From Nitrospirota bacterium (lineage in GTDB: Bacteria; Nitrospirota; Nitrospiria; 2-01-FULL-66-17), in assembly GCA_049325335.1 (NCBI GenBank), contig JBMOMC010000002.1, positions 352,001 to 416,000 on the forward strand: a stretch of DNA of 64,000 bases. The letters are read 5' to 3'. Under the pieces are notes generated by a model that was not told the origin of the DNA, ran no database searches, and saw only the letters and a list, made by a program, of their open reading frames with translations. Positions within the stretch are counted from its first letter, which is position 1, and each line of letters starts with the position of its first letter. Of the stretch, positions 1 to 64,000 are shown piece by piece. The translations under genes were made by a program, and so were the position numbers.

Positions 1-52
1 CGTGTGACCGACCGGCTTGTCGGGCTCTCGCGGGCCGTGGTATCGTCCAGGC

Positions 53-556
53 GTGGCACCGTTCGAGACTAATCGTTCCGTGGCGCGCGCGTTCATCAAG
101 ATGGCCCAACTCCTGGAACGCCAGGGGGAGAATCCGTACCGCGCGCGCGCGTACCGTCGGGGCGCCGGGGCGGTGTGGGCCTGCCGCGAACCCATCGAAC
201 GCCTGGCCGCGCTCGGAAGGCTTGAAACGTTGTCCGGCATCGGGGAGGACTTGGCCGCCAAGATCCATGAAATTTTGGACACCGGAACATTCGCGGGGTA
301 CGAGTCCCAGGTTCGCCAATCCGACCCTGCGGTGCACGCCCTGGTCCAAGACGGCTTGACGCCGGACCTGGCGTTACTGGTCGACGCGTACCGGCGCCGG
401 GGAGCGATGGACGAGTTGCGGGGACTGGCAGCCTCCCATCTGCTTCGGAGCCTGCCCGGGGTGACGCGGGATGCCGAACAGCGATTGCTGGCCTGGATCG
501 CGGGACCGCACGCTTCGCAAGCGTCGGGGAAAGGTCCCCACCGCGTGACGGATTAG
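53..556 (+). CDS. Stand-alone PolX N-terminal (8-kDa lyase/helix-hairpin-helix) domain protein
   Basis: TNRSVARAF..MAQLLE..GENPYRARAYRR..LSGIGEDLAAKIHEILDTG matches the PolX N-terminus. No palm or PHP domain follows. GTG start at 53 assumed. Confidence 0.75.
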   Translation: MAPFETNRSVARAFIKMAQLLERQGENPYRARAYRRGAGAVWACREPIERLAALGRLETLSGIGEDLAAKIHEILDTGTFAGYESQVRQSDPAVHALVQDGLTPDLALLVDAYRRRGAMDELRGLAASHLLRSLPGVTRDAEQRLLAWIAGPHASQASGKGPHRVTD

Positions 557-732
557 TCGGATACTTATGAGTCGGTTGGACGGACTCAACGAAAGACGGT
601 GTGCGCCGTGGGTCGGTGTGTGTTGCGAACAACGAACACCGGAACCAGCCACACGTTTGTTGACGCCGCCACATTAACCACATATTAAAGCGACTACGCC
701 ACACTCGGTAGCGTTCGTCCCATCGGGAATTC

Positions 733-761
733 TTGTCAAGGACCCCGCCCCTTCCTATAAT
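733..761 (+). promoter_or_regulatory. sigma70-type promoter, probably leaderless transcript
   Basis: TTGTCA(733-738)-N17-TATAAT(756-761), 7 nt before GTG 769, no SD. Confidence 0.65.
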
Positions 762-768
762 CAGGCGC

Positions 769-1548
769 GTGAGCGTGTTTCGGTTGGTTGGAGGGGTTGC
801 CTCGTTGCTCGTCATCGCGTCGGGCATCGGATCGTCGGCGTTCGGAACATCGCCCGTGCCGTTCGGTCACGGCGAGCGCTTGGTGTACTCGATCGGGTGG
901 TACAACGTGGTCGGGGGCACCGCGACCCTGGACGTGGACGAGGCGGAATATCAGGGTGTCCCGGTATACCGGGTGCGGTCGCTGGCCAAATCCAATGCAT
1001 TCGTGTCCGTGTTTTTCCCGGTGGAAGATCGGATCGAGAGTTTAATCGACCGCGACACGTTGAGCGCGCTGCGGTTGGACGTCAAACAACGGCAGGGCAA
1101 ACGGAAACGCGACCGGGTCACGGAATTTGATCAGGTCAACCACACCGCGACCGTGGTCAAGAACGGGCAACAGAAAGTCTTCGAGATTCCGCCCGATGTC
1201 CAGGACTCCTTGTCCTGTTTGTATTATTTCCGGAGTTTGCCGGCGATTCGCGTGGGGGAGACCGTGACGATCGACGTGCACGAGAGCAACAAGAACTGGC
1301 GCCTGGGCATTGAGGCGCAAAAGCGGGAGCGGATCAGGACAGAGGCCGGGGAGTTTATGACGATCCGGGTCAAGGCGAAGGTGGAGTTCGAAGGGGTGTT
1401 TTTAGATCGCGGCGACGTGTACGTGTGGTTTACGGACGACGAGCGGCGGCTGCCCGTGCGCATGGATAGTCAAATCAAGGTCGGACGCATTTCAGCCAAA
1501 CTGATCAAGTACCGCCCGCCGGCATCGGTCGAGGCGCGATTGCAGTGA
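769..1548 (+). CDS. DUF3108 family exported protein
   Basis: N-terminal hydrophobic segment; PFGHGERLVY, QDSLSCLYYFR, VWFTDDERRLPVRM typical of DUF3108. Confidence 0.8.
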   Translation: MSVFRLVGGVASLLVIASGIGSSAFGTSPVPFGHGERLVYSIGWYNVVGGTATLDVDEAEYQGVPVYRVRSLAKSNAFVSVFFPVEDRIESLIDRDTLSALRLDVKQRQGKRKRDRVTEFDQVNHTATVVKNGQQKVFEIPPDVQDSLSCLYYFRSLPAIRVGETVTIDVHESNKNWRLGIEAQKRERIRTEAGEFMTIRVKAKVEFEGVFLDRGDVYVWFTDDERRLPVRMDSQIKVGRISAKLIKYRPPASVEARLQ

Positions 1549-1745
1549 GCGCGCCCGCGCCGTGCCCCATCTGTCGCACGCGGACCGCCGACCCTGCGCA
1601 CGCCCCGTTTTGCGGGGCGCGGTGTCGTGATGTGGACATGGGCCAGTGGTTGTCAGGCACCTACCGTGTGCCAAGCGAAGAGCCGGCCCAGCCCGACGCG
1701 TCGGATCCGTCCGATGGGGCCGAACATGGCGGCCCCGACCATTAA
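1545..1745 (+). CDS. yacG: DNA gyrase inhibitor YacG
   Basis: CPIC...PFCGARCRDVDMGQWLSGTYRVP. Confidence 0.9.
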   Translation: MSAPAPCPICRTRTADPAHAPFCGARCRDVDMGQWLSGTYRVPSEEPAQPDASDPSDGAEHGGPDH

Positions 1746-1807
1746 GAGACCGCAGTTGCGCTTGTGTTTCCAGCCAGCCTTCGCTAGAGTAACCCAACGC
1801 GCGAACG

Positions 1808-2242
1808 GTGTGGACGGCTGTGACGGAACCCATCACGTATCGAGTAGGCGGTCCGTTCGACTTGGACCAGGTCCAGCGGTTGTTAGATCAGACGCCCTGG
1901 GCGCGCGGACGCTCAAAGGACGGGTTGTCGCGGATGCTCGCGCATTCGGATTTTGTGTTTACCGCGTGGGACGGGCCGACGGTCGTCGCGTTCGCGCGGG
2001 TGTTGACCGATCAAGTCTACCGCGCCACGTTGTGGGACGTGGTGGTGGACGCGTCGTATCAGGGGCGCGGGGTCGGCGAGGGGTTGCTCTCGTTCATGCT
2101 GGCGCATCCCGTGCTCTCGCGCGTCGAGAAATTTTGGCTCAACACGCGCGACAAGCAGAAGTTCTACGAGCGATTCGGATTCGTCTCGAGCAATCAGGGG
2201 ATGGTGTTGGAGCGGCCGCGCAACGACGAGGCCGGAGCGTGA
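1808..2242 (+). CDS. GNAT family N-acetyltransferase
   Basis: LWDVVVDASYQGRGVG acetyl-CoA motif; FYERFGF. Upstream TTGTGT-N17-TAGAGT promoter (1762-1790). Confidence 0.85.
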   Translation: MWTAVTEPITYRVGGPFDLDQVQRLLDQTPWARGRSKDGLSRMLAHSDFVFTAWDGPTVVAFARVLTDQVYRATLWDVVVDASYQGRGVGEGLLSFMLAHPVLSRVEKFWLNTRDKQKFYERFGFVSSNQGMVLERPRNDEAGA

Positions 2243-2264
2243 CGAGGATCGGAGGCGCGCGGCG

Positions 2265-3419
2265 GTGCACGCGGTGCTGAACCACGAACGGCTTATCGAC
2301 TATTTCATGGACCTGGTCCGGATCGACAGTCTCTCGCGCCGCGAGGGAGCGATCGCCAGCCGGTTGACCGCTGATCTGGAGGCGCTGGGCGCCAAGGTCC
2401 GTATCGACGAGGCCGGGGAGCGCGTCGGGGGCGAAACCGGAAACGTCATCGCTTCGATCCCCGGGACCGCACCGGGGCCGTGGTTGTTGCTCTCCGCGCA
2501 CATGGACACCGTCGTGCCCGGCGAGGGGGTCGTCCCGATTCGACGCGGCGACCGCATCACCAGCGACGGGCGGACGATCTTGGGCGGTGACGACAAGTCG
2601 GGCCTGGCCATCATCGTGGAAGTGCTCCGTACCTTGGCCGAGCGCCGTATTCCGCACGGCGGGATCGAGATCGCGTTTACGATCTGCGAGGAAATGGGGT
2701 TGATGGGTGCCAAACATCTGGACGCGGACGCACTCACTGCGCGGCACGGGTTGGTGTTGGATTCGGAAAACGCCAATTTCCTGTTCACCAAAGGGCCGGC
2801 TGCGGACAAGATAGAGTTTACCGTGACGGGGCTTGAAGCTCACTCCGGAATCGCTCCGGAGCGGGGCATCTCCGCGATCAAGGTCATGAGCGAGGCGATC
2901 GCGGCCATGCGGTTGGGCCGCATCGATGACGAAACCACCGCGAACCTTGGCGTGATGCGCGCTGGTTCCCTGACCAATATTATTCCGCGGGACGCTACGG
3001 TAGCGGGCGAAGCGCGCAGCCTCGACGAGGCGAAGTTGGACGCGCAGACCGCGCACATGCGACGCTGTATGTACGAGGCGGCCGAACGCCATTCTGTGAA
3101 CGTGGACGGGGTGACGCATCACGCGCGGGTGGCGGAACGCATCGAACGGGATTTCCCGCGCCTCGACGTGCCGGACGATGCGCCGATCGTGCGCGCGGTG
3201 CTGGCCGCGGCCGGGGCGGTGGGGTGGTCGGTGAGCACGCGTTCGACTGGCGGCGGGTGCGACGCGAACGTGTTCAATCACAAGGGCCTACGCGTGGCCA
3301 ATTTAGGGACGGGCATGCGCGCCATTCACACGGTGAACGAGTACTTGTTGCTCGATGAGTTCACGCGGGCGGGCGAGGTGGTGCTGGAGACCGTCCGGCG
3401 GCACGCCGGGTCGAGGTGA
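2265..3419 (+). CDS. M20/M25/M40 family metallopeptidase (PepT-like)
   Basis: SAHMDTV, LGGDDKSG, CEEMG, GGGCDAN, IHTVNE. Confidence 0.9.
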   Translation: MHAVLNHERLIDYFMDLVRIDSLSRREGAIASRLTADLEALGAKVRIDEAGERVGGETGNVIASIPGTAPGPWLLLSAHMDTVVPGEGVVPIRRGDRITSDGRTILGGDDKSGLAIIVEVLRTLAERRIPHGGIEIAFTICEEMGLMGAKHLDADALTARHGLVLDSENANFLFTKGPAADKIEFTVTGLEAHSGIAPERGISAIKVMSEAIAAMRLGRIDDETTANLGVMRAGSLTNIIPRDATVAGEARSLDEAKLDAQTAHMRRCMYEAAERHSVNVDGVTHHARVAERIERDFPRLDVPDDAPIVRAVLAAAGAVGWSVSTRSTGGGCDANVFNHKGLRVANLGTGMRAIHTVNEYLLLDEFTRAGEVVLETVRRHAGSR

Positions 3420-3451
3420 CCACGGAGTAGGACGCGCAAGGAGGGACGGCG

Positions 3452-4162
3452 ATTCGACTCAAGGACAAAGTGGCGTTGGTGACGGGCGGGGGGCGCGGCA
3501 TCGGTCGGCAGATCGCGTTGGCGTTCGCGGCCGAAGGCGCGCACGTGGCGGTGGCCGCGCGGACGGAGCGAGAAATTAAGCCGGTGGCCGAGCGGATCGC
3601 CGCGTTGGGACGGCGCGCGTTGGCGGTGCCGACCAACGTGACGGATGAAACGCGGGTGGCGGAGTTGGTGGCGGAGACGGAACGCGCGTTCGGACGGATC
3701 GATATTTTGGTGAACAGCGCGGCGGTCGCCATCATCGAACCGCTGGCCAATACCACGGCGGATCAGTGGCGCCGAACCCTGGACGTGAACGCGACCGCCG
3801 CGTTTTTGACGATCCGGGCCGCGATGCCCGGCATGTTGAAGCGCAATGACGGCCGGATCATCAACATCGCGTCCACCGCCGGCCTTGAGGGGTTCGCGAA
3901 CTTTTCCGCGTTTTGCGCGTCCAAGTTCGCGTTGATCGGCCTGACCCGTTCGTTGGCCAAGGAGTTGGAGGGCACCGCGGTGACCGCCAACGCATTGTGC
4001 CCGGCGCTGGTGGGCACTAAACGCGCGGCGCCGACAGGACCCAAAACTCGCGCGAGCGCGCCGGAACCGTTTTCCGAGATCGCGGACGTCGCGGTGTTTT
4101 TGGCCGGGGATCGGGGGAGGGCGGTCTCTGGCGCGGCCATCGAAATCTCCTGGCGCACATAG
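3452..4162 (+). CDS. SDR family oxidoreductase, probable ATT start
   Basis: IRLKDKVALVTGGGRGIG, NSAA, FCASK (catalytic Tyr replaced by Phe). AAGGAGG lies 7 nt before ATT 3452 and there is an in-frame stop at 3428. Confidence 0.8.
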   Translation: MRLKDKVALVTGGGRGIGRQIALAFAAEGAHVAVAARTEREIKPVAERIAALGRRALAVPTNVTDETRVAELVAETERAFGRIDILVNSAAVAIIEPLANTTADQWRRTLDVNATAAFLTIRAAMPGMLKRNDGRIINIASTAGLEGFANFSAFCASKFALIGLTRSLAKELEGTAVTANALCPALVGTKRAAPTGPKTRASAPEPFSEIADVAVFLAGDRGRAVSGAAIEISWRT

Positions 4163-4287
4163 GCGCCCGTTGATCAGGGGCCATCTGCGGCGTTGTCGCT
4201 TCGGAATCCCTCCTCACGTACGACCCAGTACGCTGTGGGGGGATTCCTCGCTCCGCCTTGCATCTGGCCCGCTGCTGAACGGGCGCC
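4162..4287 (+). repeat. Structured intergenic repeat, copy A
   Basis: Termini GGCGCCCGTT/AACGGGCGCC; cores CATCTGCGGCGTTGTC, CTCACGTAC-N6-GTACGCT, CTCGCTCCGCCTTGCATCTG shared with the copies at 26.2, 56.3 and 57.8 kb. Confidence 0.9.
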
Positions 4288-4321
4288 GATTCCGCGGAGG
4301 ATCAACAGAAAAAATCATGAG

Positions 4322-4981
4322 ATGATCAAGGCAAAGTCGTTGACGATCGACCTACTGTTGTTCGATTTGGATGGCACGCTGGCGGATACCAAGGAGGATT
4401 TGGCGACCGCGGTGAACCTCACGTTACGCGACTACGGCGTGCCCGAGCACCCGCGGGAACGGATCTACGAGTTTGTGGGCGACGGGGTGCGGCCGCTGCT
4501 GGCGCGCGCGTTTGAGAGCCGCGGGGCGCAGGTGTTCGACGAGGCGCTGGGCGTGTTCCGGCGGCACTACTTAGAGCATTTGCTCGACGCGACGCGGTTG
4601 TATCCCGGCGTCGAAGCGGTATTGACCCATTTTGCCGGAAAGAAAAAGGGCGTGGTGACCAATAAGCCCATCGAATACACGATCAAATTGATCGAAGGTC
4701 TCGGCGCGCGCGCGCGCTTCGACGTGATCGTGGGCGGGAACAGCACGCCGCACCTCAAACCCCATCCGGCCATGATCGAGCGGGCGTTGGGCACGGTGGG
4801 GATCAAACCCGAGCGGGCCGTGATGATTGGCGACAACGTCAACGATATTCACGCGGCTCGCGCGGCGGGTGTGCACTCCGTGGCGGTCGGCTACGGCCTG
4901 GGCAATCCTGCCGTGCTCAAAGCCGCGGGACCTGATTTTTTTTGCGAGCGTCTTGAAGAGGTGATCGACCTTTTTTCGTGA
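4322..4981 (+). CDS. HAD family hydrolase (phosphoglycolate phosphatase-like)
   Basis: FDLDGTL, VVTNK, KPHP, MIGDNVND. Confidence 0.88.
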   Translation: MIKAKSLTIDLLLFDLDGTLADTKEDLATAVNLTLRDYGVPEHPRERIYEFVGDGVRPLLARAFESRGAQVFDEALGVFRRHYLEHLLDATRLYPGVEAVLTHFAGKKKGVVTNKPIEYTIKLIEGLGARARFDVIVGGNSTPHLKPHPAMIERALGTVGIKPERAVMIGDNVNDIHAARAAGVHSVAVGYGLGNPAVLKAAGPDFFCERLEEVIDLFS

Positions 4982-4989
4982 GGCGTGGC

Positions 4990-5670
4990 ATGCGTCCTCG
5001 AACCATGATGATCGTCCTGGGAGTGTTGTTCGCCTGCGCGGGTTGTGCCACGCCCCGGCAGTCCGCCGACGAGGTCAATTCCGGGTTGCTGTGGTTCGTC
5101 CCGTTGGACGATGCGGCGGGGTGGGCGCTTGCGGACCCGGGGGCCATGCGGTTGGAGCGATCCCCCACGGTCGTGCTCGCCTGGGGCCCATCCGCGTCGG
5201 ACGGCCCACGCGTGCCGACATTGATCCGCTCCGATCGGGAACAGTGGATTGCCGCCATTAAATCCAAGCTGGAGGGCAGCGGGTGGGTCACGCGCGTGGA
5301 GGGTAGCGCCCCGGAAACGTTTGAAGGCGGGGTCACCGTGAACGGGTTGCGGACGCTAGCCAGCGCTCGGGACGCGGATTTGATCGTGCTGTTCGGGCGC
5401 GACGTGTCGGAGCGGCGGTACCACGTGTCGTGGCCGACCCGGCCCGTGTACGTGGTGGACGTCATCGAAATCCGGACCACGGCGCGGGCGGTGGGAGTGA
5501 CGTCCGCGGGGCGTCCGGTGTTCGCCGAAGCCCAGACCGGTTTCGAGGAGGGGCGGACGTTGTTTGAGTCGGAGGTGCGTGAAGCCTCGAGCCGGTCGGC
5601 CGTGAACGCATTGGCCGACGCCATTGTGCGGCGGCTCAAGCAGATCGCGCCTCAACAAGGCGCGCCGTGA
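4990..5670 (+). CDS. Hypothetical lipoprotein
   Basis: Signal peptide ending in lipobox-like FACAGC; overlaps the next gene by 4 nt. Confidence 0.6.
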   Translation: MRPRTMMIVLGVLFACAGCATPRQSADEVNSGLLWFVPLDDAAGWALADPGAMRLERSPTVVLAWGPSASDGPRVPTLIRSDREQWIAAIKSKLEGSGWVTRVEGSAPETFEGGVTVNGLRTLASARDADLIVLFGRDVSERRYHVSWPTRPVYVVDVIEIRTTARAVGVTSAGRPVFAEAQTGFEEGRTLFESEVREASSRSAVNALADAIVRRLKQIAPQQGAP

Positions 5671-7175
5671 GCCGGTTGGTTCGAGGCGCCGCGCTGGCTG
5701 CGTGGTTGGTGAGCGTGCCGCTCGCGGCGGACGCGGCCTCACTGCTGGAGGGCCGCGTCGTGGAACGCACGCTGGCGAACGGCTTGCGCGTGTTGATCGT
5801 GAAGCGCGCCGCGGTGCCCACCGTGTCCTACAACCTCACCGTGCGGGTGGGATCGGTGGACGAGCCGGGCGGGAAGAGCGGTCTGGCGCATCTCTTCGAG
5901 CACATGGCGTTTAAGGGCACGGAGACGATCGGGACCGCGGATTTTTCCCGCGAACAGCCGTTGTTGGAGGAGGTGGATCGGCTCGAAGCCGACCTGCGAC
6001 GCGCGGTGAACGCGCCCAGTGTGCACGACGAGGAACGGACCGCGGACCTGCGTCGGCGGTTCGACGAGGCGCAGGCGCGAGCCCGATCGTTGGTGGCGCC
6101 GAACGAATACGGCGCGCTGTATGATCGGCACGGCGCGGTCGGGTTCAACGCGACCACGGGTGCGGACCTGACGCGGTACACGGTCAGCTTGCCGGCCAAT
6201 CGGTTGCCGCTGTGGACGGCGTTGGAGGCCGATCGGTTCAGTCGGCCGGTGTTCCGCGAGTTTTACACCGAGCGGGACGTGGTGCTGGAGGAGCGGCGGA
6301 TGCGGGTGGAGAACAACCCGGGAGGCAAACTCTACGAAGCCTTGTTATCCACGGCGTTCTCCACGCATCCGTATCGCGTGCCCACGATCGGGTGGGGTTC
6401 GGAAGTCGCGGCGTTGGCCGCGCCGGACGCCAAGGCGTTTTTCCGCGGCCACTACGGCCCGGGAAACTCGGTGATCGCCATCGTGGGCGACGTGGACGTC
6501 GACGACGCGTTACGGCGAGTGGCGGACGCGTTCGGCTCGATTCCCGCGCGACCGTCGCCCGAGCCTCTTGCCACGCGCGAGCCGTCCCAAGAGGGGGAAC
6601 GGCGGGTCGAAGTCGAATACGACGCGCAACCGCAATTGCTCATTGCGTACCACCGGCCCGGAATCGAGGACCCCGACGATCCGGTGTTCGACGTGATCGA
6701 GTCCCTACTCTCGTCCGGGAGACGATCGCGCTTGTACGCCGAGTTAGTGAGCGCGCGTCAGGTGGCGGTGGCGGCTTCCGCCAACGCGAGCGCGCCCGGC
6801 ATCCGCTACCCGACGTTGTTCGTGGTGGATGCGGTTCCGCGAGCCCCACACACGCTGGACGACGTCGAGTCCGCGTTGTTGGAGCAGATCGAGCGCCTAC
6901 GACGCGAGCCGGTGTCCGAGCGCGAACTGACGCGGGTGGTGAACCGGCTCGACGCGGACCTGGTTCGCTCGCTGCAGTCCAACGCGGGACTGGCCTCCCA
7001 ATTGGCGTATTTTCAATCCGTCATCGGCGACTGGCGGTACGTACTCACGATTCGAGATCGGGTGGCCGCGGTCACGCCCAAGGATATTCAACGCGTGGCT
7101 GCGAAGTGGTTCGTCAAATCCAATCGGACCGTGGCGCGGTTGGTCAAGCCCTCCCCCCCGGGGGAGACGCCGTGA
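5667..7175 (+). CDS. M16 family (pitrilysin-like) zinc protease, catalytic subunit
   Basis: GLAHLFEHMAFKG inverted zinc motif (HxxEH), FNATT, ERDVVLEERR; signal peptide. Confidence 0.92.
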   Translation: MSRLVRGAALAAWLVSVPLAADAASLLEGRVVERTLANGLRVLIVKRAAVPTVSYNLTVRVGSVDEPGGKSGLAHLFEHMAFKGTETIGTADFSREQPLLEEVDRLEADLRRAVNAPSVHDEERTADLRRRFDEAQARARSLVAPNEYGALYDRHGAVGFNATTGADLTRYTVSLPANRLPLWTALEADRFSRPVFREFYTERDVVLEERRMRVENNPGGKLYEALLSTAFSTHPYRVPTIGWGSEVAALAAPDAKAFFRGHYGPGNSVIAIVGDVDVDDALRRVADAFGSIPARPSPEPLATREPSQEGERRVEVEYDAQPQLLIAYHRPGIEDPDDPVFDVIESLLSSGRRSRLYAELVSARQVAVAASANASAPGIRYPTLFVVDAVPRAPHTLDDVESALLEQIERLRREPVSERELTRVVNRLDADLVRSLQSNAGLASQLAYFQSVIGDWRYVLTIRDRVAAVTPKDIQRVAAKWFVKSNRTVARLVKPSPPGETP

Positions 7176-8644
7176 CGCGCTACTCGCTCGCGGGGCTCAT
7201 GATCGCGCTGATTGCGTCGGCTGCGTTGGCCGCGACCGGCCCGTCCGCGTCCACGCCGGTTGATCCGCGCGCGATGGCGTTTCCGACCGAGCCGTTTACG
7301 CCGCCCAAGGCCGAACGGATCAGGCTTTCCAACGGGATGATCGTCTATCTGCTGGAAGATCACGAACTCCCCTTGGTCAGCCTGAGCGCGATGATTCGAA
7401 CCGGGAGCATGTACGACCCGGCGGACAAGGTGGGGCTTGCGGAATTGGCCGGGACCGTGATCCGCACCGGGGGCTCCGCGTTGCGTTCCGGCGACGAGTT
7501 GGACGATGCGCTCGAGTTCGTGGGCGCGGAAATGAGCTCGTGGGCCGGCCTGGATTCCGCGGGCGCGTCGTTAAACGTATTGACCAAGGATTTGCCGAGC
7601 GGTCTGGAGATGTTCGCCGAGATGTTGATGCGCCCGGCGTTCGCCCCAGAGAAAGTGGACCTCGCGAAAAACCAGATGATCGAGGCCGTGCGTCGGCGCA
7701 ACGATCATCCCGGCTCGATTGCGGCGCGGGAATTCAGAAAACTGTTGTACGGAGCGGACCACCCGTACGGCCGCGAGAGCACCGAGGCCACGATCCGCGC
7801 CGTGACGCGCGAGGACCTCACGGCGTTTCACCGGCGGTACTACCATCCCAACAACATCATGTTGGCCGTGACCGGCGATATTCGCCGCGACGACCTCCTG
7901 GCGTTGCTGCGGCGCGGGTTCCAGGCGTGGCCTCGGGCCGCGGTGACATGGCCGTCGGTGCCGCCCGTGGGCGAACCGCGAAACGCGCCGGTCAATTTCA
8001 TCAGCCGAGACGTTACTCAAACGCAGGTGCGGATGGGATGGCTGTCGATCAAACAGTCCGATCCGGATTTTTTCGCCCTCTCGTTGCTGGACGACATCGT
8101 GGGTGGGCAGGCGTTCACCAGCCGGCTGTTTCAGGAGGTGCGCACCAAGGCCGGGTTGGCCTATTCCGTCGGTAGCGCGCTTAACGCGGGACGGTTCGAT
8201 CGCGGCTCGTTTGTGTTGTTCGCGCAAACCAAGGCCGAGTCCACCACGCGCGCCATCGAGGCGATCCGCGCGGAGATCAACCGCGTGGCGAGTGAACCGG
8301 TGTCGGAACGGGAGTTGGCCGACGCCAAACAGGCGTTCGTCAATTCGTTCGTGTTTTCGTTTTCCAGCCCGGCACAAATTACCAACCGACAGATGTCGCT
8401 CGAGTACTACGGGTTGCCGGCCGATTTTTTGGATCGATTCCGCGCCAACGTCGAGAACGTGACCGCGCGGGATCTCCTGCGGGTGGCGAAACGTCACCTG
8501 GATCCTGGACGGCTCGTGGTGCTCGCGGTGGGGGATGATCAGCGGTTTGACAAACCCCTTGCCACGGTCGGGCGCGTTCGAACCTTGACTGTCAGCGAAC
8601 CGGGCGGACCGTCCCCGTCGCCCGGCGCGACGGACGCTCAGTAA
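7172..8644 (+). CDS. M16 family protease, non-catalytic partner subunit
   Basis: LSNGMIVYLLEDHELP, SRLFQEVRTKAGLAYSV; lacks HxxEH; GTG overlaps the upstream stop. Confidence 0.9.
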   Translation: MTRYSLAGLMIALIASAALAATGPSASTPVDPRAMAFPTEPFTPPKAERIRLSNGMIVYLLEDHELPLVSLSAMIRTGSMYDPADKVGLAELAGTVIRTGGSALRSGDELDDALEFVGAEMSSWAGLDSAGASLNVLTKDLPSGLEMFAEMLMRPAFAPEKVDLAKNQMIEAVRRRNDHPGSIAAREFRKLLYGADHPYGRESTEATIRAVTREDLTAFHRRYYHPNNIMLAVTGDIRRDDLLALLRRGFQAWPRAAVTWPSVPPVGEPRNAPVNFISRDVTQTQVRMGWLSIKQSDPDFFALSLLDDIVGGQAFTSRLFQEVRTKAGLAYSVGSALNAGRFDRGSFVLFAQTKAESTTRAIEAIRAEINRVASEPVSERELADAKQAFVNSFVFSFSSPAQITNRQMSLEYYGLPADFLDRFRANVENVTARDLLRVAKRHLDPGRLVVLAVGDDQRFDKPLATVGRVRTLTVSEPGGPSPSPGATDAQ

Positions 8645-9741
8645 CGTTTTTGGATCAGCAACGCGGCCGCGACCGCGACGAACAATCCGTTGGCCAGCCA
8701 GGCGGCCAACGCGGGGTGGAGCGCGCCACCTCGTCCCAGCGAGATCGAGAGCGAATACACCATCCAGTACGCCAACGCGACCAGCAACCCGATGCCCACC
8801 GCCATACCCCACCCTCCGCGTCGCGAGTCCATGAGTCCGAAGGGAATCCCGATGATGGACATGACGATCGTGATGAAGGGCACGGAAAATCTGGACGCGG
8901 CGTCCACCGCGTACCGCCCAGGTTTGATACCCGAGGCATCCAAGTCCTCCACGTACGCCCGTAACTGGGGGTAACTGAGGAACTCTTCCTTGACCTCGAT
9001 CTGCCCGAAGTCGTCGGGCATCTTGGCCAGATCGAGCGGGCGTTCGGCGAATCGCTCCACGCGCACGGAACCGTCGTCGAGAAATCGACGCTCGATCCCG
9101 TCGAACGCGGTCCACGCGCCGCGATCGAACGTGACGCGAGCGGCGTTGATCTCGCGATCGAGGGTGAATCCCGTCCCCACCTCATACAGCCGGACGCCAT
9201 ACAGGGAATTGGACGCGGGGTCGGTCATCCGGACGTTCAGGAAGGTTCGGCGCTCCAGTCGGACCCAGACGCGGTTGCGTTGAAGAGCGGACGGGCTCGG
9301 ACGGCCATCGATCCGGACGTTTTTGACGTGTTGCGCGCTTGCGAACGCGGCGGGGATCAGCGACCAGTTGGCTGCGAACGCAGCCCCGGCCAAGACCGCT
9401 GAGGCGAGCACGATGGGGGTCACGATGCGTGAGAGCCCGACGCCGCATGCGCGCAGGGCGGTGACCTCGTGTTGGCGAGACAGGAGGCTCACGGTCAACA
9501 CGCCGGCGATCAGTCCGGCCAGCGGCAACACTTCGTACGCGGCGCGCGGCATTTTGAGCGCCAGATACGCGGCCAACGCGGTCAGCTCCGGTTGGTGGTC
9601 GGCGGCCTTTCCCGCCTTACTGAAGATTTCCGTGATCGAATAAATCAACACCAGCGCGGCGAGCGCGAGGCCCGCGACGCGGAGGTATTGCCGGGCGATA
9701 TATCGAAAGAGGATCGGCATGGTCGGCGGCGGTCCGCTCAC
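8638..9741 (-). CDS. lptG: LPS export ABC permease LptG
   Basis: ILFRYIAR, HEVTALRACGV, LHPALAAWLAN; YjgP/Q topology; tandem with the lptF-like gene. Confidence 0.85.
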   Translation of the reverse strand: MSGPPPTMPILFRYIARQYLRVAGLALAALVLIYSITEIFSKAGKAADHQPELTALAAYLALKMPRAAYEVLPLAGLIAGVLTVSLLSRQHEVTALRACGVGLSRIVTPIVLASAVLAGAAFAANWSLIPAAFASAQHVKNVRIDGRPSPSALQRNRVWVRLERRTFLNVRMTDPASNSLYGVRLYEVGTGFTLDREINAARVTFDRGAWTAFDGIERRFLDDGSVRVERFAERPLDLAKMPDDFGQIEVKEEFLSYPQLRAYVEDLDASGIKPGRYAVDAASRFSVPFITIVMSIIGIPFGLMDSRRGGWGMAVGIGLLVALAYWMVYSLSISLGRGGALHPALAAWLANGLFVAVAAALLIQKRY

Positions 9742-9742
9742 G

Positions 9743-10849
9743 TCACCCGGCGGCTCGATCCAACCGCCAGAGGAGGATCACCACGCCGGCGGCCAACACC
9801 GCGTTCGGCAGCGCCGCCGCCGCGAGGGGCGGGAGCCACCCGCGGGCGGCCGCGTCCGCCGCGATCATCAACACATAATACGCCCCGATCGCGAGCACGC
9901 CGAACGCAAACCCGCTGAGGCGCCCGGTCCGGCCGGTCGAAAGTCCGAGGGGCACGCCGAGCACGCCCAACCAGAACGTGGCGAGGGGGAACGCCAGGTC
10001 TTTGTATGTTGTAAACAGCGCGTGGGTGGTCTCGGCGGACACCGACCCGGTGTCACGGCGTTCGGCCCGGGCGCGCGCGCGCAACGCGGGTAGGGACTCC
10101 TGATCGGGCTCGACCCGCGCGCCTGATTGCAGGCGCGACGGGTCCAGTTTGACCTCGTAACTCTGAAACTTGGCGAGTTGATACCGGTCGGGGTCGTGAC
10201 CGCCCGGTGCGCGGTGCAGGCTGCCCTGGTGCAGGCGCAGGCTGAACGCGGACTCGCCGTCGTTGAGGAATGCGCCGTGATCCGCCAAAATCAGCCATTC
10301 CGAACCCTTTACGCGTTCGTCCACGATCAGCACGCCTTCCATCCGATTCGGTTCCGGCACCCGCTCGACGTACAGGGTCATCCCGGCGAGGCCGTCGTTG
10401 AACGCGCCTTCCGTGACCGCGAGCGTTGCCTGTTGCTTGAGCAGATCGCCGGTTAACCCGCGAAAGGACCGCCCGCTCCAGGGTTCACCCACCAACGCGA
10501 TGGCGTAGACGGCCGCGCAGAGGACGGCGGAAAAGACCGCGGCCGGCCAGACCAGGCGGCGGGTCGGACAGCCGGTGGCGCGCAAGGCCAGGATTTCACG
10601 GTCCGCGGCCAAGCGATTAAACGCGCCGATCGTGGCCATCATGGCGGCGATCGGCACGGTGACCACGAAAAACGCGGGCAACAGGGCGGCGAAGATGCGG
10701 AGCAGGGTCCCCGAATCCACGCCGCGGTTCACCAACAGGTCCACCAGCCGCAACGCCTGTTGCGTGACCAGTAAAAAAGCGAGCGCCGCCACGCTTAGCG
10801 CGAAGGGGAACAGCAATTCCTTGACCAAGTACCGGGAAAGAATCGTCAC
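9743..10849 (-). CDS. lptF: LPS export ABC permease LptF
   Basis: TILSRYLVKE, RLAADREILALRATG, EGAFN, LPPLAAAALPN. Confidence 0.85.
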   Translation of the reverse strand: MTILSRYLVKELLFPFALSVAALAFLLVTQQALRLVDLLVNRGVDSGTLLRIFAALLPAFFVVTVPIAAMMATIGAFNRLAADREILALRATGCPTRRLVWPAAVFSAVLCAAVYAIALVGEPWSGRSFRGLTGDLLKQQATLAVTEGAFNDGLAGMTLYVERVPEPNRMEGVLIVDERVKGSEWLILADHGAFLNDGESAFSLRLHQGSLHRAPGGHDPDRYQLAKFQSYEVKLDPSRLQSGARVEPDQESLPALRARARAERRDTGSVSAETTHALFTTYKDLAFPLATFWLGVLGVPLGLSTGRTGRLSGFAFGVLAIGAYYVLMIAADAAARGWLPPLAAAALPNAVLAAGVVILLWRLDRAAG

Positions 10850-11023
10850 GCACGCTCTCGATGGCCGGCTCACTATATCGAAAGGCCGCCGACCGCGCAA
10901 TCCACCGGGCCGACCGACGTGGCCCAACGGGCCGCCGCGGCCGGAAGTCTTGACACGAACTCACCCTCTGTTACAGTTTGGTCCAGGTACCGTCGCCGTG
11001 AGCGGCCATCTCCCGGAGGATCC

Positions 11024-13204
11024 GTGGCATCCGATAAGAATTCGATTATTCTCAACGCGCAGCGTTTAACGGCCAAGGGGGAGATCGATAAGGCGATCGA
11101 GGCGTGGAAGTCGCTGATCGCGGAAACCCCGAACGACGGCAATATCTACAACACGATCGGCGATCTGTATCTGAAGAAAAACGCCGGCGCCAAGGCGATC
11201 GAGGCCTTTCTCAAGGCCGGCACCACGTTCCAAGACGCCGGGTTCGCGCTCAAAACCATCGCGGTCTACAAAAAAATCATCAAACTCGACCCGTCCCGCA
11301 TGGACGTCGTGTTAAAACTCGCCGACGTCAACGCGGAGCGCGGCATCGTGGGCAACGCCATCGAGGATTACCTCAAGGTGGCCCGTCACGAGCTCAAGGA
11401 AGGGCGCGGCAAGTCTGCCATCGACGTGTACCGCAAGATGGCGGCCTTGGATCCCGGTAATCCCACGATCGGCGTAAAGCTCGCGGAACTCTGCCAAAAG
11501 GAAGGCATGGTTCGCGAGGCGAAGGAAGAACTCACGCGCGTGGCCAGCCATCTCGAGGCCGCGGGCAAAACCGAGGGGTTGTCGGAAATCCGCGCGAAGT
11601 TGGCGGAGCTTGGCGGGGGAGCGGAACCGGATCCGGCTCCCGATCCGGCCCCGGCGGCCGCCCACGTGAGCGGGTCCGGGCCTTCCATGAGCGCCGAAAC
11701 CACGCTCATGAGCGAAGCCGCGCCTCCGCGCGTTGAACCGTCAGGCCCCGCGCCGGTCGTTCCCGAAGCGGAGCCGATGTTGGAGCCGACGCGATTGCGC
11801 ACGGCGCAGGAGTTCGACGAAACCACCCACGAACGGTTGCGCGACGCCCTGACGGAAACGGACGTGTACATCAAGTACGGGATGATGGATAAGGCCATCG
11901 CCCACGTCAAAGCGTTGGCTCAGCGCGATCCCAATGATATCAACGTCCAACTGAAATTAAAGGACCTCTACGTCGCGCAAGGCGACACCCAAACCGCGGC
12001 CGACACGTGCCGACGCTTGGCGGAGATCTACGGCGTGATGGGGCAGGAGGCGGAACGCGAAGCCGTCCTTCGCGAGGCGGAAGAATTGTGTCCGTCGTCC
12101 GCGGCGAGTGAGCCCGTTCGGGTCGAGCCCGTTGCGGATCCGATAGATGTGATCGCGGATCCGCCCGGGGAAGCCGCGCCGGCGGCCGGGGATGCGGTCA
12201 GCCCGCAAGACTCCTTGGAGCAGGATCTGGCTGAAGCCGACTTCTATTTTCAACAGGGTTTCGACGACGAAGCCAGGAAACTGTTCGACGCGATCTTGGC
12301 CAAGTCCCCGGGGCACCTCACGGCAAGCCAGCGGCTCAAGGAATTGCAGGCTCGCGCGCCCAGCAACCGACCGGCGGAGGCGTCGATCGCCCCGGCGCCT
12401 GTCGGCGCCGAACCCGAACCCGAACCCGAGGCGGCGACGCTCCAGCAGTCGGCCGTGGAGGAAACGAGTCTCGGCGCAAGCCTGACCGTCAACGCACCCG
12501 TGGTGGAACGTCCGCTCGCCGCATCCAGTCTGCCGCCGCGGTCCGCGGAGACCACCAAGGAAGAAGAGTACATCGACCTGGTCGAGGCGTTGAAGGAAGA
12601 CATGGAGCGCAGTCTTCCGCCGCCCGAGGACGCGGAACTAAGCCAGGAGTTGTCGGCCGAGCGCGAGTTGGAAAACGTGTTTCGCAAATTTCAAAAGGGG
12701 ATCCAAGACCAGTACGGAAAAGAGGATTACGAAACCCACTACAACCTCGGAGTCGCCTACCGGGAGATGGGGCTGCTCAACGAGGCGATCGGGGAATTTC
12801 GTCTGGTGCTCAAATCCCCGGATCGCGCGATCGCGGCCGCGGCCATGATCGCGGCCTGTTATCGCGCCAAGGGGGCGTTGCCGCGCGCCGAAGAAATATT
12901 GTTGGAGATCTTGAACGACCCGCGGTATGCCTCGGCTCAAGGTCTCGGCGGTCTGGCGTTTGAGCTGGGACAGATCTTGGAGGTCCAGGGCCGACACGAT
13001 GACGCCTTGGCGCAGTATTACCGCGCCAAAGAATTGGAGCCCGATCATCGGGAGGCGGCGGGGCGAATCGCGCAGCTCGAGCGACCGCGCATCGCGGTGG
13101 GGCAGTCGCCGGTCGCGGCGCCCGGCGTCACCGGGCGGCCGGCGACCCCGCAACCCGCGAAACAAGACACGCGAGCGGACCGAAAGAAAGTGTCGTACTT
13201 GTGA
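11024..13204 (+). CDS. Multi-TPR protein, SgmX-like architecture
   Basis: N-terminal TPR cluster, Pro/Ala/Glu linkers, LTETDVYIKYG and EADFYFQQG motifs, EDYETHYNLGVAYREMGL, C-terminal KKVSYL; SD GGAGG before GTG. Confidence 0.75.
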   Translation: MASDKNSIILNAQRLTAKGEIDKAIEAWKSLIAETPNDGNIYNTIGDLYLKKNAGAKAIEAFLKAGTTFQDAGFALKTIAVYKKIIKLDPSRMDVVLKLADVNAERGIVGNAIEDYLKVARHELKEGRGKSAIDVYRKMAALDPGNPTIGVKLAELCQKEGMVREAKEELTRVASHLEAAGKTEGLSEIRAKLAELGGGAEPDPAPDPAPAAAHVSGSGPSMSAETTLMSEAAPPRVEPSGPAPVVPEAEPMLEPTRLRTAQEFDETTHERLRDALTETDVYIKYGMMDKAIAHVKALAQRDPNDINVQLKLKDLYVAQGDTQTAADTCRRLAEIYGVMGQEAEREAVLREAEELCPSSAASEPVRVEPVADPIDVIADPPGEAAPAAGDAVSPQDSLEQDLAEADFYFQQGFDDEARKLFDAILAKSPGHLTASQRLKELQARAPSNRPAEASIAPAPVGAEPEPEPEAATLQQSAVEETSLGASLTVNAPVVERPLAASSLPPRSAETTKEEEYIDLVEALKEDMERSLPPPEDAELSQELSAERELENVFRKFQKGIQDQYGKEDYETHYNLGVAYREMGLLNEAIGEFRLVLKSPDRAIAAAAMIAACYRAKGALPRAEEILLEILNDPRYASAQGLGGLAFELGQILEVQGRHDDALAQYYRAKELEPDHREAAGRIAQLERPRIAVGQSPVAAPGVTGRPATPQPAKQDTRADRKKVSYL

Positions 13205-13228
13205 ACCGAGAGGACGTGAGGGGACGCC

Positions 13229-14062
13229 GTGAGCTACCTTGACTACTACCAACTTCGCGAGCAACCGTTTTCCATCACCGTGGACCCTAAATTCTACTAC
13301 AGCAGCCAACAACATAACGACGCGCTTGTGCGCTTGATGTACGCGGCCAGCGAGCGCAAGGGGCTGGCGGTGCTGGTGGGAGAGGTCGGGGCGGGGAAAA
13401 CCACGGTGGCGCGCCGCCTGCTCGATCAGTTGGATGAGACGCAGTTCGAATCGGTCTTGATGATCATCGTCCATGCGGCGATTACGTCGGAATGGTTGCT
13501 GAAAAAAATCGCGACGCAGTTGGGCGTGGAGCAGCCCGCGGAGGATTCGCCCGGCATTCTCTCGCAACTGTCGCAGCGGTTGGTCGACTTGTTCGAGCAG
13601 GGCAAGAAAGTCGTGGTGTTGATCGACGAAGCCCAAATGCTCAACAGCCGCGAGATCATGGAAGAGTTTCGCGGGATTCTCAACATGGAGATGGACGGCC
13701 AGAAATTGATCACGTTTGTGTTGTTCGGATTGCCCGAACTCGATCAAACGTTGTCCCTGGACGGACCGCTCGCGCAGCGGGTAGCGATTCGGTACCAGTT
13801 GCGCGCGTTTACCGAAGCGATCACCCGCGATTACATCACGTTCCGGCTCAAGGTCGCGGGCAGCACGCAGAGCCCGTTTACGTCCGGCGCGGTCGCCGCG
13901 ATTCATCGCGTCACCGGCGGGACGCCGCGTCTGATCAACACATTGTGCGACAACGCGCTGCTCGAAGGGTTCCTACGCAAGCTCACGCCGATCGACGAAT
14001 CCCTGATCCGGGAAATCGCGGTCGGGTTAAAACTGGACGAACCGCTCGCGTCCGCGGCCTGA
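13229..14062 (+). CDS. ExeA/GspA family AAA ATPase
   Basis: YLDYYQLREQPFS, GEVGAGKTT, LIDEAQ, GTPRLINTLCDNALL. Confidence 0.9.
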   Translation: MSYLDYYQLREQPFSITVDPKFYYSSQQHNDALVRLMYAASERKGLAVLVGEVGAGKTTVARRLLDQLDETQFESVLMIIVHAAITSEWLLKKIATQLGVEQPAEDSPGILSQLSQRLVDLFEQGKKVVVLIDEAQMLNSREIMEEFRGILNMEMDGQKLITFVLFGLPELDQTLSLDGPLAQRVAIRYQLRAFTEAITRDYITFRLKVAGSTQSPFTSGAVAAIHRVTGGTPRLINTLCDNALLEGFLRKLTPIDESLIREIAVGLKLDEPLASAA

Positions 14063-14188
14063 TTCCGCGCGGGTTTCGCGCGCGTCGGCTTGCAATTTAT
14101 TCCGTCTTTCGCTAGGGTAGCCCCCGCTCGCCCGCGCCGTCCGCCTGAGGGCTCGGCGGCGCGCGATCCGCGAGGACGGGGTTTTCGA

Positions 14189-15502
14189 ATGTCGAAACGC
14201 GTGTTCATCAAGACGTGGGGATGCCAGATGAACGAGCATGACGCCGAACGCATGGCGGGGCTCGTGGCGCCCTTGGGGTACGAGGTGACGTCCGAGGCTC
14301 ACGACGCGGACCTCATCCTGCTCAACACGTGCAGCATCCGCGAAAAGGCCGAACAAAAGGTCTACAGCGATTTGGGCCGGTTGGCCGAACTCAAGGCGGT
14401 GCGGCCTCACGTGGTGATCGGGGTGGCCGGGTGCGTGGCCCAGCAGGAAGGCGAGGCCCTTATTCGCCGTTCGCCCGCGGTTGATCTGGTCTTCGGCTCC
14501 AAGGGCATCGAGAAGCTGCCCGATCTGCTCTCCGAGGCGCTGACCACGCGGCGGAAAATCGTTTATACCGACGATCCGATCGGCATCGCGCCCACGTTGC
14601 CGGCCGACCGGCGGGAGACGGTGCGCGCGTGGGTGTCGATCATGGAGGGCTGCGACAACGCGTGCAGCTTTTGCGTGGTGCCCGCGACGCGCGGCCGCGA
14701 GCGCAGCCGCCTGAGTCGCGAAATCTATGACGAAGTGGCGGGGTTGTGCGTCGCAGGGTGCCGCGAAGTGACCTTGCTCGGGCAGAACGTGAATTCGTAC
14801 GGGCGGACGTCGTCGGAGGGCGTGGACTTCCCTGACCTCCTCGACCGACTGCATCCCATCGACGGACTGGCGCGGATTCGGTTCACCACGTCGCACCCGA
14901 ATGCCATGACGCCCAAGTTGATCGACGCGCTGGCTCGGCTTCCGAAGGTGTGTCGGCATCTGCATCTTCCGTTACAGGCCGGGTCGGACCGTACCTTGGC
15001 CCGGATGCGACGCGGCTATACGCTGGCGGAGTATGTTTCGATCATCGAGGCGCTGCGACGGCGAATCCCGGAATTGACCTTGACCACGGACATCATCGTG
15101 GGGTTCCCCGGTGAGACCCAGGAAGATTTCACGGAGACGGTTCGCGCGCTTGACGACATCCAATTCGACAACATCTACGCGTTCAAATATTCTCGCCGTC
15201 CCCGCACCGAAGCGTTGTCGTTGGACGACCACGTCCCGGAGCCCGAGAAGGACCGGCGTCTCCAGGAAACCTTGTCGGCGCAACGGCCCATCGCGCGGGT
15301 GAAGAACGAGCGCTACCAAGACCGCATCGAGGAGGTCTTGGTAGAAGGCCCTAGCAAGACGGACCGAACGCGGTTAGCGGGACGCACCTCATGTAATCGG
15401 ATCGTAAATTTTGACGGCCCGTCGTCGCTCATCGGCTCGCTTCTCTCGCTACGGGTGACGCGGGTGAAGGCCAATTCGTTGGAGGGGAGCCTGTTGGTTT
15501 GA
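14189..15502 (+). CDS. miaB: tRNA-2-methylthio-N6-dimethylallyladenosine synthase MiaB
   Basis: TWGCQMNEHD, NTCSIREKAE, GCDNACSFC radical SAM motif, TRAM domain. Confidence 0.95.
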   Translation: MSKRVFIKTWGCQMNEHDAERMAGLVAPLGYEVTSEAHDADLILLNTCSIREKAEQKVYSDLGRLAELKAVRPHVVIGVAGCVAQQEGEALIRRSPAVDLVFGSKGIEKLPDLLSEALTTRRKIVYTDDPIGIAPTLPADRRETVRAWVSIMEGCDNACSFCVVPATRGRERSRLSREIYDEVAGLCVAGCREVTLLGQNVNSYGRTSSEGVDFPDLLDRLHPIDGLARIRFTTSHPNAMTPKLIDALARLPKVCRHLHLPLQAGSDRTLARMRRGYTLAEYVSIIEALRRRIPELTLTTDIIVGFPGETQEDFTETVRALDDIQFDNIYAFKYSRRPRTEALSLDDHVPEPEKDRRLQETLSAQRPIARVKNERYQDRIEEVLVEGPSKTDRTRLAGRTSCNRIVNFDGPSSLIGSLLSLRVTRVKANSLEGSLLV

Positions 15503-15930
15503 GCCACGAGGCGAACCGGTCCCGCCTGGTCCGTCGGATCATGGCTGCGGGGAGCGCCGCGTGGTGGACTGCATCCGGCGCGTACGCGGTGGCGATCTTC
15601 GTGTTCTCGTCCCAATCCACTCCGTTGGGTGTCGAGCACCTGCCCCCCTTCACGGACAAACTCATTCACGCATTGGTGTTCGGCGGATTGTCGTGGTGTC
15701 TTTGCATGGCGTGGCAACGTTCGTTTCCGGGGTGTCCCGCAGCCTGGCCGGTGATCACCATGACCGCGTTGTACGGTCTGTCTGACGAGATTCACCAGTC
15801 GTTCGTTCCCGGCCGTTCGATGGATACGTGGGACCTTGCGGCGGATACGGTCGGGGCCTGTGCGGTGCAATGGGGAATGGCGACGCGTCGGTTGGTGTCC
15901 TCATGGGAGGCGGCACAGCGCGCACGATGA
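15499..15930 (+). CDS. VanZ family membrane protein
   Basis: DKLIHALVFG, YGLSDEIHQSFVPGR, DLAAD. Confidence 0.85.
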   Translation: MSHEANRSRLVRRIMAAGSAAWWTASGAYAVAIFVFSSQSTPLGVEHLPPFTDKLIHALVFGGLSWCLCMAWQRSFPGCPAAWPVITMTALYGLSDEIHQSFVPGRSMDTWDLAADTVGACAVQWGMATRRLVSSWEAAQRAR

Positions 15931-17369
15931 CGAATCAACACGTCTACGCGGTTATTCTCGCGGGCGGGAGCGGGACGCGGTTTTGGCCGCTCTCGCGCCG
16001 GTTGGCCCCGAAACAGCTCTTGTCGTTGACGAGCGACCGGACCATGCTGCAGGAGACGGTGCTGCGGGTCGTGCCCACCGTGGCGGCCGACCGGATTTGG
16101 GTCGTGACGGGTCGGGATTTGGCGGACGAGACGAACCGACAGTTGCGCGCGGTCGGCATGCAGGCCACAGTGCTGGGCGAACCGGTGGGGCGCAACACGG
16201 CTCTGGCCATTGCCGTGACGGCCCGGCGGTTGGCCCACCGCGATCCGGACGCCGTGATGGTGGTGTTGCCGGCCGACCACGCGATCGCCAAACCCGAGGG
16301 ATTTCGCGCGTGCCTGGACGGCGCGATCGCGGTGGCGCGCGCGGGCTACCTGGTGACGATGGGGATCGTGCCGCATCGGCCGGAGACCGGCTACGGGTAC
16401 ATCAAACGCGGAGACGCGCTGGCGGTGGAGACAGGGGGGCGAACGGCTCCTCCCACGGTGTTTCGCGTCGAACGGTTCGTGGAAAAGCCCGACCGCGCGA
16501 CCGCGGAACGCTACGTGACGGACGGCTCATACGCGTGGAACTCAGGGATGTTCGTCTGGCGCGCCGCCGCGATTTTGGAGGAACTGAGTCGTCACGCGCC
16601 GAACGTGGCCGCGGCGGGTGACCGAATCGCAGCAGCGATGGCCGCCGGCGACAACACCGCGGTTCGGAATCTGTACGAGGCGGCCGAGTCCGTGTCCATT
16701 GATTATGCCGTGATGGAGCGTTCCACGCGGGTCGCGGTGATCCCGGCGGACTTCGGATGGAACGACGTGGGAAGCTGGGCTGCGCTGGATGACGTCGCCA
16801 CCAAGGACGCGCGGGGCAACGTGGTCAGCGGGCGGGTGGTGGACGTGGACAGCCGCAATTCCATCCTGTACGCGCAAGACCGCGTGGTCGCCGCCATTGG
16901 GCTGAATGATCTGGTCGTGGTGGATACGCCGGATGCCACATTGGTGTGCGCCAAGGAACGCGCGCAGGACGTGCGCAAGGTGGTGGACGCGTTGGAGGCG
17001 CAACGCGCCCAGGAACACGTGGTGCACAAGACGGTCCAACGTCCGTGGGGCACGTACACCGTGCTCGAGGAGGGGCCGGGGTACAAGATCAAACGCATCG
17101 CGGTGAGCCCCACGTCGCGACTGAGCCTGCAAATGCATCACAAGCGGAGTGAGCACTGGGTGGTGGTGGCCGGGACCGCGCGGGTCACGTGTGGGGATAA
17201 GGTGTACGACGTGAAGACCAACGAGAGCACCTACATCCCGCCGCAGACCAAGCATCGTCTGGAGAACGCGGATCCGTCGGTGACATTGGAGATTATCGAA
17301 GTACAAAACGGTCCCTACCTGGGCGAGGACGACATCGTGCGGTTCGACGACGATTTTGGAAGGAAGTGA
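15927..17369 (+). CDS. manC: Mannose-1-phosphate guanylyltransferase/mannose-6-phosphate isomerase
   Basis: ILAGGSGTRFWPLSR, ETGYGYI, FVEKP, C-terminal cupin RPWG..LSLQMHHKRSEHW. Confidence 0.95.
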   Translation: MTNQHVYAVILAGGSGTRFWPLSRRLAPKQLLSLTSDRTMLQETVLRVVPTVAADRIWVVTGRDLADETNRQLRAVGMQATVLGEPVGRNTALAIAVTARRLAHRDPDAVMVVLPADHAIAKPEGFRACLDGAIAVARAGYLVTMGIVPHRPETGYGYIKRGDALAVETGGRTAPPTVFRVERFVEKPDRATAERYVTDGSYAWNSGMFVWRAAAILEELSRHAPNVAAAGDRIAAAMAAGDNTAVRNLYEAAESVSIDYAVMERSTRVAVIPADFGWNDVGSWAALDDVATKDARGNVVSGRVVDVDSRNSILYAQDRVVAAIGLNDLVVVDTPDATLVCAKERAQDVRKVVDALEAQRAQEHVVHKTVQRPWGTYTVLEEGPGYKIKRIAVSPTSRLSLQMHHKRSEHWVVVAGTARVTCGDKVYDVKTNESTYIPPQTKHRLENADPSVTLEIIEVQNGPYLGEDDIVRFDDDFGRK

Positions 17370-17391
17370 AGAAGGGCTGCGTGGCGAGATC

Positions 17392-18789
17392 ATGAGCATT
17401 TACCGTGAATACGATATCCGGGGCGTGGTCGGCCGGGACCTCACGTTCGACGTGGTGGAGCGGATCGGTGTGGCGTACGGCACTACGGTGCGCCGATCCG
17501 GCGGATCCAAGGTCGCGATCGGCCGTGACGTGCGCGACCACTCCATGCCGATTCGGGATCGCCTGGCCGCTGGGATTACGTCCGCCGGAGTCCACGTGGT
17601 GGACCTAGACGTGTGCCCCACGCCGCTGCTCTACTACTCGCTCTTTCACCTCGCGGTGGACGGCGGGGTGATGATCACGGGCAGCCATAACCCCCCGGAG
17701 TTCAACGGCCTGAAGATGTGCGTGGGCCGCGAGGCGATCTACGGCGACGCGATCCAATTATTGCGTCGACTGGTTGAGAGCGGGGAGCGCGAACGCGGGC
17801 AGGGAACGCGGTCGGACTACGCGATCATCTCCCCGTACCTCAAGGAGGTCACCGGTCAGTTCGTCGAGCGCGTGAAGGCGCACGATCGCAGGCCGCTGCG
17901 CGTGGTGGTGGACTCGGGGAATGGGGTGGCCGGCTTGGTTGCGCCCGCATTGCTCCGCGCCATCGGGTGCGACGTCATCGAACTGTACAGCGAGCCGGAC
18001 GCGCGTTTTCCGCACCATCATCCCGATCCCACCGTACTGGACAACCTCCGGGATCTGATCGCAGCGGTCGCCCGCCATCGAGCCGATCTCGGCATCGCGT
18101 ACGACGGGGACGCGGATCGGATCGGGGTCGTGGACGAGCGCGGGGACGTATTGTGGGGCGACCGATTGCTGGCATTGCTCGCAGGGCCGGTGTTGGTGGA
18201 TCATCCCGGCGCGCCGGTGATTGCCGAGGCCAAGTGCTCGCAGGTGCTCTACGACGAGATCGCCAGGCGGGGCGGAAAAGCTGTGATGTGGAAGACCGGA
18301 CACTCGTTGATCAAAGCACGGATGAAGGAGTTGGGTGCGCCGCTCGCGGGAGAGATGAGCGGCCACCTGTTTTTCGCGGACCGGTATTACGGGTTCGACG
18401 ATGCGATGTACGCGTCGTGCCGTGTGGTCGAGTTGCTCGTGCGGGAAGGCAGGCCCTTGTCGGCGCTCGCGGCCGCATTGCCGACGACCGTGGTGACCCC
18501 CGAAATTCGCATGGACTGCCCCGACGAGCAGAAGTTCGGCGTGGTCGCCCGCGTGCAGACATTCTTCCGAGACGCGCGCACGAAGCCCGGTGCGTTTCCG
18601 CTGCCGATCCTCGATGTGATCGACGTGGATGGGGTGCGCGTGCGCATGCCCCACGGGTGGGGACTGGTCCGGGCCTCCAATACCCAGCCGGTCTTGGTGC
18701 TCCGATTCGAATCGGACACCGAAGCGCACCTTTCGGAGATCCGATCCGCGATGGAATCACGGGTCAAGGAGTGTTGGTCCGCCTCCTGA
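17392..18789 (+). CDS. Phosphomannomutase/phosphoglucomutase
   Basis: YREYDIRG, ITGSHNP, DGDADR, GEMSGH, RASNTQP. Confidence 0.95.
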   Translation: MSIYREYDIRGVVGRDLTFDVVERIGVAYGTTVRRSGGSKVAIGRDVRDHSMPIRDRLAAGITSAGVHVVDLDVCPTPLLYYSLFHLAVDGGVMITGSHNPPEFNGLKMCVGREAIYGDAIQLLRRLVESGERERGQGTRSDYAIISPYLKEVTGQFVERVKAHDRRPLRVVVDSGNGVAGLVAPALLRAIGCDVIELYSEPDARFPHHHPDPTVLDNLRDLIAAVARHRADLGIAYDGDADRIGVVDERGDVLWGDRLLALLAGPVLVDHPGAPVIAEAKCSQVLYDEIARRGGKAVMWKTGHSLIKARMKELGAPLAGEMSGHLFFADRYYGFDDAMYASCRVVELLVREGRPLSALAAALPTTVVTPEIRMDCPDEQKFGVVARVQTFFRDARTKPGAFPLPILDVIDVDGVRVRMPHGWGLVRASNTQPVLVLRFESDTEAHLSEIRSAMESRVKECWSAS

Positions 18790-20327
18790 TTCTTGCGGCG
18801 CTCTTGGCCGGGGCGTGCCGAGCTCCGGCGAGTTCCGACAACACGTTCCGCATGGTCTTGTCCAACGAGCCGCCCACGCTCGATTGGTCGCTTGCCACTG
18901 ACAGCGTCTCGATCACGGTGATCGAAAACCTGATGGACGGGCTCACGCGGTTCGACCGGGATTTGCGGCCCGTGCCTGCGGTGGCCGCAACCTGGGACGT
19001 GTCGGACCAGGGCCGGCGGTACGTGTTCCATCTGCGTCCCGAGGTGCAATGGTCCGACGGCGCTCCAGTGACCGCTGGCGACTTTGAATACGCTTGGAAG
19101 CGCCTGCTCGATCCCAAGACCGCGGCGCAGTACGCGTATTTTCTCTACCCAGTGGCCAACGCCAAGGCGTATAACACCGGGGCGCTGGCCGATGCGTCAA
19201 CAGTCGGGGTTCGGGCGCTCTCCGCCACGGAGTTGGAGGTGCTACTCGATCGACCTCTGGCGTATTTCCCGAGCCTGACCACGTTCATGGTGACGTTCCC
19301 GCAGCGTCGGGACCTCATCGAGCGATACGGGGATCACTGGACCGATCCCGGCCGCTTGGTGACCAACGGCCCGTTCCGGCTCGACTCGTGGCGGCACGAA
19401 TACCGCCTGCTGCTGTCGGCCAATCCTACGTATTACGGGGGTAAGCCCGCAATCGATCGCGTGGCCATGTACGTGGTCAATGAACGGACGACCGAACTGA
19501 CCCTGTACGAAACCGGGGACCTCGACTACGCGCAATTGCCGCCCGAAGCGATCCCGTCATTCGAAGGCGCGCCCGAGCACAGGCGGTTGCCGATTTTGCG
19601 CGGCTATTACGCGGGGTTCAACGTGACCAAGCCGCCGTTTACCGACGCGCGGGTTCGGCAAGCGTTCGCGCTGGCCATCGACCGCGAGGAGTTCCCCAAT
19701 ATCTTGCGGGGCGGGGAGCGCGCGGCGCGCGGGTGGGTGCCGCCCGGTATGTTCGGGTACGAGCCGGACGTCGGCTTGCCGTACGATCCGGATCGCGCGC
19801 GGCGATTGTTGGCCGAGGCGGGATTTCCCGAAGGCCGAGGGCTACCCCCCGTCGAGTATGTGTTCAACACCGGGCCGGTCAACACGTTAATCGCGGAGAA
19901 TCTCCAGGCTCAATGGAAACGGAACTTGAACGTGGACGTGCGGTTGGACAATGTGGAGTGGAAGGTGTATTTGAAGCGCCTGGAGCAGGACGCGCCTGCG
20001 ATATTCCGCTTGGGGTGGGGCGCGGACTATCCTGATCCGGATAATTTTCTCGCGCTCTTTACCAAGGATTCGGGCAACAACCACACGCGGTGGGCGAACG
20101 CCCATTACGACGCGCTGATCGCGGACGCGGCGAGCGAGTCGGACTCGAACCGCCGACTGACCATGTATCGCGAGGCGCAGCGATTGTTGACCGAGCAAGA
20201 CGTGCCGATCATCCCCTTGTTCACCCACGTTCAAAACATGCTGGTCAAACCGTGGGTCCGAGGCCTCGATGTCAACGCCATGGAAATCATGTCACTACAA
20301 GGCGTCAGTATGGGCGGTCGCCGGTGA
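18771..20327 (+). CDS. oppA: Oligopeptide ABC transporter substrate-binding lipoprotein
   Basis: Lipobox LAGAC, EPPTLD, WSDGAPVTAGDF, NGPF, GWGADYPDP. Confidence 0.9.
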   Translation: MLVRLLILAALLAGACRAPASSDNTFRMVLSNEPPTLDWSLATDSVSITVIENLMDGLTRFDRDLRPVPAVAATWDVSDQGRRYVFHLRPEVQWSDGAPVTAGDFEYAWKRLLDPKTAAQYAYFLYPVANAKAYNTGALADASTVGVRALSATELEVLLDRPLAYFPSLTTFMVTFPQRRDLIERYGDHWTDPGRLVTNGPFRLDSWRHEYRLLLSANPTYYGGKPAIDRVAMYVVNERTTELTLYETGDLDYAQLPPEAIPSFEGAPEHRRLPILRGYYAGFNVTKPPFTDARVRQAFALAIDREEFPNILRGGERAARGWVPPGMFGYEPDVGLPYDPDRARRLLAEAGFPEGRGLPPVEYVFNTGPVNTLIAENLQAQWKRNLNVDVRLDNVEWKVYLKRLEQDAPAIFRLGWGADYPDPDNFLALFTKDSGNNHTRWANAHYDALIADAASESDSNRRLTMYREAQRLLTEQDVPIIPLFTHVQNMLVKPWVRGLDVNAMEIMSLQGVSMGGRR

Positions 20328-21244
20328 TCGTTGCATTGGTGCTGCGCCGGGCGGCGTGGGGGATCGGCGTGCTCTGGCTCGTTGCCACCATCACGTTCGT
20401 CTTGTTGCGCGTGGCGCCCGGCGGGCCGTTCGATTCGGAGAAACAGTTGCCGCCGGAAATCCTTGCCAACGTCGAAGCCAAATATCATCTGGACGAGCCG
20501 CTGTGGCGTCAGTACGCGCGCTACATCGGCGGCCTGGTCCGCGGGGATCTGGGGCCGTCGTTCAAGTACCTTGGGCGCGACGTGGCGACGATTCTGATCG
20601 AGACGTTCCCGGTGTCGTGCGCGTTGGGAGTGGTGGCGCTGGGCATTGCGTTGCTCGTGGGGTTGGCTTTCGGCATCGCGGCGGGAAGTCGCGCGGACGG
20701 GTGCGTGGATCGCGGCGGCATGTTGCTCGCCACCGCGGGCGTGGCGCTGCCGAACTTCGTGCTGGGCGTGGCGCTGGTGCTGGTTGTGTCGCACCGGCTG
20801 CACTGGCTGCCGCCCGCGTTGTGGGAGGGCCCGCGGTACGTCCTGCTCCCGGCATTAACCTTGGGGCTTGGGCCCGCGGCCTACATCGCGCGCTTGACCC
20901 GGGCCAGCTTGCTCGACGTGGCCCGGCAAGATTATGTGCGAACCGCCTATGCCAAGGGGTTGAGCCACCGTGCGGTGCTGTTCACCCATCAACTGCCCAA
21001 CGCCTTGCTGCCGGTGGTGGCCATCGTCGGCCCGTTGACCGCCGCGCTGATCACGGGCTCGTTCGTGGTGGAATATTTGTTCGCCATTCCCGGTATGGGA
21101 CGATTTTTCATCACTGCGGTCACCAACCGCGACTACCCTTTGATCATGGGCGCGACCCTGCTGTATGCGGCGCTGTTAGTGATCGCCAATTTGGTGACGG
21201 ACGTGGCGGCATCACGCCTCGATCCCAGGATTCGCTTGGAATGA
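20324..21244 (+). CDS. oppB: Oligopeptide ABC permease
   Basis: APGGPF, LDEPLWRQY, DYVRTAYAKGL, NRDYPLIMG, DPRIR. Confidence 0.92.
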   Translation: MIVALVLRRAAWGIGVLWLVATITFVLLRVAPGGPFDSEKQLPPEILANVEAKYHLDEPLWRQYARYIGGLVRGDLGPSFKYLGRDVATILIETFPVSCALGVVALGIALLVGLAFGIAAGSRADGCVDRGGMLLATAGVALPNFVLGVALVLVVSHRLHWLPPALWEGPRYVLLPALTLGLGPAAYIARLTRASLLDVARQDYVRTAYAKGLSHRAVLFTHQLPNALLPVVAIVGPLTAALITGSFVVEYLFAIPGMGRFFITAVTNRDYPLIMGATLLYAALLVIANLVTDVAASRLDPRIRLE

Positions 21245-22062
21245 CGGTGCGTCTCATGACCGGGGTGAACGTGATCGTCTTGATCGTGGTCGCGGTCGCT
21301 GCCGTGTTCGCCCCGGCTCTTGTGCCGTTTCCGTACGATGCGCAGGACACCGCGGCCATTTACGCGTCACCGTCGTCCGCGCACTGGATGGGCACCGATC
21401 GCCTTGGCCGCGATCTCTTGTCGCGGATCATCTACGGGACGCGCACGTCGTTGTTGATCGGGCTGGTCTCCGCCGTGATCGCGCTGGCCGTGGGCACGGC
21501 GTACGGCGCGATCTCCGGGTACGCGGGCGGGCGGACCGATCAGGTGATGATGCGGAGCCTGGAGGCATTGTACGCGTTGCCCGACCTGTTGGTCATTATC
21601 CTACTGAGCACGGTCCTGGGACGCGGCATCGTCAGCATGGTCGCGGCGATCAGTCTGGTGGGGTGGATGACCGTGGCGCGCTTGGTGCGGGGCGAAGCGT
21701 TGCGGTTACGCGAGCAGCCGTTCGTGGAAGCGGCGAGGGCGTTGGGAGCGGGCCACGCGAGGATCATCCTGAGGCACCTGCTGCCCCAGACCATGGGCCT
21801 GCTCATTGTCACGCTCACGTTCCGCATCCCGGCCGGCATCTTGGCGGAATCCACGCTGAGCTTCGTGGGCCTCGGCATCGCCCCGCCGCAAGCCAGTTGG
21901 GGCAGCCTGGCCGGCGAGGGCTGGTCCGCGATCAAGTTCTACCCCCACGTGATTTTGTTTCCGAGCCTGGTGATCTTCGTCACCATGCTGGCGTTCAATC
22001 TGCTCGGGGATCGGCTGCAGGACGTCATGGCCCCGGCGAGAAGCCGACGACCGGTCGGGTAG
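21241..22062 (+). CDS. oppC: Oligopeptide ABC permease
   Basis: HWMGTDRLGRD, FVEAARALGA, ESTLSFVGLG, FNLLGD. Confidence 0.92.
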   Translation: MTVRLMTGVNVIVLIVVAVAAVFAPALVPFPYDAQDTAAIYASPSSAHWMGTDRLGRDLLSRIIYGTRTSLLIGLVSAVIALAVGTAYGAISGYAGGRTDQVMMRSLEALYALPDLLVIILLSTVLGRGIVSMVAAISLVGWMTVARLVRGEALRLREQPFVEAARALGAGHARIILRHLLPQTMGLLIVTLTFRIPAGILAESTLSFVGLGIAPPQASWGSLAGEGWSAIKFYPHVILFPSLVIFVTMLAFNLLGDRLQDVMAPARSRRPVG

Positions 22063-22082
22063 GGGCGCCCGGCCGGTCGACC

Positions 22083-23273
22083 TTACGGGGTGATCTTCAG
22101 GATCTCGCCCGCGTAGTCCACCACGTACAATTCCCGTTGCTCGTCCTCGCCAAACGCGGAAATCCGGTGGTCGGTGTCGAGGAGTTTTTGCTGTTCGATC
22201 ACGGTCGCGCCGTCATAGTGTAACGCCCAGATGCGACCCGTTCCGAAGTCGCCGTAGACATAGGCGCCGCAGAGTGCGGGGATGGCGCTCCCGCGGTACA
22301 CGCGGCCGCCGATCACGGTCGTGCCGTCCGATCGGGGGTAGTCGAAGATCGGAAGATCGAATCCTGACTTTTTGCACTTCGGATTCACACCCGGCGTGCA
22401 AATGGCCCCCTCCATCACGTTCCACCCGTAGTTGCCGCCCTTGCGGATCACGTCGATCTCTTCACGCGCGTTCTGGCCCACATCTCCGGCAAAGAGCCGG
22501 CCCGTGGCCGGATCGAACGCGAACCGCCAGGGGTTGCGCAGACCGTACGCCCAGATTTCCGGCGCCGCGCCTTTTCGCTTCACGAATGGATTGTCCGCTG
22601 GAATCCCGTAGGCCGTGGCGTCTCCGCCGTGGTCCACGTCGATGCGAAGGATCTTGCCGAGCAAGGTGGAGAGTTTTTGTCCATTACCGAGCGGGTCGTT
22701 CCCGGATCCGCCGTCTCCCAAGGCGATGTACAACATGCCGTCCGGGCCGAAGGCGACGTCTCCGCCGTTGTGGTTGGCGTAGGGCTGGGGGATCGTCATC
22801 AGGATCCGTTCGATGCGGGGATCGACTTCATCCGGTTTCGCGCCGACCTTGAATTCCGAGATTACGGTGTGCAGGCCGCCCTTGCGCGACGTGTAGTTGA
22901 CGTACAGTCGGCCGGTCTCAACAAAGTTTGGGTGGAACGCGAGCCCCAGGAGTCCCAGCTCGCCGCCCGACGTGACGCGATCGCGAATATCCAAAAACGT
23001 TTTCGATCCGGCCTGGCCCGGCTTGCGAACCTGAATCGTCCCCCGTTGCTCGACGATGAAGACGCGGCCTGTCCCGTCCCCGGCGGATTGGAAACCGACC
23101 GGCGATTTGAATCCGCTCAACGCGGGTGCGAGCCGGACCTCGGGAAACGACGGCGCGGGGTCCGGGGTGGAACAGAATAGCGCGGCGTGGGCCGGAGCCC
23201 ATGCCGTCATCAAGAACGCGATTAACGGAAGGCCGAAGCGGGTGGCCAGGCCGTGGCGGGTTGTGCGAGACAT
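22083..23273 (-). CDS. PQQ-dependent glucose/sorbosone dehydrogenase family protein
   Basis: GLLGLAFHPNF, NHNGG, GDGG, YGLRNPWR, GDVGQ..EE, NYGW; signal peptide. Confidence 0.9.
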   Translation of the reverse strand: MSRTTRHGLATRFGLPLIAFLMTAWAPAHAALFCSTPDPAPSFPEVRLAPALSGFKSPVGFQSAGDGTGRVFIVEQRGTIQVRKPGQAGSKTFLDIRDRVTSGGELGLLGLAFHPNFVETGRLYVNYTSRKGGLHTVISEFKVGAKPDEVDPRIERILMTIPQPYANHNGGDVAFGPDGMLYIALGDGGSGNDPLGNGQKLSTLLGKILRIDVDHGGDATAYGIPADNPFVKRKGAAPEIWAYGLRNPWRFAFDPATGRLFAGDVGQNAREEIDVIRKGGNYGWNVMEGAICTPGVNPKCKKSGFDLPIFDYPRSDGTTVIGGRVYRGSAIPALCGAYVYGDFGTGRIWALHYDGATVIEQQKLLDTDHRISAFGEDEQRELYVVDYAGEILKITP

Positions 23274-23533
23274 GGCGGTTCCTTTCAGGTCGAGTGATAC
23301 GGTGTTTTGTGCCGCCCATCATGGCAGAGTTTCGTGCAGAGGTCCAGTGGGGGGCCGGAACAAATGGCGTTCTGATGGGAACGGACGGGGTGTCGGTGGA
23401 GCCGGAAGCAGGTCCACGTCCGATGCCTGTGACACCGAGGAGAACTCCTGTGGTGAACTCGACGATTGCCCGGGAGATTGCGTAAGATATCTGATCTGTG
23501 GTATCTTGATATCTGTCTTTTGGAGGCAAGCAC

Positions 23534-23749
23534 ATGAAGACGTCCGTCGAGGTTGATGAAAAACTCTTGGGGCGGGTTAGGCGCCTTCTGGGGACCGAAA
23601 CCATTCGAGACACGATTCGCAAAAGCTTTGAGGCGGTGGTCCGACAGAAGGCGCTGGAGGAATCAGCGCGCCTCATGGGGACGATCGACGTGGACCTGAC
23701 TCCCGAGCAAATCCTAGCCCAGCGCCGCGCGCGTCGTGTACCTCATTGA
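23534..23749 (+). CDS. vapB: VapB-family antitoxin
   Basis: MKTSVEVDEKLL RHH-type start; overlaps the downstream PIN gene; SD GGAGG; AAGATA..TATCTT inverted repeat upstream (23484-23507). Confidence 0.8.
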   Translation: MKTSVEVDEKLLGRVRRLLGTETIRDTIRKSFEAVVRQKALEESARLMGTIDVDLTPEQILAQRRARRVPH

Positions 23750-24137
23750 CACCTCTGTGTGGGTCCATGTTCTTCGCCCGCACGGCGATTCCGCGACTCA
23801 AGAGCGCCTTCGGCCACTTCTCATCGGTGGTCAAACCGCGCTGATCGATTGGGTGATCCTTGAACTCATGACCGGTATTCGATCGCGGGAAGATGACGCA
23901 ACTCTCCGCACGTTTCTCGGACCTCTACCAAAACTTCCGGTGGATGAGCGCTGTTGGGAGGCGGCGTTCGACTTGGCCGTTGTGCTCAGAAGACGCGGCG
24001 TCACGCCCTCGGCCGCCGACTGCCTCATTGCGGCTTCCGCCATCAGACACCGCGTTCCCTTGATTCACATGGATGGGGATTTCACGGCGATTGCGCGCCA
24101 CAGCCGTCTCAAGGAATTGAGCTGGATCCGTGGATAG
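23736..24137 (+). CDS. vapC: VapC PIN-domain toxin
   Basis: LIDTSVW, ELMTG, ADCLIAA, HMDGDF acidic PIN residues. Confidence 0.9.
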   Translation: MYLIDTSVWVHVLRPHGDSATQERLRPLLIGGQTALIDWVILELMTGIRSREDDATLRTFLGPLPKLPVDERCWEAAFDLAVVLRRRGVTPSAADCLIAASAIRHRVPLIHMDGDFTAIARHSRLKELSWIRG

Positions 24138-24156
24138 AGATACAGACGGGGCGGAT

Positions 24157-25233
24157 TTACTTGAACTTGGGCGGCGGAATCACCACCACCGGGTCGCTGC
24201 TTAAGGCGCGGATGAAGGCGAGTAGATCCATCTTGTCTTGTTCGGTGAGCAGATCGAGCGGCGTGATCAACGGATGGCGGTGGGCTGGGTGTCCTTCGGC
24301 TTTCACGTAAAAATCCAAGACCTCTTCCAGCGTGGCGAACATGCCGTTGTGCATGTAGGGCGCGCTGTCAGCCACTTGCCGCAGGGACGGGGTGCGGAAC
24401 GTTTCCATGTCGTCGTCATTGAGCGTGACCTTGAATCGGCCCGGGTCGTCCGGGACACCGTCGCGCTTTGGCAGGCCCAAGGCATGGAACTGGTTGTCGG
24501 TGAAATTGGGGCCGTTGTGGCACGTCACGCACTTGGCGCGCTCGTTGAAGATTCGCACGCCGCGTTTGGCTGACTCGGACAATGCCGCGTCATCGCCGGC
24601 CATGAAGCGATCCCACGGGGAGTTGTCCGAGAGAATGGTGCGTTCGAACGCGGTCAGGGCTTGGGCAATGCCGTCCGCGCTGGGGCCGGTGCCGAATACG
24701 GAACGAAACGCCTTCACGTAACCGGGGACCGCATTGAGTTCGGCGACCAGTTGGGAGAGATCCTGGTCCATCTCGATCGGATTTTGAATCGGCTCCAGCG
24801 CCTGTTGTTCGAGCGACGTGGCCCGTCCGTCCCAGAAGAACTGGGTGCGGTACGCGACGTTATAGAGCGACGGCACGTTCCGGGTCCCCAATTGTCCCTT
24901 GACGCCCTTGGCCACGGATTGGCCGTTGGAAAATCCAAGCGCCGGGACGTGGCATGAGGCGCAGGCCAAGGTGTTGTCTTTGGACAGACGCGGGTCGAAG
25001 AACAATGTCTTGCCTAGTTCGATTTTCGCCGGTGTCTGCAAGTTGAACGCCGGAGTCGGCGGCGCGAGCAACGGATACAGGTGGAACGGCGGGCTGGGCA
25101 ACGTGTCGAACAAGGTCTGCGGCGGGTAGGCGTCGGACTTCTTGGGCCGGGCCGCCTCAACGGGCGCGGACGCGAATGTCGCGGCGAGGGTCAGGAGGAA
25201 CAGGGTGATGAATAGTACGACGCGACGTGTCAT
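24157..25233 (-). CDS. Di-heme cytochrome c peroxidase/MauG superfamily protein
   Basis: LFFDPRLS, CASCH, FWDGRA, CVTCH, FTD, TPSLR, APYMHNG; signal peptide. Confidence 0.9.
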   Translation of the reverse strand: MTRRVVLFITLFLLTLAATFASAPVEAARPKKSDAYPPQTLFDTLPSPPFHLYPLLAPPTPAFNLQTPAKIELGKTLFFDPRLSKDNTLACASCHVPALGFSNGQSVAKGVKGQLGTRNVPSLYNVAYRTQFFWDGRATSLEQQALEPIQNPIEMDQDLSQLVAELNAVPGYVKAFRSVFGTGPSADGIAQALTAFERTILSDNSPWDRFMAGDDAALSESAKRGVRIFNERAKCVTCHNGPNFTDNQFHALGLPKRDGVPDDPGRFKVTLNDDDMETFRTPSLRQVADSAPYMHNGMFATLEEVLDFYVKAEGHPAHRHPLITPLDLLTEQDKMDLLAFIRALSSDPVVVIPPPKFK

Positions 25234-25250
25234 GGTGGAAGATGGTCCGG

Positions 25251-26114
25251 CTAATAAATCAGGCGAGCGAGTTTTTCGCGGTACTCCTCCGCGAGTGGAC
25301 TTCTCATGCCGATCACTTCGAAAATTTGAAGCATCAGCTTGCGTGCCGCGTCGTCTTTGAAGTGCCGGTCTTTACCGAGAATCGCGACGTACGCGTCCAG
25401 CGCGTCGCGATAGCGCTGTGCCGCCGCGTACTGGGCGGCCAGTTCGAATCGCGTGTCCAGATCGCCGGGATTCTCGTTGACGGCAGCCTCCAGATCTGCG
25501 ATCGACGGCGCTCCCGCGTTGACTGCCGCCATGTCCATCCTGGCTTTGAGCGCGGTGACCTCGTCCTGCACCTGCACCTGACCCGGTAAACGATCATACG
25601 CGGTCCGGGCCTCGTCCCAGCGCGCCAGGAGCACCAACATCCGGAGTTCGCCGAGTCCGGCGCCGGCGTGTTTTGGGTCCTGGCCCAGGGCATCGCGGTA
25701 CGCGGCCAAGGCGTCGTCCCATCGCTGTTCGCGCTCGAACGTTGCGCCCTGGTCCACCAATTCATCGGCTTTGGTCGGGATCAATCGTTGGAGGAAGGCT
25801 TTGATGGCGGGCTCGGGAAGCGCGCCCACGAACTCGTTGACCACCTTGCCCTTGAAAAAGGCCTTCACATTGGGAATGGTCTGAATCCGGTACCGCTGCG
25901 CCAAGTTCAGATTGCGGTCGGTGTCCACCTTGGCCATGACGACTTTGCCCTGGAAGTCCTCCACCGCGTCTTCGAGGACCGGCCCCAGATACCGGCACGG
26001 CCCGCACCACTCCGCCCAAAAATCCACCACCACGGGGACCGTGTGCGAGCGTGCGATCACCCGCTCCTCAAACGTGGCCTCGTCCGCGTTAAACACCCAT
26101 TCATCATCGGTCAT
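25251..26114 (-). CDS. cnoX: Thioredoxin-TPR chaperedoxin (YbbN/CnoX)
   Basis: VDFWAEWCGPC plus C-terminal TPR ending YREKLARLIY. Confidence 0.88.
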   Translation of the reverse strand: MTDDEWVFNADEATFEERVIARSHTVPVVVDFWAEWCGPCRYLGPVLEDAVEDFQGKVVMAKVDTDRNLNLAQRYRIQTIPNVKAFFKGKVVNEFVGALPEPAIKAFLQRLIPTKADELVDQGATFEREQRWDDALAAYRDALGQDPKHAGAGLGELRMLVLLARWDEARTAYDRLPGQVQVQDEVTALKARMDMAAVNAGAPSIADLEAAVNENPGDLDTRFELAAQYAAAQRYRDALDAYVAILGKDRHFKDDAARKLMLQIFEVIGMRSPLAEEYREKLARLIY

Positions 26115-26190
26115 AAGGCCAGCAGTCTAATTCAGTCGTTCGATCGGTAGCAAGGGAGATTTTTGATCTGGTCTGTGATCCCCGCGAAGC

Positions 26191-26361
26191 GGAGCCTGTT
26201 GAGGAACGCGTCAGACGCCCCCTTCGGGGACTTCCGGCATTTGAATTCTTGGCGGTGGGTCGCAAGGCGGAGCGAGCGCCCGCACCGCAGCGTACTGGGT
26301 CGTACGTGAGAAGCGGACGCGCAGGGACAACGCTGCGTATGACCGTTCATCGACAGGCTCC
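26191..26361 (-). repeat. Structured intergenic repeat, copy B (45-nt insertion)
   Basis: On the minus strand GGAGCCTGT..CTCACGTACGACCCAGTACGCT..CTCGCTCCGCCTTGC..ACAGGCTCC; begins at the copA stop codon. Confidence 0.9.
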
Positions 26362-28724
26362 TACAGCGAGGTGCGGCGGAGGCGGAGGGAGTTGGCAATG
26401 ACCGACACCGAGCTAAAACTCATCGCCGCGCTGGCCCAAATCGGACTGATCAGCGGCCCCCCGAACGGCACCAGCAGCCCGGCCGCCACCGGCACGCCGA
26501 TCGCGTTGTACACGAACGCGAAGAACAGGTTCTGCCGGATCGTACGCATGGTGGCGCGGCTCAAGCCGCGCGCCCGTGCGATCGCGCGTAGGTCGCCTTT
26601 GACCAAGGTGACGCCCGCGCTCTGCATAGCCACGTCCGTGCCCGCGCCCATGGCGATGCCCACGTGCGCTTGGGCCAACGCGGGCGCGTCGTTGATCCCG
26701 TCACCGGCCATGGCTACGATCCGTCCCTCGGCCTGCAACGCTTGAACGATCTCGCGCTTTTGCGCTGGGAGGACTTCCGCGCGCACATCGTCGAGGCCGA
26801 GGGTCGATGCTACGGCCTGCGCGGTGACGCGCGAATCGCCGGTGACCATCACCACGCGCAGTCCGGCGCGGTGCAGGAGCGCAATGGCTTCGGGCGTGGA
26901 CGGTTTGACGGGGTCGGTCACGGACAACAGGCCCGCGGGCCGGCCGTTCATGGCGAGCCACACCACGGTGGCGCCTTTGCGGCGGTGCTCATCGGCCCGG
27001 ACCGCCAGATCGCCGAGCGCGACGCCTTGCCCGTCGAGAAAGGTTTGCGTGCCGAGCGACACGCGCGCGCCGTCGACCACGCCGCTTACGCCTTGGCCAG
27101 TGACGGAGTGAAACTCCTGCGTGTCCGAGAGTCCGAGCTGGCGGGCCTTGGACGCGGCGACGATGGCGGCCGCGAGTGGGTGTTCGCTGGCGCGTTCCAA
27201 GCTCGCGGCCACGCGCAGGATCTGATCGCCGGTAAACCCCGGCGCGGCCTCGATGCCGGTGAGCGCGGGCTTGCCCTCGGTCAATGTGCCGGTCTTGTCC
27301 ACCACCAGCGTGTCCACGCGTTCGAGAATCTCCAACGCCTCCGCGTTCTTGATCAACACGCCGGTCTCCGCGCCGCGGCCCACGCCCACCATCACGGCCA
27401 TGGGCGTGGCCAGGCCGAGCGCGCATGGGCACGCGATGATCAACACGGCCACGGCATTGACCAAGGCCAGAGCCAAGCGGGGTTCCGGGCCCCAGAGCCA
27501 CCAGCCAATGAACGCGAGCGCGCTGACGGCCATCACCAGGGGGACAAAGTAGCCGGACACGGTGTCGGCCACGTGTTGGATCGGCGCGCGGCTGCGCTGC
27601 GCGTCGCTCACCATGCGGACGATCTGGGCCAACAACGTGTCGGCTCCCACGCGGTGTGCTTTCATGATCACGGAGCCGGTGCCGTTGATGGTCCCGCCGA
27701 CCACGGCCGAACCCGCGGTCTTCTCGACCGGGATGGGCTCGCCGGTAATCATCGACTCATCGACCGACGTGCGGCCCTCGACCACCACGCCGTCCACCGG
27801 GACTTTTTCACCGGGCCTGACCCGTAAGACGTCGTCGCGCTGCACCCGTTCGATCGGGACATCTTCTTCGCGGCCGTCGCGTATCAGGCGCGCGGTTTTG
27901 GGGGCAAGGCCCAGGAGCGCGCGGATCGCGGCGCCGGTGCGGCCGCGCGCGCGAAGCTCCAGCACTTGGCCCAGCAGCACCAGGACGGTGATCACCACCG
28001 CACTGTCGAAGTACGGCTCCACCGCGCCGTGCACGCGAAAGCCTTCCGGGAACAGGCCGGGCGCGATCGTGGCTGCCGCGCTGTAACCGTACGCCGCGCC
28101 CACGCCCACCGCGATCAATGTGAACATGTTGAAATTGCGGCTCACCAACGAGGCCCAGCCGCGCTCGAAAAACGGTTTCCCGGACCAGAGCACCACCGGC
28201 GTGGCCAGGAGCAACTGGAACCAGCTCGAGACGCCCATGGGGACGGCGTGGCGCAGGGTTCCGCCGACCAACATATCGGCCATGGCCAGGGCAAATACCG
28301 GGAATCCGACGATTAAGCCGACCCAGAATCTGCGGGTCATGTCGAGCAACTCGGGATTCGGTCCTTCTGTGATCTGTACGGTGCGGGGCTCCAGCGCCAT
28401 GCCGCAGATCGGGCAGGGCCCCGGTTTATCGCTCAGCACCTCGGGGTCCATCGGGCAGATGTATTCGATCTTGGCGCCGGGCGGCGTAATCGGTGCCGGA
28501 GGAGGCTCCGGTCGTTTGACTGTGAGCGGCGCGCCGATCGTCACGAGTTGCGGCTTCCGTGGTGCGAGGTAGCGAGCCGGGTCGGCGGCGAATCGTTCCT
28601 GACAACTCGGGTTACAGAAATAGTAGGTCGTGCCGTCGTGGACGTGCGTACCACCCTTGGGATTGGCGGTCGGTACGGTCATACCACAAATAGGATCAAT
28701 GGCGGTCTGGGAACGTTCAGCCAT
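26361..28724 (-). CDS. copA: Copper-translocating P1B-type ATPase with YHS and heavy-metal binding domains
   Basis: DPICGM..YYFC YHS domain, [43 protein letters not shown]. Confidence 0.93.
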
Positions 28725-29052
28725 AAGAAGGGCTCCGAATGCTCCGCAGCCTATCGCATCGCCAGAGTCTATTCAAGGCGCGACCTGGGCCGTTGTTACC
28801 AACACTACGAAAGAAAAGGCTTGACCTCTTTGTTAAAAGTGTGCTACGAGTGAGACTCCAACGACACGCTGGTTGTTTCAACTGAGGAGCCGCATGGGCT
28901 CATCTCACGTTCCGGAGTATCGGATTCCTCGCGCGGAGGAACTATCCGCCACGCGAGCCCATCCGTGTCCGTCTTCAAATTTCTCGGTTCCTTCCGCGAC
29001 GCGTGTTACGGTCAAAAATTTTCCTTCCCACGATTCAACTCAGAGGGCGACG

Positions 29053-32000
29053 ATGAAATCACAATGGTGGTGGCGCGCAGCATTGGTCGGGTTGGTGTTG
29101 GTTGTGTTGGGAACAGGCGCGTCAATGCTCGCGCCGTCGGCAGCGCAGGCCGCCTCGTGTGCCGGCGCCACGGCGCCGTGCGCGGAAGACCCCGCGCTCG
29201 ACGCCTGCAATCAGTGCCATAGTATGACGATGACAACCGGGAACCGTAATGGCACCGACCGCCCCATCACGCTCAGCAACGGGTCTGATCGCCACATTTT
29301 AGGGCCGCGGGAACCCGATTTCACGGCGACCGTGGCCGGGATGTTGTCAAAGGGCGCCGCCGGCATCGCGGCACGGATCACCGCGTACCTGAACACAAAT
29401 TATTGCACGACCTGCACCGGGCCGATCCTTTCGAGCGCGTCGTTGTCCAATATCGTGTCGAATGGGGTGACGATAAGCTGGACGACCTCGGCGAATGATT
29501 TTGCCGACTCGATGGCCACGAGCTGCGTCTTGTACGGCACGTCGACGTCGTCGCTCACCGGTAATACGTGCGATACAGGCGACCCCAACTATGATCCGAA
29601 CAGCGCGACGCTGGTCGCCAGCCATCAAGTGACGTTGACGGGGCTGGACTCGTTGACTGAGTATTTTGTCGTGCACCAATCCACCTCGGGCGCACAGACC
29701 ACCAGCTATTCCTTGGCCTCGTCGTTTACCACCCCGCCGCCTGATGGTGGCGGTGGAGGAGACGGCGCCCTGGGGACCATCATTTCGCTCGCGGTTGGGA
29801 ATTATGACGCCGGGACTACGTTGGACTTGGGCATTGGTGTGAGCAGTAAGAATCATGTGATCGCGTACCTCGGCGTCGGGAACGGAACGTTCACCGAAGG
29901 TCAGACGCTGGCGAACGTCGGGACAACCCCGGCGGGAATTACCACCGGCGGGGTGAAGGGCGATTTCAACGAGGACGGGTTGGACGACCTTGCGGTCGTG
30001 AATTTTGCGGACGGGTCCAAGGACGTCAAAGTGTTTCTGGGCACCACGCCGTCAGGCTTTGAAACGGTCGAGGTATCACGCAAGGCGTTTGTGGATCCAC
30101 CTACCAGCGTGGTGACCGGTGACTTTACCGGGGATGGGATATTGGATCTGGCCGTGGCGACGGTGCACACGCCCGCCCCGGCGATGGGTCATGTGTTGAT
30201 TCTGCCCGGCATTGGGGTGGGGGGGAGTGGAACCGGGAGTTTCGGAGACCCGATCTTTACGATCGACGTGCCGATTTCAGTCGGCTTTGCGCCGACCATC
30301 ACGTCGATTACCCCAGGATCGGTGGACTGTCTTGGATTACCGTCCGAGATCACGATTACAGGCAACCTCTTGCTGAATGGCTCGCCCGTGTATTTAGACG
30401 GGACAACTCCCTTGACCGTCATTTCGTACTCCGCGAACGCGTCGATTGTGGCGCGGATTCCAGCAGGAACCTCGGCCGGCACGCATCTGGTGACGGTCCA
30501 GGTCGGCGCTGCCGCGGCGACGGCTTCATTCAGCGTGACGCCCAGAGGCGTGAGTATTTTCAGCGTCACCCCCTCGTCCAAACTCTATGGAGTGGACCCG
30601 TCCGGCGAGGTCATCATTTCCGGGGACGGTTTCACGGTGGGCGGAACCGTGTCGATCGGTCCCTACACCGGGACCACCGTGGCGGGATTGAGTGCGTCCT
30701 CGTCCGTGCCCTTCGTCTTTGTCAACAGCACGACGATTCGAGTGTTCCTGCCCAGTACGCAATTCCCCGTGGGTCAATATAACGTCTATGTGCTCAACCA
30801 AGACGCATGTGGCGGCACCGTGACGTTAAACAACGGCTATACCGTCGCCGCTCCCCAGCCCACCATCAGCGACCTGTCAGACCCAAACGTAACGTATGGC
30901 GTGAGCACCAGCCGATCGATTCGGGTCAACGGCACGGGATTCGTCGTCGGCGCGCAACTGACCGTGGGCGGACTCTCCGGAACCGTGGTGCAAGGAACCC
31001 TTGCCACCGCCGCTCAGCCATTCGTCTTTATTTCGAGTTCAAGCCTGGCGTTTTATTGGGGGAATACCTCATTGCCCGTGGGATCATATGGCGTCACGGT
31101 GACGAATCCAACCGCGGCCGGTGGGTTAAGTACCACGCTGGCCGGCGGGTTCGTGGTCATGGCTCCACAACCGCAGGTATCCTCGGTGTCGATCAGTCCC
31201 GTCACTTACGGGGTGACGCCGAGTCTAGCCGTGATGATCGAGGGGTCCGACTTCCTCCCCGGAGCCGTGATCACGGTGTCAAACTTGACCGGCACTACGG
31301 TCCCGGGGTCGTCGGCCACTGCCGCGGTTCCATTCGTGTTCGTGAGCAGTAGCCGACTGAGTTTCTACTGGGCCAACACGTCGCTGGCTCCGGGAACCTA
31401 TCACGTCCGCGTGGACAATCCTTCGGCCGGTGGGGGGTTGTTCGGCATCCTGACCAATGGGTTTGTCGTGAGCGGCGCCGTGCCACAGTTGTCGTACCTT
31501 ACGCCGGATCCGGTCACCTATGGGGTCAGCGTCAGCTCGCAAGTCACGATTTTCGGATCGGATTTTGTGGTCGGGGCCACGATTACCGTGGGATCAATCA
31601 GCGGCCAGACCGTGAGTGGGACGACCGCAACGTCGTCGGTGCCGTTTGTCTTTGTGTCGAGTGGGGTTCTGAGGTTTTACTGGAACAACACATCGTTGCC
31701 GCCAGGCGCGTACACGGTACAGGTCACGAATCCATCGGCGGCGGGTGGGGGATCTTCCAGCTTGGTAGCCGGCTTTACGGTGATGGCTCCCCAGCCGCAG
31801 ATTATTAATCTCACTCCGGAATCAGTAACCCACTCGATTACCCCAGGAATGTCCATCTCCGTGTTCGGGAGTGACTTCATGGTGGGTTCGACCATTACGG
31901 TCGGAGCGTTGTCCGGAGTGACCGTGGCTGGAAGCGTGGCGACGGCCGCCACACCGTTTGTGTTTACCAGCAGCGGGATCGTGAGATTCTACTGGGCCAA

Positions 32001-33042
32001 TACCTCGTTGGCGCCCGGCGTGTACAATGTGCAGGTCACCAACCCTGCTCCGGCCGGCGGTCTCAGTGGAACCCTATCGTCCGGGTTCACGGTCGTCGCG
32101 CCGTTACCAACTGTTGATGACGTGACCCCGAATCCCGTCACGTACGCAGTTACGCCGACGACCAACATTACGATTTTCGGCACCAACTTTGTCTTGGGCT
32201 CAACCGTGACGGTGGGTCCGCTGTCGGGAACTACGGTTGCCGGCACGACAGCCACCGCCGCAGTCCCGTTCGTGCGGGTGAGCAGCAGCCAGATCCGGGT
32301 GTACTGGAGCAATACCTCGCTTGCACCCGGTTCCTACACCATCACGATCGCCAACCCGTCGGCAACCGGCGGTCTTGCCGGTTCTCGAGTGAATGGGTTC
32401 ACGGTCTCGCCCGCACAACCGTTCATTGATCCGTCGACCGTCACGTCGGCTACCTGGGGAGTGTTGACGAGTCGCGCGATGAACGTGTTCGGCAGCGATT
32501 TTGTGGTGGGAGCGACGTTGACCGTCGGCAGTCTCACCGGTCAAGTCGTGACCGGGACCGCCGCGACGGCTGCGGTGCCGTTTGTCATGATCAGCAGCGG
32601 TCGGCTCCAGTTCTGGTGGCCGAATACCTCGCTGGCGCCGGGGTCGTATGCCGTCACCGTGGTAAATCCGGCTGCCTCGGGCGGACTCTCGGCCACCGCG
32701 CCCAATACATTCGTCGTGACGTCGCCGCAACCCAGCATTGCGCCGCCGCTGATTCCGTCTCCGGTGACGCGTGGTGTGACCACAAGTCGGGCGATCACGA
32801 TATTCGGCACTGACTTTACCCCTGGAGCCACGATCAGCGTAGGGGGGATTCTGGTGGGCACGACGGTCACCGGGTCCGCGGCAACTGCGGCTGTTCCGTT
32901 CGTGTTTGTCAACAGCGGGCGGCTGAGTTTCTGGTGGAACAATCTGTCGTTGCCGGTTGGATCGTACGACGTGACCGTCACCAACGCGGCGGGAGGCGGC
33001 GGATTATCCACGACGTCCGTCGGTGCGTTCGTGGTCGAGTAA
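29053..33042 (+). CDS. Large secreted protein: monoheme cytochrome c + FN3-like + FG-GAP + 9 IPT/TIG-like domains (1329 aa)
   Basis: Signal peptide (AQA), CNQCH at 29206-29220, GDFNEDGLDDLAV / GDFTGDGILDLAV FG-GAP repeats, tandem 104-aa Ig-like repeats; SD GAGGG before ATG 29053. Confidence 0.85.
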   Translation: MKSQWWWRAALVGLVLVVLGTGASMLAPSAAQAASCAGATAPCAEDPALDACNQCHSMTMTTGNRNGTDRPITLSNGSDRHILGPREPDFTATVAGMLSKGAAGIAARITAYLNTNYCTTCTGPILSSASLSNIVSNGVTISWTTSANDFADSMATSCVLYGTSTSSLTGNTCDTGDPNYDPNSATLVASHQVTLTGLDSLTEYFVVHQSTSGAQTTSYSLASSFTTPPPDGGGGGDGALGTIISLAVGNYDAGTTLDLGIGVSSKNHVIAYLGVGNGTFTEGQTLANVGTTPAGITTGGVKGDFNEDGLDDLAVVNFADGSKDVKVFLGTTPSGFETVEVSRKAFVDPPTSVVTGDFTGDGILDLAVATVHTPAPAMGHVLILPGIGVGGSGTGSFGDPIFTIDVPISVGFAPTITSITPGSVDCLGLPSEITITGNLLLNGSPVYLDGTTPLTVISYSANASIVARIPAGTSAGTHLVTVQVGAAAATASFSVTPRGVSIFSVTPSSKLYGVDPSGEVIISGDGFTVGGTVSIGPYTGTTVAGLSASSSVPFVFVNSTTIRVFLPSTQFPVGQYNVYVLNQDACGGTVTLNNGYTVAAPQPTISDLSDPNVTYGVSTSRSIRVNGTGFVVGAQLTVGGLSGTVVQGTLATAAQPFVFISSSSLAFYWGNTSLPVGSYGVTVTNPTAAGGLSTTLAGGFVVMAPQPQVSSVSISPVTYGVTPSLAVMIEGSDFLPGAVITVSNLTGTTVPGSSATAAVPFVFVSSSRLSFYWANTSLAPGTYHVRVDNPSAGGGLFGILTNGFVVSGAVPQLSYLTPDPVTYGVSVSSQVTIFGSDFVVGATITVGSISGQTVSGTTATSSVPFVFVSSGVLRFYWNNTSLPPGAYTVQVTNPSAAGGGSSSLVAGFTVMAPQPQIINLTPESVTHSITPGMSISVFGSDFMVGSTITVGALSGVTVAGSVATAATPFVFTSSGIVRFYWANTSLAPGVYNVQVTNPAPAGGLSGTLSSGFTVVAPLPTVDDVTPNPVTYAVTPTTNITIFGTNFVLGSTVTVGPLSGTTVAGTTATAAVPFVRVSSSQIRVYWSNTSLAPGSYTITIANPSATGGLAGSRVNGFTVSPAQPFIDPSTVTSATWGVLTSRAMNVFGSDFVVGATLTVGSLTGQVVTGTAATAAVPFVMISSGRLQFWWPNTSLAPGSYAVTVVNPAASGGLSATAPNTFVVTSPQPSIAPPLIPSPVTRGVTTSRAITIFGTDFTPGATISVGGILVGTTVTGSAATAAVPFVFVNSGRLSFWWNNLSLPVGSYDVTVTNAAGGGGLSTTSVGAFVVE
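30544..33039 (+). repeat. Eight tandem 312-bp (104-aa) intragenic repeats
   Basis: Units begin at 30544, 30856, 31168, 31480, 31792, 32104, 32416 and 32728. Consensus includes GSDF..GA.(I/L)TVG..G..V.G..ATAAVPFVF.SS..L.FYW.NTSL.PG.Y.V.V.NP...GG. Confidence 0.9.
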
Positions 33043-33058
33043 ACCGAATGTCGTAGGA

Positions 33059-34423
33059 ATGGGCGCGCCAAAAACCTGCGGGGTCTTGGCGTGCGTATTC
33101 TGGTTGATTAGTGCGGCAGCCCCTTCTTTCGCCGATGAGGCGGGGAAGGGGCTGTTTATTACCCAAGTGACCCTCCATCGGGACGCACCGTCTCGGGTGT
33201 TTGCGTTGACCACGTATTCGATCGGGCTACTCCGGAGCGTGGATCGCGGTGAAACGTGGTCGTCGGCCAATCACGGCATTCGGAGTTTTTCGCTGTACCG
33301 ACTCGCCCTTGACCCGAGAAATGCCGATCGTATCTACGTGGGCGCGGGCGGGGGCGGTGTCTATGTGAGCGAGGACGGGGGCAAGACCTTCGAGGAACGT
33401 AATGACGGATTGGGCAACACGGACATCGGTTTCCTGACGTTGCACCCGACACGGCCCGATCATCTGTACGTGGTCACTTCGACGGGCGTGTACCGAAGCC
33501 CTGACCGCGGGAGGACGTGGTCTCCCTGGAATCAGGGCGACCGGTTTACCGAAAGCCAACAGTGTCAGGACCTGGTGGTAGTCGCGTCGACACATCCGGA
33601 GACGGTGTTGCTGGCGTCCAATCGAGGGGTGTTCGTCCGGCGCGAAGGTGACCCTGAGTGGAAGGAGGATGCGAAGACTCTTGCCGGGCGCCGGATTACC
33701 GCCATGGCGATGCATCCTGACGAGCGGCGCGTGTTTGCCGCGGCGTTTCGCGACGGCCGGACGCTCTCGGGCGGCGGGTTGTACGAGAGCCGAAACGCCG
33801 GGTCATCGTGGCGACGCGTGGATCGCGGGCTCGACCAAGACTGGATTCGGGTCATTCGATTCGAGCCCGGGCAGCCGCGAGTGGCGTATGTGGCGACTTC
33901 GACGCGCGGGGTGCTCAAGAGCGCGGACGGCGGCGAGACGTGGTCGCCGATCAACAACGGATTAGGGAGCCTGGATGTCCGGGCGCTGACCATCGACCCG
34001 ACGGACCGGCGCAGGCTCTATGCCGGCACCCATGGCGCCGGCGTGTTTGGATCCACGGACGGGGGGGCGCATTGGCGGCCGCTCGACCGCCTGCCCGCCA
34101 TATCTCCCGAGGAGATCATCGCGTCACTGAAACACCGTGACGCCGAGGAACTATCCCCGGACCTCACGCCCCCTCCGGCGTTTTCCAGATGTAACAAGTG
34201 CCACGGCTGGACCGACCCGGCACTGAATCAGGCCGCGCACAGTCTGTGGCTCATGCCGCCCAATCGTCGCGATTGGGCGGCAACCGTTCGCAGGATGCAG
34301 GGCCCTGCTGGGTTCTCGGACGCGGAAGTGCGTGACGTCGCCGAGTTTTTGACCCGATATTCGGAATCCCGCGTCGCTCGACAACGGGCCGAGCAACGCG
34401 GCGGATCGCTCACCGCCCCGTAG
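33059..34423 (+). CDS. Secreted BNR/Asp-box beta-propeller protein with C-terminal monoheme cytochrome c
   Basis: Repeated S.D.G.(T/S)W/F Asp-boxes; CNKCH at 34190-34204 followed by RRDWAATVRRM..EVRDVAEFL..Y; signal peptide. Confidence 0.85.
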   Translation: MGAPKTCGVLACVFWLISAAAPSFADEAGKGLFITQVTLHRDAPSRVFALTTYSIGLLRSVDRGETWSSANHGIRSFSLYRLALDPRNADRIYVGAGGGGVYVSEDGGKTFEERNDGLGNTDIGFLTLHPTRPDHLYVVTSTGVYRSPDRGRTWSPWNQGDRFTESQQCQDLVVVASTHPETVLLASNRGVFVRREGDPEWKEDAKTLAGRRITAMAMHPDERRVFAAAFRDGRTLSGGGLYESRNAGSSWRRVDRGLDQDWIRVIRFEPGQPRVAYVATSTRGVLKSADGGETWSPINNGLGSLDVRALTIDPTDRRRLYAGTHGAGVFGSTDGGAHWRPLDRLPAISPEEIIASLKHRDAEELSPDLTPPPAFSRCNKCHGWTDPALNQAAHSLWLMPPNRRDWAATVRRMQGPAGFSDAEVRDVAEFLTRYSESRVARQRAEQRGGSLTAP

Positions 34424-34450
34424 TCCAACGACCGATGAGGCGGTGCGACC

Positions 34451-34497
34451 TTGACAACACGTACGAGTCCGTGATATTAGACTGACCAGTCGGTTTT
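34451..34497 (+). promoter_or_regulatory. Promoter plus putative TetR operator
   Basis: TTGACA at 34451; imperfect palindrome TAGACTGACCAGTCGGTTTT (34478-34497) resembling NemR/LmrA-type boxes, directly upstream of the tetR gene. Confidence 0.6.
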
Positions 34498-34504
34498 ATA
34501 TGGT

Positions 34505-35122
34505 ATGTTATCGGCTAAGTCTGACATCACACGTAAGGGAGAGCGGACACGGCAACGGATCGTGGAGACGGCGCGCGTCTTGTTCCATGCTCGGGGGTAT
34601 GGCAACACGAGTATGGACGACATCGTGCGTAGGTCCCGCGTGACCAAGGGAAACCTGTACTACTACTTCGCGAGCAAGGAGGAACTAGGGCAGGCGGTGC
34701 TGGAGCTCACTATCGCGGAGCAGTTCGAGTCCGGCGCGGCGCTCGAGCACAACGGGCCGGAGGAACACATTGCCGCGATGTTCCGACGCGCCGAACAAGC
34801 GTTGTCGGACGGCCGGTGCAAGGGGGGGTGTCTCTTCGGGAACTTGGCGTTGGAAGTGTCTGATTCGCACGACGGACTGCGACGGACGCTTGATCAGGCG
34901 TTCACCGCGTGGGAGCGGCGGGTGGCCGATCTGTTGGCGCAAGGGGTTCGCGACGGGGTGTTCTCGCGTGAGCTCGAACCGCGCGCCGCCGCGCGGTTCG
35001 TGGTGGCGACGCTGGAGGGGGGCATTCTGCTGGCCAAGGTGACGCGCGAGGTGGACGCGCTGCGCGCGTGCGCCGCGATGGTGGCGCGTGTGTTGGATGG
35101 ATTTCGGGAGACGTCGCGATGA
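34505..35122 (+). CDS. TetR/AcrR family regulator (NemR/LmrA-like)
   Basis: RGYGNTSMDDI..VTKGNLYYYFASKEEL HTH; GCLFGNLALE. Confidence 0.92.
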   Translation: MLSAKSDITRKGERTRQRIVETARVLFHARGYGNTSMDDIVRRSRVTKGNLYYYFASKEELGQAVLELTIAEQFESGAALEHNGPEEHIAAMFRRAEQALSDGRCKGGCLFGNLALEVSDSHDGLRRTLDQAFTAWERRVADLLAQGVRDGVFSRELEPRAAARFVVATLEGGILLAKVTREVDALRACAAMVARVLDGFRETSR

Positions 35123-35136
35123 GCGAGGGACGCGCG

Positions 35137-35895
35137 ATGCGGCTGCGGGACAAGGTGGCGGTGGTCACGGGCGGCGGAACCGGGATCGGCGAGGCGATCG
35201 CCCGTCGATTTGCCGGGGAAGGCGCTCGAGTGGCGATCACCGGGCGCCGCCAGGCCGTGTTGGACCGCGTGGCGGTCGATATCGGGTGCGCCGGCGGTCG
35301 GGCCGTGGCGTTGCCGGGCAGCGTGACCAACCAGCGCGACGTGCAGGACGCGGTGGCGAGCGTGCTGAACACGTTCGGCCGGATCGACGTGCTCGTCAAC
35401 AACGCGGGGAACCTGTTTCACGCGGGGCCGCTGCACGAGACCACGGACCAGGTGTGGAACGAAACCATCGATCTCTTTCTCACGGCGGTGTTCCGGTTCA
35501 GCCGCGCGGTGATCCCTCATATGCTGGCGCAGGGCGGGGGCGTGATCATCAATATCTCGACCGTCTCGGCGCTCAAGGCGATGCCGGGGTTTCCCGCGCA
35601 CGCGTACGCCGCGGCGAAGGCGGGCGTGAACATGTTGACCAAGACCATCGCGATCCAATACGCCAAGCAGGGCATCCGGTGCAACGCGATCTGCCCGGCG
35701 GGCGTGGACACTCCCGGGGTGGCCGCGATGACGTCCGATCCCGTGTTGCGGGCCGGATTTGACGCCATGCATCCGATCGGACGCATGGGCCGGCCTGAGG
35801 AGATCGCCGCGGCCGCAGCCTACCTGGCGTCCGACGACGCGGTGTGGACTACGGGCGTCATCCTCGCGGTGGACGGCGGAGTGACGGCTCAGTGA
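35137..35895 (+). CDS. SDR family oxidoreductase
   Basis: MRLRDKVAVVTGGGTGIG, NNAG, YAAAK, VDGG. Confidence 0.92.
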   Translation: MRLRDKVAVVTGGGTGIGEAIARRFAGEGARVAITGRRQAVLDRVAVDIGCAGGRAVALPGSVTNQRDVQDAVASVLNTFGRIDVLVNNAGNLFHAGPLHETTDQVWNETIDLFLTAVFRFSRAVIPHMLAQGGGVIINISTVSALKAMPGFPAHAYAAAKAGVNMLTKTIAIQYAKQGIRCNAICPAGVDTPGVAAMTSDPVLRAGFDAMHPIGRMGRPEEIAAAAAYLASDDAVWTTGVILAVDGGVTAQ

Positions 35896-35956
35896 CGCAA
35901 AGACTCGCACACGGGTGGTCGTATCACCAGACAGAATGGGAAAAACATAAAGACCT

Positions 35957-35989
35957 TGGAGTGACGCGCTCGCGCGCGTCACTCCATTT
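35957..35989 (+). terminator. Perfect 13-bp hairpin, terminator-like
   Basis: TGGAGTGACGCGC-TCGC-GCGCGTCACTCCA followed by TTT. Confidence 0.5.
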
Positions 35990-36025
35990 CGCGAGCGAGG
36001 AAACGAGGAAGGGAGGTGAGAGCGT

Positions 36026-36217
36026 ATGGAGTGTGTGAAATGTCGGGGACTGATGGTGCCTGACCGGTTCGTGGACCTGGCGGAAAGCGGGGAGCGCGAG
36101 TTCGGCGGGTGGCGGTGTCTGGTGTGCGGCAACATCACCGATCCGGTGATCGTGGCCAACCGGCTTCAGCCGCCCGCGCCCAAGCGGCCGCTGCGCAAGC
36201 GGCAGCTTGCGGCGTAA
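36026..36217 (+). CDS. Small Nitrospira-type zinc-ribbon protein
   Basis: MECVKCRGLM..GWRCLVCGNITDPVIVANR; strong SD GGAGGT. Confidence 0.8.
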   Translation: MECVKCRGLMVPDRFVDLAESGEREFGGWRCLVCGNITDPVIVANRLQPPAPKRPLRKRQLAA

Positions 36218-36234
36218 TTGGAACGCGAGGACGT

Positions 36235-37212
36235 ATGACGCACGCGGCAGTGATCGAACGCACTGGGGGCCCCGAGGTTCTGACCTGGCGCGAATACGCG
36301 GTGCCTGATCCGGGACCGGGCGAAGCGCGGGTTCGGCACCGCGCGGTGGGGTTGAATTTCATCGACGTGTATCACCGGCGTGGATTGTACCCGCTGCCCG
36401 CGCTACCGGCGGTCATCGGATCGGAAGCCGCGGGTCGCGTCGAAGCGGTAGGCCCCGGCGTTCGTGATGTCGCGGTGGGCGACCGCGTGGCCTATGCGGG
36501 CGGACCCACCGGGGCCTACAGCGAAGCGCGCGTGGTGCCCGTGGACCGGCTCGTCAGGTTGCCGGACGGGATCGACGACCGCCATGCCGCCGCCATGATG
36601 CTCAAGGGCATGACCGCGGAATACCTGCTGCGCCGAACGTTCCGCGTCGGGCCGGGACACACCATTCTGGTGCACGCTGCGGCCGGCGGCGTGGGGTTGA
36701 TCATGTGCCAATGGGCGTCGGCGTTGGGCGCCACCGTGATCGGCACCGTGGGCACGCGTGAGAAAGCCTTGTTGGCCGCCTCGCACGGGTGTGCGCACCC
36801 CATCGTGACGTCGGAGGAAGACTTCGTGGCGCGCGTGAAATCGATCACCAACGGCCGTGGCGTGCCCGTGGTGTACGATTCGGTGGGCCAGGACACATTC
36901 ATGCGCTCGCTCGACTGCCTCACCCCGCGCGGGATGATGGTCAGCTTCGGCCAATCCTCGGGCATGGTCCCGCTGTTGGACATCACGGTCCTGTCGGCCA
37001 AGGGCTCGTTGTATCTGACCCGGCCGACCTTGTTCGGGTACACCGCGACGCGAGCAGACCTCATCACCAGCGCGTCGGCAGTGTTCGACGTGGTGCTCAA
37101 GGGCGCGGTGCGCATTGAAGTCGGCCAAACCTACCCGTTGCGCGAGGTGGCGCGCGCACACGCGGACCTGGAAGCGCGCCGCACCATGGGCTCGACCGTG
37201 CTCATTCCATGA
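36235..37212 (+). CDS. qor: NADPH:quinone oxidoreductase (zeta-crystallin family)
   Basis: GLNFIDVY..GLYP, HAAAGGVG, VVYDSVG, GSLYLTRPTL. Confidence 0.92.
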   Translation: MTHAAVIERTGGPEVLTWREYAVPDPGPGEARVRHRAVGLNFIDVYHRRGLYPLPALPAVIGSEAAGRVEAVGPGVRDVAVGDRVAYAGGPTGAYSEARVVPVDRLVRLPDGIDDRHAAAMMLKGMTAEYLLRRTFRVGPGHTILVHAAAGGVGLIMCQWASALGATVIGTVGTREKALLAASHGCAHPIVTSEEDFVARVKSITNGRGVPVVYDSVGQDTFMRSLDCLTPRGMMVSFGQSSGMVPLLDITVLSAKGSLYLTRPTLFGYTATRADLITSASAVFDVVLKGAVRIEVGQTYPLREVARAHADLEARRTMGSTVLIP

Positions 37213-37775
37213 GCCGCGAGAGCGCGACGATCCAACCGATTCTGATCATTCCCGGTTGGGGTGATTCCGGTCCCGGCCATTGGCAAACCGTGTGGGAGGC
37301 CTCGTTGCCCGGCGCGCAACGCGTCAGACAACGTGACTGGGAGCGTCCGGCCCGCGCGGATTGGGTGGCCTTCCTGGATGCGGCCATCGAGGCCTGCGCG
37401 ACGCCGCCGGTGTTGATCGCGCACTCGTTGGGCTGTCTAGCCGTAGTGCATTGGGCCGCGGCCCACCACCGGTCCGTGGCCGGAGCCTTGCTGGTGGCGC
37501 CGGTGGACGCCGAGCGCAGGGAATTCCCCCAGACCATCACCGGGTTCGCGCCGGTGCCCACCGCGCGGGTGCGGTTTCCCAGCGTGGTGGCGGCGTCGGC
37601 GAACGATCCGTTCATGCAGCAGGCGCGGGCTCGAACGTTGGCGGACGCGTGGGGGAGTCGTTTCGTGGACGTCGGACGCTGTGGACATATCAATACCGCA
37701 GCAGGGTTCGGCCCTTGGCCGGACGGCGAGGCCCTGCTCAAGGGGCTGCTTGCGGAGATCGCGTCCGGGATCTAA
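37209..37775 (+). CDS. RBBP9/YdeN family alpha/beta hydrolase
   Basis: PGWGDSGPGHWQ, AHSLGC, NDP, GHIN...GFGPWP. Confidence 0.9.
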   Translation: MSRESATIQPILIIPGWGDSGPGHWQTVWEASLPGAQRVRQRDWERPARADWVAFLDAAIEACATPPVLIAHSLGCLAVVHWAAAHHRSVAGALLVAPVDAERREFPQTITGFAPVPTARVRFPSVVAASANDPFMQQARARTLADAWGSRFVDVGRCGHINTAAGFGPWPDGEALLKGLLAEIASGI

Positions 37776-37889
37776 ACTTGCTCCTGCTACATTGCGCCCC
37801 CCATCGTCCTTGTGCTAAGGTGTCGCCTCTAGTGATCCGTGTCCCGATGGTCGGAGTGTTTCCGTTCTCTGCTCGGAGAGGAGCCCTCC

Positions 37890-38369
37890 ATGATGGCGAT
37901 CCGCGCCGCATTGGTCCCGATCGATTTCAGCGACGGCTCGTTGGCGGCGCTACAACATGCCGTCGGACACGTCTTGGCGCAACAGGGGACCGTGCATTTG
38001 CTCCACGTCGTTGATCCCGTGGCCGGCGGACTGTGGGCGGGAGACGTGGTCGCCTCGTCCGTGCTGACTCGATTTCAGGATCGCCTCAATCCCTTGGGGG
38101 AGCTGGTGACCGCCAGGGGCGTGAAGGTCAAAAAACACGTGGTGGTCGGCTCCATCGCGGATGAAATACTGGCGACGGCGGATCGCTGTCGCGTTGATCT
38201 CATCGTGATGGGGACGCACGGGCGATCCGGTTGGGGACATCCCCTGCTCGGCGGCGTCACGGAGCGGGTCGTGCGCCGCTCGGTTTGTCCGGTCTTGACC
38301 GTCAAAGAGCGCCGGTCGGCGTCACGCGTTCAATCGCGTTCCGCCGTCGGCGTATCCGCGACTCGGTGA
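37890..38369 (+). CDS. Universal stress protein
   Basis: LVPIDFS, LLHVV, DLIVMGTHGRSG, GGVTERVVR...PVLTV. Confidence 0.92.
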   Translation: MMAIRAALVPIDFSDGSLAALQHAVGHVLAQQGTVHLLHVVDPVAGGLWAGDVVASSVLTRFQDRLNPLGELVTARGVKVKKHVVVGSIADEILATADRCRVDLIVMGTHGRSGWGHPLLGGVTERVVRRSVCPVLTVKERRSASRVQSRSAVGVSATR

Positions 38370-38397
38370 GTCCGCGCGCCGGGACCTTGTCTGCGGC

Positions 38398-39216
38398 GTG
38401 ATTCGCGGCCTCACTGCGTTGGCGACCGCGCTGGTCTCGTGTCTTGCCGCGTCCCCCGCGATTGCGTGGGGCGACAAAGGCCACCGCATCGTCGCCGTGA
38501 TCGCGGACTCCAGGCTCACCCCCTCGGCTCGGGAGGGGGTGCGAGCGCTGATCGGCCCCGCCACGCTGCGTGACGCGGCTACCTGGGCCGACGACATCCG
38601 CCGGCGCCGACCTGAGACCAAACCGTGGCACTACGTGGACATTCCGCTGGATCGAGACGAGTATCTCCCCGCGAAAGACTGCGCGCGTCCTCGATCAGGC
38701 GATTGCGTGGTGGCGGCGATCACTCGGTTTCAACGCGTCGTGGCCGACCGGAGCCGGCCGCGCGCGGAACGGGGGGAGGCGCTTCGGTTTCTCACGCATT
38801 TTGTCGCCGACCTCCACCAGCCGCTGCATGCCGCCGACCATCGCGACCGCGGTGGGAACGACGTGAAAGTCGTCTTCTTTGGCGAGGCGCTCCATCCCGC
38901 CGGCCGCACGCCGTGGAACCTCCACACGGTGTGGGACAGCGGGTTGATCGAACGCCGGGGCGTGAGCGTCTCGAAGTACGCGCAGCGCCTGACCAGGCGC
39001 ATTGCGCGTCAGTCGGTCGACGAACTCACTGGTGGTTCGGTGGTGGACTGGGCGCTGGAGGCGCATCAGGCCGCGATGGACACGGCCTACCGGTTGCCTC
39101 CTGATCGGCATTTGGGGGACGACTACGCGGAGAGGGCGCTGCCGGTGATCGACGACATGCTGGCCAAGGCGGGCGCGCGGTTGGCCCAGATGCTCAACGA
39201 TGCGTTGTCCCGATGA
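38398..39216 (+). CDS. S1/P1 family nuclease, secreted
   Basis: Signal peptide then WGDKGH, WAD, WHYVD, HFVADLHQPLH, NLHTVWD. Confidence 0.92.
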   Translation: MIRGLTALATALVSCLAASPAIAWGDKGHRIVAVIADSRLTPSAREGVRALIGPATLRDAATWADDIRRRRPETKPWHYVDIPLDRDEYLPAKDCARPRSGDCVVAAITRFQRVVADRSRPRAERGEALRFLTHFVADLHQPLHAADHRDRGGNDVKVVFFGEALHPAGRTPWNLHTVWDSGLIERRGVSVSKYAQRLTRRIARQSVDELTGGSVVDWALEAHQAAMDTAYRLPPDRHLGDDYAERALPVIDDMLAKAGARLAQMLNDALSR

Positions 39217-39249
39217 CCGGGCGCCGGATCGTTTGCCGCGCGAGCCGTG

Positions 39250-39507
39250 CTACCAGACCACGACCGAGTCGGCCTCCCAGATCAGGTCCGCCAGCCGGTT
39301 ATCATCGATCAACGGATACGAGGAGTCGATTCCTCTGGCTTGGGCGTCGCGCTCGAGGACGAACGTAGGGCACGTCATGGGCGGCCGGGCGCCGACCGCG
39401 TCCTGGATCAACACGATCGAGCACGCATCGCTGGCCCCGCGCGGGCTGATTAGATCCCACGGATAGGTCGCGTCCGTGCGTTTGACCAGATGGAGTGTGT
39501 GAACCAT
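39250..39507 (-). CDS. DsrH/TusB-like protein
   Basis: TLHLV, VLIQDAV, DAQARG, SVVVW C-terminus. Confidence 0.7.
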   Translation of the reverse strand: MVHTLHLVKRTDATYPWDLISPRGASDACSIVLIQDAVGARPPMTCPTFVLERDAQARGIDSSYPLIDDNRLADLIWEADSVVVW

Positions 39508-39512
39508 GTGAG

Positions 39513-39866
39513 CTAAAACGCGATGACGCGATCAGCCTGCGCCATCAAGTCAGCGATCGCCGCGGCGTTAACCGGGATCATCCGAAAGTCGCTCTCACCC
39601 GCGTCGCGGCCCTTCAGGGCGTCTTGCTCCACGTAGAACCCCGGCTCCAGGGCCTCGGCCAGAGAGGGGAGGTACTTTTCGACCTCCTCGGCGGAAGCCG
39701 AGTCTTCGGCATCGGGAAACAGGAGTCCGATTGCCGGGCCGCGCAGCACCACCGTCACTGTGTGCGTGCCGCTCCCAAGGCCCAGGGCAATACGAATCGC
39801 TTCCCCGGGCCGTGCGCTGGTCATGGGGTCGCCCGTGACCAGGACCAGGATGCGCCGGCCTGCCAT
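39513..39866 (-). CDS. DsrF/TusC-like (DsrE family) protein
   Basis: ILVLVTGDP..R..EAIRIALG, ADRVIAF; middle gene of the triad. Confidence 0.7.
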   Translation of the reverse strand: MAGRRILVLVTGDPMTSARPGEAIRIALGLGSGTHTVTVVLRGPAIGLLFPDAEDSASAEEVEKYLPSLAEALEPGFYVEQDALKGRDAGESDFRMIPVNAAAIADLMAQADRVIAF

Positions 39867-40183
39867 CAGTTAAACGCCAAGAACCGATCGCAGCCGGCAA
39901 TGATGTCGGAGAGAACGACCAGGCCGCAGAACGTGGCGCGCTGATCGATCGGCACACCCATCTTTTGCGCGCCGAACGCGCACACGAACAACTTGGCGCC
40001 CTGGCCCGGCAACCGCTGGATGGACGGCAGGTCCAGGCAGCGCGTGCCTTCGTCGATCAGATAAAGATACACGTCGTCTCCGCGTCGCAACGCGGCCTCG
40101 GACACGCGCGAGACGGTGTCGATATTGGGATGATCCGGCCCCGTGGATAACATCAGGCCGAGTTTGCCGCGGGGAGTCATCAT
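39866..40183 (-). CDS. DsrE/TusD-like protein
   Basis: YLYLIDEG, LFVCAFGA (conserved Cys), GL..LSDII..CDRF. Confidence 0.78.
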   Translation of the reverse strand: MMTPRGKLGLMLSTGPDHPNIDTVSRVSEAALRRGDDVYLYLIDEGTRCLDLPSIQRLPGQGAKLFVCAFGAQKMGVPIDQRATFCGLVVLSDIIAGCDRFLAFN

Positions 40184-40457
40184 GGCGGCGAATGCTAGCA
40201 CCATGGCCAACAGCCAGTCAATCGAGAAGGCGGAGAACCGGGGAAACGACTAAGTGACGAGCGGGAGAGCGGGCGAAAGGGCGAGGAAGGACACGAACAA
40301 CGAACACCCGAGAACACAGAACGATGTTGCCGTTACCGGCGAACCGGCCCACTGCTCGTTGCCGTCTCCTTGACAACCGCGGTCTTGAGTCGATATTCTC
40401 CGCACGCACCGTGTGGCACGATCTCCACGCCCACGTGGTGCAACCCGCCGTCGAGAT

Positions 40458-40533
40458 GGGGCTGTAGCGCAGTTGGGAGCGCGTCAGACTGGCAGTCTGA
40501 AGGTCAGGGGTTCGATCCCCCTCAGCTCCACCA
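40458..40533 (+). tRNA. tRNA-Ala (GGC)
   Basis: GGGGCTG acceptor stem with G3-U70, TCAGA-CT-GGC-AG-TCTGA anticodon arm, GTTCGA T-loop, CCA end; TTGACA-N18-TATTCT promoter at 40370-40399. Confidence 0.97.
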
Positions 40534-40644
40534 TCGGGTCCCTTCCAGACGCCTGCACGCGAGCCGGTCGCCCTCTACCAAGGAGCGGTCGCTCCCCATG
40601 TTCCTCATCTTCACCATGACGCGACCGAGGGAGGACGGGAAACG

Positions 40645-41010
40645 ATGACGAACGCGACGAAAGGGGCGCTGCTCTCGGCTCTGGGTTTTCCCGGTCTTGG
40701 GCAGATCGCGCTCAAACGGTATCAGCGTGGAGTCGTGTGGATGCTGGCAAGCGTGGCCGGCCTGGTGCTGATGGTGGCCACGGCCGCACGGGAGGCCGGA
40801 AGAATTCTTGAAACGATTGAAGCCGAAGGGGGTGTCGTTGACCAAGACGCGATGTCACGCGCCATTGCCCAGGCCACGGCCTGGTCCGGCAACCTCGACT
40901 TGAATCTGCTCGTCTTGGCGATCACGCTCTGCTGGATCTACGCCGCGGTTGACGCCTACCGCATCGGCAAACAACAGGATCTGCACCAAACGGGGGGACG
41001 CGGGGACTGA
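40645..41010 (+). CDS. Small membrane protein of unknown function
   Basis: LLSALGFPGLGQ..WIYAAVDAY with two or three hydrophobic segments; SD GGAGG. Confidence 0.75.
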   Translation: MTNATKGALLSALGFPGLGQIALKRYQRGVVWMLASVAGLVLMVATAAREAGRILETIEAEGGVVDQDAMSRAIAQATAWSGNLDLNLLVLAITLCWIYAAVDAYRIGKQQDLHQTGGRGD

Positions 41011-41286
41011 CCCCCCCCCCGTTACCGGGTCTCCGCCGCTGGGGCTCCTTGGTGCTCTTTTGGCTTCAGACGGGTGGCTGCGAGCGCGGAGGATGGAGTG
41101 TAGGTGGTTCGGCCGATCGACGAGACCCAGGAGCAGCTCCGTTCATCACGCGAGCGTCATTCCATGATGGGGCGTTCGTCCCTGCCGTCTGGGTCCTCTG
41201 GGTCCTTGACACCACGACGAAAAATGGATTAGAACACACACTCTGTTGTCGGTTCTCCTGCTCTCTCAAAATCCAACACTAAGTGA

Positions 41287-43527
<2,241 letters not shown>

Positions 43528-43560
43528 CGGGATCAATCGTCGAATCGACGTGTCGTAGAC

Positions 43561-43602
43561 AAAGGCCTGAGCCGGAATGTTCCATGCTGGCTCAGGCTTT
43601 TT
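43561..43602 (+). terminator. Rho-independent terminator after icd
   Basis: AAAGGCCTGAGCCGG...CTGGCTCAGGCTTTTT. Confidence 0.8.
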
Positions 43603-43620
43603 GTCATCGCCATGTTGTCG

Positions 43621-43800
43621 AGCCCGGATTATTCATGAACCTTCTACTGCAACCGCGGATACGCCGCTGCAACAGGCGGTCTCGCCACTCAGTCGGTCAG
43701 CGTACCGCAGAGAGTACGTCTCCCTCCTTCGCGGCTCCGAGCGCCTATTTCGCTGGCGTCTGCGCGGTTTCGCGACGAACGTTCATGAATAATCCGGGCT
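43621..43800. mobile_element. 180-bp MITE-like element with perfect 20-bp terminal inverted repeats
   Basis: AGCCCGGATTATTCATGAAC (43621-43640) / GTTCATGAATAATCCGGGCT (43781-43800); central CGTAC-N8-GTACG hairpin. Confidence 0.8.
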
Positions 43801-43822
43801 AGGGAAATTCTTCCGGAGTGCC

Positions 43823-44590
43823 ATGTTCATTGACACCCACACACACGTTCACGGCGCTGAATTCGACGCTGACCGCGATCCGACGCTGACGCGCGCGCGC
43901 GCCGCGGGTGTCGATGTCTGCCTGGCGATCGGAACCGACGTGGCGGATAGCCGGCGGGCGGTGGCGCTGGCCGCTTCGCGGCCGGACGTATTCGCGTCGG
44001 TGGGGGTCCATCCGCACGAGACCTCGGGATTAACCGAGCACGGCCTGGAGGAGTTGGCTCGCCTGGCCGCGGGCGAGCGGGTGGCGGCGTTCGGCGAGGT
44101 GGGGTTGGACTATTACTACGAACATTCGCCGCCGGACGTGCAGCGGCAGCGGTTCGCGGATCAAATTGATCTTGCCGCAACGCGCGGCCTCCCATTGGTC
44201 ATTCATACGCGCGACGCATGGGACGACACGTTTCGGATCCTGGACGAACGTCCGCATCACGGCGGCGTGTTTCATTGTTTTACCGGGACGCGCGACCACG
44301 CGGAGCAGGCGATCCGCCGAGGATTTTTCGTGTCGTTCTCCGGGATCGTGACGTTCAACAAGGCCCAGGATCTCCAGACCGTGGCTCGCGAGGCGCCGCT
44401 CGATCGCGTGTTGATCGAAACGGATTGCCCGTTTTTGTCGCCGGTCCCGTACCGCGGTAAGCGCAACGAGCCCGCGTTCGTCGCGCTCGTGGCCAAGAAA
44501 ATTGCTGAGTTGCGCGGCCTGTCGGTGGAGGAGATGGCGCGCGCTTCGAGCGAGAATGCCCGCCGCTGTTTTCCCCGCATCACTCGCTGA
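43823..44590 (+). CDS. tatD: TatD family deoxyribonuclease
   Basis: IDTHTH, GVHPH, GEVGLDY, IHTRDA, FHCF, ETDCPF, RGKRNEP. Confidence 0.95.
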   Translation: MFIDTHTHVHGAEFDADRDPTLTRARAAGVDVCLAIGTDVADSRRAVALAASRPDVFASVGVHPHETSGLTEHGLEELARLAAGERVAAFGEVGLDYYYEHSPPDVQRQRFADQIDLAATRGLPLVIHTRDAWDDTFRILDERPHHGGVFHCFTGTRDHAEQAIRRGFFVSFSGIVTFNKAQDLQTVAREAPLDRVLIETDCPFLSPVPYRGKRNEPAFVALVAKKIAELRGLSVEEMARASSENARRCFPRITR

Positions 44591-44699
44591 TCCACGTCGA
44601 CCCGCGTTTTTGACACTCCATCCGTCGGGTGCTACCGTTCATGCGTCTATCTGATTGAAGTTTCAGTGTAATTTTTGAGTTCGGAGCACAAGACGTACC

Positions 44700-45266
44700 A
44701 TGACGATCACTTGCGAAGCGTGCCGGACCATCTTTGACGCGCCCGAAGGATTCTCAGTCACCGCCTCCTGTCCGTGTTGTGAACATGTGAACCGTCCACG
44801 CGGCCGCGTGGAATCCGTCGAACCCATGCCCATGCCGTCGGAGAACACCGGAGATCAGGAGGATGCGCCGGTCAAGACCATGGTGTTCCCGGCCGACGGC
44901 GACGTCAGCGATACGGGCGTGACCGACGTGAAACGACTCCGCGCCGGAGCCACCCCCGGATTAGGCGCGAGGGTCGTGCGCCTCACGATCGTTGAGGCGG
45001 GGCAACCGCCTCGCGACTACCGCCTCGAAAAACCCCGCGTGATTCTGGGACGGGGCAGGTGTGATGTCCAGCTTCGAGATCCCGAGGTCTCACGACAACA
45101 CTGCGCGATCGAGGTGTACGACGGCGTGCCGATGGTCAAGGACTTACAGAGCGCGAACGGCACGTTGCTCAACGGGCATTTGGTCACCGAACACGTGCTC
45201 AAGCACGGAGATCACGTCAAACTCGGCACCACCGAGGTCACGGTTTCACTCGCCAACGCCGCGTGA
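44700..45266 (+). CDS. Zinc-ribbon plus FHA domain protein
   Basis: CEAC..CPCC N-terminus; LGRG..DPEVSRQH..DLQSANGT FHA motifs. Confidence 0.88.
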   Translation: MTITCEACRTIFDAPEGFSVTASCPCCEHVNRPRGRVESVEPMPMPSENTGDQEDAPVKTMVFPADGDVSDTGVTDVKRLRAGATPGLGARVVRLTIVEAGQPPRDYRLEKPRVILGRGRCDVQLRDPEVSRQHCAIEVYDGVPMVKDLQSANGTLLNGHLVTEHVLKHGDHVKLGTTEVTVSLANAA

Positions 45267-45369
45267 TCCGCCGCGCTTGCTCACGGCCGCGGCGCTCCCG
45301 TATGATGACGGCATGTCCATCGCCGCGTATCCGGCGCGCCAATCCGTGAACGGGTCACGGGGGTAGACG

Positions 45370-47073
45370 ATCTCCCTCGTTTCCGGCAATCTGTCCGGGC
45401 TCAAGCCCTCCCAGATCAAACGACTGCATGGCCTCGCCAAACGGCGCGTGTCGCCTGATCTGCTCGTCAGTCCCGAATTAGCCAAGAGTCTGCTGGAATC
45501 AACGGCTGATATGGGCCGCCAGGTCGGCGTGCTGCTCAGTCGCGGCGGCGCGGTCGAAGCGGTGATGGTGGGCACCGACCGCGAGATCATCGTCCCTGAC
45601 TTGTCGGACTGGCGCCTCGGCCGCAAGCGGCTGCGGGGCCTTCGTCTGGTCCACACGCACGTGGGCGACGATACGTTGACGCAGGACGACTTGGCCGACT
45701 TGTCATTGTTGCGTTTTGACGCGATGGTGGCGCTCGCCGAGCGCGCTCCGGGCGCCCCGCCCACGTGTTCGTGGGCGCACCTGCTGCCGCCGAATCCGGA
45801 CAATCGGGTGTACGAGATCCATCCGTCGCAGCCGCTGGCCCGCGCCCCCGCGGATCTGCGCGCGTTTCTGACCTCGCTGGACGCCCAACTGGCGGGCGCG
45901 GCCGGGTTGTACGACGTGCGCGATACCCGTGAGCGCGCGATTCTGGTCAGCGCGTCCACGCGTTCGCGCGGGGACCAGGAGGACGTGTTGACCGAGTTGC
46001 GCGAACTGGCGCGTTCGGCCGGGCTCCTGGTGCTCGATGAGGTGGTCCAGCGCCCGAACGCGGTCAACCCCAGGTTCCTGCTCGGCAAAGGCAAATTGCG
46101 CGAGGTGGTCATCAAGGCGTTGCAGTACGGCGCGGACCTGCTGGTCTTTGCGCAGGACCTCACGCCGTTGCAGGTCAAAGCCATCGGGGAGTTGACCGAG
46201 ATACGCGTGATCGATCGCACGCAATTGATCTTGGATATTTTTGCTCGTCGGGCCCACTCGCGCGACGGACGCGTGCAGGTGGAACTCGCTCAGCTCAAAT
46301 ATCGCCTGCCGCGTCTGGCCGAGCGCAGCACCGCCTTGTCCCGGCTCACCGGCGGCATCGGCGGCCGCGGACCGGGCGAGACCCGATTGGAAGTGGATCG
46401 CCGCCGCGTGCGCGATCGGATCGCGCAGTTGGAGAAGGAACTCGACGCGCTCGGCCGCGCCCGGTCGCAGCGCCGAGGCCGGCGCGAGTCCGCGTGCATC
46501 CCGATCGTGTCAATCGTCGGGTACACCAACGCGGGCAAGTCCACATTGCTCAACGCGCTCACCAAGAGCGACGTGTTCACGGAAAATCTCCTCTTCGCCA
46601 CGCTGGACACCACTACGCGCCGACTGCGCACGCCACGCGAGCGGGACATCATCATCACCGACACCGTCGGCTTCATCCAATCGCTTCCCAAGGATCTGTT
46701 GGGCGCGTTTCGTCCCACCCTGGACGAACTCAAAGACGCGGACCTCTTGCTCCACGTGGTGGACGCATCGCACCCGCTCGTGGACGTGCATATCGAAGCC
46801 GTGGAGTCGATCCTGGAAGGCCTGGGCGTGGCGAACCTCCCGACGCTCTACGTGTTCAACAAGACGGACCAGGCCGATCCCGAGGTGACGCGCGGGTTGC
46901 TGGCGCGCTACGGCGGGGTCGCAATCTCCGCCCGCGACCCCGCGACGTTGGGCCCGTTGGTGGAGGAGCTGGACCACAGGATTCCCGGGCCGGCCGATCG
47001 AGATGACTCGACGGAAGATGTCCCCGATGCCCACACCAACCCTGGGCTCGACCTGCTGCCTTCGAGGGATTGA
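45370..47073 (+). CDS. hflX: GTPase HflX, long N-terminal form, probable ATC start
   Basis: GNLSGLKPSQIKRL N-terminal motif lies upstream of the first GTG; LILDIFA, GRGPGE, GYTNAGKS, LFATLD, DTVG, NKTD. Confidence 0.93.
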   Translation: MSLVSGNLSGLKPSQIKRLHGLAKRRVSPDLLVSPELAKSLLESTADMGRQVGVLLSRGGAVEAVMVGTDREIIVPDLSDWRLGRKRLRGLRLVHTHVGDDTLTQDDLADLSLLRFDAMVALAERAPGAPPTCSWAHLLPPNPDNRVYEIHPSQPLARAPADLRAFLTSLDAQLAGAAGLYDVRDTRERAILVSASTRSRGDQEDVLTELRELARSAGLLVLDEVVQRPNAVNPRFLLGKGKLREVVIKALQYGADLLVFAQDLTPLQVKAIGELTEIRVIDRTQLILDIFARRAHSRDGRVQVELAQLKYRLPRLAERSTALSRLTGGIGGRGPGETRLEVDRRRVRDRIAQLEKELDALGRARSQRRGRRESACIPIVSIVGYTNAGKSTLLNALTKSDVFTENLLFATLDTTTRRLRTPRERDIIITDTVGFIQSLPKDLLGAFRPTLDELKDADLLLHVVDASHPLVDVHIEAVESILEGLGVANLPTLYVFNKTDQADPEVTRGLLARYGGVAISARDPATLGPLVEELDHRIPGPADRDDSTEDVPDAHTNPGLDLLPSRD

Positions 47074-47117
47074 GTTGTCATAGGGCTCGTCAGCGTCACG
47101 TCAGCGTCAGCGCGTCA

Positions 47118-48183
47118 GGGACGTTCTTTTAAGATTTAAACTCTTTACGCAGTGAGCGACTACATGGTATAGGAGGGGCCATGCCGCGATGCGCTCGACT
47201 CGACGCTCCGGGATTGCTGCACCACGTAATTGCGCGGGGAATCGAGCGACGTGTCATCTTTAGTGATGACGGCGACCGGGCGAATTTCCTCCAGCGGTTG
47301 GCCCGCCTTCTCCCGGAGACGGGGACGACGTGCCTGGCGTGGTGCTTGTTATCGAATCATCTGCATCTGCTCGTTCGCTCGGGGCCGGATGGGTTGGCGT
47401 GGTTCATGCGACGGGTGCTCACGGGCTACGCGGTGTACTTCAATCGTCGATATGACCGGGCCGGACACCTGTTCCAGAATCGCTACCATTCCACGGTGTG
47501 TGAGGCCGAATCCTACCTGCTTGAGCTGGTTCGATACATCCACCTCAATCCCGTCCGGGCTGGGCTGGTCCCTGACATCCAGGCGTTGCGGCAGTATCCC
47601 GGGTGCGGGCACTCCGCCGTGATGGGAGTAATCCCGCGTTCCTGGCACGCCACCGACGAAGTGCTGGCGCAATTCGGCGCCAACGCGAAGATGGCCCGTC
47701 AACGATATGAGGCCTTCCTACAAGACGGTCTCGAACGGGGAGACCTCGCGGCGCGCATCGACGAGTCTGGTACCGAACCCGAAATGAAGGGGACGCGCGA
47801 TGCCGATGGGCCGGACCGAAGAATGAGTCAGGTGCTGGGACGTCCGGAATTCGTGGAAAGCGTGAGCAGGCGATCAAACGCGGCGGTCGCCGGTCGGCGC
47901 AAGAGCGGCCGAGCGCTTTTGCGGGAGGTTTGTCGGGTGTTGAATCTCGCCCCGGATGAGCTGCGGTCGGGGCGCCAGGAGCGGAGCCTGGCAAACGGGC
48001 GGGCGATCGTGGCCTATCTGGGCCGTAGTCGTTATCGACTGACGGGCGTGGAACTATCGGACGTGTTGGGATTGAGTCAGCCGGCGGTGAGCCTGGCGGC
48101 CCAGCGCGGGCAGCGCCTGTTGGCGGGGAACGCGGCTTTCCGCGAAGCGCTGGATGAGATATAAAATCTTTAAAGAACGTCCC
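47118..48183 (+). mobile_element. RAYT-type element bounded by 20-bp inverted repeats
   Basis: GGGACGTTCTTTTAAGATTT (47118-47137) vs AAATCTTTAAAGAACGTCCC (48164-48183), 19/20 match, AT-rich in a GC-rich background. Confidence 0.75.
47181..48164 (+). CDS. REP-associated tyrosine transposase (Y1 HUH) with C-terminal DnaA-like HTH
   Basis: MPR.AR..PG..HHVIARG, NHLHLL (HUH), GHLFQNRY, RYIHLNP; C-terminal helical/HTH domain. Confidence 0.9.
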   Translation: MPRCARLDAPGLLHHVIARGIERRVIFSDDGDRANFLQRLARLLPETGTTCLAWCLLSNHLHLLVRSGPDGLAWFMRRVLTGYAVYFNRRYDRAGHLFQNRYHSTVCEAESYLLELVRYIHLNPVRAGLVPDIQALRQYPGCGHSAVMGVIPRSWHATDEVLAQFGANAKMARQRYEAFLQDGLERGDLAARIDESGTEPEMKGTRDADGPDRRMSQVLGRPEFVESVSRRSNAAVAGRRKSGRALLREVCRVLNLAPDELRSGRQERSLANGRAIVAYLGRSRYRLTGVELSDVLGLSQPAVSLAAQRGQRLLAGNAAFREALDEI

Positions 48184-48412
48184 CTGGTTTGTCACTGGTT
48201 TGTCACGCGGACATCGACCTTCAGCCCGGCGTGCGCGAGCATTGTGATGAGCGCGTCCGCATGCAGGTGGGGTCAAATCTTTAATCTTTAGGCAAGAGGT
48301 GAGTACGAGCCGAGCGGGTTTTGTCTTGTACCCGTCACTCGCGCGCATGGGCGGTGTGGAAACGCTGCAACAATGAGTTCAGAGCAGGAAGGGCCTCTTT
48401 CCTCGCCGCGCG

Positions 48413-48441
48413 TTGATCTTCCTCGCTGAGCTCCCTATAAT
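48413..48441 (+). promoter_or_regulatory. sigma70-type promoter of nth, probably leaderless
   Basis: TTGATC-N17-TATAAT, 8 nt before GTG 48450. Confidence 0.65.
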
Positions 48442-48449
48442 GCCCCGCC

Positions 48450-49196
48450 GTGGCGCGCGTATCCGCTGATCGTCCTGCCAAACCCGCTGATCGACGTCGG
48501 GTCGGGCGCATTCTAGACCGGCTCGACGGGGTGTTTGCCGGGCGCGGGATTGAGTTGTCCGCGGCTTCGCCGTGGGAATTGTTGGTTGCCACGATCCTCT
48601 CGGCGCAGTGTACGGATCAACGGGTCAACCAGGTCACGCCTGGGCTCTTCAAGCGGTTCCGAACTCCCGTAGACTTTGCCTCAGCTGACCGCGAGGAATT
48701 GGAGCGCCTGATCAAGTCGACTGGATTCTTCCGGGCCAAGGCACAGAGCCTCACCAAATGCGGCCGCGAGCTGGTGGAACGGTTCGGCGGGGAAGTGCCC
48801 CGGACCATGGACGACCTGGTGACGTTGCCTGGCGTGGGGCGCAAGACCGCCAACGTCATCCTCGGCGCGGCGTTCGGGCAGCCCTCGGTCGTTGTTGATA
48901 CGCACGTGAAGCGCGTGGCCAATCGTCTGGGGCTGTCCAAATCCGACGACCCGGTCAAGATTGAATTCGACCTGCGGCGGACGATTCCGGAAGCGTCCTG
49001 GACGTTGGGCTCGCAGCATCTGTTATTGCACGGTCGATATGTGTGCGTGGCGCGGCGTCCGCGCTGCGAGCAGTGCGCGCTCTATGACTTGTGCGCGTCG
49101 CGCGACAAACGGCCGCGCCCAGAAGACACTGTGGCACCAAAGGTCGCGCGTCAACGCGCGAGGCGGACCGGCGCGGCGCGGAGTGCCACCAAATGA
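48450..49196 (+). CDS. nth: Endonuclease III
   Basis: LVATILSAQCTD, LPGVGRKTAN, VDTHV, C..RRPRC..C.L..LC FeS motif. Confidence 0.96.
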   Translation: MARVSADRPAKPADRRRVGRILDRLDGVFAGRGIELSAASPWELLVATILSAQCTDQRVNQVTPGLFKRFRTPVDFASADREELERLIKSTGFFRAKAQSLTKCGRELVERFGGEVPRTMDDLVTLPGVGRKTANVILGAAFGQPSVVVDTHVKRVANRLGLSKSDDPVKIEFDLRRTIPEASWTLGSQHLLLHGRYVCVARRPRCEQCALYDLCASRDKRPRPEDTVAPKVARQRARRTGAARSATK

Positions 49197-49828
49197 CCAC
49201 GCCGCGTTCGTCTGATCAGGCCGTGGGCGCGACCCTGTGCGAGTTCCTCCGGCTGTTTTATGACAAGGGCTGGGTCGCGGGGACCGGCGGTGGCATTTGC
49301 GGGGCGCTGGGGGACGGGACCATGCTGATGGCGCCCACCGGGGTGCATAAGGAGCGTGTGACAATCGACGATCTGTTTCGCGTGGATCGCCAGGCGAACG
49401 TGCTGTCGCCACCCAAGACCCCCGGCCTGCGGTTGACCGAGTGCAGCACGATTTTCTGCACGATCGCTGAGCAGCGCAAGGCTGGCTCGGTGATGCACAG
49501 CCACGGGTTATCCGCAGTCCTGGCCGCGGATCTGGCCCAAGGCGGCGATCGCGTGATGATTCGCGATCTGGAGATGCTCAAGGGCATTCGCGGATGCACC
49601 AACTCGGATGTGCATGCGGTGCCGGTGGTAGACAACACCGCGCGCGAGCCGGAGTTGGTCGCGGGGATTCGTCGCGCGCTCGATGCGTCGGAGTTTGCGC
49701 GCGTCGCGTGCGTGTTGGTCCGCCACCATGGCGCCTATATCTGGGGCGAGGATCTCTGGGAGGTCAAGCGGCACGCCGAGGTGTACCACTTCTTGTTTGA
49801 GGCCGTTGTTGCCCGCGCTGCGCGTTGA
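49193..49828 (+). CDS. mtnB: Methylthioribulose-1-phosphate dehydratase (class II aldolase family)
   Basis: GWVAGTGGGI, APTGVHKER, HSH, EMLKGI, VLVRHHG.YIWG. Confidence 0.85.
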   Translation: MTTPRSSDQAVGATLCEFLRLFYDKGWVAGTGGGICGALGDGTMLMAPTGVHKERVTIDDLFRVDRQANVLSPPKTPGLRLTECSTIFCTIAEQRKAGSVMHSHGLSAVLAADLAQGGDRVMIRDLEMLKGIRGCTNSDVHAVPVVDNTAREPELVAGIRRALDASEFARVACVLVRHHGAYIWGEDLWEVKRHAEVYHFLFEAVVARAAR

Positions 49829-49880
49829 CTTGCCCTCCGGCGAGCCGATATAATCCACCGATCATTTCGCCGTCGCTCAT

Positions 49881-50756
49881 ATGATCGCCAGCATGACCGG
49901 ATTTGGTCGGGCGGAAGCGCCCTTTGGCGACATGCGGGTGGCGGTCGAAGTCCGGTCGGTCAATCACCGATTTTGTGAGGTGGCCGCGCGTCTTCCCAAA
50001 TTCCTCACGGCGTATGAAACCCGTTTCCGCAAGGTGGTCCAAGGCCGGGTCGCCCGAGGGCGGGTCGATCTGTCGGTCAATACGGGCGGAGACCACCCGA
50101 CGAGGCGTATCGCCGTGGACGTGGACCTCGCGCGGCAGTATCAGCAGGCGTTCCGGACGCTCAAGGACCAGTTGGGCGTGCCGGGCGAGGTGTCGTTGGA
50201 TCTGCTGATTTCGGCGCGCGACGTGCTGACGACCGCGGAGCCGGAACCCGATGTGGCGGGATTGGCCGACCACGTGGAAGGTCTGATCGGACGGGCTCTG
50301 GACGGGCTGGACGCCATGCGGAGACAGGAAGGCGAGAGTATTGCGGGGGACGTGACCGCGCGGTTGGGGCAGGTGGCGGCGACGTTGGACCGGGTGGCGG
50401 TCCGGGCGCCGAAGATCGCGCAGGAATACGCCGTGAAGCTCCGCGCGCGCGTGGCGTCGCTGGCCGGCGGCGTGGAGGTGGATCCGGCGCGTTTGGCGCA
50501 GGAAGTGGCGTTGTACGCCGAACGGTGCGACTATTCGGAGGAGGTGACGCGGATTCGCAGTCACCTCGGCCAGTTTGCGCAATCGCTTCAAGGCGGGGGC
50601 GAGGTCGGACGGTCCTTGGATTTTCTGACGCAGGAATTGAATCGGGAGATCAATACCATCGGGTCCAAAGCCAACGACGCGGACGTGGCGGCGGCGGTGG
50701 TGTCTCTCAAGAGCGAGTTGGAAAAGGTCCGCGAGCAGATTCAAAATATCGAGTGA
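49881..50756 (+). CDS. yicC: YicC/YloC family endoribonuclease
   Basis: SMTGFGR, RSVNHR, RGRV, DFLTQELNREINTIGSK, REQIQNIE. Confidence 0.95.
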   Translation: MIASMTGFGRAEAPFGDMRVAVEVRSVNHRFCEVAARLPKFLTAYETRFRKVVQGRVARGRVDLSVNTGGDHPTRRIAVDVDLARQYQQAFRTLKDQLGVPGEVSLDLLISARDVLTTAEPEPDVAGLADHVEGLIGRALDGLDAMRRQEGESIAGDVTARLGQVAATLDRVAVRAPKIAQEYAVKLRARVASLAGGVEVDPARLAQEVALYAERCDYSEEVTRIRSHLGQFAQSLQGGGEVGRSLDFLTQELNREINTIGSKANDADVAAAVVSLKSELEKVREQIQNIE

Positions 50757-50766
50757 TCGTGGGGGG

Positions 50767-51420
50767 ATGGTGACCACGGGACCGGTCGGCTCCAGCGAAG
50801 GCAAAGGGTTGTTGTTCGTGGTCTCCGCGCCGTCGGGGGCGGGGAAAACCACGTTGTGCCGCGAAGTCGCGAACCTGGTCCCGGGGTTGCGGCACTCGGT
50901 GTCGTACACCACCCGTAAACCGCGTCCGGGTGAAACGGACGGTCGGGACTACTTCTTCCTGGACGAAGGCGGGTTTCGCAAAAAAGCGGAACGCGGGGAG
51001 TTCATCGAGTGGGCGGAAGTGCACGGCAATCTGTACGGCACGCCGTGGGACCAAATCCTCATGCACGGCGAACAAGGCGTGGATTTGATCCTGGATATCG
51101 ACGCGCAGGGCGCGATGCAGCTCAAAAAAAAGGAGGTCGAGGGGGTCTACATATATATCCTCCCTCCGTCGTTCGAGGTGCTCAAGGCCCGGTTGATGGA
51201 GCGTAAGTCGGACACGCCCGAGGAAATCGCGCGTCGGTTGCGCAAAGCGCGCGAGGAAATTTGGAGCTATCGCGAGTATTATTACCTCATCATCAACGAC
51301 GACGTGAAACGCGCGATGCTCGAACTGCAGTCGATCATCATCTCGGAACGGATCAAGATGAAACGCATGAATTTTTCGTGGATCGAAGACTCATTCATCA
51401 AGAATAAGGAGGTGTTCTGA
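50767..51420 (+). CDS. gmk: Guanylate kinase
   Basis: SAPSGAGKTT, SYTTRKPRPGE, YGT, DIDAQGA. Confidence 0.96.
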   Translation: MVTTGPVGSSEGKGLLFVVSAPSGAGKTTLCREVANLVPGLRHSVSYTTRKPRPGETDGRDYFFLDEGGFRKKAERGEFIEWAEVHGNLYGTPWDQILMHGEQGVDLILDIDAQGAMQLKKKEVEGVYIYILPPSFEVLKARLMERKSDTPEEIARRLRKAREEIWSYREYYYLIINDDVKRAMLELQSIIISERIKMKRMNFSWIEDSFIKNKEVF

Positions 51421-51421
51421 C

Positions 51422-51787
51422 GTGGAAATCATCGAACTCCCGATTAAGCTGGACGAAACGGCCCTGGACTCCCGCTACCGCATGGTGGTGATCGGCGCGC
51501 AGCGCGCCCGGCAACTGATGGAAGGCGCGCGCGCCAGCGAGCATACCAAGTACGCCAAGGCCACGACCGTGGCGTTGGAAGAGTTTCTGGCCGGCGAGCT
51601 CAGGTTCGTCACGGGCAAGGAGGCGCGTTTGGCCCAACGCGACGCGCGCAAGAAACGCGAGGAACTGATGCGGCGTCGCGCGTTGTTGGAGCGCGAAGAG
51701 GAAATCAGCGCCGAGATCAAGAAAGACCTGTCGGTGTACATCGACGATTCGGCGCGGCGAGCCTCCGAGACGCCGGGGCCGGCCTAA
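51422..51787 (+). CDS. rpoZ: RNA polymerase omega subunit with C-terminal extension
   Basis: SRYRMVVIGAQRARQL..K.TTVALEE; between gmk and coaBC. Confidence 0.9.
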   Translation: MEIIELPIKLDETALDSRYRMVVIGAQRARQLMEGARASEHTKYAKATTVALEEFLAGELRFVTGKEARLAQRDARKKREELMRRRALLEREEEISAEIKKDLSVYIDDSARRASETPGPA

Positions 51788-51796
51788 CGTCACGGC

Positions 51797-52999
51797 ATGT
51801 TGAGCGGGCGACGCATCCTGTTGGGGGTCACGGGGAGCATCGCCGCGTATAAAGCGGTCTCGCTGTTGCGGCGGCTGACCGCGCTGGGCGCGGAGGTCAC
51901 GGTCGTCATGACCGAGTCGGCCACGCGTTTCGTGGGCCCCCTGACCTTCCAGACCCTGTCCGGCCGCCCGGTCTACTACAACCTGTTCGAACCACGCGAA
52001 GAAATCCTCCACCTCACCTTGGCCGACACGGCCGACGTGTTTGTGATCGCGCCGGCCACCGCCAACACGATCGCGAAGTTGGCCGCCGGCGCCGCGGACG
52101 ATTTGCTGTCGGCCCTCGCGCTCGCGGCGCGCGGGCCGGTGGTGTTGGCGCCCGCCATGGACGCGGTGATGTGGGAACACCGGTTGGTGCAGCGCAATCT
52201 GGCCGCGTTGCGTGACGGCGGGATGACGGTGGTGCCTCCCGAGTCCGGTTCGTTGGCCTCCGGCCTGGTGGGCCCCGGGCGGTTGGCGTCGGAGGAGGCG
52301 ATCATCGCGGCGGTGACGGCTCGGTTGGGCGCCGGTGGGAACTGGTCCCGCGAACGCGTGGTGGTGACCGCCGGCCCGACCAGCGAGCCGATCGACCCGG
52401 TGCGCACGATTACCAACCGATCATCGGGGAAAATGGGGTACGCCGTGGCCGCGGCCGCGTCCAAGCGCGGCGCCGCGGTCACGTTGATCAGCGGGCCGAC
52501 CCGGATGGCGCCGCCGCCCGGCATGTCGGTGGTGTGGGTGGAGACCGCGGAGGAGATGCGGCGCGCGGTGCTCGATCACGTGGGCAAGGCCACCACCCTG
52601 ATCATGGCCGCGGCCGTGGCGGACTTCCGTCCGAAAACGATTCATCCCGAAAAAATGAAGAAGCGGGCCGCGCCGGTGACGCTGGAACTCGTGCCCACTG
52701 AAGATATCCTGGCGGCGGTGGCGAATCGCCGGGGCGAGTTGTTCGTGGTGGGGTTCGCGGCGGAAACGGACCGAGTCATCGAACACGCGTCCGAGAAACT
52801 CAAGGCGAAGCGGTTGGATCTGATCGTGGCCAACGACGTGTCGATTCCGGGGATTGGATTCGGGGCGGATGCCAACGAGGTGATCCTGATCGACCGAACC
52901 GGCGCGGTCACGCCCCTCCCACGCCTTCCCAAGTCCGAGGTGGCGGAGCGGATCTTGGATCGCGTGGAATCGCTCCGCGCCCCGTCACCGGAACCATAG
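51797..52999 (+). CDS. coaBC: Bifunctional PPC decarboxylase/PPC synthetase
   Basis: GVTGSIAAYK, APATAN, APAM, TAGPT.EPIDPVR, SSGKMG, GFAAET. Confidence 0.96.
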   Translation: MLSGRRILLGVTGSIAAYKAVSLLRRLTALGAEVTVVMTESATRFVGPLTFQTLSGRPVYYNLFEPREEILHLTLADTADVFVIAPATANTIAKLAAGAADDLLSALALAARGPVVLAPAMDAVMWEHRLVQRNLAALRDGGMTVVPPESGSLASGLVGPGRLASEEAIIAAVTARLGAGGNWSRERVVVTAGPTSEPIDPVRTITNRSSGKMGYAVAAAASKRGAAVTLISGPTRMAPPPGMSVVWVETAEEMRRAVLDHVGKATTLIMAAAVADFRPKTIHPEKMKKRAAPVTLELVPTEDILAAVANRRGELFVVGFAAETDRVIEHASEKLKAKRLDLIVANDVSIPGIGFGADANEVILIDRTGAVTPLPRLPKSEVAERILDRVESLRAPSPEP

Positions 53000-53137
53000 C
53001 CCGGCGGGGCGGGCGTGACCCGAGTCCGACCGATCTGGTTGACTTTCTTCATGAAGTTGGTAAGATGAGGGCCGTTTCCCGCGGTCTCTGACGCACGAAC
53101 CGCTCGTCACGGGATCCGAAACGCCAGGGAGGGCCGT

Positions 53138-54346
53138 TTGTCGAACACGAACGAAACCCGGTCGCCGGAACTCCAGAAACTCGAAGAAAAGCTTCGTAAA
53201 GACCCGACGAGTAAGCTGTTCTTCCCGTTGGCGGAAGAATACGCCAAGATCGGCCGGGTGGACGAAGCCATCGCGCTGTTGCGAACCGGCGTGAAGGCGC
53301 ACCCGGACTTCTTGGGGGCGCGGGTGGCGCTGGGAAAAGCCTTGTTCAGGAAAGGCCTGCACGTCGAGGCCCGACAGGAATTCGAGCAGGTCATTGCCGC
53401 GAACCCCGACAATCTGATGGCCCACAAGAAGTTGGCCGCGATCTACCTCAAGGACGGCGAGAGGGACAAAGCCCTGGCTTCGTGTGAGATCATCTTGGCG
53501 GTCAACCGGGTTGATGCCGAGGTGTTGCGGCTCAAGGAAGAGATCAACCGGTTGCCGGATCAGGCGGCTGACGTCGAGCCAACCGTGGTGGCGCACGCCC
53601 CGCCGTCCGTCGAGGAGGCCACGCCATTACTCGAGGAGGCGGTCGAACCCACGGTCATCATGGCGCCCGTCGCCAGTGACTCCGATATTGCGGACGCCAC
53701 GGAGATCGTGTCGCGACCGGATGAACCGCCCAGGGCGGTGATGGAACCCACGGCCGAGGTGAGGGGGGACGAGTCGTGGGTGGAGCCGACCGTGGTGATG
53801 GAACCCGCGGCCGAGGCGAGGGGAGGCGAGTCGTGGGTGGAGCCGACCGTGGTGATGGCGCCCGTTGCGAACGACTCCGATATCGCGGAAGCGACCGACG
53901 TGCGGTCGGTGTCGGGTGAACCACCGGTGACATCCGGGGTGTCGGACGAACCCGATGGGCACATCGCCGGCGAGCCGGGTAGTGATGATCTGGCCACGGT
54001 ATCGCTGGCGGATCTCTACGTGGCGCAGGGCCATTACGACCAAGGCATCGCCATCTATCGACGGTTGTTGGAGCGGACGCCCGCGGATCACGACATGGCC
54101 GCGAAACTGGACAACGCGCTGACCTTGGCGCGGCTGTTGTCGCCGACGCCGGTGGACGCCGACGAGGTCAAGTCTGAAATCGTGTCCCAGGTCTTGGGCG
54201 GGGGAGACGACATGGGAATGCCGGTCGCGGAGGAGGTCGCGCAGCCCTCGGTGGTGGGCGCCGCGGCCGGGCCGTTGCGCCATCAGGCCGCGATTCACCG
54301 TCTCGAGCTGTGGTTGGCTCGCATCGCAGAAAGGCGTCATCGATGA
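53138..54346 (+). CDS. TPR protein with acidic repetitive linker
   Basis: DPTSKLFFPLAEEY N-terminal TPRs, TVSLADLYVAQG, LELWLARI; TTG start after SD. Confidence 0.8.
   Translation: MSNTNETRSPELQKLEEKLRKDPTSKLFFPLAEEYAKIGRVDEAIALLRTGVKAHPDFLGARVALGKALFRKGLHVEARQEFEQVIAANPDNLMAHKKLAAIYLKDGERDKALASCEIILAVNRVDAEVLRLKEEINRLPDQAADVEPTVVAHAPPSVEEATPLLEEAVEPTVIMAPVASDSDIADATEIVSRPDEPPRAVMEPTAEVRGDESWVEPTVVMEPAAEARGGESWVEPTVVMAPVANDSDIAEATDVRSVSGEPPVTSGVSDEPDGHIAGEPGSDDLATVSLADLYVAQGHYDQGIAIYRRLLERTPADHDMAAKLDNALTLARLLSPTPVDADEVKSEIVSQVLGGGDDMGMPVAEEVAQPSVVGAAAGPLRHQAAIHRLELWLARIAERRHR
53737..53858 (+). repeat. 57-bp in-frame tandem duplication
   Basis: GGTGATGGAACCC..GTCGTGGGTGGAGCCGACCGT at 53737 and 53794 (19-aa unit). 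Confidence 0.85.
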
Positions 54347-54699
54347 ATCTTGCCGCGTCGCTGCAGTCGATTCTGAACGATATCGATGACGCCGAGGGCA
54401 TCGCGTTGATCGGGCTCGACGGCATCATCGTCAACGAAGTGAAACGAACGCCGGGAATAGACCTCAACACGCTCGCGGCCGAATACTGTGGGTTGTGGCG
54501 CGAGATGGATCGCGTGTCGGGCGGATTGTCGTTCGGGGCGACCGAGGAGTGTTCGATCGCCAGCGAGGGGCGGACGTTGTTGTTTCGACGCGTGACCCCG
54601 GAATATTTTCTCGCCTTGTCGATGGGCCGAAACGCCAACGCCGGCAAGGGCCGGTTCCTGCTGCGATACGCCGCGCCCCAACTGGCCAGGGAACTGTGA
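54343..54699 (+). CDS. Roadblock/LC7 domain protein (MglB/MglC-like)
   Basis: GIALIGLDGIIV, GKGRFLLR; 118 aa. Confidence 0.85.
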   Translation: MNLAASLQSILNDIDDAEGIALIGLDGIIVNEVKRTPGIDLNTLAAEYCGLWREMDRVSGGLSFGATEECSIASEGRTLLFRRVTPEYFLALSMGRNANAGKGRFLLRYAAPQLAREL

Positions 54700-55187
54700 C
54701 CGCTCGCCTCGCGCGGAGGCGGCTGCCGCGGATTCTCGTGTTGCACGGCCCGAATCTCAATCTCCTCGGCGTTCGGGAGCCCGATCTCTACGGCGTTCGT
54801 TCGTTGAAGGACGTCAACGAGATGATCCGCGCGGCGGCCAAAAACGCGGGGGCCGAGGTGGAGATCCGCCAGTCCAACCATGAGGGGGAGTTGGTGGCGT
54901 GGATTCAGGACGCCGGGGATCGGTTCGACGCCGTGGTGCTCAACGCCGCGGCCTACACCCATACTAGTATCGCGATCCGTGACGCGATCGCGGCGGTGCG
55001 TATCCCCACCGTCGACGTGCACCTGTCCAATATTCACGCCCGGGAACCGTTCCGCCGCCACTCGCACATTGCGGAAGTGGCGGTCGGTCAGGTCAGCGGC
55101 TTCGGCGCCCACAGCTACGCGCTCGGCATCGAGGCCGCGGTTCATTATCTCCGAAATCGTTCCAACGGCCCCGCGTCCGGGGTCTGA
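54696..55187 (+). CDS. aroQ: Type II 3-dehydroquinate dehydratase
   Basis: HGPNLNLLG.REP..YG, QSNHEG, THTSIA, HLSN..RE.FR. Confidence 0.95.
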   Translation: MTARLARRRLPRILVLHGPNLNLLGVREPDLYGVRSLKDVNEMIRAAAKNAGAEVEIRQSNHEGELVAWIQDAGDRFDAVVLNAAAYTHTSIAIRDAIAAVRIPTVDVHLSNIHAREPFRRHSHIAEVAVGQVSGFGAHSYALGIEAAVHYLRNRSNGPASGV

Positions 55188-55232
55188 CCGATTCGGTCGC
55201 ATCAGCGCGTTGCGCATGAAGGAGACGAGTCA

Positions 55233-55799
55233 GTGATTGTCACAACCGATTTTCGCAATGGTTTGAAACTGGAAGTGGACGGCGAACCCATGGAAATCAT
55301 CGATTACCAGCACGTGAAACCGGGCAAGGGCGGGGCGTTCGTTCGCACCAAGATGCGCAATCTCAAAACCGGCAACGTGTTGGAGCGCACGTTTCGATCG
55401 GGCGAGAAATTCGAAGACCCGCAGGTCCAAGAGCGGAAAATGCAGTACCTCTATCTCCAAGACGGGAACTACCACTTCATGGACACGGATTCGTACGAAC
55501 AGTTGTTTCTGTCCAAGGAGCAGATGGGAGACTCGTGGCAGTTTCTCAAGGAGAACATGGAGGTCGATATCCTGTTTTGCAAAGGCAAGCCGCTCGGCGT
55601 CAGCTTGCCATTGTTCGTGGAGTTGGCGATCGTAGACACGGCGCCGGGCATCCGGGGCGACACTGCAACCGGCGGCACCAAGCCCGCCACGCTCGAGTCC
55701 GGCGGGGTCGTGAAGGTGCCCTTTCACATCGGGCCGGGGACCGTCATCAAAGTCGATACCCGGACCAAAGCGTACGTCGAGCGGGTCAAGGGGCCATGA
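55233..55799 (+). CDS. efp: Elongation factor P
   Basis: [32 protein letters not shown]. Confidence 0.97.
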
Positions 55800-56254
55800 A
55801 TCTTCGCGAGATCAAAGAACTCATTGATTTGGTCAAAACCAGCGAGTTGACCGAACTGGAGTGGGAGCGATCCGGCGTGCGCGTCCGAATCTGCCGCGCG
55901 CCGGCGCCGATCGTGCGGCACTTGGCATCGGAGGGCGCGGTCGTCGCGGGGAATGTGCCGCAGGGCGCGCCGGCCGGGGAGGCGGGCGACGCCGCCTCCG
56001 CGAAGGAAGCGAGCGGAGTGGCCATCCGTTCGCCGATCGTCGGGACCTTCTACCGCGCCGCATCGCCCGAGGCCCCTCCCTACGTGGAAGTCGGCGACCG
56101 CGTTCGCCGAGGGCAGATCCTGTGCATCGTGGAGGCCATGAAGCTCCTGAATGAAATCGAGTCGGAGGTTGACGGCGTGGTCGCGGAGATTTTGATCGAA
56201 AACGCGCGGCCGGTCGAGTATGGCGAGGTCCTCTTCCGCATCGAGCCCACTTGA
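55796..56254 (+). CDS. accB: Biotin carboxyl carrier protein
   Basis: [12 protein letters not shown] biotinylation motif, PVEYG. Confidence 0.95.
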
Positions 56255-56378
56255 GAGCCTGGCGATGAACGGTCATCTGCGGCGTTGTCGCTGCGCTTCG
56301 GGTGCTCACGTACACACGGAGTACGCTCCGATCCGGTGCTCGCTCCGCCTTGCATCTGACGCGTTCCTCACCAGGCTC
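56255..56378 (+). repeat. Structured intergenic repeat, copy C
   Basis: GAGCCTGG/CCAGGCTC termini with the shared core motifs; starts at the first base after the accB stop. Confidence 0.9.
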
Positions 56379-56417
56379 CGAGGGTAGTGCCCTCGGAACA
56401 GAAGAAAAAAGAGAAGA

Positions 56418-57782
56418 ATGGCGGGGCTATTTAAAAAGATATTGATTGCCAACCGCGGCGAGATTGCGCTGCGGATCATTCGTTCCTGTCGCGATCTCGG
56501 CATCCAGACCGTGGTGGCTTACTCCGAGGCCGACGCCGAGAGCCTGCCCGTTCAACTCGCCGACCAACGAGTGTGTATCGGCCCGCCGGACGCGGGGTTG
56601 AGTTACCGAAACATTCCGAACATCTTGAGCGCGGCCGAGATCACGGGCGCCGAAGCGATCCATCCCGGGTATGGATTTTTGGCTGAAAACGCCCAGTTTG
56701 CCGAGGCGTGTGAAGCGGCCGGCCTCAAATTTATCGGGCCGTCGCCCGAGAGCATCGCGCTGATGGGCGACAAGGCCAAGGCGCGCGAGTTGATGATCAA
56801 GCATGGGGTGCCCGTGATCCCCGGCAGCACGGGCGCGGTGCGCGACGAAGCGGACGCGCGCGAGACGGCCAAGCGCATCGGGTATCCCGTGATCGTCAAG
56901 GCCTCCGCGGGCGGCGGCGGGCGGGGGATGCGCGTGGTGAACCAGGAGGACGATCTCCTCAAGGCCCTACAGACCGCGCAGACCGAGGCCAAGTCCGCGT
57001 TCGGCGACGACTCGGTGTATCTGGAGAAGTATTTCATCGATCCGCGGCACATTGAAGTTCAGATCCTGGCCGACAAGAAGGGCCATACGATCGCGTTGGG
57101 CGAACGGGATTGCTCCATCCAACGGCGGCATCAAAAGCTGCTCGAAGAGTCGCCCTCGCCGGCCGTCAGCCCGGAGTTGCGACGCGAGATGATGAAGGTG
57201 GCGATCGACGCAGTTAAGGCCGCCAAGTACGTCAACACCGGAACGGTCGAGTTCTTGTTGGATAAACATCAGCGGTTCTACTTCATCGAAATGAACACCC
57301 GGATTCAGGTGGAGCACCCCGTGACCGAAATGGTCGTGGATATGGACCTGATCAAAGAACAGATCATGGTCGCGTCGGGCCGCCCGCTCGCGATCAAACA
57401 GCGGGACGTGAAGCTGCGCGGCCACGCCATCGAATGCCGGATCAACGCAGAGGACCCGGAGCGCTTCACCCCGTCGCCCGGGACTATCTCGGTGTACCAC
57501 GTGCCCGGCGGGCCCGGCGTGCGCGTGGATTCCGCGGCGTACCCAGGGTGCGTAATCTCGCCCCACTACGATTCCCTGGTAGCCAAGGTGATCGTCACCG
57601 GGGAGACGCGGTTGGAGGCCATTGCCCGGATGAAACGCGCGCTCGCGGAGTTTCGAATCGAAGGCATCAAAACCACGATCCCGCTGCAACGGCGGATTAT
57701 GGACGACCCGAATTTCATCAAGGGCAAGTTCTCCACGGGGTTTCTGGAACGGTTCCTGTCGGCCGACGAACCGGCCGCGTAG
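56418..57782 (+). CDS. accC: Biotin carboxylase
   Basis: [49 protein letters not shown]. Confidence 0.97.
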
Positions 57783-57784
57783 CC

Positions 57785-57921
57785 GCCTGTCCATGAGCGG
57801 GCATCTGCGGCGTTGTCCCTGCGCGTCCGCTCCTCACGGTTTTCGTAGGGGCGTACGGCCGTACGCCCCCTACACGTGCGGGCGCTCGGTCTGCCTTGCA
57901 TCTGCCCGCTCCTGAACAGGC
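57785..57921 (+). repeat. Structured intergenic repeat, copy D, with nested GTAG-type REP palindrome
   Basis: GCCTGT/ACAGGC termini; GTAGGGGCGTACGGCCGTACGCCCCCTAC at 57845-57873 replaces the central hairpin. Confidence 0.9.
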
Positions 57922-57961
57922 TTACTTGCCGCTGGGTTCAAATTGGTGAACGAGTCCTAGG

Positions 57962-58573
57962 GTGTTTACTTCGCCGCTGTACTGGATCGCCGACGCCTCG
58001 TTGGTCGGCGATCGGCCGCTCGTTGAATTGGCCGAATCAGCGATCGCGGCGGGTCTGCGCGTCGTGCAATATCGCGACAAGACGCGGTCACAACGCGACC
58101 GGTACCCCATCGCCCTTACGCTCGCCGACGTGGCCCGCCGAACGGGTTCAACGTTGTTGATCAACGACGACATCGATCTGGCGCTGGCGGTCGAGGCCCA
58201 CGGCGTACACCTGGGGCAAGACGATTTCCCGGTCGCCGAGGCCCGTCGGATCCTGGGCCGGAATATGCTCATCGGCTGCTCCGCGCACACTATTGAGCAA
58301 GCCGTTGCCGCGGAAGCGGACGGCGCGGATTATCTCGGGGTGGGGCCGATCTACGAGTCGACGACCAAGATGGCGCGCGCGCCCCTGGGGTGCGATCAGC
58401 TCCGAGACATCTGCCGCGCGGTGACGATTCCCGTCTACGCGATCGGAGGCATCACGGTGGAGCGGTGCGGCGACGTGCTGGCGGCCGGGGCCCGGGGCGT
58501 TGCCGTGGCGTCGGGGTTGCTCCCGCGCATCGACGAGCAATCCGCCGCCTTCCTGAAGGCGTTGGAAGCCTGA
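57962..58573 (+). CDS. thiE: Thiamine phosphate synthase
   Basis: QYRDK, INDD, GVHLGQDD, GADY.GVGPI..STTK, AIGGI. Confidence 0.93.
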   Translation: MFTSPLYWIADASLVGDRPLVELAESAIAAGLRVVQYRDKTRSQRDRYPIALTLADVARRTGSTLLINDDIDLALAVEAHGVHLGQDDFPVAEARRILGRNMLIGCSAHTIEQAVAAEADGADYLGVGPIYESTTKMARAPLGCDQLRDICRAVTIPVYAIGGITVERCGDVLAAGARGVAVASGLLPRIDEQSAAFLKALEA

Positions 58574-58639
58574 CGGTCTTGACAACCCAGAACAGGCCCG
58601 CCTAGCATGGATTTATTGGCGGTCATGGTGGTTCGGACG

Positions 58640-60325
<1,686 letters not shown>

Positions 60326-61493
60326 GGGCCGACAACGCGAGGGTCAGGTCATCCGGCGCGTGCGTGGCGAGGACCGATGTCCTGAGGCGGGCCGTGCCCG
60401 CCGGAACCGTGGGCGGCCGGATCGCGGGCGCGTAGACGCCCTCATCCGCCAACGCCGCCGCCACGCGCAGGGCCAGGCGGTCGTCGCCGATTCGCAGCGG
60501 GACGATGGGCGAGGCGCTGCCGAACGTGTCGAACCCCAGGCCCCGTACACCGTGACGCCAGTGACGCGTGTTGGCCCACAGGCGCTCGCGTCGGTCCGGC
60601 TCGTCGCGGAGCACGTCAATCGCTTCGAGCGCGGCGGCCGCGATTGCGGACGGGAGCGCGGTGGTGTAGATGAACGTGCGCGCGCGATTGAGCACGTAGT
60701 CGATGAGCACTCGCGGTCCGGCCACGAACCCGCCCAGCGCGCCGAGCGCCTTGCTCAGGGTCCCCGTCTGGACGATGGGCCGATCGCGCAGGCTCCAGTG
60801 TTCCGACGATCCCGCGCCGCTCGATCCGAACACCCCGGTGGCGTGGGCGTCGTCCACCAGTAACAAGGCGTCGCGGCGTTCAGCCAAACTCGCCAGGTCG
60901 GGCAGGGGAGCGAGGTCTCCCTCCATGCTGAATACGCTGTCGGTGACGATCAGCGTGCGGCGGGCGGCCGTCCGTCGCGCCAGCACCGCGTCCACCTGAT
61001 CCAGCCGGTCGCGCCGGTACACCCGAAATCGCGCGCCGCTTGCGCGGCAGCCGTCGATGAGGCTGGCGTGGCAATCTCGGTCCGCCAGGATCAGGTCGCC
61101 GCGTCCCACCAGCGACGCAATGACGCCCACGTTGGCCTGATACCCGGTGGGAAATACCAATGCGGCGTCGGTGCCTTTGAGCCGCGCCAATGCCGATTCG
61201 AGTTGGTCGTGGGTCGCGCGATCACCGGTCAGCAGGCGCGACGCGCCCGCGCCGACGCCGTCGCGTTCGATCGCGCGAATCGCCGCGGCTTTGACGCGCG
61301 GATGCTCCGCGAGTCCCAGATAGTTGTTCGAGCCGAAGTTGATCAAGGACCGGCCGGTACGAGTGAGGCGCGGTCCGGCTCCGCCTTCGGTCGGGTGGAT
61401 TGTCCGGAGCCGGTCCGCGCAGCGGATCCGTTCAAGTTCCGCCCGGAACGGGGCGAACGGGTCCGGAACCGCGATGGGAGGGGATGGGCGCAT

Positions 61494-61799
61494 TCAGGCC
61501 GGTTCGATCACGCAGCGAAACGGGAATCCCGCGGCGTTCGCCGCGGCATGGACCTGGGCCTGCTTCAGCTCCGCTTGCTCGATCGGCAGGGTGGCGACGT
61601 GCGCCGCGCCGGTGGTGTGCACTTCCCACATCAGCCGCGCCGCCGTGGCCGAGTCCTTCTGGAACACATGCGTCAACACGTGCACGACGAACTCCATCGT
61701 GGTCACCGGGTCGTTCAAGAAAATGACTTTATACGGCGGGATGAGCTCGACCGTCGAGTCAACCTCGCGTTCGGGCAGTACGGGCGCGGACGCGGCCAT
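61494..61799 (-). CDS. clpS: ATP-dependent Clp protease adaptor ClpS
   Basis: PPYKVIFLNDPVTTMEFVV, MWEVH, GFP. Confidence 0.93.
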   Translation of the reverse strand: MAASAPVLPEREVDSTVELIPPYKVIFLNDPVTTMEFVVHVLTHVFQKDSATAARLMWEVHTTGAAHVATLPIEQAELKQAQVHAAANAAGFPFRCVIEPA

Positions 61800-62058
61800 A
61801 CGCAGGTGGTACCACAACCGCGAATCACCGGTCAAAGTAAATGTCCGGGTCCAACGGCGCCGCCGATCGTCCGATGTCGACGGCCGCGAGTTGATTCAGT
61901 CGAGGCGTTTCCTCGATAATACGCGTGTTCACGCGGCCGCGAGTGCGTGTCGCGGCTGACGTATGTGGAACGCGCGGTCGATGCGGTTGTATCCGTGAGG
62001 GATGGGAAGGGGCGCGGAGGCCTTTCCGTCCAGGTTGTGATTAACCAAGGGAGGCGTC

Positions 62059-62484
62059 ATGGCAAAGAATCTTCAGGGCAGTAAGACGTTGGCGAATTTA
62101 AAAGAAGGCTTCGCGGGGGAATCGCAGGCCAATCGGCGGTACCTGTATTTTGCGCGCAAGGCTGACATTGAGGGGTACCCGGACGTGGCGGGCGTGTTCC
62201 GCGATACCGCGGAAGGCGAGACGGGCCACGCGTTCGGGCACTTTGACTTCATGGCTGTGATCGGCGATCCGGTGACCGGCGTGCCGGTCGGGGACACCGA
62301 TAAGAACCTCAAATCCGCCATCGAAGGCGAAACCTACGAATACACGCAAATGTACCCGGGGTTCGCCAAAGCCGCCCGCGAGGAGGGGTTTGAGGAAATT
62401 TCCGAGTGGTTTGAAACCCTGGCGCGCGCGGAAAAATCCCACGCCGGTCGCTTCCAAAAAGCGCTCGATAGCCTGAAAAAATAA
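62059..62484 (+). CDS. Short rubrerythrin lacking a rubredoxin domain
   Basis: [33 protein letters not shown]. Confidence 0.93.
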
Positions 62485-62572
62485 CGGGCTGACCGACAAG
62501 GACGTGTCTTGACGAGGGGGCGCGGACCGGAACCACGGTCCGCGCCGCCATCACGCGAGGGGCCATGGAGGC

Positions 62573-63835
62573 ATGGAGGCTCAGTTTACCGATCTGAAGT
62601 TTTGGGACGCCGACGCCATGCAGTCCGAGTGGCTGCGCGTCGCGGACATCTGCCACGGTTGCCGGCGCTGTTTCAACCTATGCCCGTCGTTTTCGATCTT
62701 GTTCAACGGGATCGACGCGCTGGACGGGGAGGTTGAGAAACTCGGCGCCGCGGTCACGCGCGACGTGGTGGATGCCTGTTACTACTGCAAGCTCTGTTAC
62801 AACCACTGCCCGTACACCCCGCCCCACGAGTTTCGGTTGGATTTTCCCCTGTTGATGGTGCGCGAAAAGGCGGTCCGGGCTAAAACCCAGCGGCCGCGGT
62901 TGCGCGATCGTCTGTTGGTCAAGACCGATCTCCTTGGACACACCGCGCGCTGGGTTGCCCCGATTCTGAACCGGTTGCTACGGACCGGGTGGTTTCGAAC
63001 GGTACTCCATCGCGTCGGGGGGATTCACAAGGACCGGCGGCTGGCGCCGATCGCGTCCGAGACGTTTCCGATGTGGTTGCGCAAGCAGAACCTGCGTCGA
63101 GACGGCGAGCGCAAAGTCGCCTTGTTCGCGGGCTGCCTGACCAACTACAACTACCCGTCCATCGGGCGCGCAACCGTGCAGGTGCTGGAGAAGAACGGGG
63201 TCGCGGTGGCGTGGCCCGAACAGCGTTGCTGCGGGATGCCCTACTTCGACACCGGGGACATCGCGGCCGCGACCGAACACGCGCGCCGCAACGTGACCTC
63301 GCTCAAGGCGATGGTGGATCAGGGGTACGCCGTGGTCTCGCCGATTCCGACGTGTAGCCTGATGTTGAAGAAGGAATACCCCACGTTGTTGAACACCGAC
63401 GATGCGCGTCTGGTCGCCAAACATACCTTCGACCTTTGCGAATATCTGGTGGGCCTCCACAAGAAAGGCCAACTCTCCACCGATTTCCCGGGCCGCGTGG
63501 GCACGGTCGCCTATCAAGCCGCCTGTCACATGCGCGACCAGAACATCGGGTACAAAGCCCGCGATCTCCTGCAACTCATCCCCGGGACCACGGTGGAGGT
63601 GATCGAACGCTGCTCCGGCCACGACGGCTCGTGGAGCGTGAAGACCGAATTCTTCGGCGCGTCGATGCAGGTCGGCCAAAAAGCGTTCCGGGCGGTCAAC
63701 GCGGCCGAGGCCCAGACGCTCACGTCCGATTGCCCGTTGTCCGGGCTCCAATTGGAGCAAGCCACGGGCAAGACCAGTTGTCATCCCATTGAGTTGCTCA
63801 ACCGGGCGTACGGGTTGCCCGACCCCCGGACCTGA
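62573..63835 (+). CDS. Rubrerythrin-associated Fe-S oxidoreductase (GlpC/CCG family)
   Basis: [18 protein letters not shown]...CP, CCGMP, CSGHDG. Confidence 0.9.
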
Positions 63836-63839
63836 CGCG

Positions 63840-64000
63840 ATGGAGCCGATTCAACGAACGGACATCAAAGCCCTTCCGGAGTATGAACCGGTCCGCGACG
63901 CCTCGCGACGCGAGGTGATTGCCTTGAAGAAGGCGCGCCGCGTGCTGCTTGGAGACTGCGTGTCATTGGTGTTCGAGAATCGCCGGACCGTCGCGCACCA
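63840..64000 (+). CDS. DUF3501 family protein (runs off the window end)
   Basis: MEPIQRTDI..EYE.VR..RREVIALKKARRV.LG..VSLVFENRRTV; usual third gene after rubrerythrin and the FeS oxidoreductase. Confidence 0.85.
   Translation, partial: MEPIQRTDIKALPEYEPVRDASRREVIALKKARRVLLGDCVSLVFENRRTVAH

Follow-up and report, generated by a model that had tools for sequence, protein, structure and literature searches.

A hairpin element of a Nitrospirota bacterium that joins an ERIC-like core to IS1182- and IS5-type ends

Dispersed through the genome of a Nitrospirota bacterium is an element of about 125–150 bp in which ends of the IS1182 or IS5 type surround a hairpin core shared with ERIC. The explanation that we favour, with reasonable though far from complete confidence, is that the element is non-autonomous and is moved in trans into 4-bp CTAG-like targets; selection likely acts on its fold in the antisense strand, and likely preserves that fold once the element is in place.

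The starting point was a window of 64,000 nucleotides from this genome (G000, a 45-contig assembly), compared here with other genomes, among them G001–G004. A sequence-only reading had described four hairpins directly behind stop codons, and it had their places and strands right (Table 1): relative to the SDR, P1B ATPase, accB, and accC stops, the 5' ends fall at −1, −1, 0, and +2 nt, respectively. On either strand, copies A, C, and D each form one long hairpin (RNA z-scores −4.1 to −9.0). The 45-nt module inserted in copy B has matches at 20 of the 96 loci in the genome. The sequence blocks reported as conserved need one exception, namely copy D, which lacks the CTCACGTAC..AGTACGCT apex and has a GTAGGGGCG..CGCCCCTAC REP-like hairpin in its place. 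Such GTAG-type hairpins are nested in 16 of the 96 loci, and also occur free-standing in the genome. The decayed outer right end of copy D is better preserved in the G001 and G002 orthologues. Neither an intrinsic terminator nor a sigma-70 promoter was found at copies C and D.

Table 1. Hairpin copies, their internal modules, and their host genes (positions counted from the first nucleotide of the window)
Feature	Position	Strand	Remarks
Copy A hairpin	4163..4286	+	Left arm, ERIC-like core, inner right arm; preceded by ATAG (4159-4162), which holds the SDR stop
Copy B hairpin	26192..26360	-	Preceded by GTAG (26364-26361), which holds the P1B ATPase stop
45-nt insertion module within copy B	26216..26260	-	Terminates as a small CCCC-GAA-GGGG hairpin
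Copy C hairpin	56255..56378	+	Immediately 3' of the accB TGA
Copy D hairpin	57783..57921	+	3' of the accC TAG; pairing from 57785
REP-like hairpin, GTAG type	57845..57873	+	Inside the copy D apex
Outer right end of copy D	57942..57960	+	Decayed; IS1182-type terminal repeat, then CTAG
SDR oxidoreductase gene	3470..4162	+	Host gene of A; stop codon is the insertion point
Copper/heavy-metal P1B ATPase gene (CopA-type)	26361..28724	-	Host gene upstream of B
accB	55796..56254	+	Host gene upstream of C
accC	56418..57782	+	Host gene upstream of D

The expectation of many copies genome-wide was borne out: 96 merged loci were detected at E<=0.01, and the reversed genome gave 0 matches. The hairpin measures 124–129 nt (a single long stem-loop of ~127 bp, as in ERIC), and with a second, outer right end ~25 nt past the hairpin the full unit often reaches ~150 bp. 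The parts follow in the order left arm, core, inner arm, spacer, and outer end, with the outer end decaying. With gene calls from our own script, a same-strand stop lies within 6 nt of the start in 57 of 90 copies (null, 7.5%). Copies between tandem genes are sense in 48 cases versus antisense in 16 (p=8e-5), so that the sense orientation first proposed is a bias rather than an absolute rule. The host genes share no common function. At gathering thresholds the window's sole Rfam match was a tRNA, and eight copies gave no match at E<=5, in agreement with the initial view that the element falls in no existing Rfam family.

Both end types are those of full insertion sequences: CTAG followed by GAGCCTGTCC (IS1182), and CTAG followed by CAGGCTGCTGAAAAA (IS5). 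Complete IS1182 elements, which score 371 and 367 bits with NF033551 (cut-off 270), run from CTAG and GAGCCTGTCCGAGTA to TACTCGGACAGGCTC and CTAG; in two genomes of the same class (G150 and G030), IS1182 has the end CTAG, GAGCCTGTCCGAC. Complete IS5-family elements of ~1.32 kb from the same phylum (L597 and L599) have the end CTAG, CAGGCTGCTGAAAAAGT, and the second subfamily here (18 copies) shares that end, with 17 bp matching. In the main subfamily, the match to the IS1182 end is confined to 10 bp at the left arm and reaches up to 14/15 bp at the outer end; a recognisable outer end is kept in just 20 of 77 copies. Where the left arm deviates, the inner arm shows the matching change in 45/65 cases and the outer end in 2/16. 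Among 20 two-ended copies from G000, G001, and G003, an exact 4-bp duplication is present in one, and 3 of the 4 bases agree in seven; a trapped IS1182 element produced a 4-bp duplication (PMC3281130). Because both end types match full IS ends and one filled/empty pair shows a 4-bp duplication, the signature of an ordinary MITE (fixed ends and target duplications of a known IS, in random orientation) is present in part. The idea that selection acts on a single-stranded fold gains from the covariation and in-place conservation described below, but its second half, that selection does so rather than on terminal sequence, is not supported, since the ends match those of full IS1182 and IS5.

MITE-sized shells chosen solely by their IS1182 end include some with related cores (6 matches at E<0.01 in 88 loci); coreless shells of 31–55 bp exist, and other shells carry different cargo. 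No ERIC-like core was found in 25 full IS loci. The favoured explanation does not account for a core that full IS elements lack, that outlasts its own outer transposon end, and that is conserved in place.

The queries used found no cognate transposase in the 45-contig G000 assembly, where repeats may be unassembled. The 16 partial matches from a search there for an autonomous element are copies with modules or deletions, none beside a transposase, and no long pair of matching ends was found in that genome. Four DDE_Tnp_1 contigs, and DUF772 loci in G000, G001, and G003, were rejected as sources because their ends differ. Searches with two Desulfobacterota-type end motifs, and with the inner-arm motif in viral contigs, reached no transposase, and looking through plasmids for an annotated IS5 that has the L307 end gave nothing useful. 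Across genomes, IS1182 does not co-occur with the element (8/51 element-positive versus 16/90 element-negative genomes). IS5_4 is present in 18/51 positive versus 6/90 negative genomes, although 13 of the 18 belong to one family, and its matching-end subgroup, among 25 loci read, occurs in three positive and four negative genomes.

A HUH enzyme, the partner originally suggested, fared poorly. The four Y1 genes of G000 have unrelated flanks, and the element nearest to each gene is 7.4–16.8 kb away. RAYT was considered and rejected: other repeats flank the RAYT-like genes of G000, and across genomes such genes fail to track the element (41/51 positive versus 55/90 negative). Nor did any neighbouring enzyme or integrase recur in 79 of 157 extracted ORFs, drawn from many phyla with enterobacterial loci excluded.

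The comparison of empty sites that had been proposed revealed presence/absence polymorphism between relatives. In G003, the position orthologous to site A holds a different subtype, site B is also filled, site C is empty, and site D (accC/thiE) holds an inverted unit; site C has other subtypes in G001, G002, and G004, and site D is filled in G001 and G002. For copies of G001, the G000 site was scored empty in 9 of 14 evaluable cases, and the same figures (9/14) hold for copies of G003; several of these "empty" sites are what a deletion left behind rather than clean targets. One filled/empty pair is clean: at G003 L264 versus G000 C11, ATGA is duplicated around exactly 150 bp, and the junction spans both IS-type ends. 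Orthologous sites also exchange subtypes and modules between genomes.

Might the core hairpin itself be what moves? A HUH- or integrase-type enzyme could cut and paste it as single-stranded DNA, strand-specifically and with a preference for small palindromes such as mini-IS shells; the stem would then be extended by copying the flanking arm, and the IS ends would be captured target. We judge this unlikely. It would suit a core that is missing from the full IS loci and is paired with unrelated ends in different lineages, as well as the architecture with its decaying outer end. At C43:224785, moreover, G000 has a shell that lacks core and inner arm, G001 has the full unit, and the outgroups are empty. 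Strand-specific folding, too, is a known trait of IS200/IS605 ends and attC sites. However, the shell could equally be a deletion, and at another site the core has been deleted between CATCTG-like direct repeats; the flanking ORFs yield no recurring enzyme and the RAYT-like genes do not fit; and the sole clean junction includes both IS-type ends.

The relation of the core to ERIC rests on model R1, built from 42 copies that all come from G000; pattern scans were designed around the ERIC core and so are non-independent, which leaves the R1 tests as the independent evidence. On a whole E. coli chromosome, R1 gave four matches at E<=1 with ERIC-type sequences on top: the best (E 0.0026) aligned with ERIC from end to end, and the remaining three had the same apex. 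Four BLAST-defined ERIC copies of the same chromosome are absent from these four filtered matches. A canonical ERIC copy (L101), which by eye matches the RU-1 consensus in Table 1a of PMC2759123, scored 21.6 bits. The core is shared and cross-detected, but the scores are modest (21.6–27.7 bits) and the outer stems are unrelated. The label "undescribed" survives as far as Rfam goes, but the apparent kinship of the core with ERIC qualifies it.

A review (PMC10969869) assigns ERIC to the Enterobacteriaceae and Vibrionaceae. The G000-built model finds the core in many phyla, with its best named relatives in Nitrospirota genomes (L119 and L134), outside those two families, and the core is joined to unrelated ends in different lineages. 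Across phyla, 66 copies include, within 30 nt of a stop, 29 sense versus 7 antisense, and the same bulges and mismatches are retained. Some genomes hold few copies; these were considered as a possible "master locus" beside an enzyme, an idea rejected since the copies follow ordinary genes, rplW among them. The IS link does not reach ERIC directly, because ERIC termini are TATACC-type with TA. The transfer mechanism of ERIC has not been worked out (PMC2759123; PMC2229807). We found no literature connecting ERIC with IS5/IS1182 ends or with other phyla, in a search that reached only a minority of subscription journals.

The claim that the stems vary yet stay paired holds well. The stem swaps first quoted are real, and the 42 copies of G000 show two-sided changes at 30 of 46 pairs, a figure equalled in 0 of 500 shuffles. 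Among 90 matches from many phyla, 44 of 46 pairs covary in the CM-fitted alignment. Across this wider family the two strands differ: the antisense strand folds lower in 79 of 81 sequences as RNA and in 81 of 81 as DNA, and a strand-neutral count of G.T in 75 sequences gives 119 antisense versus 29 sense. Within G000 alone this bias is 58 versus 39 (p=0.07, not significant). Internal loops of the antisense strand are purine-rich (A 564, G 416, C 152, T 32), and that strand features G.U wobbles, tandem GA, and AA bulges.

These wobble pairs and purine-rich loops weaken the proposal of a 3'-UTR or intercistronic RNA. Such a structured cis-regulatory RNA would govern how stable the mRNA is or how translation is coupled, a role also proposed for ERIC in Yersinia, with mobility incidental. 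ERIC is reported to be co-transcribed and to destabilise the upstream mRNA in an orientation-dependent manner (PMC2229807). The sense, post-stop placement here and across phyla would agree, as would the copy between rplW and rplB, which is 0.83–0.91 identical between distant genomes that each have one or two detectable copies, versus 0.62–0.72 for third codon positions. Nevertheless, we regard a regulatory RNA as improbable: the stable features lie on the antisense strand; a quarter of the copies in tandem contexts are reversed; sites are freely gained and lost, rplW-rplB included (2/8 genomes); and the host genes lack a common function. In one close pair (G147/G153), the element is 0.88 identical versus 0.91–0.96 at synonymous sites; it is the faster to change, and therefore replacement also happens. 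Less probable still is an ordinary decaying MITE whose paired changes come from neutral arm-to-arm template switching and gene conversion, for although quasi-palindrome correction is a known mutation route, some copies have fully perfected outer stems (e.g., C1:233298, C37:4475, and C6:154894), and subtypes and modules are exchanged at orthologous sites, template switching should remove the very bulges and mismatches that persist across phyla, the element exceeds synonymous-site conservation in genomes with almost no donor copies, and a neutral process gives no cause for strand asymmetry.

Transposition in trans suggests the following scheme. IS1182 and IS5 (DDE) transposases would move the element into 4-bp CTAG-like sites, which would therefore account for the stop-codon placement. 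The antisense fold, with its paired AA bulges and its apical loop of tandem GA and G.T, may be bound by a protein, either as ssDNA or as antisense RNA. Selection for the weaker-folding strand in mRNA could produce the 3:1 sense bias, and selection likely keeps the fold once inserted, as the conserved rplW-rplB copy suggests. A broader proposal, to which we give somewhat less than an even chance, makes ERIC a single branch within a pan-bacterial superfamily of structured cargo hairpins that would span Nitrospirota, Desulfobacterota, Bacillota, Bacteroidota, Campylobacterota, Planctomycetota, and alpha- and gamma-proteobacteria. Its core (AA bulges, tandem-GA loop) would fold on the antisense strand, be bound by a conserved putative protein, be selected once inserted, and hitch-hike in IS5/IS1182 terminal repeats.

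Taken as a single locus, this is one more family of a familiar repeat kind. What gives it wider interest is an ERIC core that occurs across many phyla and, in this lineage, is framed by the ends of two named transposase families. Two questions thereby become testable: do IS1182/IS5 transposases move ERIC-type hairpins, and what binds the antisense fold, which outlives the transposon ends? The superfamily, if real, would point to candidate mobilisers and to a possible function of ERIC, a repeat with a mechanism open since it was first described. The case also carries a warning, in that covariation and a post-stop position are insufficient for calling a 3'-UTR regulatory RNA.

Four known systems invite comparison. 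REP, REPIN, and BIME sequences (RAYT) are likewise intergenic, palindromic, modular, and beside stops, and GTAG-type hairpins are nested in the present element; however, it is 4–5x REP length, its own ends lack a GTAG/CGTC tag, and it flanks no RAYT gene. Integron attC sites also combine a variable hairpin with conserved unpaired bases, a position just after a stop, and a distinctive antisense fold, whereas our element is dispersed behind housekeeping genes, forms no cassette arrays, has IS-type ends, and has no integrase among the 79 flanking ORFs. MITEs of IS1182 and IS5 share ends identical to the full IS, a CTAG-like 4-bp target, and the lack of an ORF; here, in contrast, the interior does not derive from an IS and is better conserved than the ends, and the left end pairs not with the true right end, which is decaying, but with a duplicated inner arm. 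ERIC/IRU/RU-1 differs in its TA termini and 7-bp TIR (Table 1 of PMC2229807), versus IS1182/IS5-type ends and 4-bp targets here; the present element is also GC-rich, belongs to another phylum, and has a second outer end and nested REP-like and other modules. The two nevertheless share a length of ~125–127 nt in one long hairpin; the apex TCAC-KTAC-loop-GTAM-GCTC, where 31/89 rows show a compensatory G-C to T-A swap; the bulge motif GCGTT..CGCCTT; and a location at the 3' ends of genes, likewise in the same orientation.

The hairpin repeats form a real, non-random family. The four copies in the window (A, C and D on the forward strand, B on the reverse) lie where the sequence-only reading placed them, after the stops of SDR, P1B ATPase, accB, and accC genes, and copies A, C, and D fold far above shuffles on either strand. 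A profile built from these four gave 92 matches in the 3.25-Mb genome (G000), and its iteration gave 96 merged loci, bearing out the expectation of many copies genome-wide; the reversed genome gave 0. The apical motif occurs 64 times, versus 0-1 times in each of three shuffles. By the analysis's own gene calls, the start lies no more than 6 nt from a stop on the same strand in 57 of 90 anchored copies (random-placement null, 7.5%). Flanking genes are arranged in sense tandem (48 copies), antisense tandem (16), convergently (23), or divergently (2); one copy lies at a contig end.

In each unit, a core of about 85 nt is enclosed by a left arm and its pairing partner, the inner right arm; in many copies a spacer follows, and then another right end, the outer one. 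The two main end types are GAGCCTGTCC and CAGGCTGCTGAAAAA (the latter in 18 copies, 8 with the outer end), along with a few private arms. Three kinds of module are nested in the loci: a GTAG REP-like hairpin (16 of 96), a GAAG-loop module (20 of 96), and a third type (7 of 96). REP-like hairpins of the form GTAGGGGCG..CGCCCCTAC match 47 times in G000, about one-third of them nested in the family's apex. The stems had been said to vary in sequence while keeping their pairing. Accordingly, across 42 insertion-free copies 84% of cells are paired and 30 of 46 pairs show two-sided changes, values approached by no shuffle and no slid structure. The family matches no Rfam model; the sole Rfam match in the window is tabulated below, along with a transposase gene that is unrelated to the family.

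Other features in the window and in G000, the genome that contains it
Feature	Contig	Positions	Strand	Remarks
tRNA gene	window	40458-40530	+	only Rfam match in window
RAYT-like Y1 tyrosine transposase gene	window	47181-48164	+	NF047646, 63.7 bits (below cut-off of 80); flanking inverted repeat GGGACGTTCTTTTAAGATTTA / TAAATCTTTAAAGAACGTCCC
Relative of RAYT-like gene	C43	109422-110390		similar ends
CAGG.TGCTGAAAAA shell	C2	118116-118250		different cargo (CCTTCGACAAGCTCAGGA-type hairpins)
CAGG.TGCTGAAAAA shell	C2	447293		same
CAGG.TGCTGAAAAA shell	C44	221332		same
CAGG.TGCTGAAAAA shell	C43	264729		same

Judged by sequence, the ends of the hairpin repeat are insertion sequence ends, of the IS1182 and IS5 families. 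Scanning metagenomes with the outer-end 18-mer recovered full-length elements (1.26-1.65 kb) with CTAG followed by GAGCCTGTCCGAGTA at one boundary and the inverse at the other; the two that were scanned encode IS1182 transposases, above the curated cut-off. IS1182 elements with CTAG-GAGCCTGTCCGAC ends occur in two genomes of the same class (G150 and G030), and the same phylum has complete IS5-family elements with CTAG-CAGGCTGCTGAAAAAGT ends. The scan also recovered coreless mini-shells, and shells of 100-275 bp with hairpin cargo. Among 88 loci picked by end sequence alone, not by core, the family model matched six (E<0.01), one of them beside rather than inside a shell; a search for the core in 25 full IS loci found 0 matches. 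The tabulated CAGG.TGCTGAAAAA shells carry other cargo, so shells accept several cargoes. One CAGGCTG-type hairpin element (L324) adjoins an IS1182 left end, with one CTAG common to both, and the accB/accC gap of genome G005, the site of copy C, holds a third shell type (L020) with CCCGGACTATTCATGAA ends, CTAG flanks, and a variant core.

In the model judged probable, IS1182- and IS5-family transposases would act in trans on a unit of about 150 bp, inserting it into 4-bp targets that contain a stop. The ERIC-type core would ride as cargo, be bound in its antisense fold by a putative protein (as RNA or DNA), and be retained through selection. The stop-codon placement would be explained if the 4-bp target contained TAG, TAA, or TGA; for one trapped IS1182 element, a published table lists a 4-bp duplication (PMC3281130).

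Related genomes G001 and G003 contain 20 and 22 copies, respectively, in 400 kb each. For each, 14 of the copies listed were evaluable: G000 scored as empty at 9 of these sites and as filled, with orientation unchanged, at 5. Several of those scored as empty are remnants left by deletion. One filled/empty pair is clean, with ATGA duplicated around exactly 150 bp, left arm to outer end; at the accC/thiE site the whole unit is inverted in G003, and at the accB/accC site four genomes carry differing subtypes and G003 carries no copy. Movement of the core alone, by a strand-specific enzyme, is the strongest alternative, albeit an unlikely one. The state of the main-type copies argues against a simple MITE: the outer end survives in only 20 of 77 and has decayed at 1-5 of 15 bases, and only 1 of those 20 has an exact target duplication. 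No cognate transposase was found in the G000 assembly, and IS1182 does not co-occur with the repeat (8 of 51 positive versus 16 of 90 negative genomes). IS5_4 is enriched in repeat-positive genomes (18 of 51 versus 6 of 90), with a single family accounting for most of this.

Read on the mRNA strand, conserved unpaired positions are pyrimidines; the antisense strand shows them as AA bulges, tandem GA, and G.T wobbles. Antisense internal loops contain 564 A, 416 G, 152 C, and 32 T, and the only substitutes for the apical G.T pair are G-C and A-T. Across the wide set, folding energy is lower for the antisense strand in 79 of 81 RNA folds and in all 81 DNA folds. A strand-neutral mismatch count over 75 sequences gave 119 antisense versus 29 sense G.T; for G000 alone the count was 58 versus 39 (p=0.07), and p-values for strand overstate because the sequences are related and model-selected. 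A regulatory RNA formed by the mRNA strand is considered improbable. In many phyla, too, stops are followed by the pyrimidine-loop strand (29 sense versus 7 antisense copies among 66).

Departures of the left arm from consensus are matched by the inner arm in 45 of 65 cases and by the outer end in 2 of 16. In six of eight genomes of one genus (g21), a copy separates rplW from rplB within the S10 ribosomal operon; four genomes with this copy show just 1-2 copies of the repeat. The rplW copies (L094, L095, L097, L551-L553) show paired changes in the outer stem, and that of genome G132 has an extra module. Among distant members, this copy is 0.83-0.91 identical, versus 0.62-0.72 for third codon positions and 0.29-0.64 for the adjacent spacer; one close pair shows the opposite pattern. 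Together, covarying arms, the decaying outer end, and the conserved rplW copy indicate that the hairpin outlives the end that it would need for movement. Arm-to-arm template switching may have produced some paired changes; the retained mismatches are not accounted for in this way. Neutral decay is considered very improbable.

The likeness to ERIC, the 127-bp repeat of Enterobacteriaceae and Vibrionaceae, was put to the test. A covariance model trained on G000 copies only (R1) found four matches at E<=1 in a whole Escherichia coli chromosome, the best aligning to ERIC end to end; the other three share the apex TCACGTAC..GTACGCTCC. Three E. coli loci (L103, L104, and L105, NZ_LR778152) represent a second repeat type, presumably RSA-like, with the family's apex and other arms. 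A pattern for the core, designed in part on that of ERIC, retrieved at least 121 loci from enterobacteria, Desulfobacterota, Clostridia, Bacteroidota, Campylobacterota, Scalindua, Nitrospirota, and others. In an R1 alignment of 90 matches, drawn from 100 loci, 44 of 46 pairs covary, a figure that leans towards the structure because the alignment was fitted to the model; within the phylum, a sample of 141 genomes contained 51 with R1 matches. ERIC-type units also occur head-to-tail in arrays with shared ends (L184, L224, L159, and L191), and family members follow the major capsid gene stop in clusters resembling gene transfer agents or prophage head-tail modules (L068, L087, L088, and L092).

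The canonical ERIC copy L101, which on visual comparison agrees with the RU-1 consensus in Table 1a of PMC2759123, scores 21.6 bits under R1 with filters off but escaped the filtered scan of the genome. One IS5/IS1182-type element (L606, genome G076, contig C194) ends in CAGACTGTTGACAAACCCCG, nearly the YPAL/RU-2 start in Table 1b of that paper; this suggests that YPAL too wears IS5/IS1182-type ends. Published accounts describe ERIC as enterobacterial or vibrional, without an identified transposase (PMC2229807, PMC2759123, PMC3184786, PMC10969869, PMC11602168, PMC1950547, PMC3281130, bioRxiv 10.64898/2026.09.15.751765). The literature searched, which included few subscription journals, links ERIC neither to IS5/IS1182 ends nor to other phyla.

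The interest of the family lies in its IS-end link, the breadth of its core, and an apparent antisense-strand constraint. It is a relative of ERIC, not a member. It works like a MITE, but an ordinary MITE does not predict a hairpin that outlasts its own mobility end.

Follow-up and report, generated by a model that had tools for sequence, protein, structure and literature searches.

The two genes described here are, judging from their sequences, members of a recurring set of six to eight genes in uncultured Nitrospiria. We give a probability of roughly one half to the reading that they encode subunits of a larger type II-exported surface complex, which would pass single electrons, probably inward from a high-potential donor outside the cell, for instance Fe(II) or Mn(II). 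This model was built from sequence analyses and searches: domain anatomy, the conserved CxxCH and Met, the gene set with its fusions and classes, the stalk swaps and GspC. The genes lie in a stretch of Nitrospirota DNA of 64,000 nucleotides (the window) and show the following features.

29053..33042 (ATG to TAA), + strand: gene 1 (P0001), monohaem-headed stalk protein of 1329 aa (sequence, homologues)
29053..29151, + strand: predicted Sec signal peptide of gene 1, residues 1-33 (sequence, hydropathy, homologue N-termini)
29152..29418, + strand: head H1, SorB/QHNDH-like monohaem c domain (profile comparisons, conservation)
29206-29220, + strand: CxxCH of H1, residues 52-56 (sequence)
29341-29343, + strand: distal Met97 of H1 (conservation)
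29419..29748, + strand: fibronectin type III (FN3) domain (fold match Z 12.0, rmsd 2.2, 96 aligned)
29776..30282, + strand: FG-GAP repeats; in the model, an incomplete propeller with about four blades (Pfam, model)
30286..33039, + strand: nine Ig-like repeats (NF058597, choice-of-anchor Z), up to the stop (repeat comparison, NCBIfam)
33059..34423 (ATG to TAG), + strand: gene 2 (P0002), propeller-monohaem subunit of class D, 454 aa (sequence, tree)
33059..33133, + strand: predicted Sec signal peptide of gene 2, residues 1-25 (sequence, hydropathy, homologue starts)
33146..34078, + strand: seven-bladed Asp-box beta-propeller (model, mean pLDDT 91.7; fold search)
34106..34366, + strand: monohaem domain H2 (conservation, profiles)
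34190-34204, + strand: CxxCH of H2, residues 378-382 (sequence)
34295-34297, + strand: distal Met413 of H2 (conservation)

As the sequence-only reading had stated, the two genes are adjacent and co-oriented, with exactly 16 bp between them. Positions 28500-34669 were covered by one contig of run X1, possibly the source sample of the assembly, with zero differences and even depth; this intact contig ruled out an assembly artefact as the origin of the locus. The scan for promoters and terminators at the locus stayed at chance level. Other genes of the window (copper ATPase, peroxidase-like, TetR, SDR) were dropped as parts of the system because the upstream genes already differ in G001-G003.

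Both proteins have the signal peptide and single CxxCH first ascribed to them, a motif expected from composition 0.0006 times in gene 1 and 0.0013 times in gene 2. Their N-termini are hydrophobic with an AxA-type site at the end, and the hydropathy profiles contained no second hydrophobic segment above Kyte-Doolittle 1.55 in either protein. The signal peptide of gene 1 is predicted to be cleaved and not to belong to a lipoprotein, because its Cys moves or is absent in homologues. The CxxCH and distal Met were invariant in the alignment of H1 heads (19/19), and gene 1, like every full head homologue, has one CxxCH. The CxxCH and Met of the haem-domain pattern originally proposed were recovered; gene 1 has Phe at the position where 18 of the 19 aligned heads have Trp. 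The head was modelled weakly without haem (pLDDT 36-79 per block), and its extra Cys pairs, 36/43 and 118/121, probably form disulfides.

Behind the head, we found all the domains of gene 1 in the order previously suggested (FN3, FG-GAP and nine Ig domains), except that the FG-GAP part (about 170 aa, Pfam E 1.3e-8) is a partial propeller for which the model gives only about four blades. Repeats R3-R9 share 47-58% mutual identity and R1 is divergent; NF058597 matched seven stretches of the protein, the repeat region contains 4.5% charged residues, and homologues carry 6-10 copies. The same Ig-like repeat is also present in a haem-less giant protein of the host genome (G000). No residue follows the last repeat in any of the 33 repeat-bearing sequences, so that a C-terminal anchor is lacking there, which argues against a rod presenting its haem away from the cell surface.

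Gene 2 was correctly described as an Asp-box propeller followed by a C-terminal haem domain. The closest folds to its propeller were those of GH74 and Ycf48 (Z 29.7 to 6P2M). In the homologue alignment, the invariant columns of the H2-subunit propellers were Gly, Trp and one Asp-box Asp, with no invariant His, Cys or Met, and the H2 domain had three invariant Trp. The protein atlas contained two Asp-box plus cytochrome c clusters (score 0.90, 160-163 shared features), below the same-family level.

H1 and H2 are related to each other (hhalign 93.7%, E 2e-7), and the two Cys, the His and the Met were invariant in 35/35 sampled H1, H2 and H3 domains, the Met lying in a helix of the W-x-x-x-V-x-x-M type. 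The sequence-only reading had made itself dependent on homologues having CxxCH and the distal Met, and both are kept across them. Searches of the PDB with single haem-domain sequences gave nothing useful and those with single-family profiles gave weak matches, significance being reached only with a combined profile. The latter gave its best haem-fold matches with SorB (2BLF, E 3.1e-5) and the C-terminal domain of cytochrome cz (3A9F, E 0.002), CxxCH, Trp and Met coinciding in both alignments; it also matched QHNDH (1JJU, 1JMX; E 7.4e-4). PF09098 matched 16 of 25 H2 domains weakly, and the fold-search lists were filled by FN3 and propeller matches. The combined profile and the invariant CxxCH and Met support the initial assignment to His/Met monohaem c domains of the SorB/QHNDH-alpha type, in which the Met is the predicted axial ligand.

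We surveyed 61 Nitrospiria genomes, among which related genomes are not independent. The head was present in 17 of them, the propeller-H2 unit in 19 (strong matches), the haem-first propeller in 18 and the haem-less repeat protein in 16 (strong matches); 14 genomes had all four components and 40 had none. The set, which is confined to Nitrospiria lineages, usually comprises four propeller-haem paralogues of fixed classes, the haem-first propeller, the haem-less repeat protein and the stalk, and it is clustered at a single locus in G009, G011, G016, G022, G031, G033, G038, G042, G043 and G068. In the host genome it is divided over two contigs, the remainder being away from genes 1 and 2, and what had been taken for a pair is actually a fragment of this larger unit. 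Linkage of the two genes, which had been named as a check, was found in other Nitrospiria genomes: class D directly follows the stalk in 7/17 head-bearing genomes and lies within two genes in 4/17, is not near it in 4/17, and a contig edge is met in 2/17. The other subunits co-occur with the head as tightly as gene 2 does, and the haem-first propeller, which has invariant Arg and Glu residues, tracks it best of all partners and better than gene 2. Two genomes, G019 (95% complete) and G026 (90%), have the head and the haem-first propeller without an H2 domain; gene 2 is therefore dispensable there. In several genomes the set is joined by a YVTN propeller, which matched hydrazine synthase beta and QHNDH beta weakly, at scores far below cut-off.

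In the tree of 67 propeller-H2 units, obtained by a quick search, SH-aLRT was 100 for class B (8 rows), class C (15 rows) and class D (20 rows) among the 61 rows outside the G006/G009/G021 group; class A (16 rows) was drawn open, and its definition partly uses its place ahead of the haem-first gene. All four classes occur together in seven genomes, and G000-G003 have one A, one C and two D genes. Subunits are fused in many combinations, two to four at a time (for example P0024, P0025, P0026, P0043, P0045), and P0046 and P0052 are fusions of FG-GAP domains with propeller-haem subunits.

From the sequences compared, the head is the constant part of the stalk protein and everything behind it is swapped between lineages: FG-GAP with NF058597, YVTN with CARDB, double YVTN, or FN3 with Asp-box and a MopE-like motif. 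Four haem-headed stalk genes are present in G038 and two in G068, and G022 and G068 have haem-less repeat giants within or next to the cluster. The replacement of the stalk by unrelated modules, together with the occurrence of the repeat in a haem-less giant, does not support the first reading in the form given. In G028, the stalk gene precedes a class B gene and keeps FG-GAP and Ig repeats, and its product starts with a plastocyanin-like domain having His, Cys, His and Met in type 1 copper order (plastocyanin E 2.7e-8, four residues aligned; PF00127 27.5 bits for a cut-off of 21.2). This predicted type 1 (blue) copper domain would replace the haem head. The swap was seen in one genome, on a contig of 5.9 kb; the search for a haem-first propeller in G028 gave none, and there was no second cupredoxin-headed stalk among the best 120 of 699 matches. 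The cluster stalk of G006 has neither haem nor a recognisable copper head, in a gene that is partly masked and a genome that is 65% complete.

A GspC-like gene was found in or beside the cluster at 7 loci in 6 genomes, and its comparison with the GspC of the host genome gave 98.6% in hhalign; the 6 strong GspC matches in the 61-genome set are these same cluster copies, which built the query. The extra GspC in the cluster of six genomes suggests type II export. It is absent from G000, where a type II system is present (gspC-G) and both proteins have predicted signal peptides, as type II substrates would. In Vibrio, the PDZ domain of GspC selects an Ig-bearing substrate, according to parts of PMC12369372. 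A lipobox-like Cys was present in 9 of the 15 haem-less repeat proteins having their own N-terminus; with 6/15 devoid of it, such an anchor is not universal.

G000 encodes haem-assembly genes, ATP citrate lyase, three Cyc2-like genes and multihaem clusters. The association with Cyc2 (17/21 vs. 4/40) is biased because the query came from G000, and it missed family f15 entirely. We found no conserved porin or beta-barrel gene among the neighbouring genes at the loci; G011, G019 and G026 have a small OMP-like gene ahead of the cluster, and G038 alone has a Cyc2-like gene adjoining stalk genes. Giant MnxG-like multicopper oxidases are present in 55/61 genomes, most of them without the set; the rest of the set adjoins such an oxidase in G000-G003, and accessory genes of the oxidase cluster flank it in G031 and G038. 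Haem-copper oxidase and SoxB were not found in 5/5 genomes. Of three molybdopterin matches in G000, one sits with nitrite reductase genes and none has what we take to be the size of NxrA; the hydrogenase matches in this genome span only the first 69 positions.

In the model that we favour, the proteins would be exported by Sec and receive their haems in the periplasm. About four propeller-haem subunits would then assemble with one haem-first propeller and one haem-less repeat protein, the latter probably serving several lineages as a lipoprotein anchor. After export of this assembly by the type II system, the head of the stalk would dock on it as a one-electron entry or relay site, the Ig repeats pointing outward as a variable adhesin or tether that carries no electrons. 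Electrons would then reach the respiratory chain through an outer-membrane conduit, either Cyc2-like or porin-multihaem. One haem cannot conduct along nine Ig domains at the distances that electron transfer allows. Since a lone haem on an insulating rod about 40 nm long cannot serve as a wire, we have inverted the first reading, and the head would dock on the propeller-haem assembly. The docking of the head, the transfer to a conduit and the nature of the donor are the weakest parts of the model. Our best guess is that electrons flow inward and come from a high-potential donor, for instance Fe(II) or Mn(II), and metal oxidation specifically is a possibility that we consider rather doubtful; His/Met haems can also serve metal reduction, as in PgcA. 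More tentative still is a new class of machine for extracellular electron uptake: a ring of six propellers, five of them with one His/Met haem, that leaves through a type II system having its own GspC and carries an exchangeable clip-on adhesin with a one-electron haem or blue-copper head. Such a ring would couple the choice of a surface to electron harvesting in probably metal-oxidising autotrophic Nitrospiria.

A propeller combined with a cytochrome is an enzyme layout, and a periplasmic or surface oxidoreductase like QHNDH, hydrazine synthase or the quinohaemoprotein dehydrogenases, with one propeller holding a substrate or cofactor and the haems draining electrons, is the least unlikely of the alternatives. 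The QHNDH-alpha/SorB-like haem domain, the invariant Arg and Glu of the haem-first propeller and the accompanying YVTN propeller could be explained in this way. However, the invariant columns of the H2 propellers are structural, the loci have no conserved cofactor-synthesis gene, and four paralogues, a repeat stalk of 1,000-1,700 aa and an extra GspC would be superfluous for a periplasmic enzyme. The use of the stalk as a generic surface module, also without haem, the haem-less giants, the multiple haem-headed stalks and the missing conserved porin could instead indicate an adhesin platform or surface layer in which the haems would not feed respiration but detect or buffer the redox state or gases (O2, NO, peroxide). 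To this we give a little less credence: a conserved distal Met implies six-coordinate iron, which is poor for gas binding, the loci have no conserved gene for a sensor kinase or anti-sigma factor, and the head can be exchanged for a type 1 copper domain.

The literal form of the first reading, an anchored rod holding its haem tens of nanometres out for mineral electron transfer with gene 2 as sole partner, appears distinctly improbable. It would account for the position of class D at or near the stalk in 7 and 4 of the 17 genomes, a non-covalent C-terminal anchor is conceivable, and tethered monohaem domains do work in PgcA (parts of PMC11520253). On the other hand, nothing follows the last repeat in the 33 sequences, the protein has a single redox centre and lacks a flexible linker of the length needed for folding back, and the remaining subunits are as tightly associated as gene 2. 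The adjacency to the giant multicopper oxidase in G000-G003 and the accessory genes in G031 and G038 could suggest a partner of the MnxG-like enzyme, diverting electrons of Mn(II) oxidation or organising oxide deposition; with these oxidases in 55/61 genomes, mostly without the set, and an adjacency limited to one genus, this is the least probable explanation of those weighed.

The known means by which cells exchange electrons with their surroundings are porin-cytochrome conduits, multihaem wires and tethered haems. An assembly of several propeller-monohaem subunits whose redox-headed adhesin can be replaced would depart from these designs. Confined as it is to certain Nitrospiria lineages, the set offers a marker for them and a testable candidate for their energy source. 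No culture is needed to express and measure single subunits or the small haem domains.

The architecture had initially not been recognised as described, and we likewise found no match to a characterised family and no title or abstract describing the set in the largely open-access literature searched. The novelty lies in the anatomy, every fold being known and the combination not found in our searches; the function is a prediction. The Cyc2 and porin-cytochrome complexes of Manganitrophaceae (parts of PMC9040806) concern the same host class and the same proposed electron uptake from extracellular metal, whereas no beta-barrel or multihaem subunit is present here; the word "propeller" is absent from the main text of that paper. 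PgcA of Geobacter sulfurreducens, as described in parts of PMC11520253, is also extracellular and works through monohaem domains that are set apart, two being His-Met, and not through closely packed haems, but it is one lipoprotein chain with flexible (PT)x linkers that reduces minerals and has no propellers. One haem per unit and folded spacers distinguish the present proteins from such a tether, and PgcA was not among the PDB matches listed (best 60 of 98 in the combined-profile search). SorB and cytochrome cz share the haem fold; the difference is that the cluster has no SorA-type molybdoenzyme and that here propellers and a stalk carry the domain. GH74, Ycf48 and sortilin are closest to the propeller of gene 2, which is single and joined to a cytochrome; GH74 has two tandem propellers, each with a catalytic Asp, and no first-blade Asp is invariant here at what we assume to be the position of that motif. 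Hydrazine synthase is, like the layout here, a hetero-oligomer of propellers and c-type haems, although its propellers are of a different type and the NCBIfam cut-offs were far from reached (best beta 117.5 vs. 560; none for genes 1 and 2). QHNDH (1JJU, 1JMX) resembles the set in its related haem domain followed by Ig-like domains and in its seven-bladed propeller partner. We agree with the sequence-only reading that this is not a QHNDH operon: the proteins are monohaem, neither a gamma peptide nor a radical SAM gene was among the cluster neighbours listed, PF08992 was found in 0/5 genomes (a search without positive control), and for QHNDH beta (TIGR03907) gene 2 gave no match and the YVTN subunit 40.8 vs. 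a cut-off of 223. G011 and G019 have a MoaA-like gene next to the cluster, an assignment made from the start of its sequence only. While the alpha subunit of QHNDH is a dihaem protein, each chain here has one haem, and the Asp-box propellers carry haems of their own, in several paralogues, together with a long variable stalk.

Two genes lying 16 bp apart had been paired by the sequence-only reading, and coordinates, domain searches and a composition-based chance estimate bore out the claimed layout, the domain order and the single CxxCH in each protein, which is far above chance expectation:

29053-33042, + strand: gene 1 (the stalk), with signal peptide, haem head domain H1, FN3, FG-GAP and nine Ig repeats
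33059-34423, + strand: gene 2, with signal peptide, seven-bladed Asp-box propeller and haem domain H2

Window positions 28500-34669 showed zero differences to one contig of sequencing run X1, which may be the source sample. Named relatives place the host among the Nitrospirota, in class Nitrospiria. Short pieces of the region were recovered with 0-2 differences in subsurface, groundwater and sediment metagenomes (one each), and record 2 of run X1 contained a second relative, ~80% identical over 32754-34669 at ~1/10 depth, with the same gene order. Upstream of gene 1 lie glucose/sorbosone dehydrogenase-like, dihaem peroxidase/MauG-like, thioredoxin-like and heavy-metal ATPase-like genes (22083-28724, - strand), which are not conserved beside the stalk gene in the related genomes G001-G003; downstream TetR, SDR-like and quinone oxidoreductase-like genes (34505-37212) are common to G001. 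A tRNA-Ala(GGC) occupies 40458-40533.

The predicted haem-binding residues are retained among homologues. In H1, all 19 of 19 aligned heads have both CxxCH and the distal Met; among 30 database homologues, partly the same proteins, Met is present in all and CxxCH in 28, the other two starting after the motif. CxxCH occurs in 35/35 H2-profile hits in the loci first fetched and in 39 of 42 strong H2 representatives (two fragments, one CxxxCH). P0057 carries an H2 domain with CxxxCH in place of CxxCH, and P0063 (1337 aa) has 14 monohaem domains on proline linkers in a PgcA-like layout, with a weak match to H2 at the domain level. H1 and H2 aligned at 93.7% (hhalign), and a third related domain, H3, lies N-terminal to a different propeller and keeps C, C, H, W and M in 19/19. 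The combined profile first matched SorB (E 3.1e-5), the alpha subunit of quinohaemoprotein amine dehydrogenase (QHNDH; 7.4e-4) and cytochrome cz (0.002). The Met aligned with the distal Met of H1, H2 and H3 is presumably the iron ligand in SorB and QHNDH. The family is small: a search of 1.84 billion representatives gave 44 clusters at E of 1e-10 or below.

The two-gene observation is real and conserved. The linkage of gene 1 to gene 2 recurs elsewhere, but the unit is not a pair: both belong to a larger recurring set, the rest of which lies here on contig C7:

C7:46636-54742: tightly spaced run of three more propeller-H2 genes, an H3-propeller, a YVTN propeller and a haem-less repeat protein

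Stalk genes lie within or adjoin the corresponding run in ten other genomes; G004 and G005 have the repeat protein, a class C propeller-H2 gene and the stalk as three successive genes. Among 61 genomes, 17 have the head, 19 H2 (after removal of one weak hit containing a stop), 18 H3 and 16 the haem-less repeat protein (after removal of weak, unlinked hits); all four occur together in 14 and none in 40. The presence of head and H3 differs in three genomes (G006, G007, G016), all of them cases of a contig edge or an incomplete genome, and that of head and H2 in six. In a phylum sample of 401 genomes, H2 occurred in 8 and H3 in 7, one outside the class; neither was found in 75 genomes of family f3 or 40 of f15.

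A quick tree divided the propeller-H2 units into classes A-D. Each class is present once in G011, G022, G031, G033, G038, G042 and G043; G000 (the genome studied here) to G003 hold A and C once and D twice. Gene 2 belongs to class D, as the copy that accompanies the stalk. A single fused chain can contain up to four subunits. The subunits may form a hetero-oligomer, which would be expected to leave fixed classes, a constant copy number and fusions in many combinations. The class C subunit carries a fused FGE-sulfatase domain in G000 (C7:46636-48657; L001:6636-8657) and G001; in G003 the two are separate. The G000 run has as neighbours two MnxG-like giant multicopper oxidases and their accessory genes (C7:28466-45800; L001, L003). 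A conserved dihaem protein of ~625 aa sits inside the cluster in G009 (L045:6572-8467) and G006 (L055:4260-6131), without Pfam or NCBIfam match for the G009 copy. In the family of G011, G019 and G026 (L034, L043, L044), genes for an MMPL transporter and a small OMP-like protein are located upstream of the cluster, and DUF1302 genes are found close by; G000 has a similar MMPL gene in the vicinity of a Cyc2-like gene (L069).

The head is constant across stalks and everything behind it varies: FG-GAP plus 6-10 NF058597 Ig-like repeats, YVTN plus CARDB repeats, a pair of YVTN propellers, or FN3 plus an Asp-box propeller. G038 has four haem-headed stalk genes. The same Ig repeats recur in a protein lacking haem:

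C43:180644-187634 (L004:10644-17634): giant haem-less surface protein that also has FN3-like domains; a masked stretch interrupts it

In G022 (C1, L040:2-3287), the stalk homologue is two ORFs split between FG-GAP and repeats, the junction being free of N, and a 1986 aa repeat protein separates it from the class D gene. In G028 (C146, L054:1526-5347), a plastocyanin-like and an InlB-B-type domain stand where haem head and FN3 would, on the same FG-GAP and Ig build. This replacement suggests that a one-electron carrier, probably a high-potential one, is what selection acts on; it was seen in a single genome, G028, where no H3 gene was found.

A paralogue of the type II secretion component GspC lies within or adjoins the cluster in G009, G016, G033, G038 (twice), G043 and G068, always accompanying non-NF058597 stalks; the only GspC gene of G000 is the housekeeping one, part of a gspC-G run. 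In Vibrio, one Ig-bearing substrate depends on the PDZ domain of EpsC (PMC12369372). A lipobox-like Cys is present in 9 of 15 haem-less repeat proteins with their own N-terminus, and in the second class D copy of G000-G005. We read the GspC paralogues and these cysteines as pointing to an assembly that would be exported and, in several lineages, lipid-anchored through other subunits.

At roughly even odds, we favour an exported assembly in which propeller scaffolds would position five or six His/Met haems, the stalk head would dock on it, and the Ig repeats would bind a surface or matrix. The earlier proposal of a rod presenting its haem away from the cell surface is, in literal form, very unlikely: in 33/33 repeat-bearing sequences the last repeat is not followed by an anchor. 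The nine Ig domains of gene 1, which we take to span roughly 35-40 nm, contain no cofactor motif, and electron tunnelling needs distances under about 2 nm. We consider a propeller enzyme unlikely, and a surface layer for sensing or buffering quite unlikely. Least probable is a partner of a multicopper oxidase; the giant MnxG-like family is present in 55/61 Nitrospiria genomes.

Within the favoured docked assembly, inward electron flow from a metal donor is a tentative proposal. It is suggested by the copper swap, by ATP citrate lyase, multihaem and Cyc2-like genes in G000 (the last a putative label given for an N-terminal motif; family models gave no match), and because SoxB, an NxrA-sized enzyme and a full uptake hydrogenase were not found there. 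The committed reading is weakened because the cluster has no conserved porin gene, H2 is missing in G019 and G026, the G006 cluster has a stalk without head, and the association of Cyc2-like genes with the set is biased. G000 also encodes a trihaem protein resembling hydrazine synthase alpha, far below the family cut-off (C2:91924-94335; L074:3927-6335), and, in tandem, a pair of five-haem proteins (1158 and 1112 aa; C43; L072:4807-11932), neither with an NCBIfam match.

No description of the gene set was found in the literature searched. The anatomy is new as far as searched; the function is what we infer from it. The set fails the defining tests of QHNDH, hydrazine synthase, GH74, PgcA and porin-cytochrome conduits, and the proposed assembly would be closest in working mode to extracellular cytochromes without a packed haem chain.
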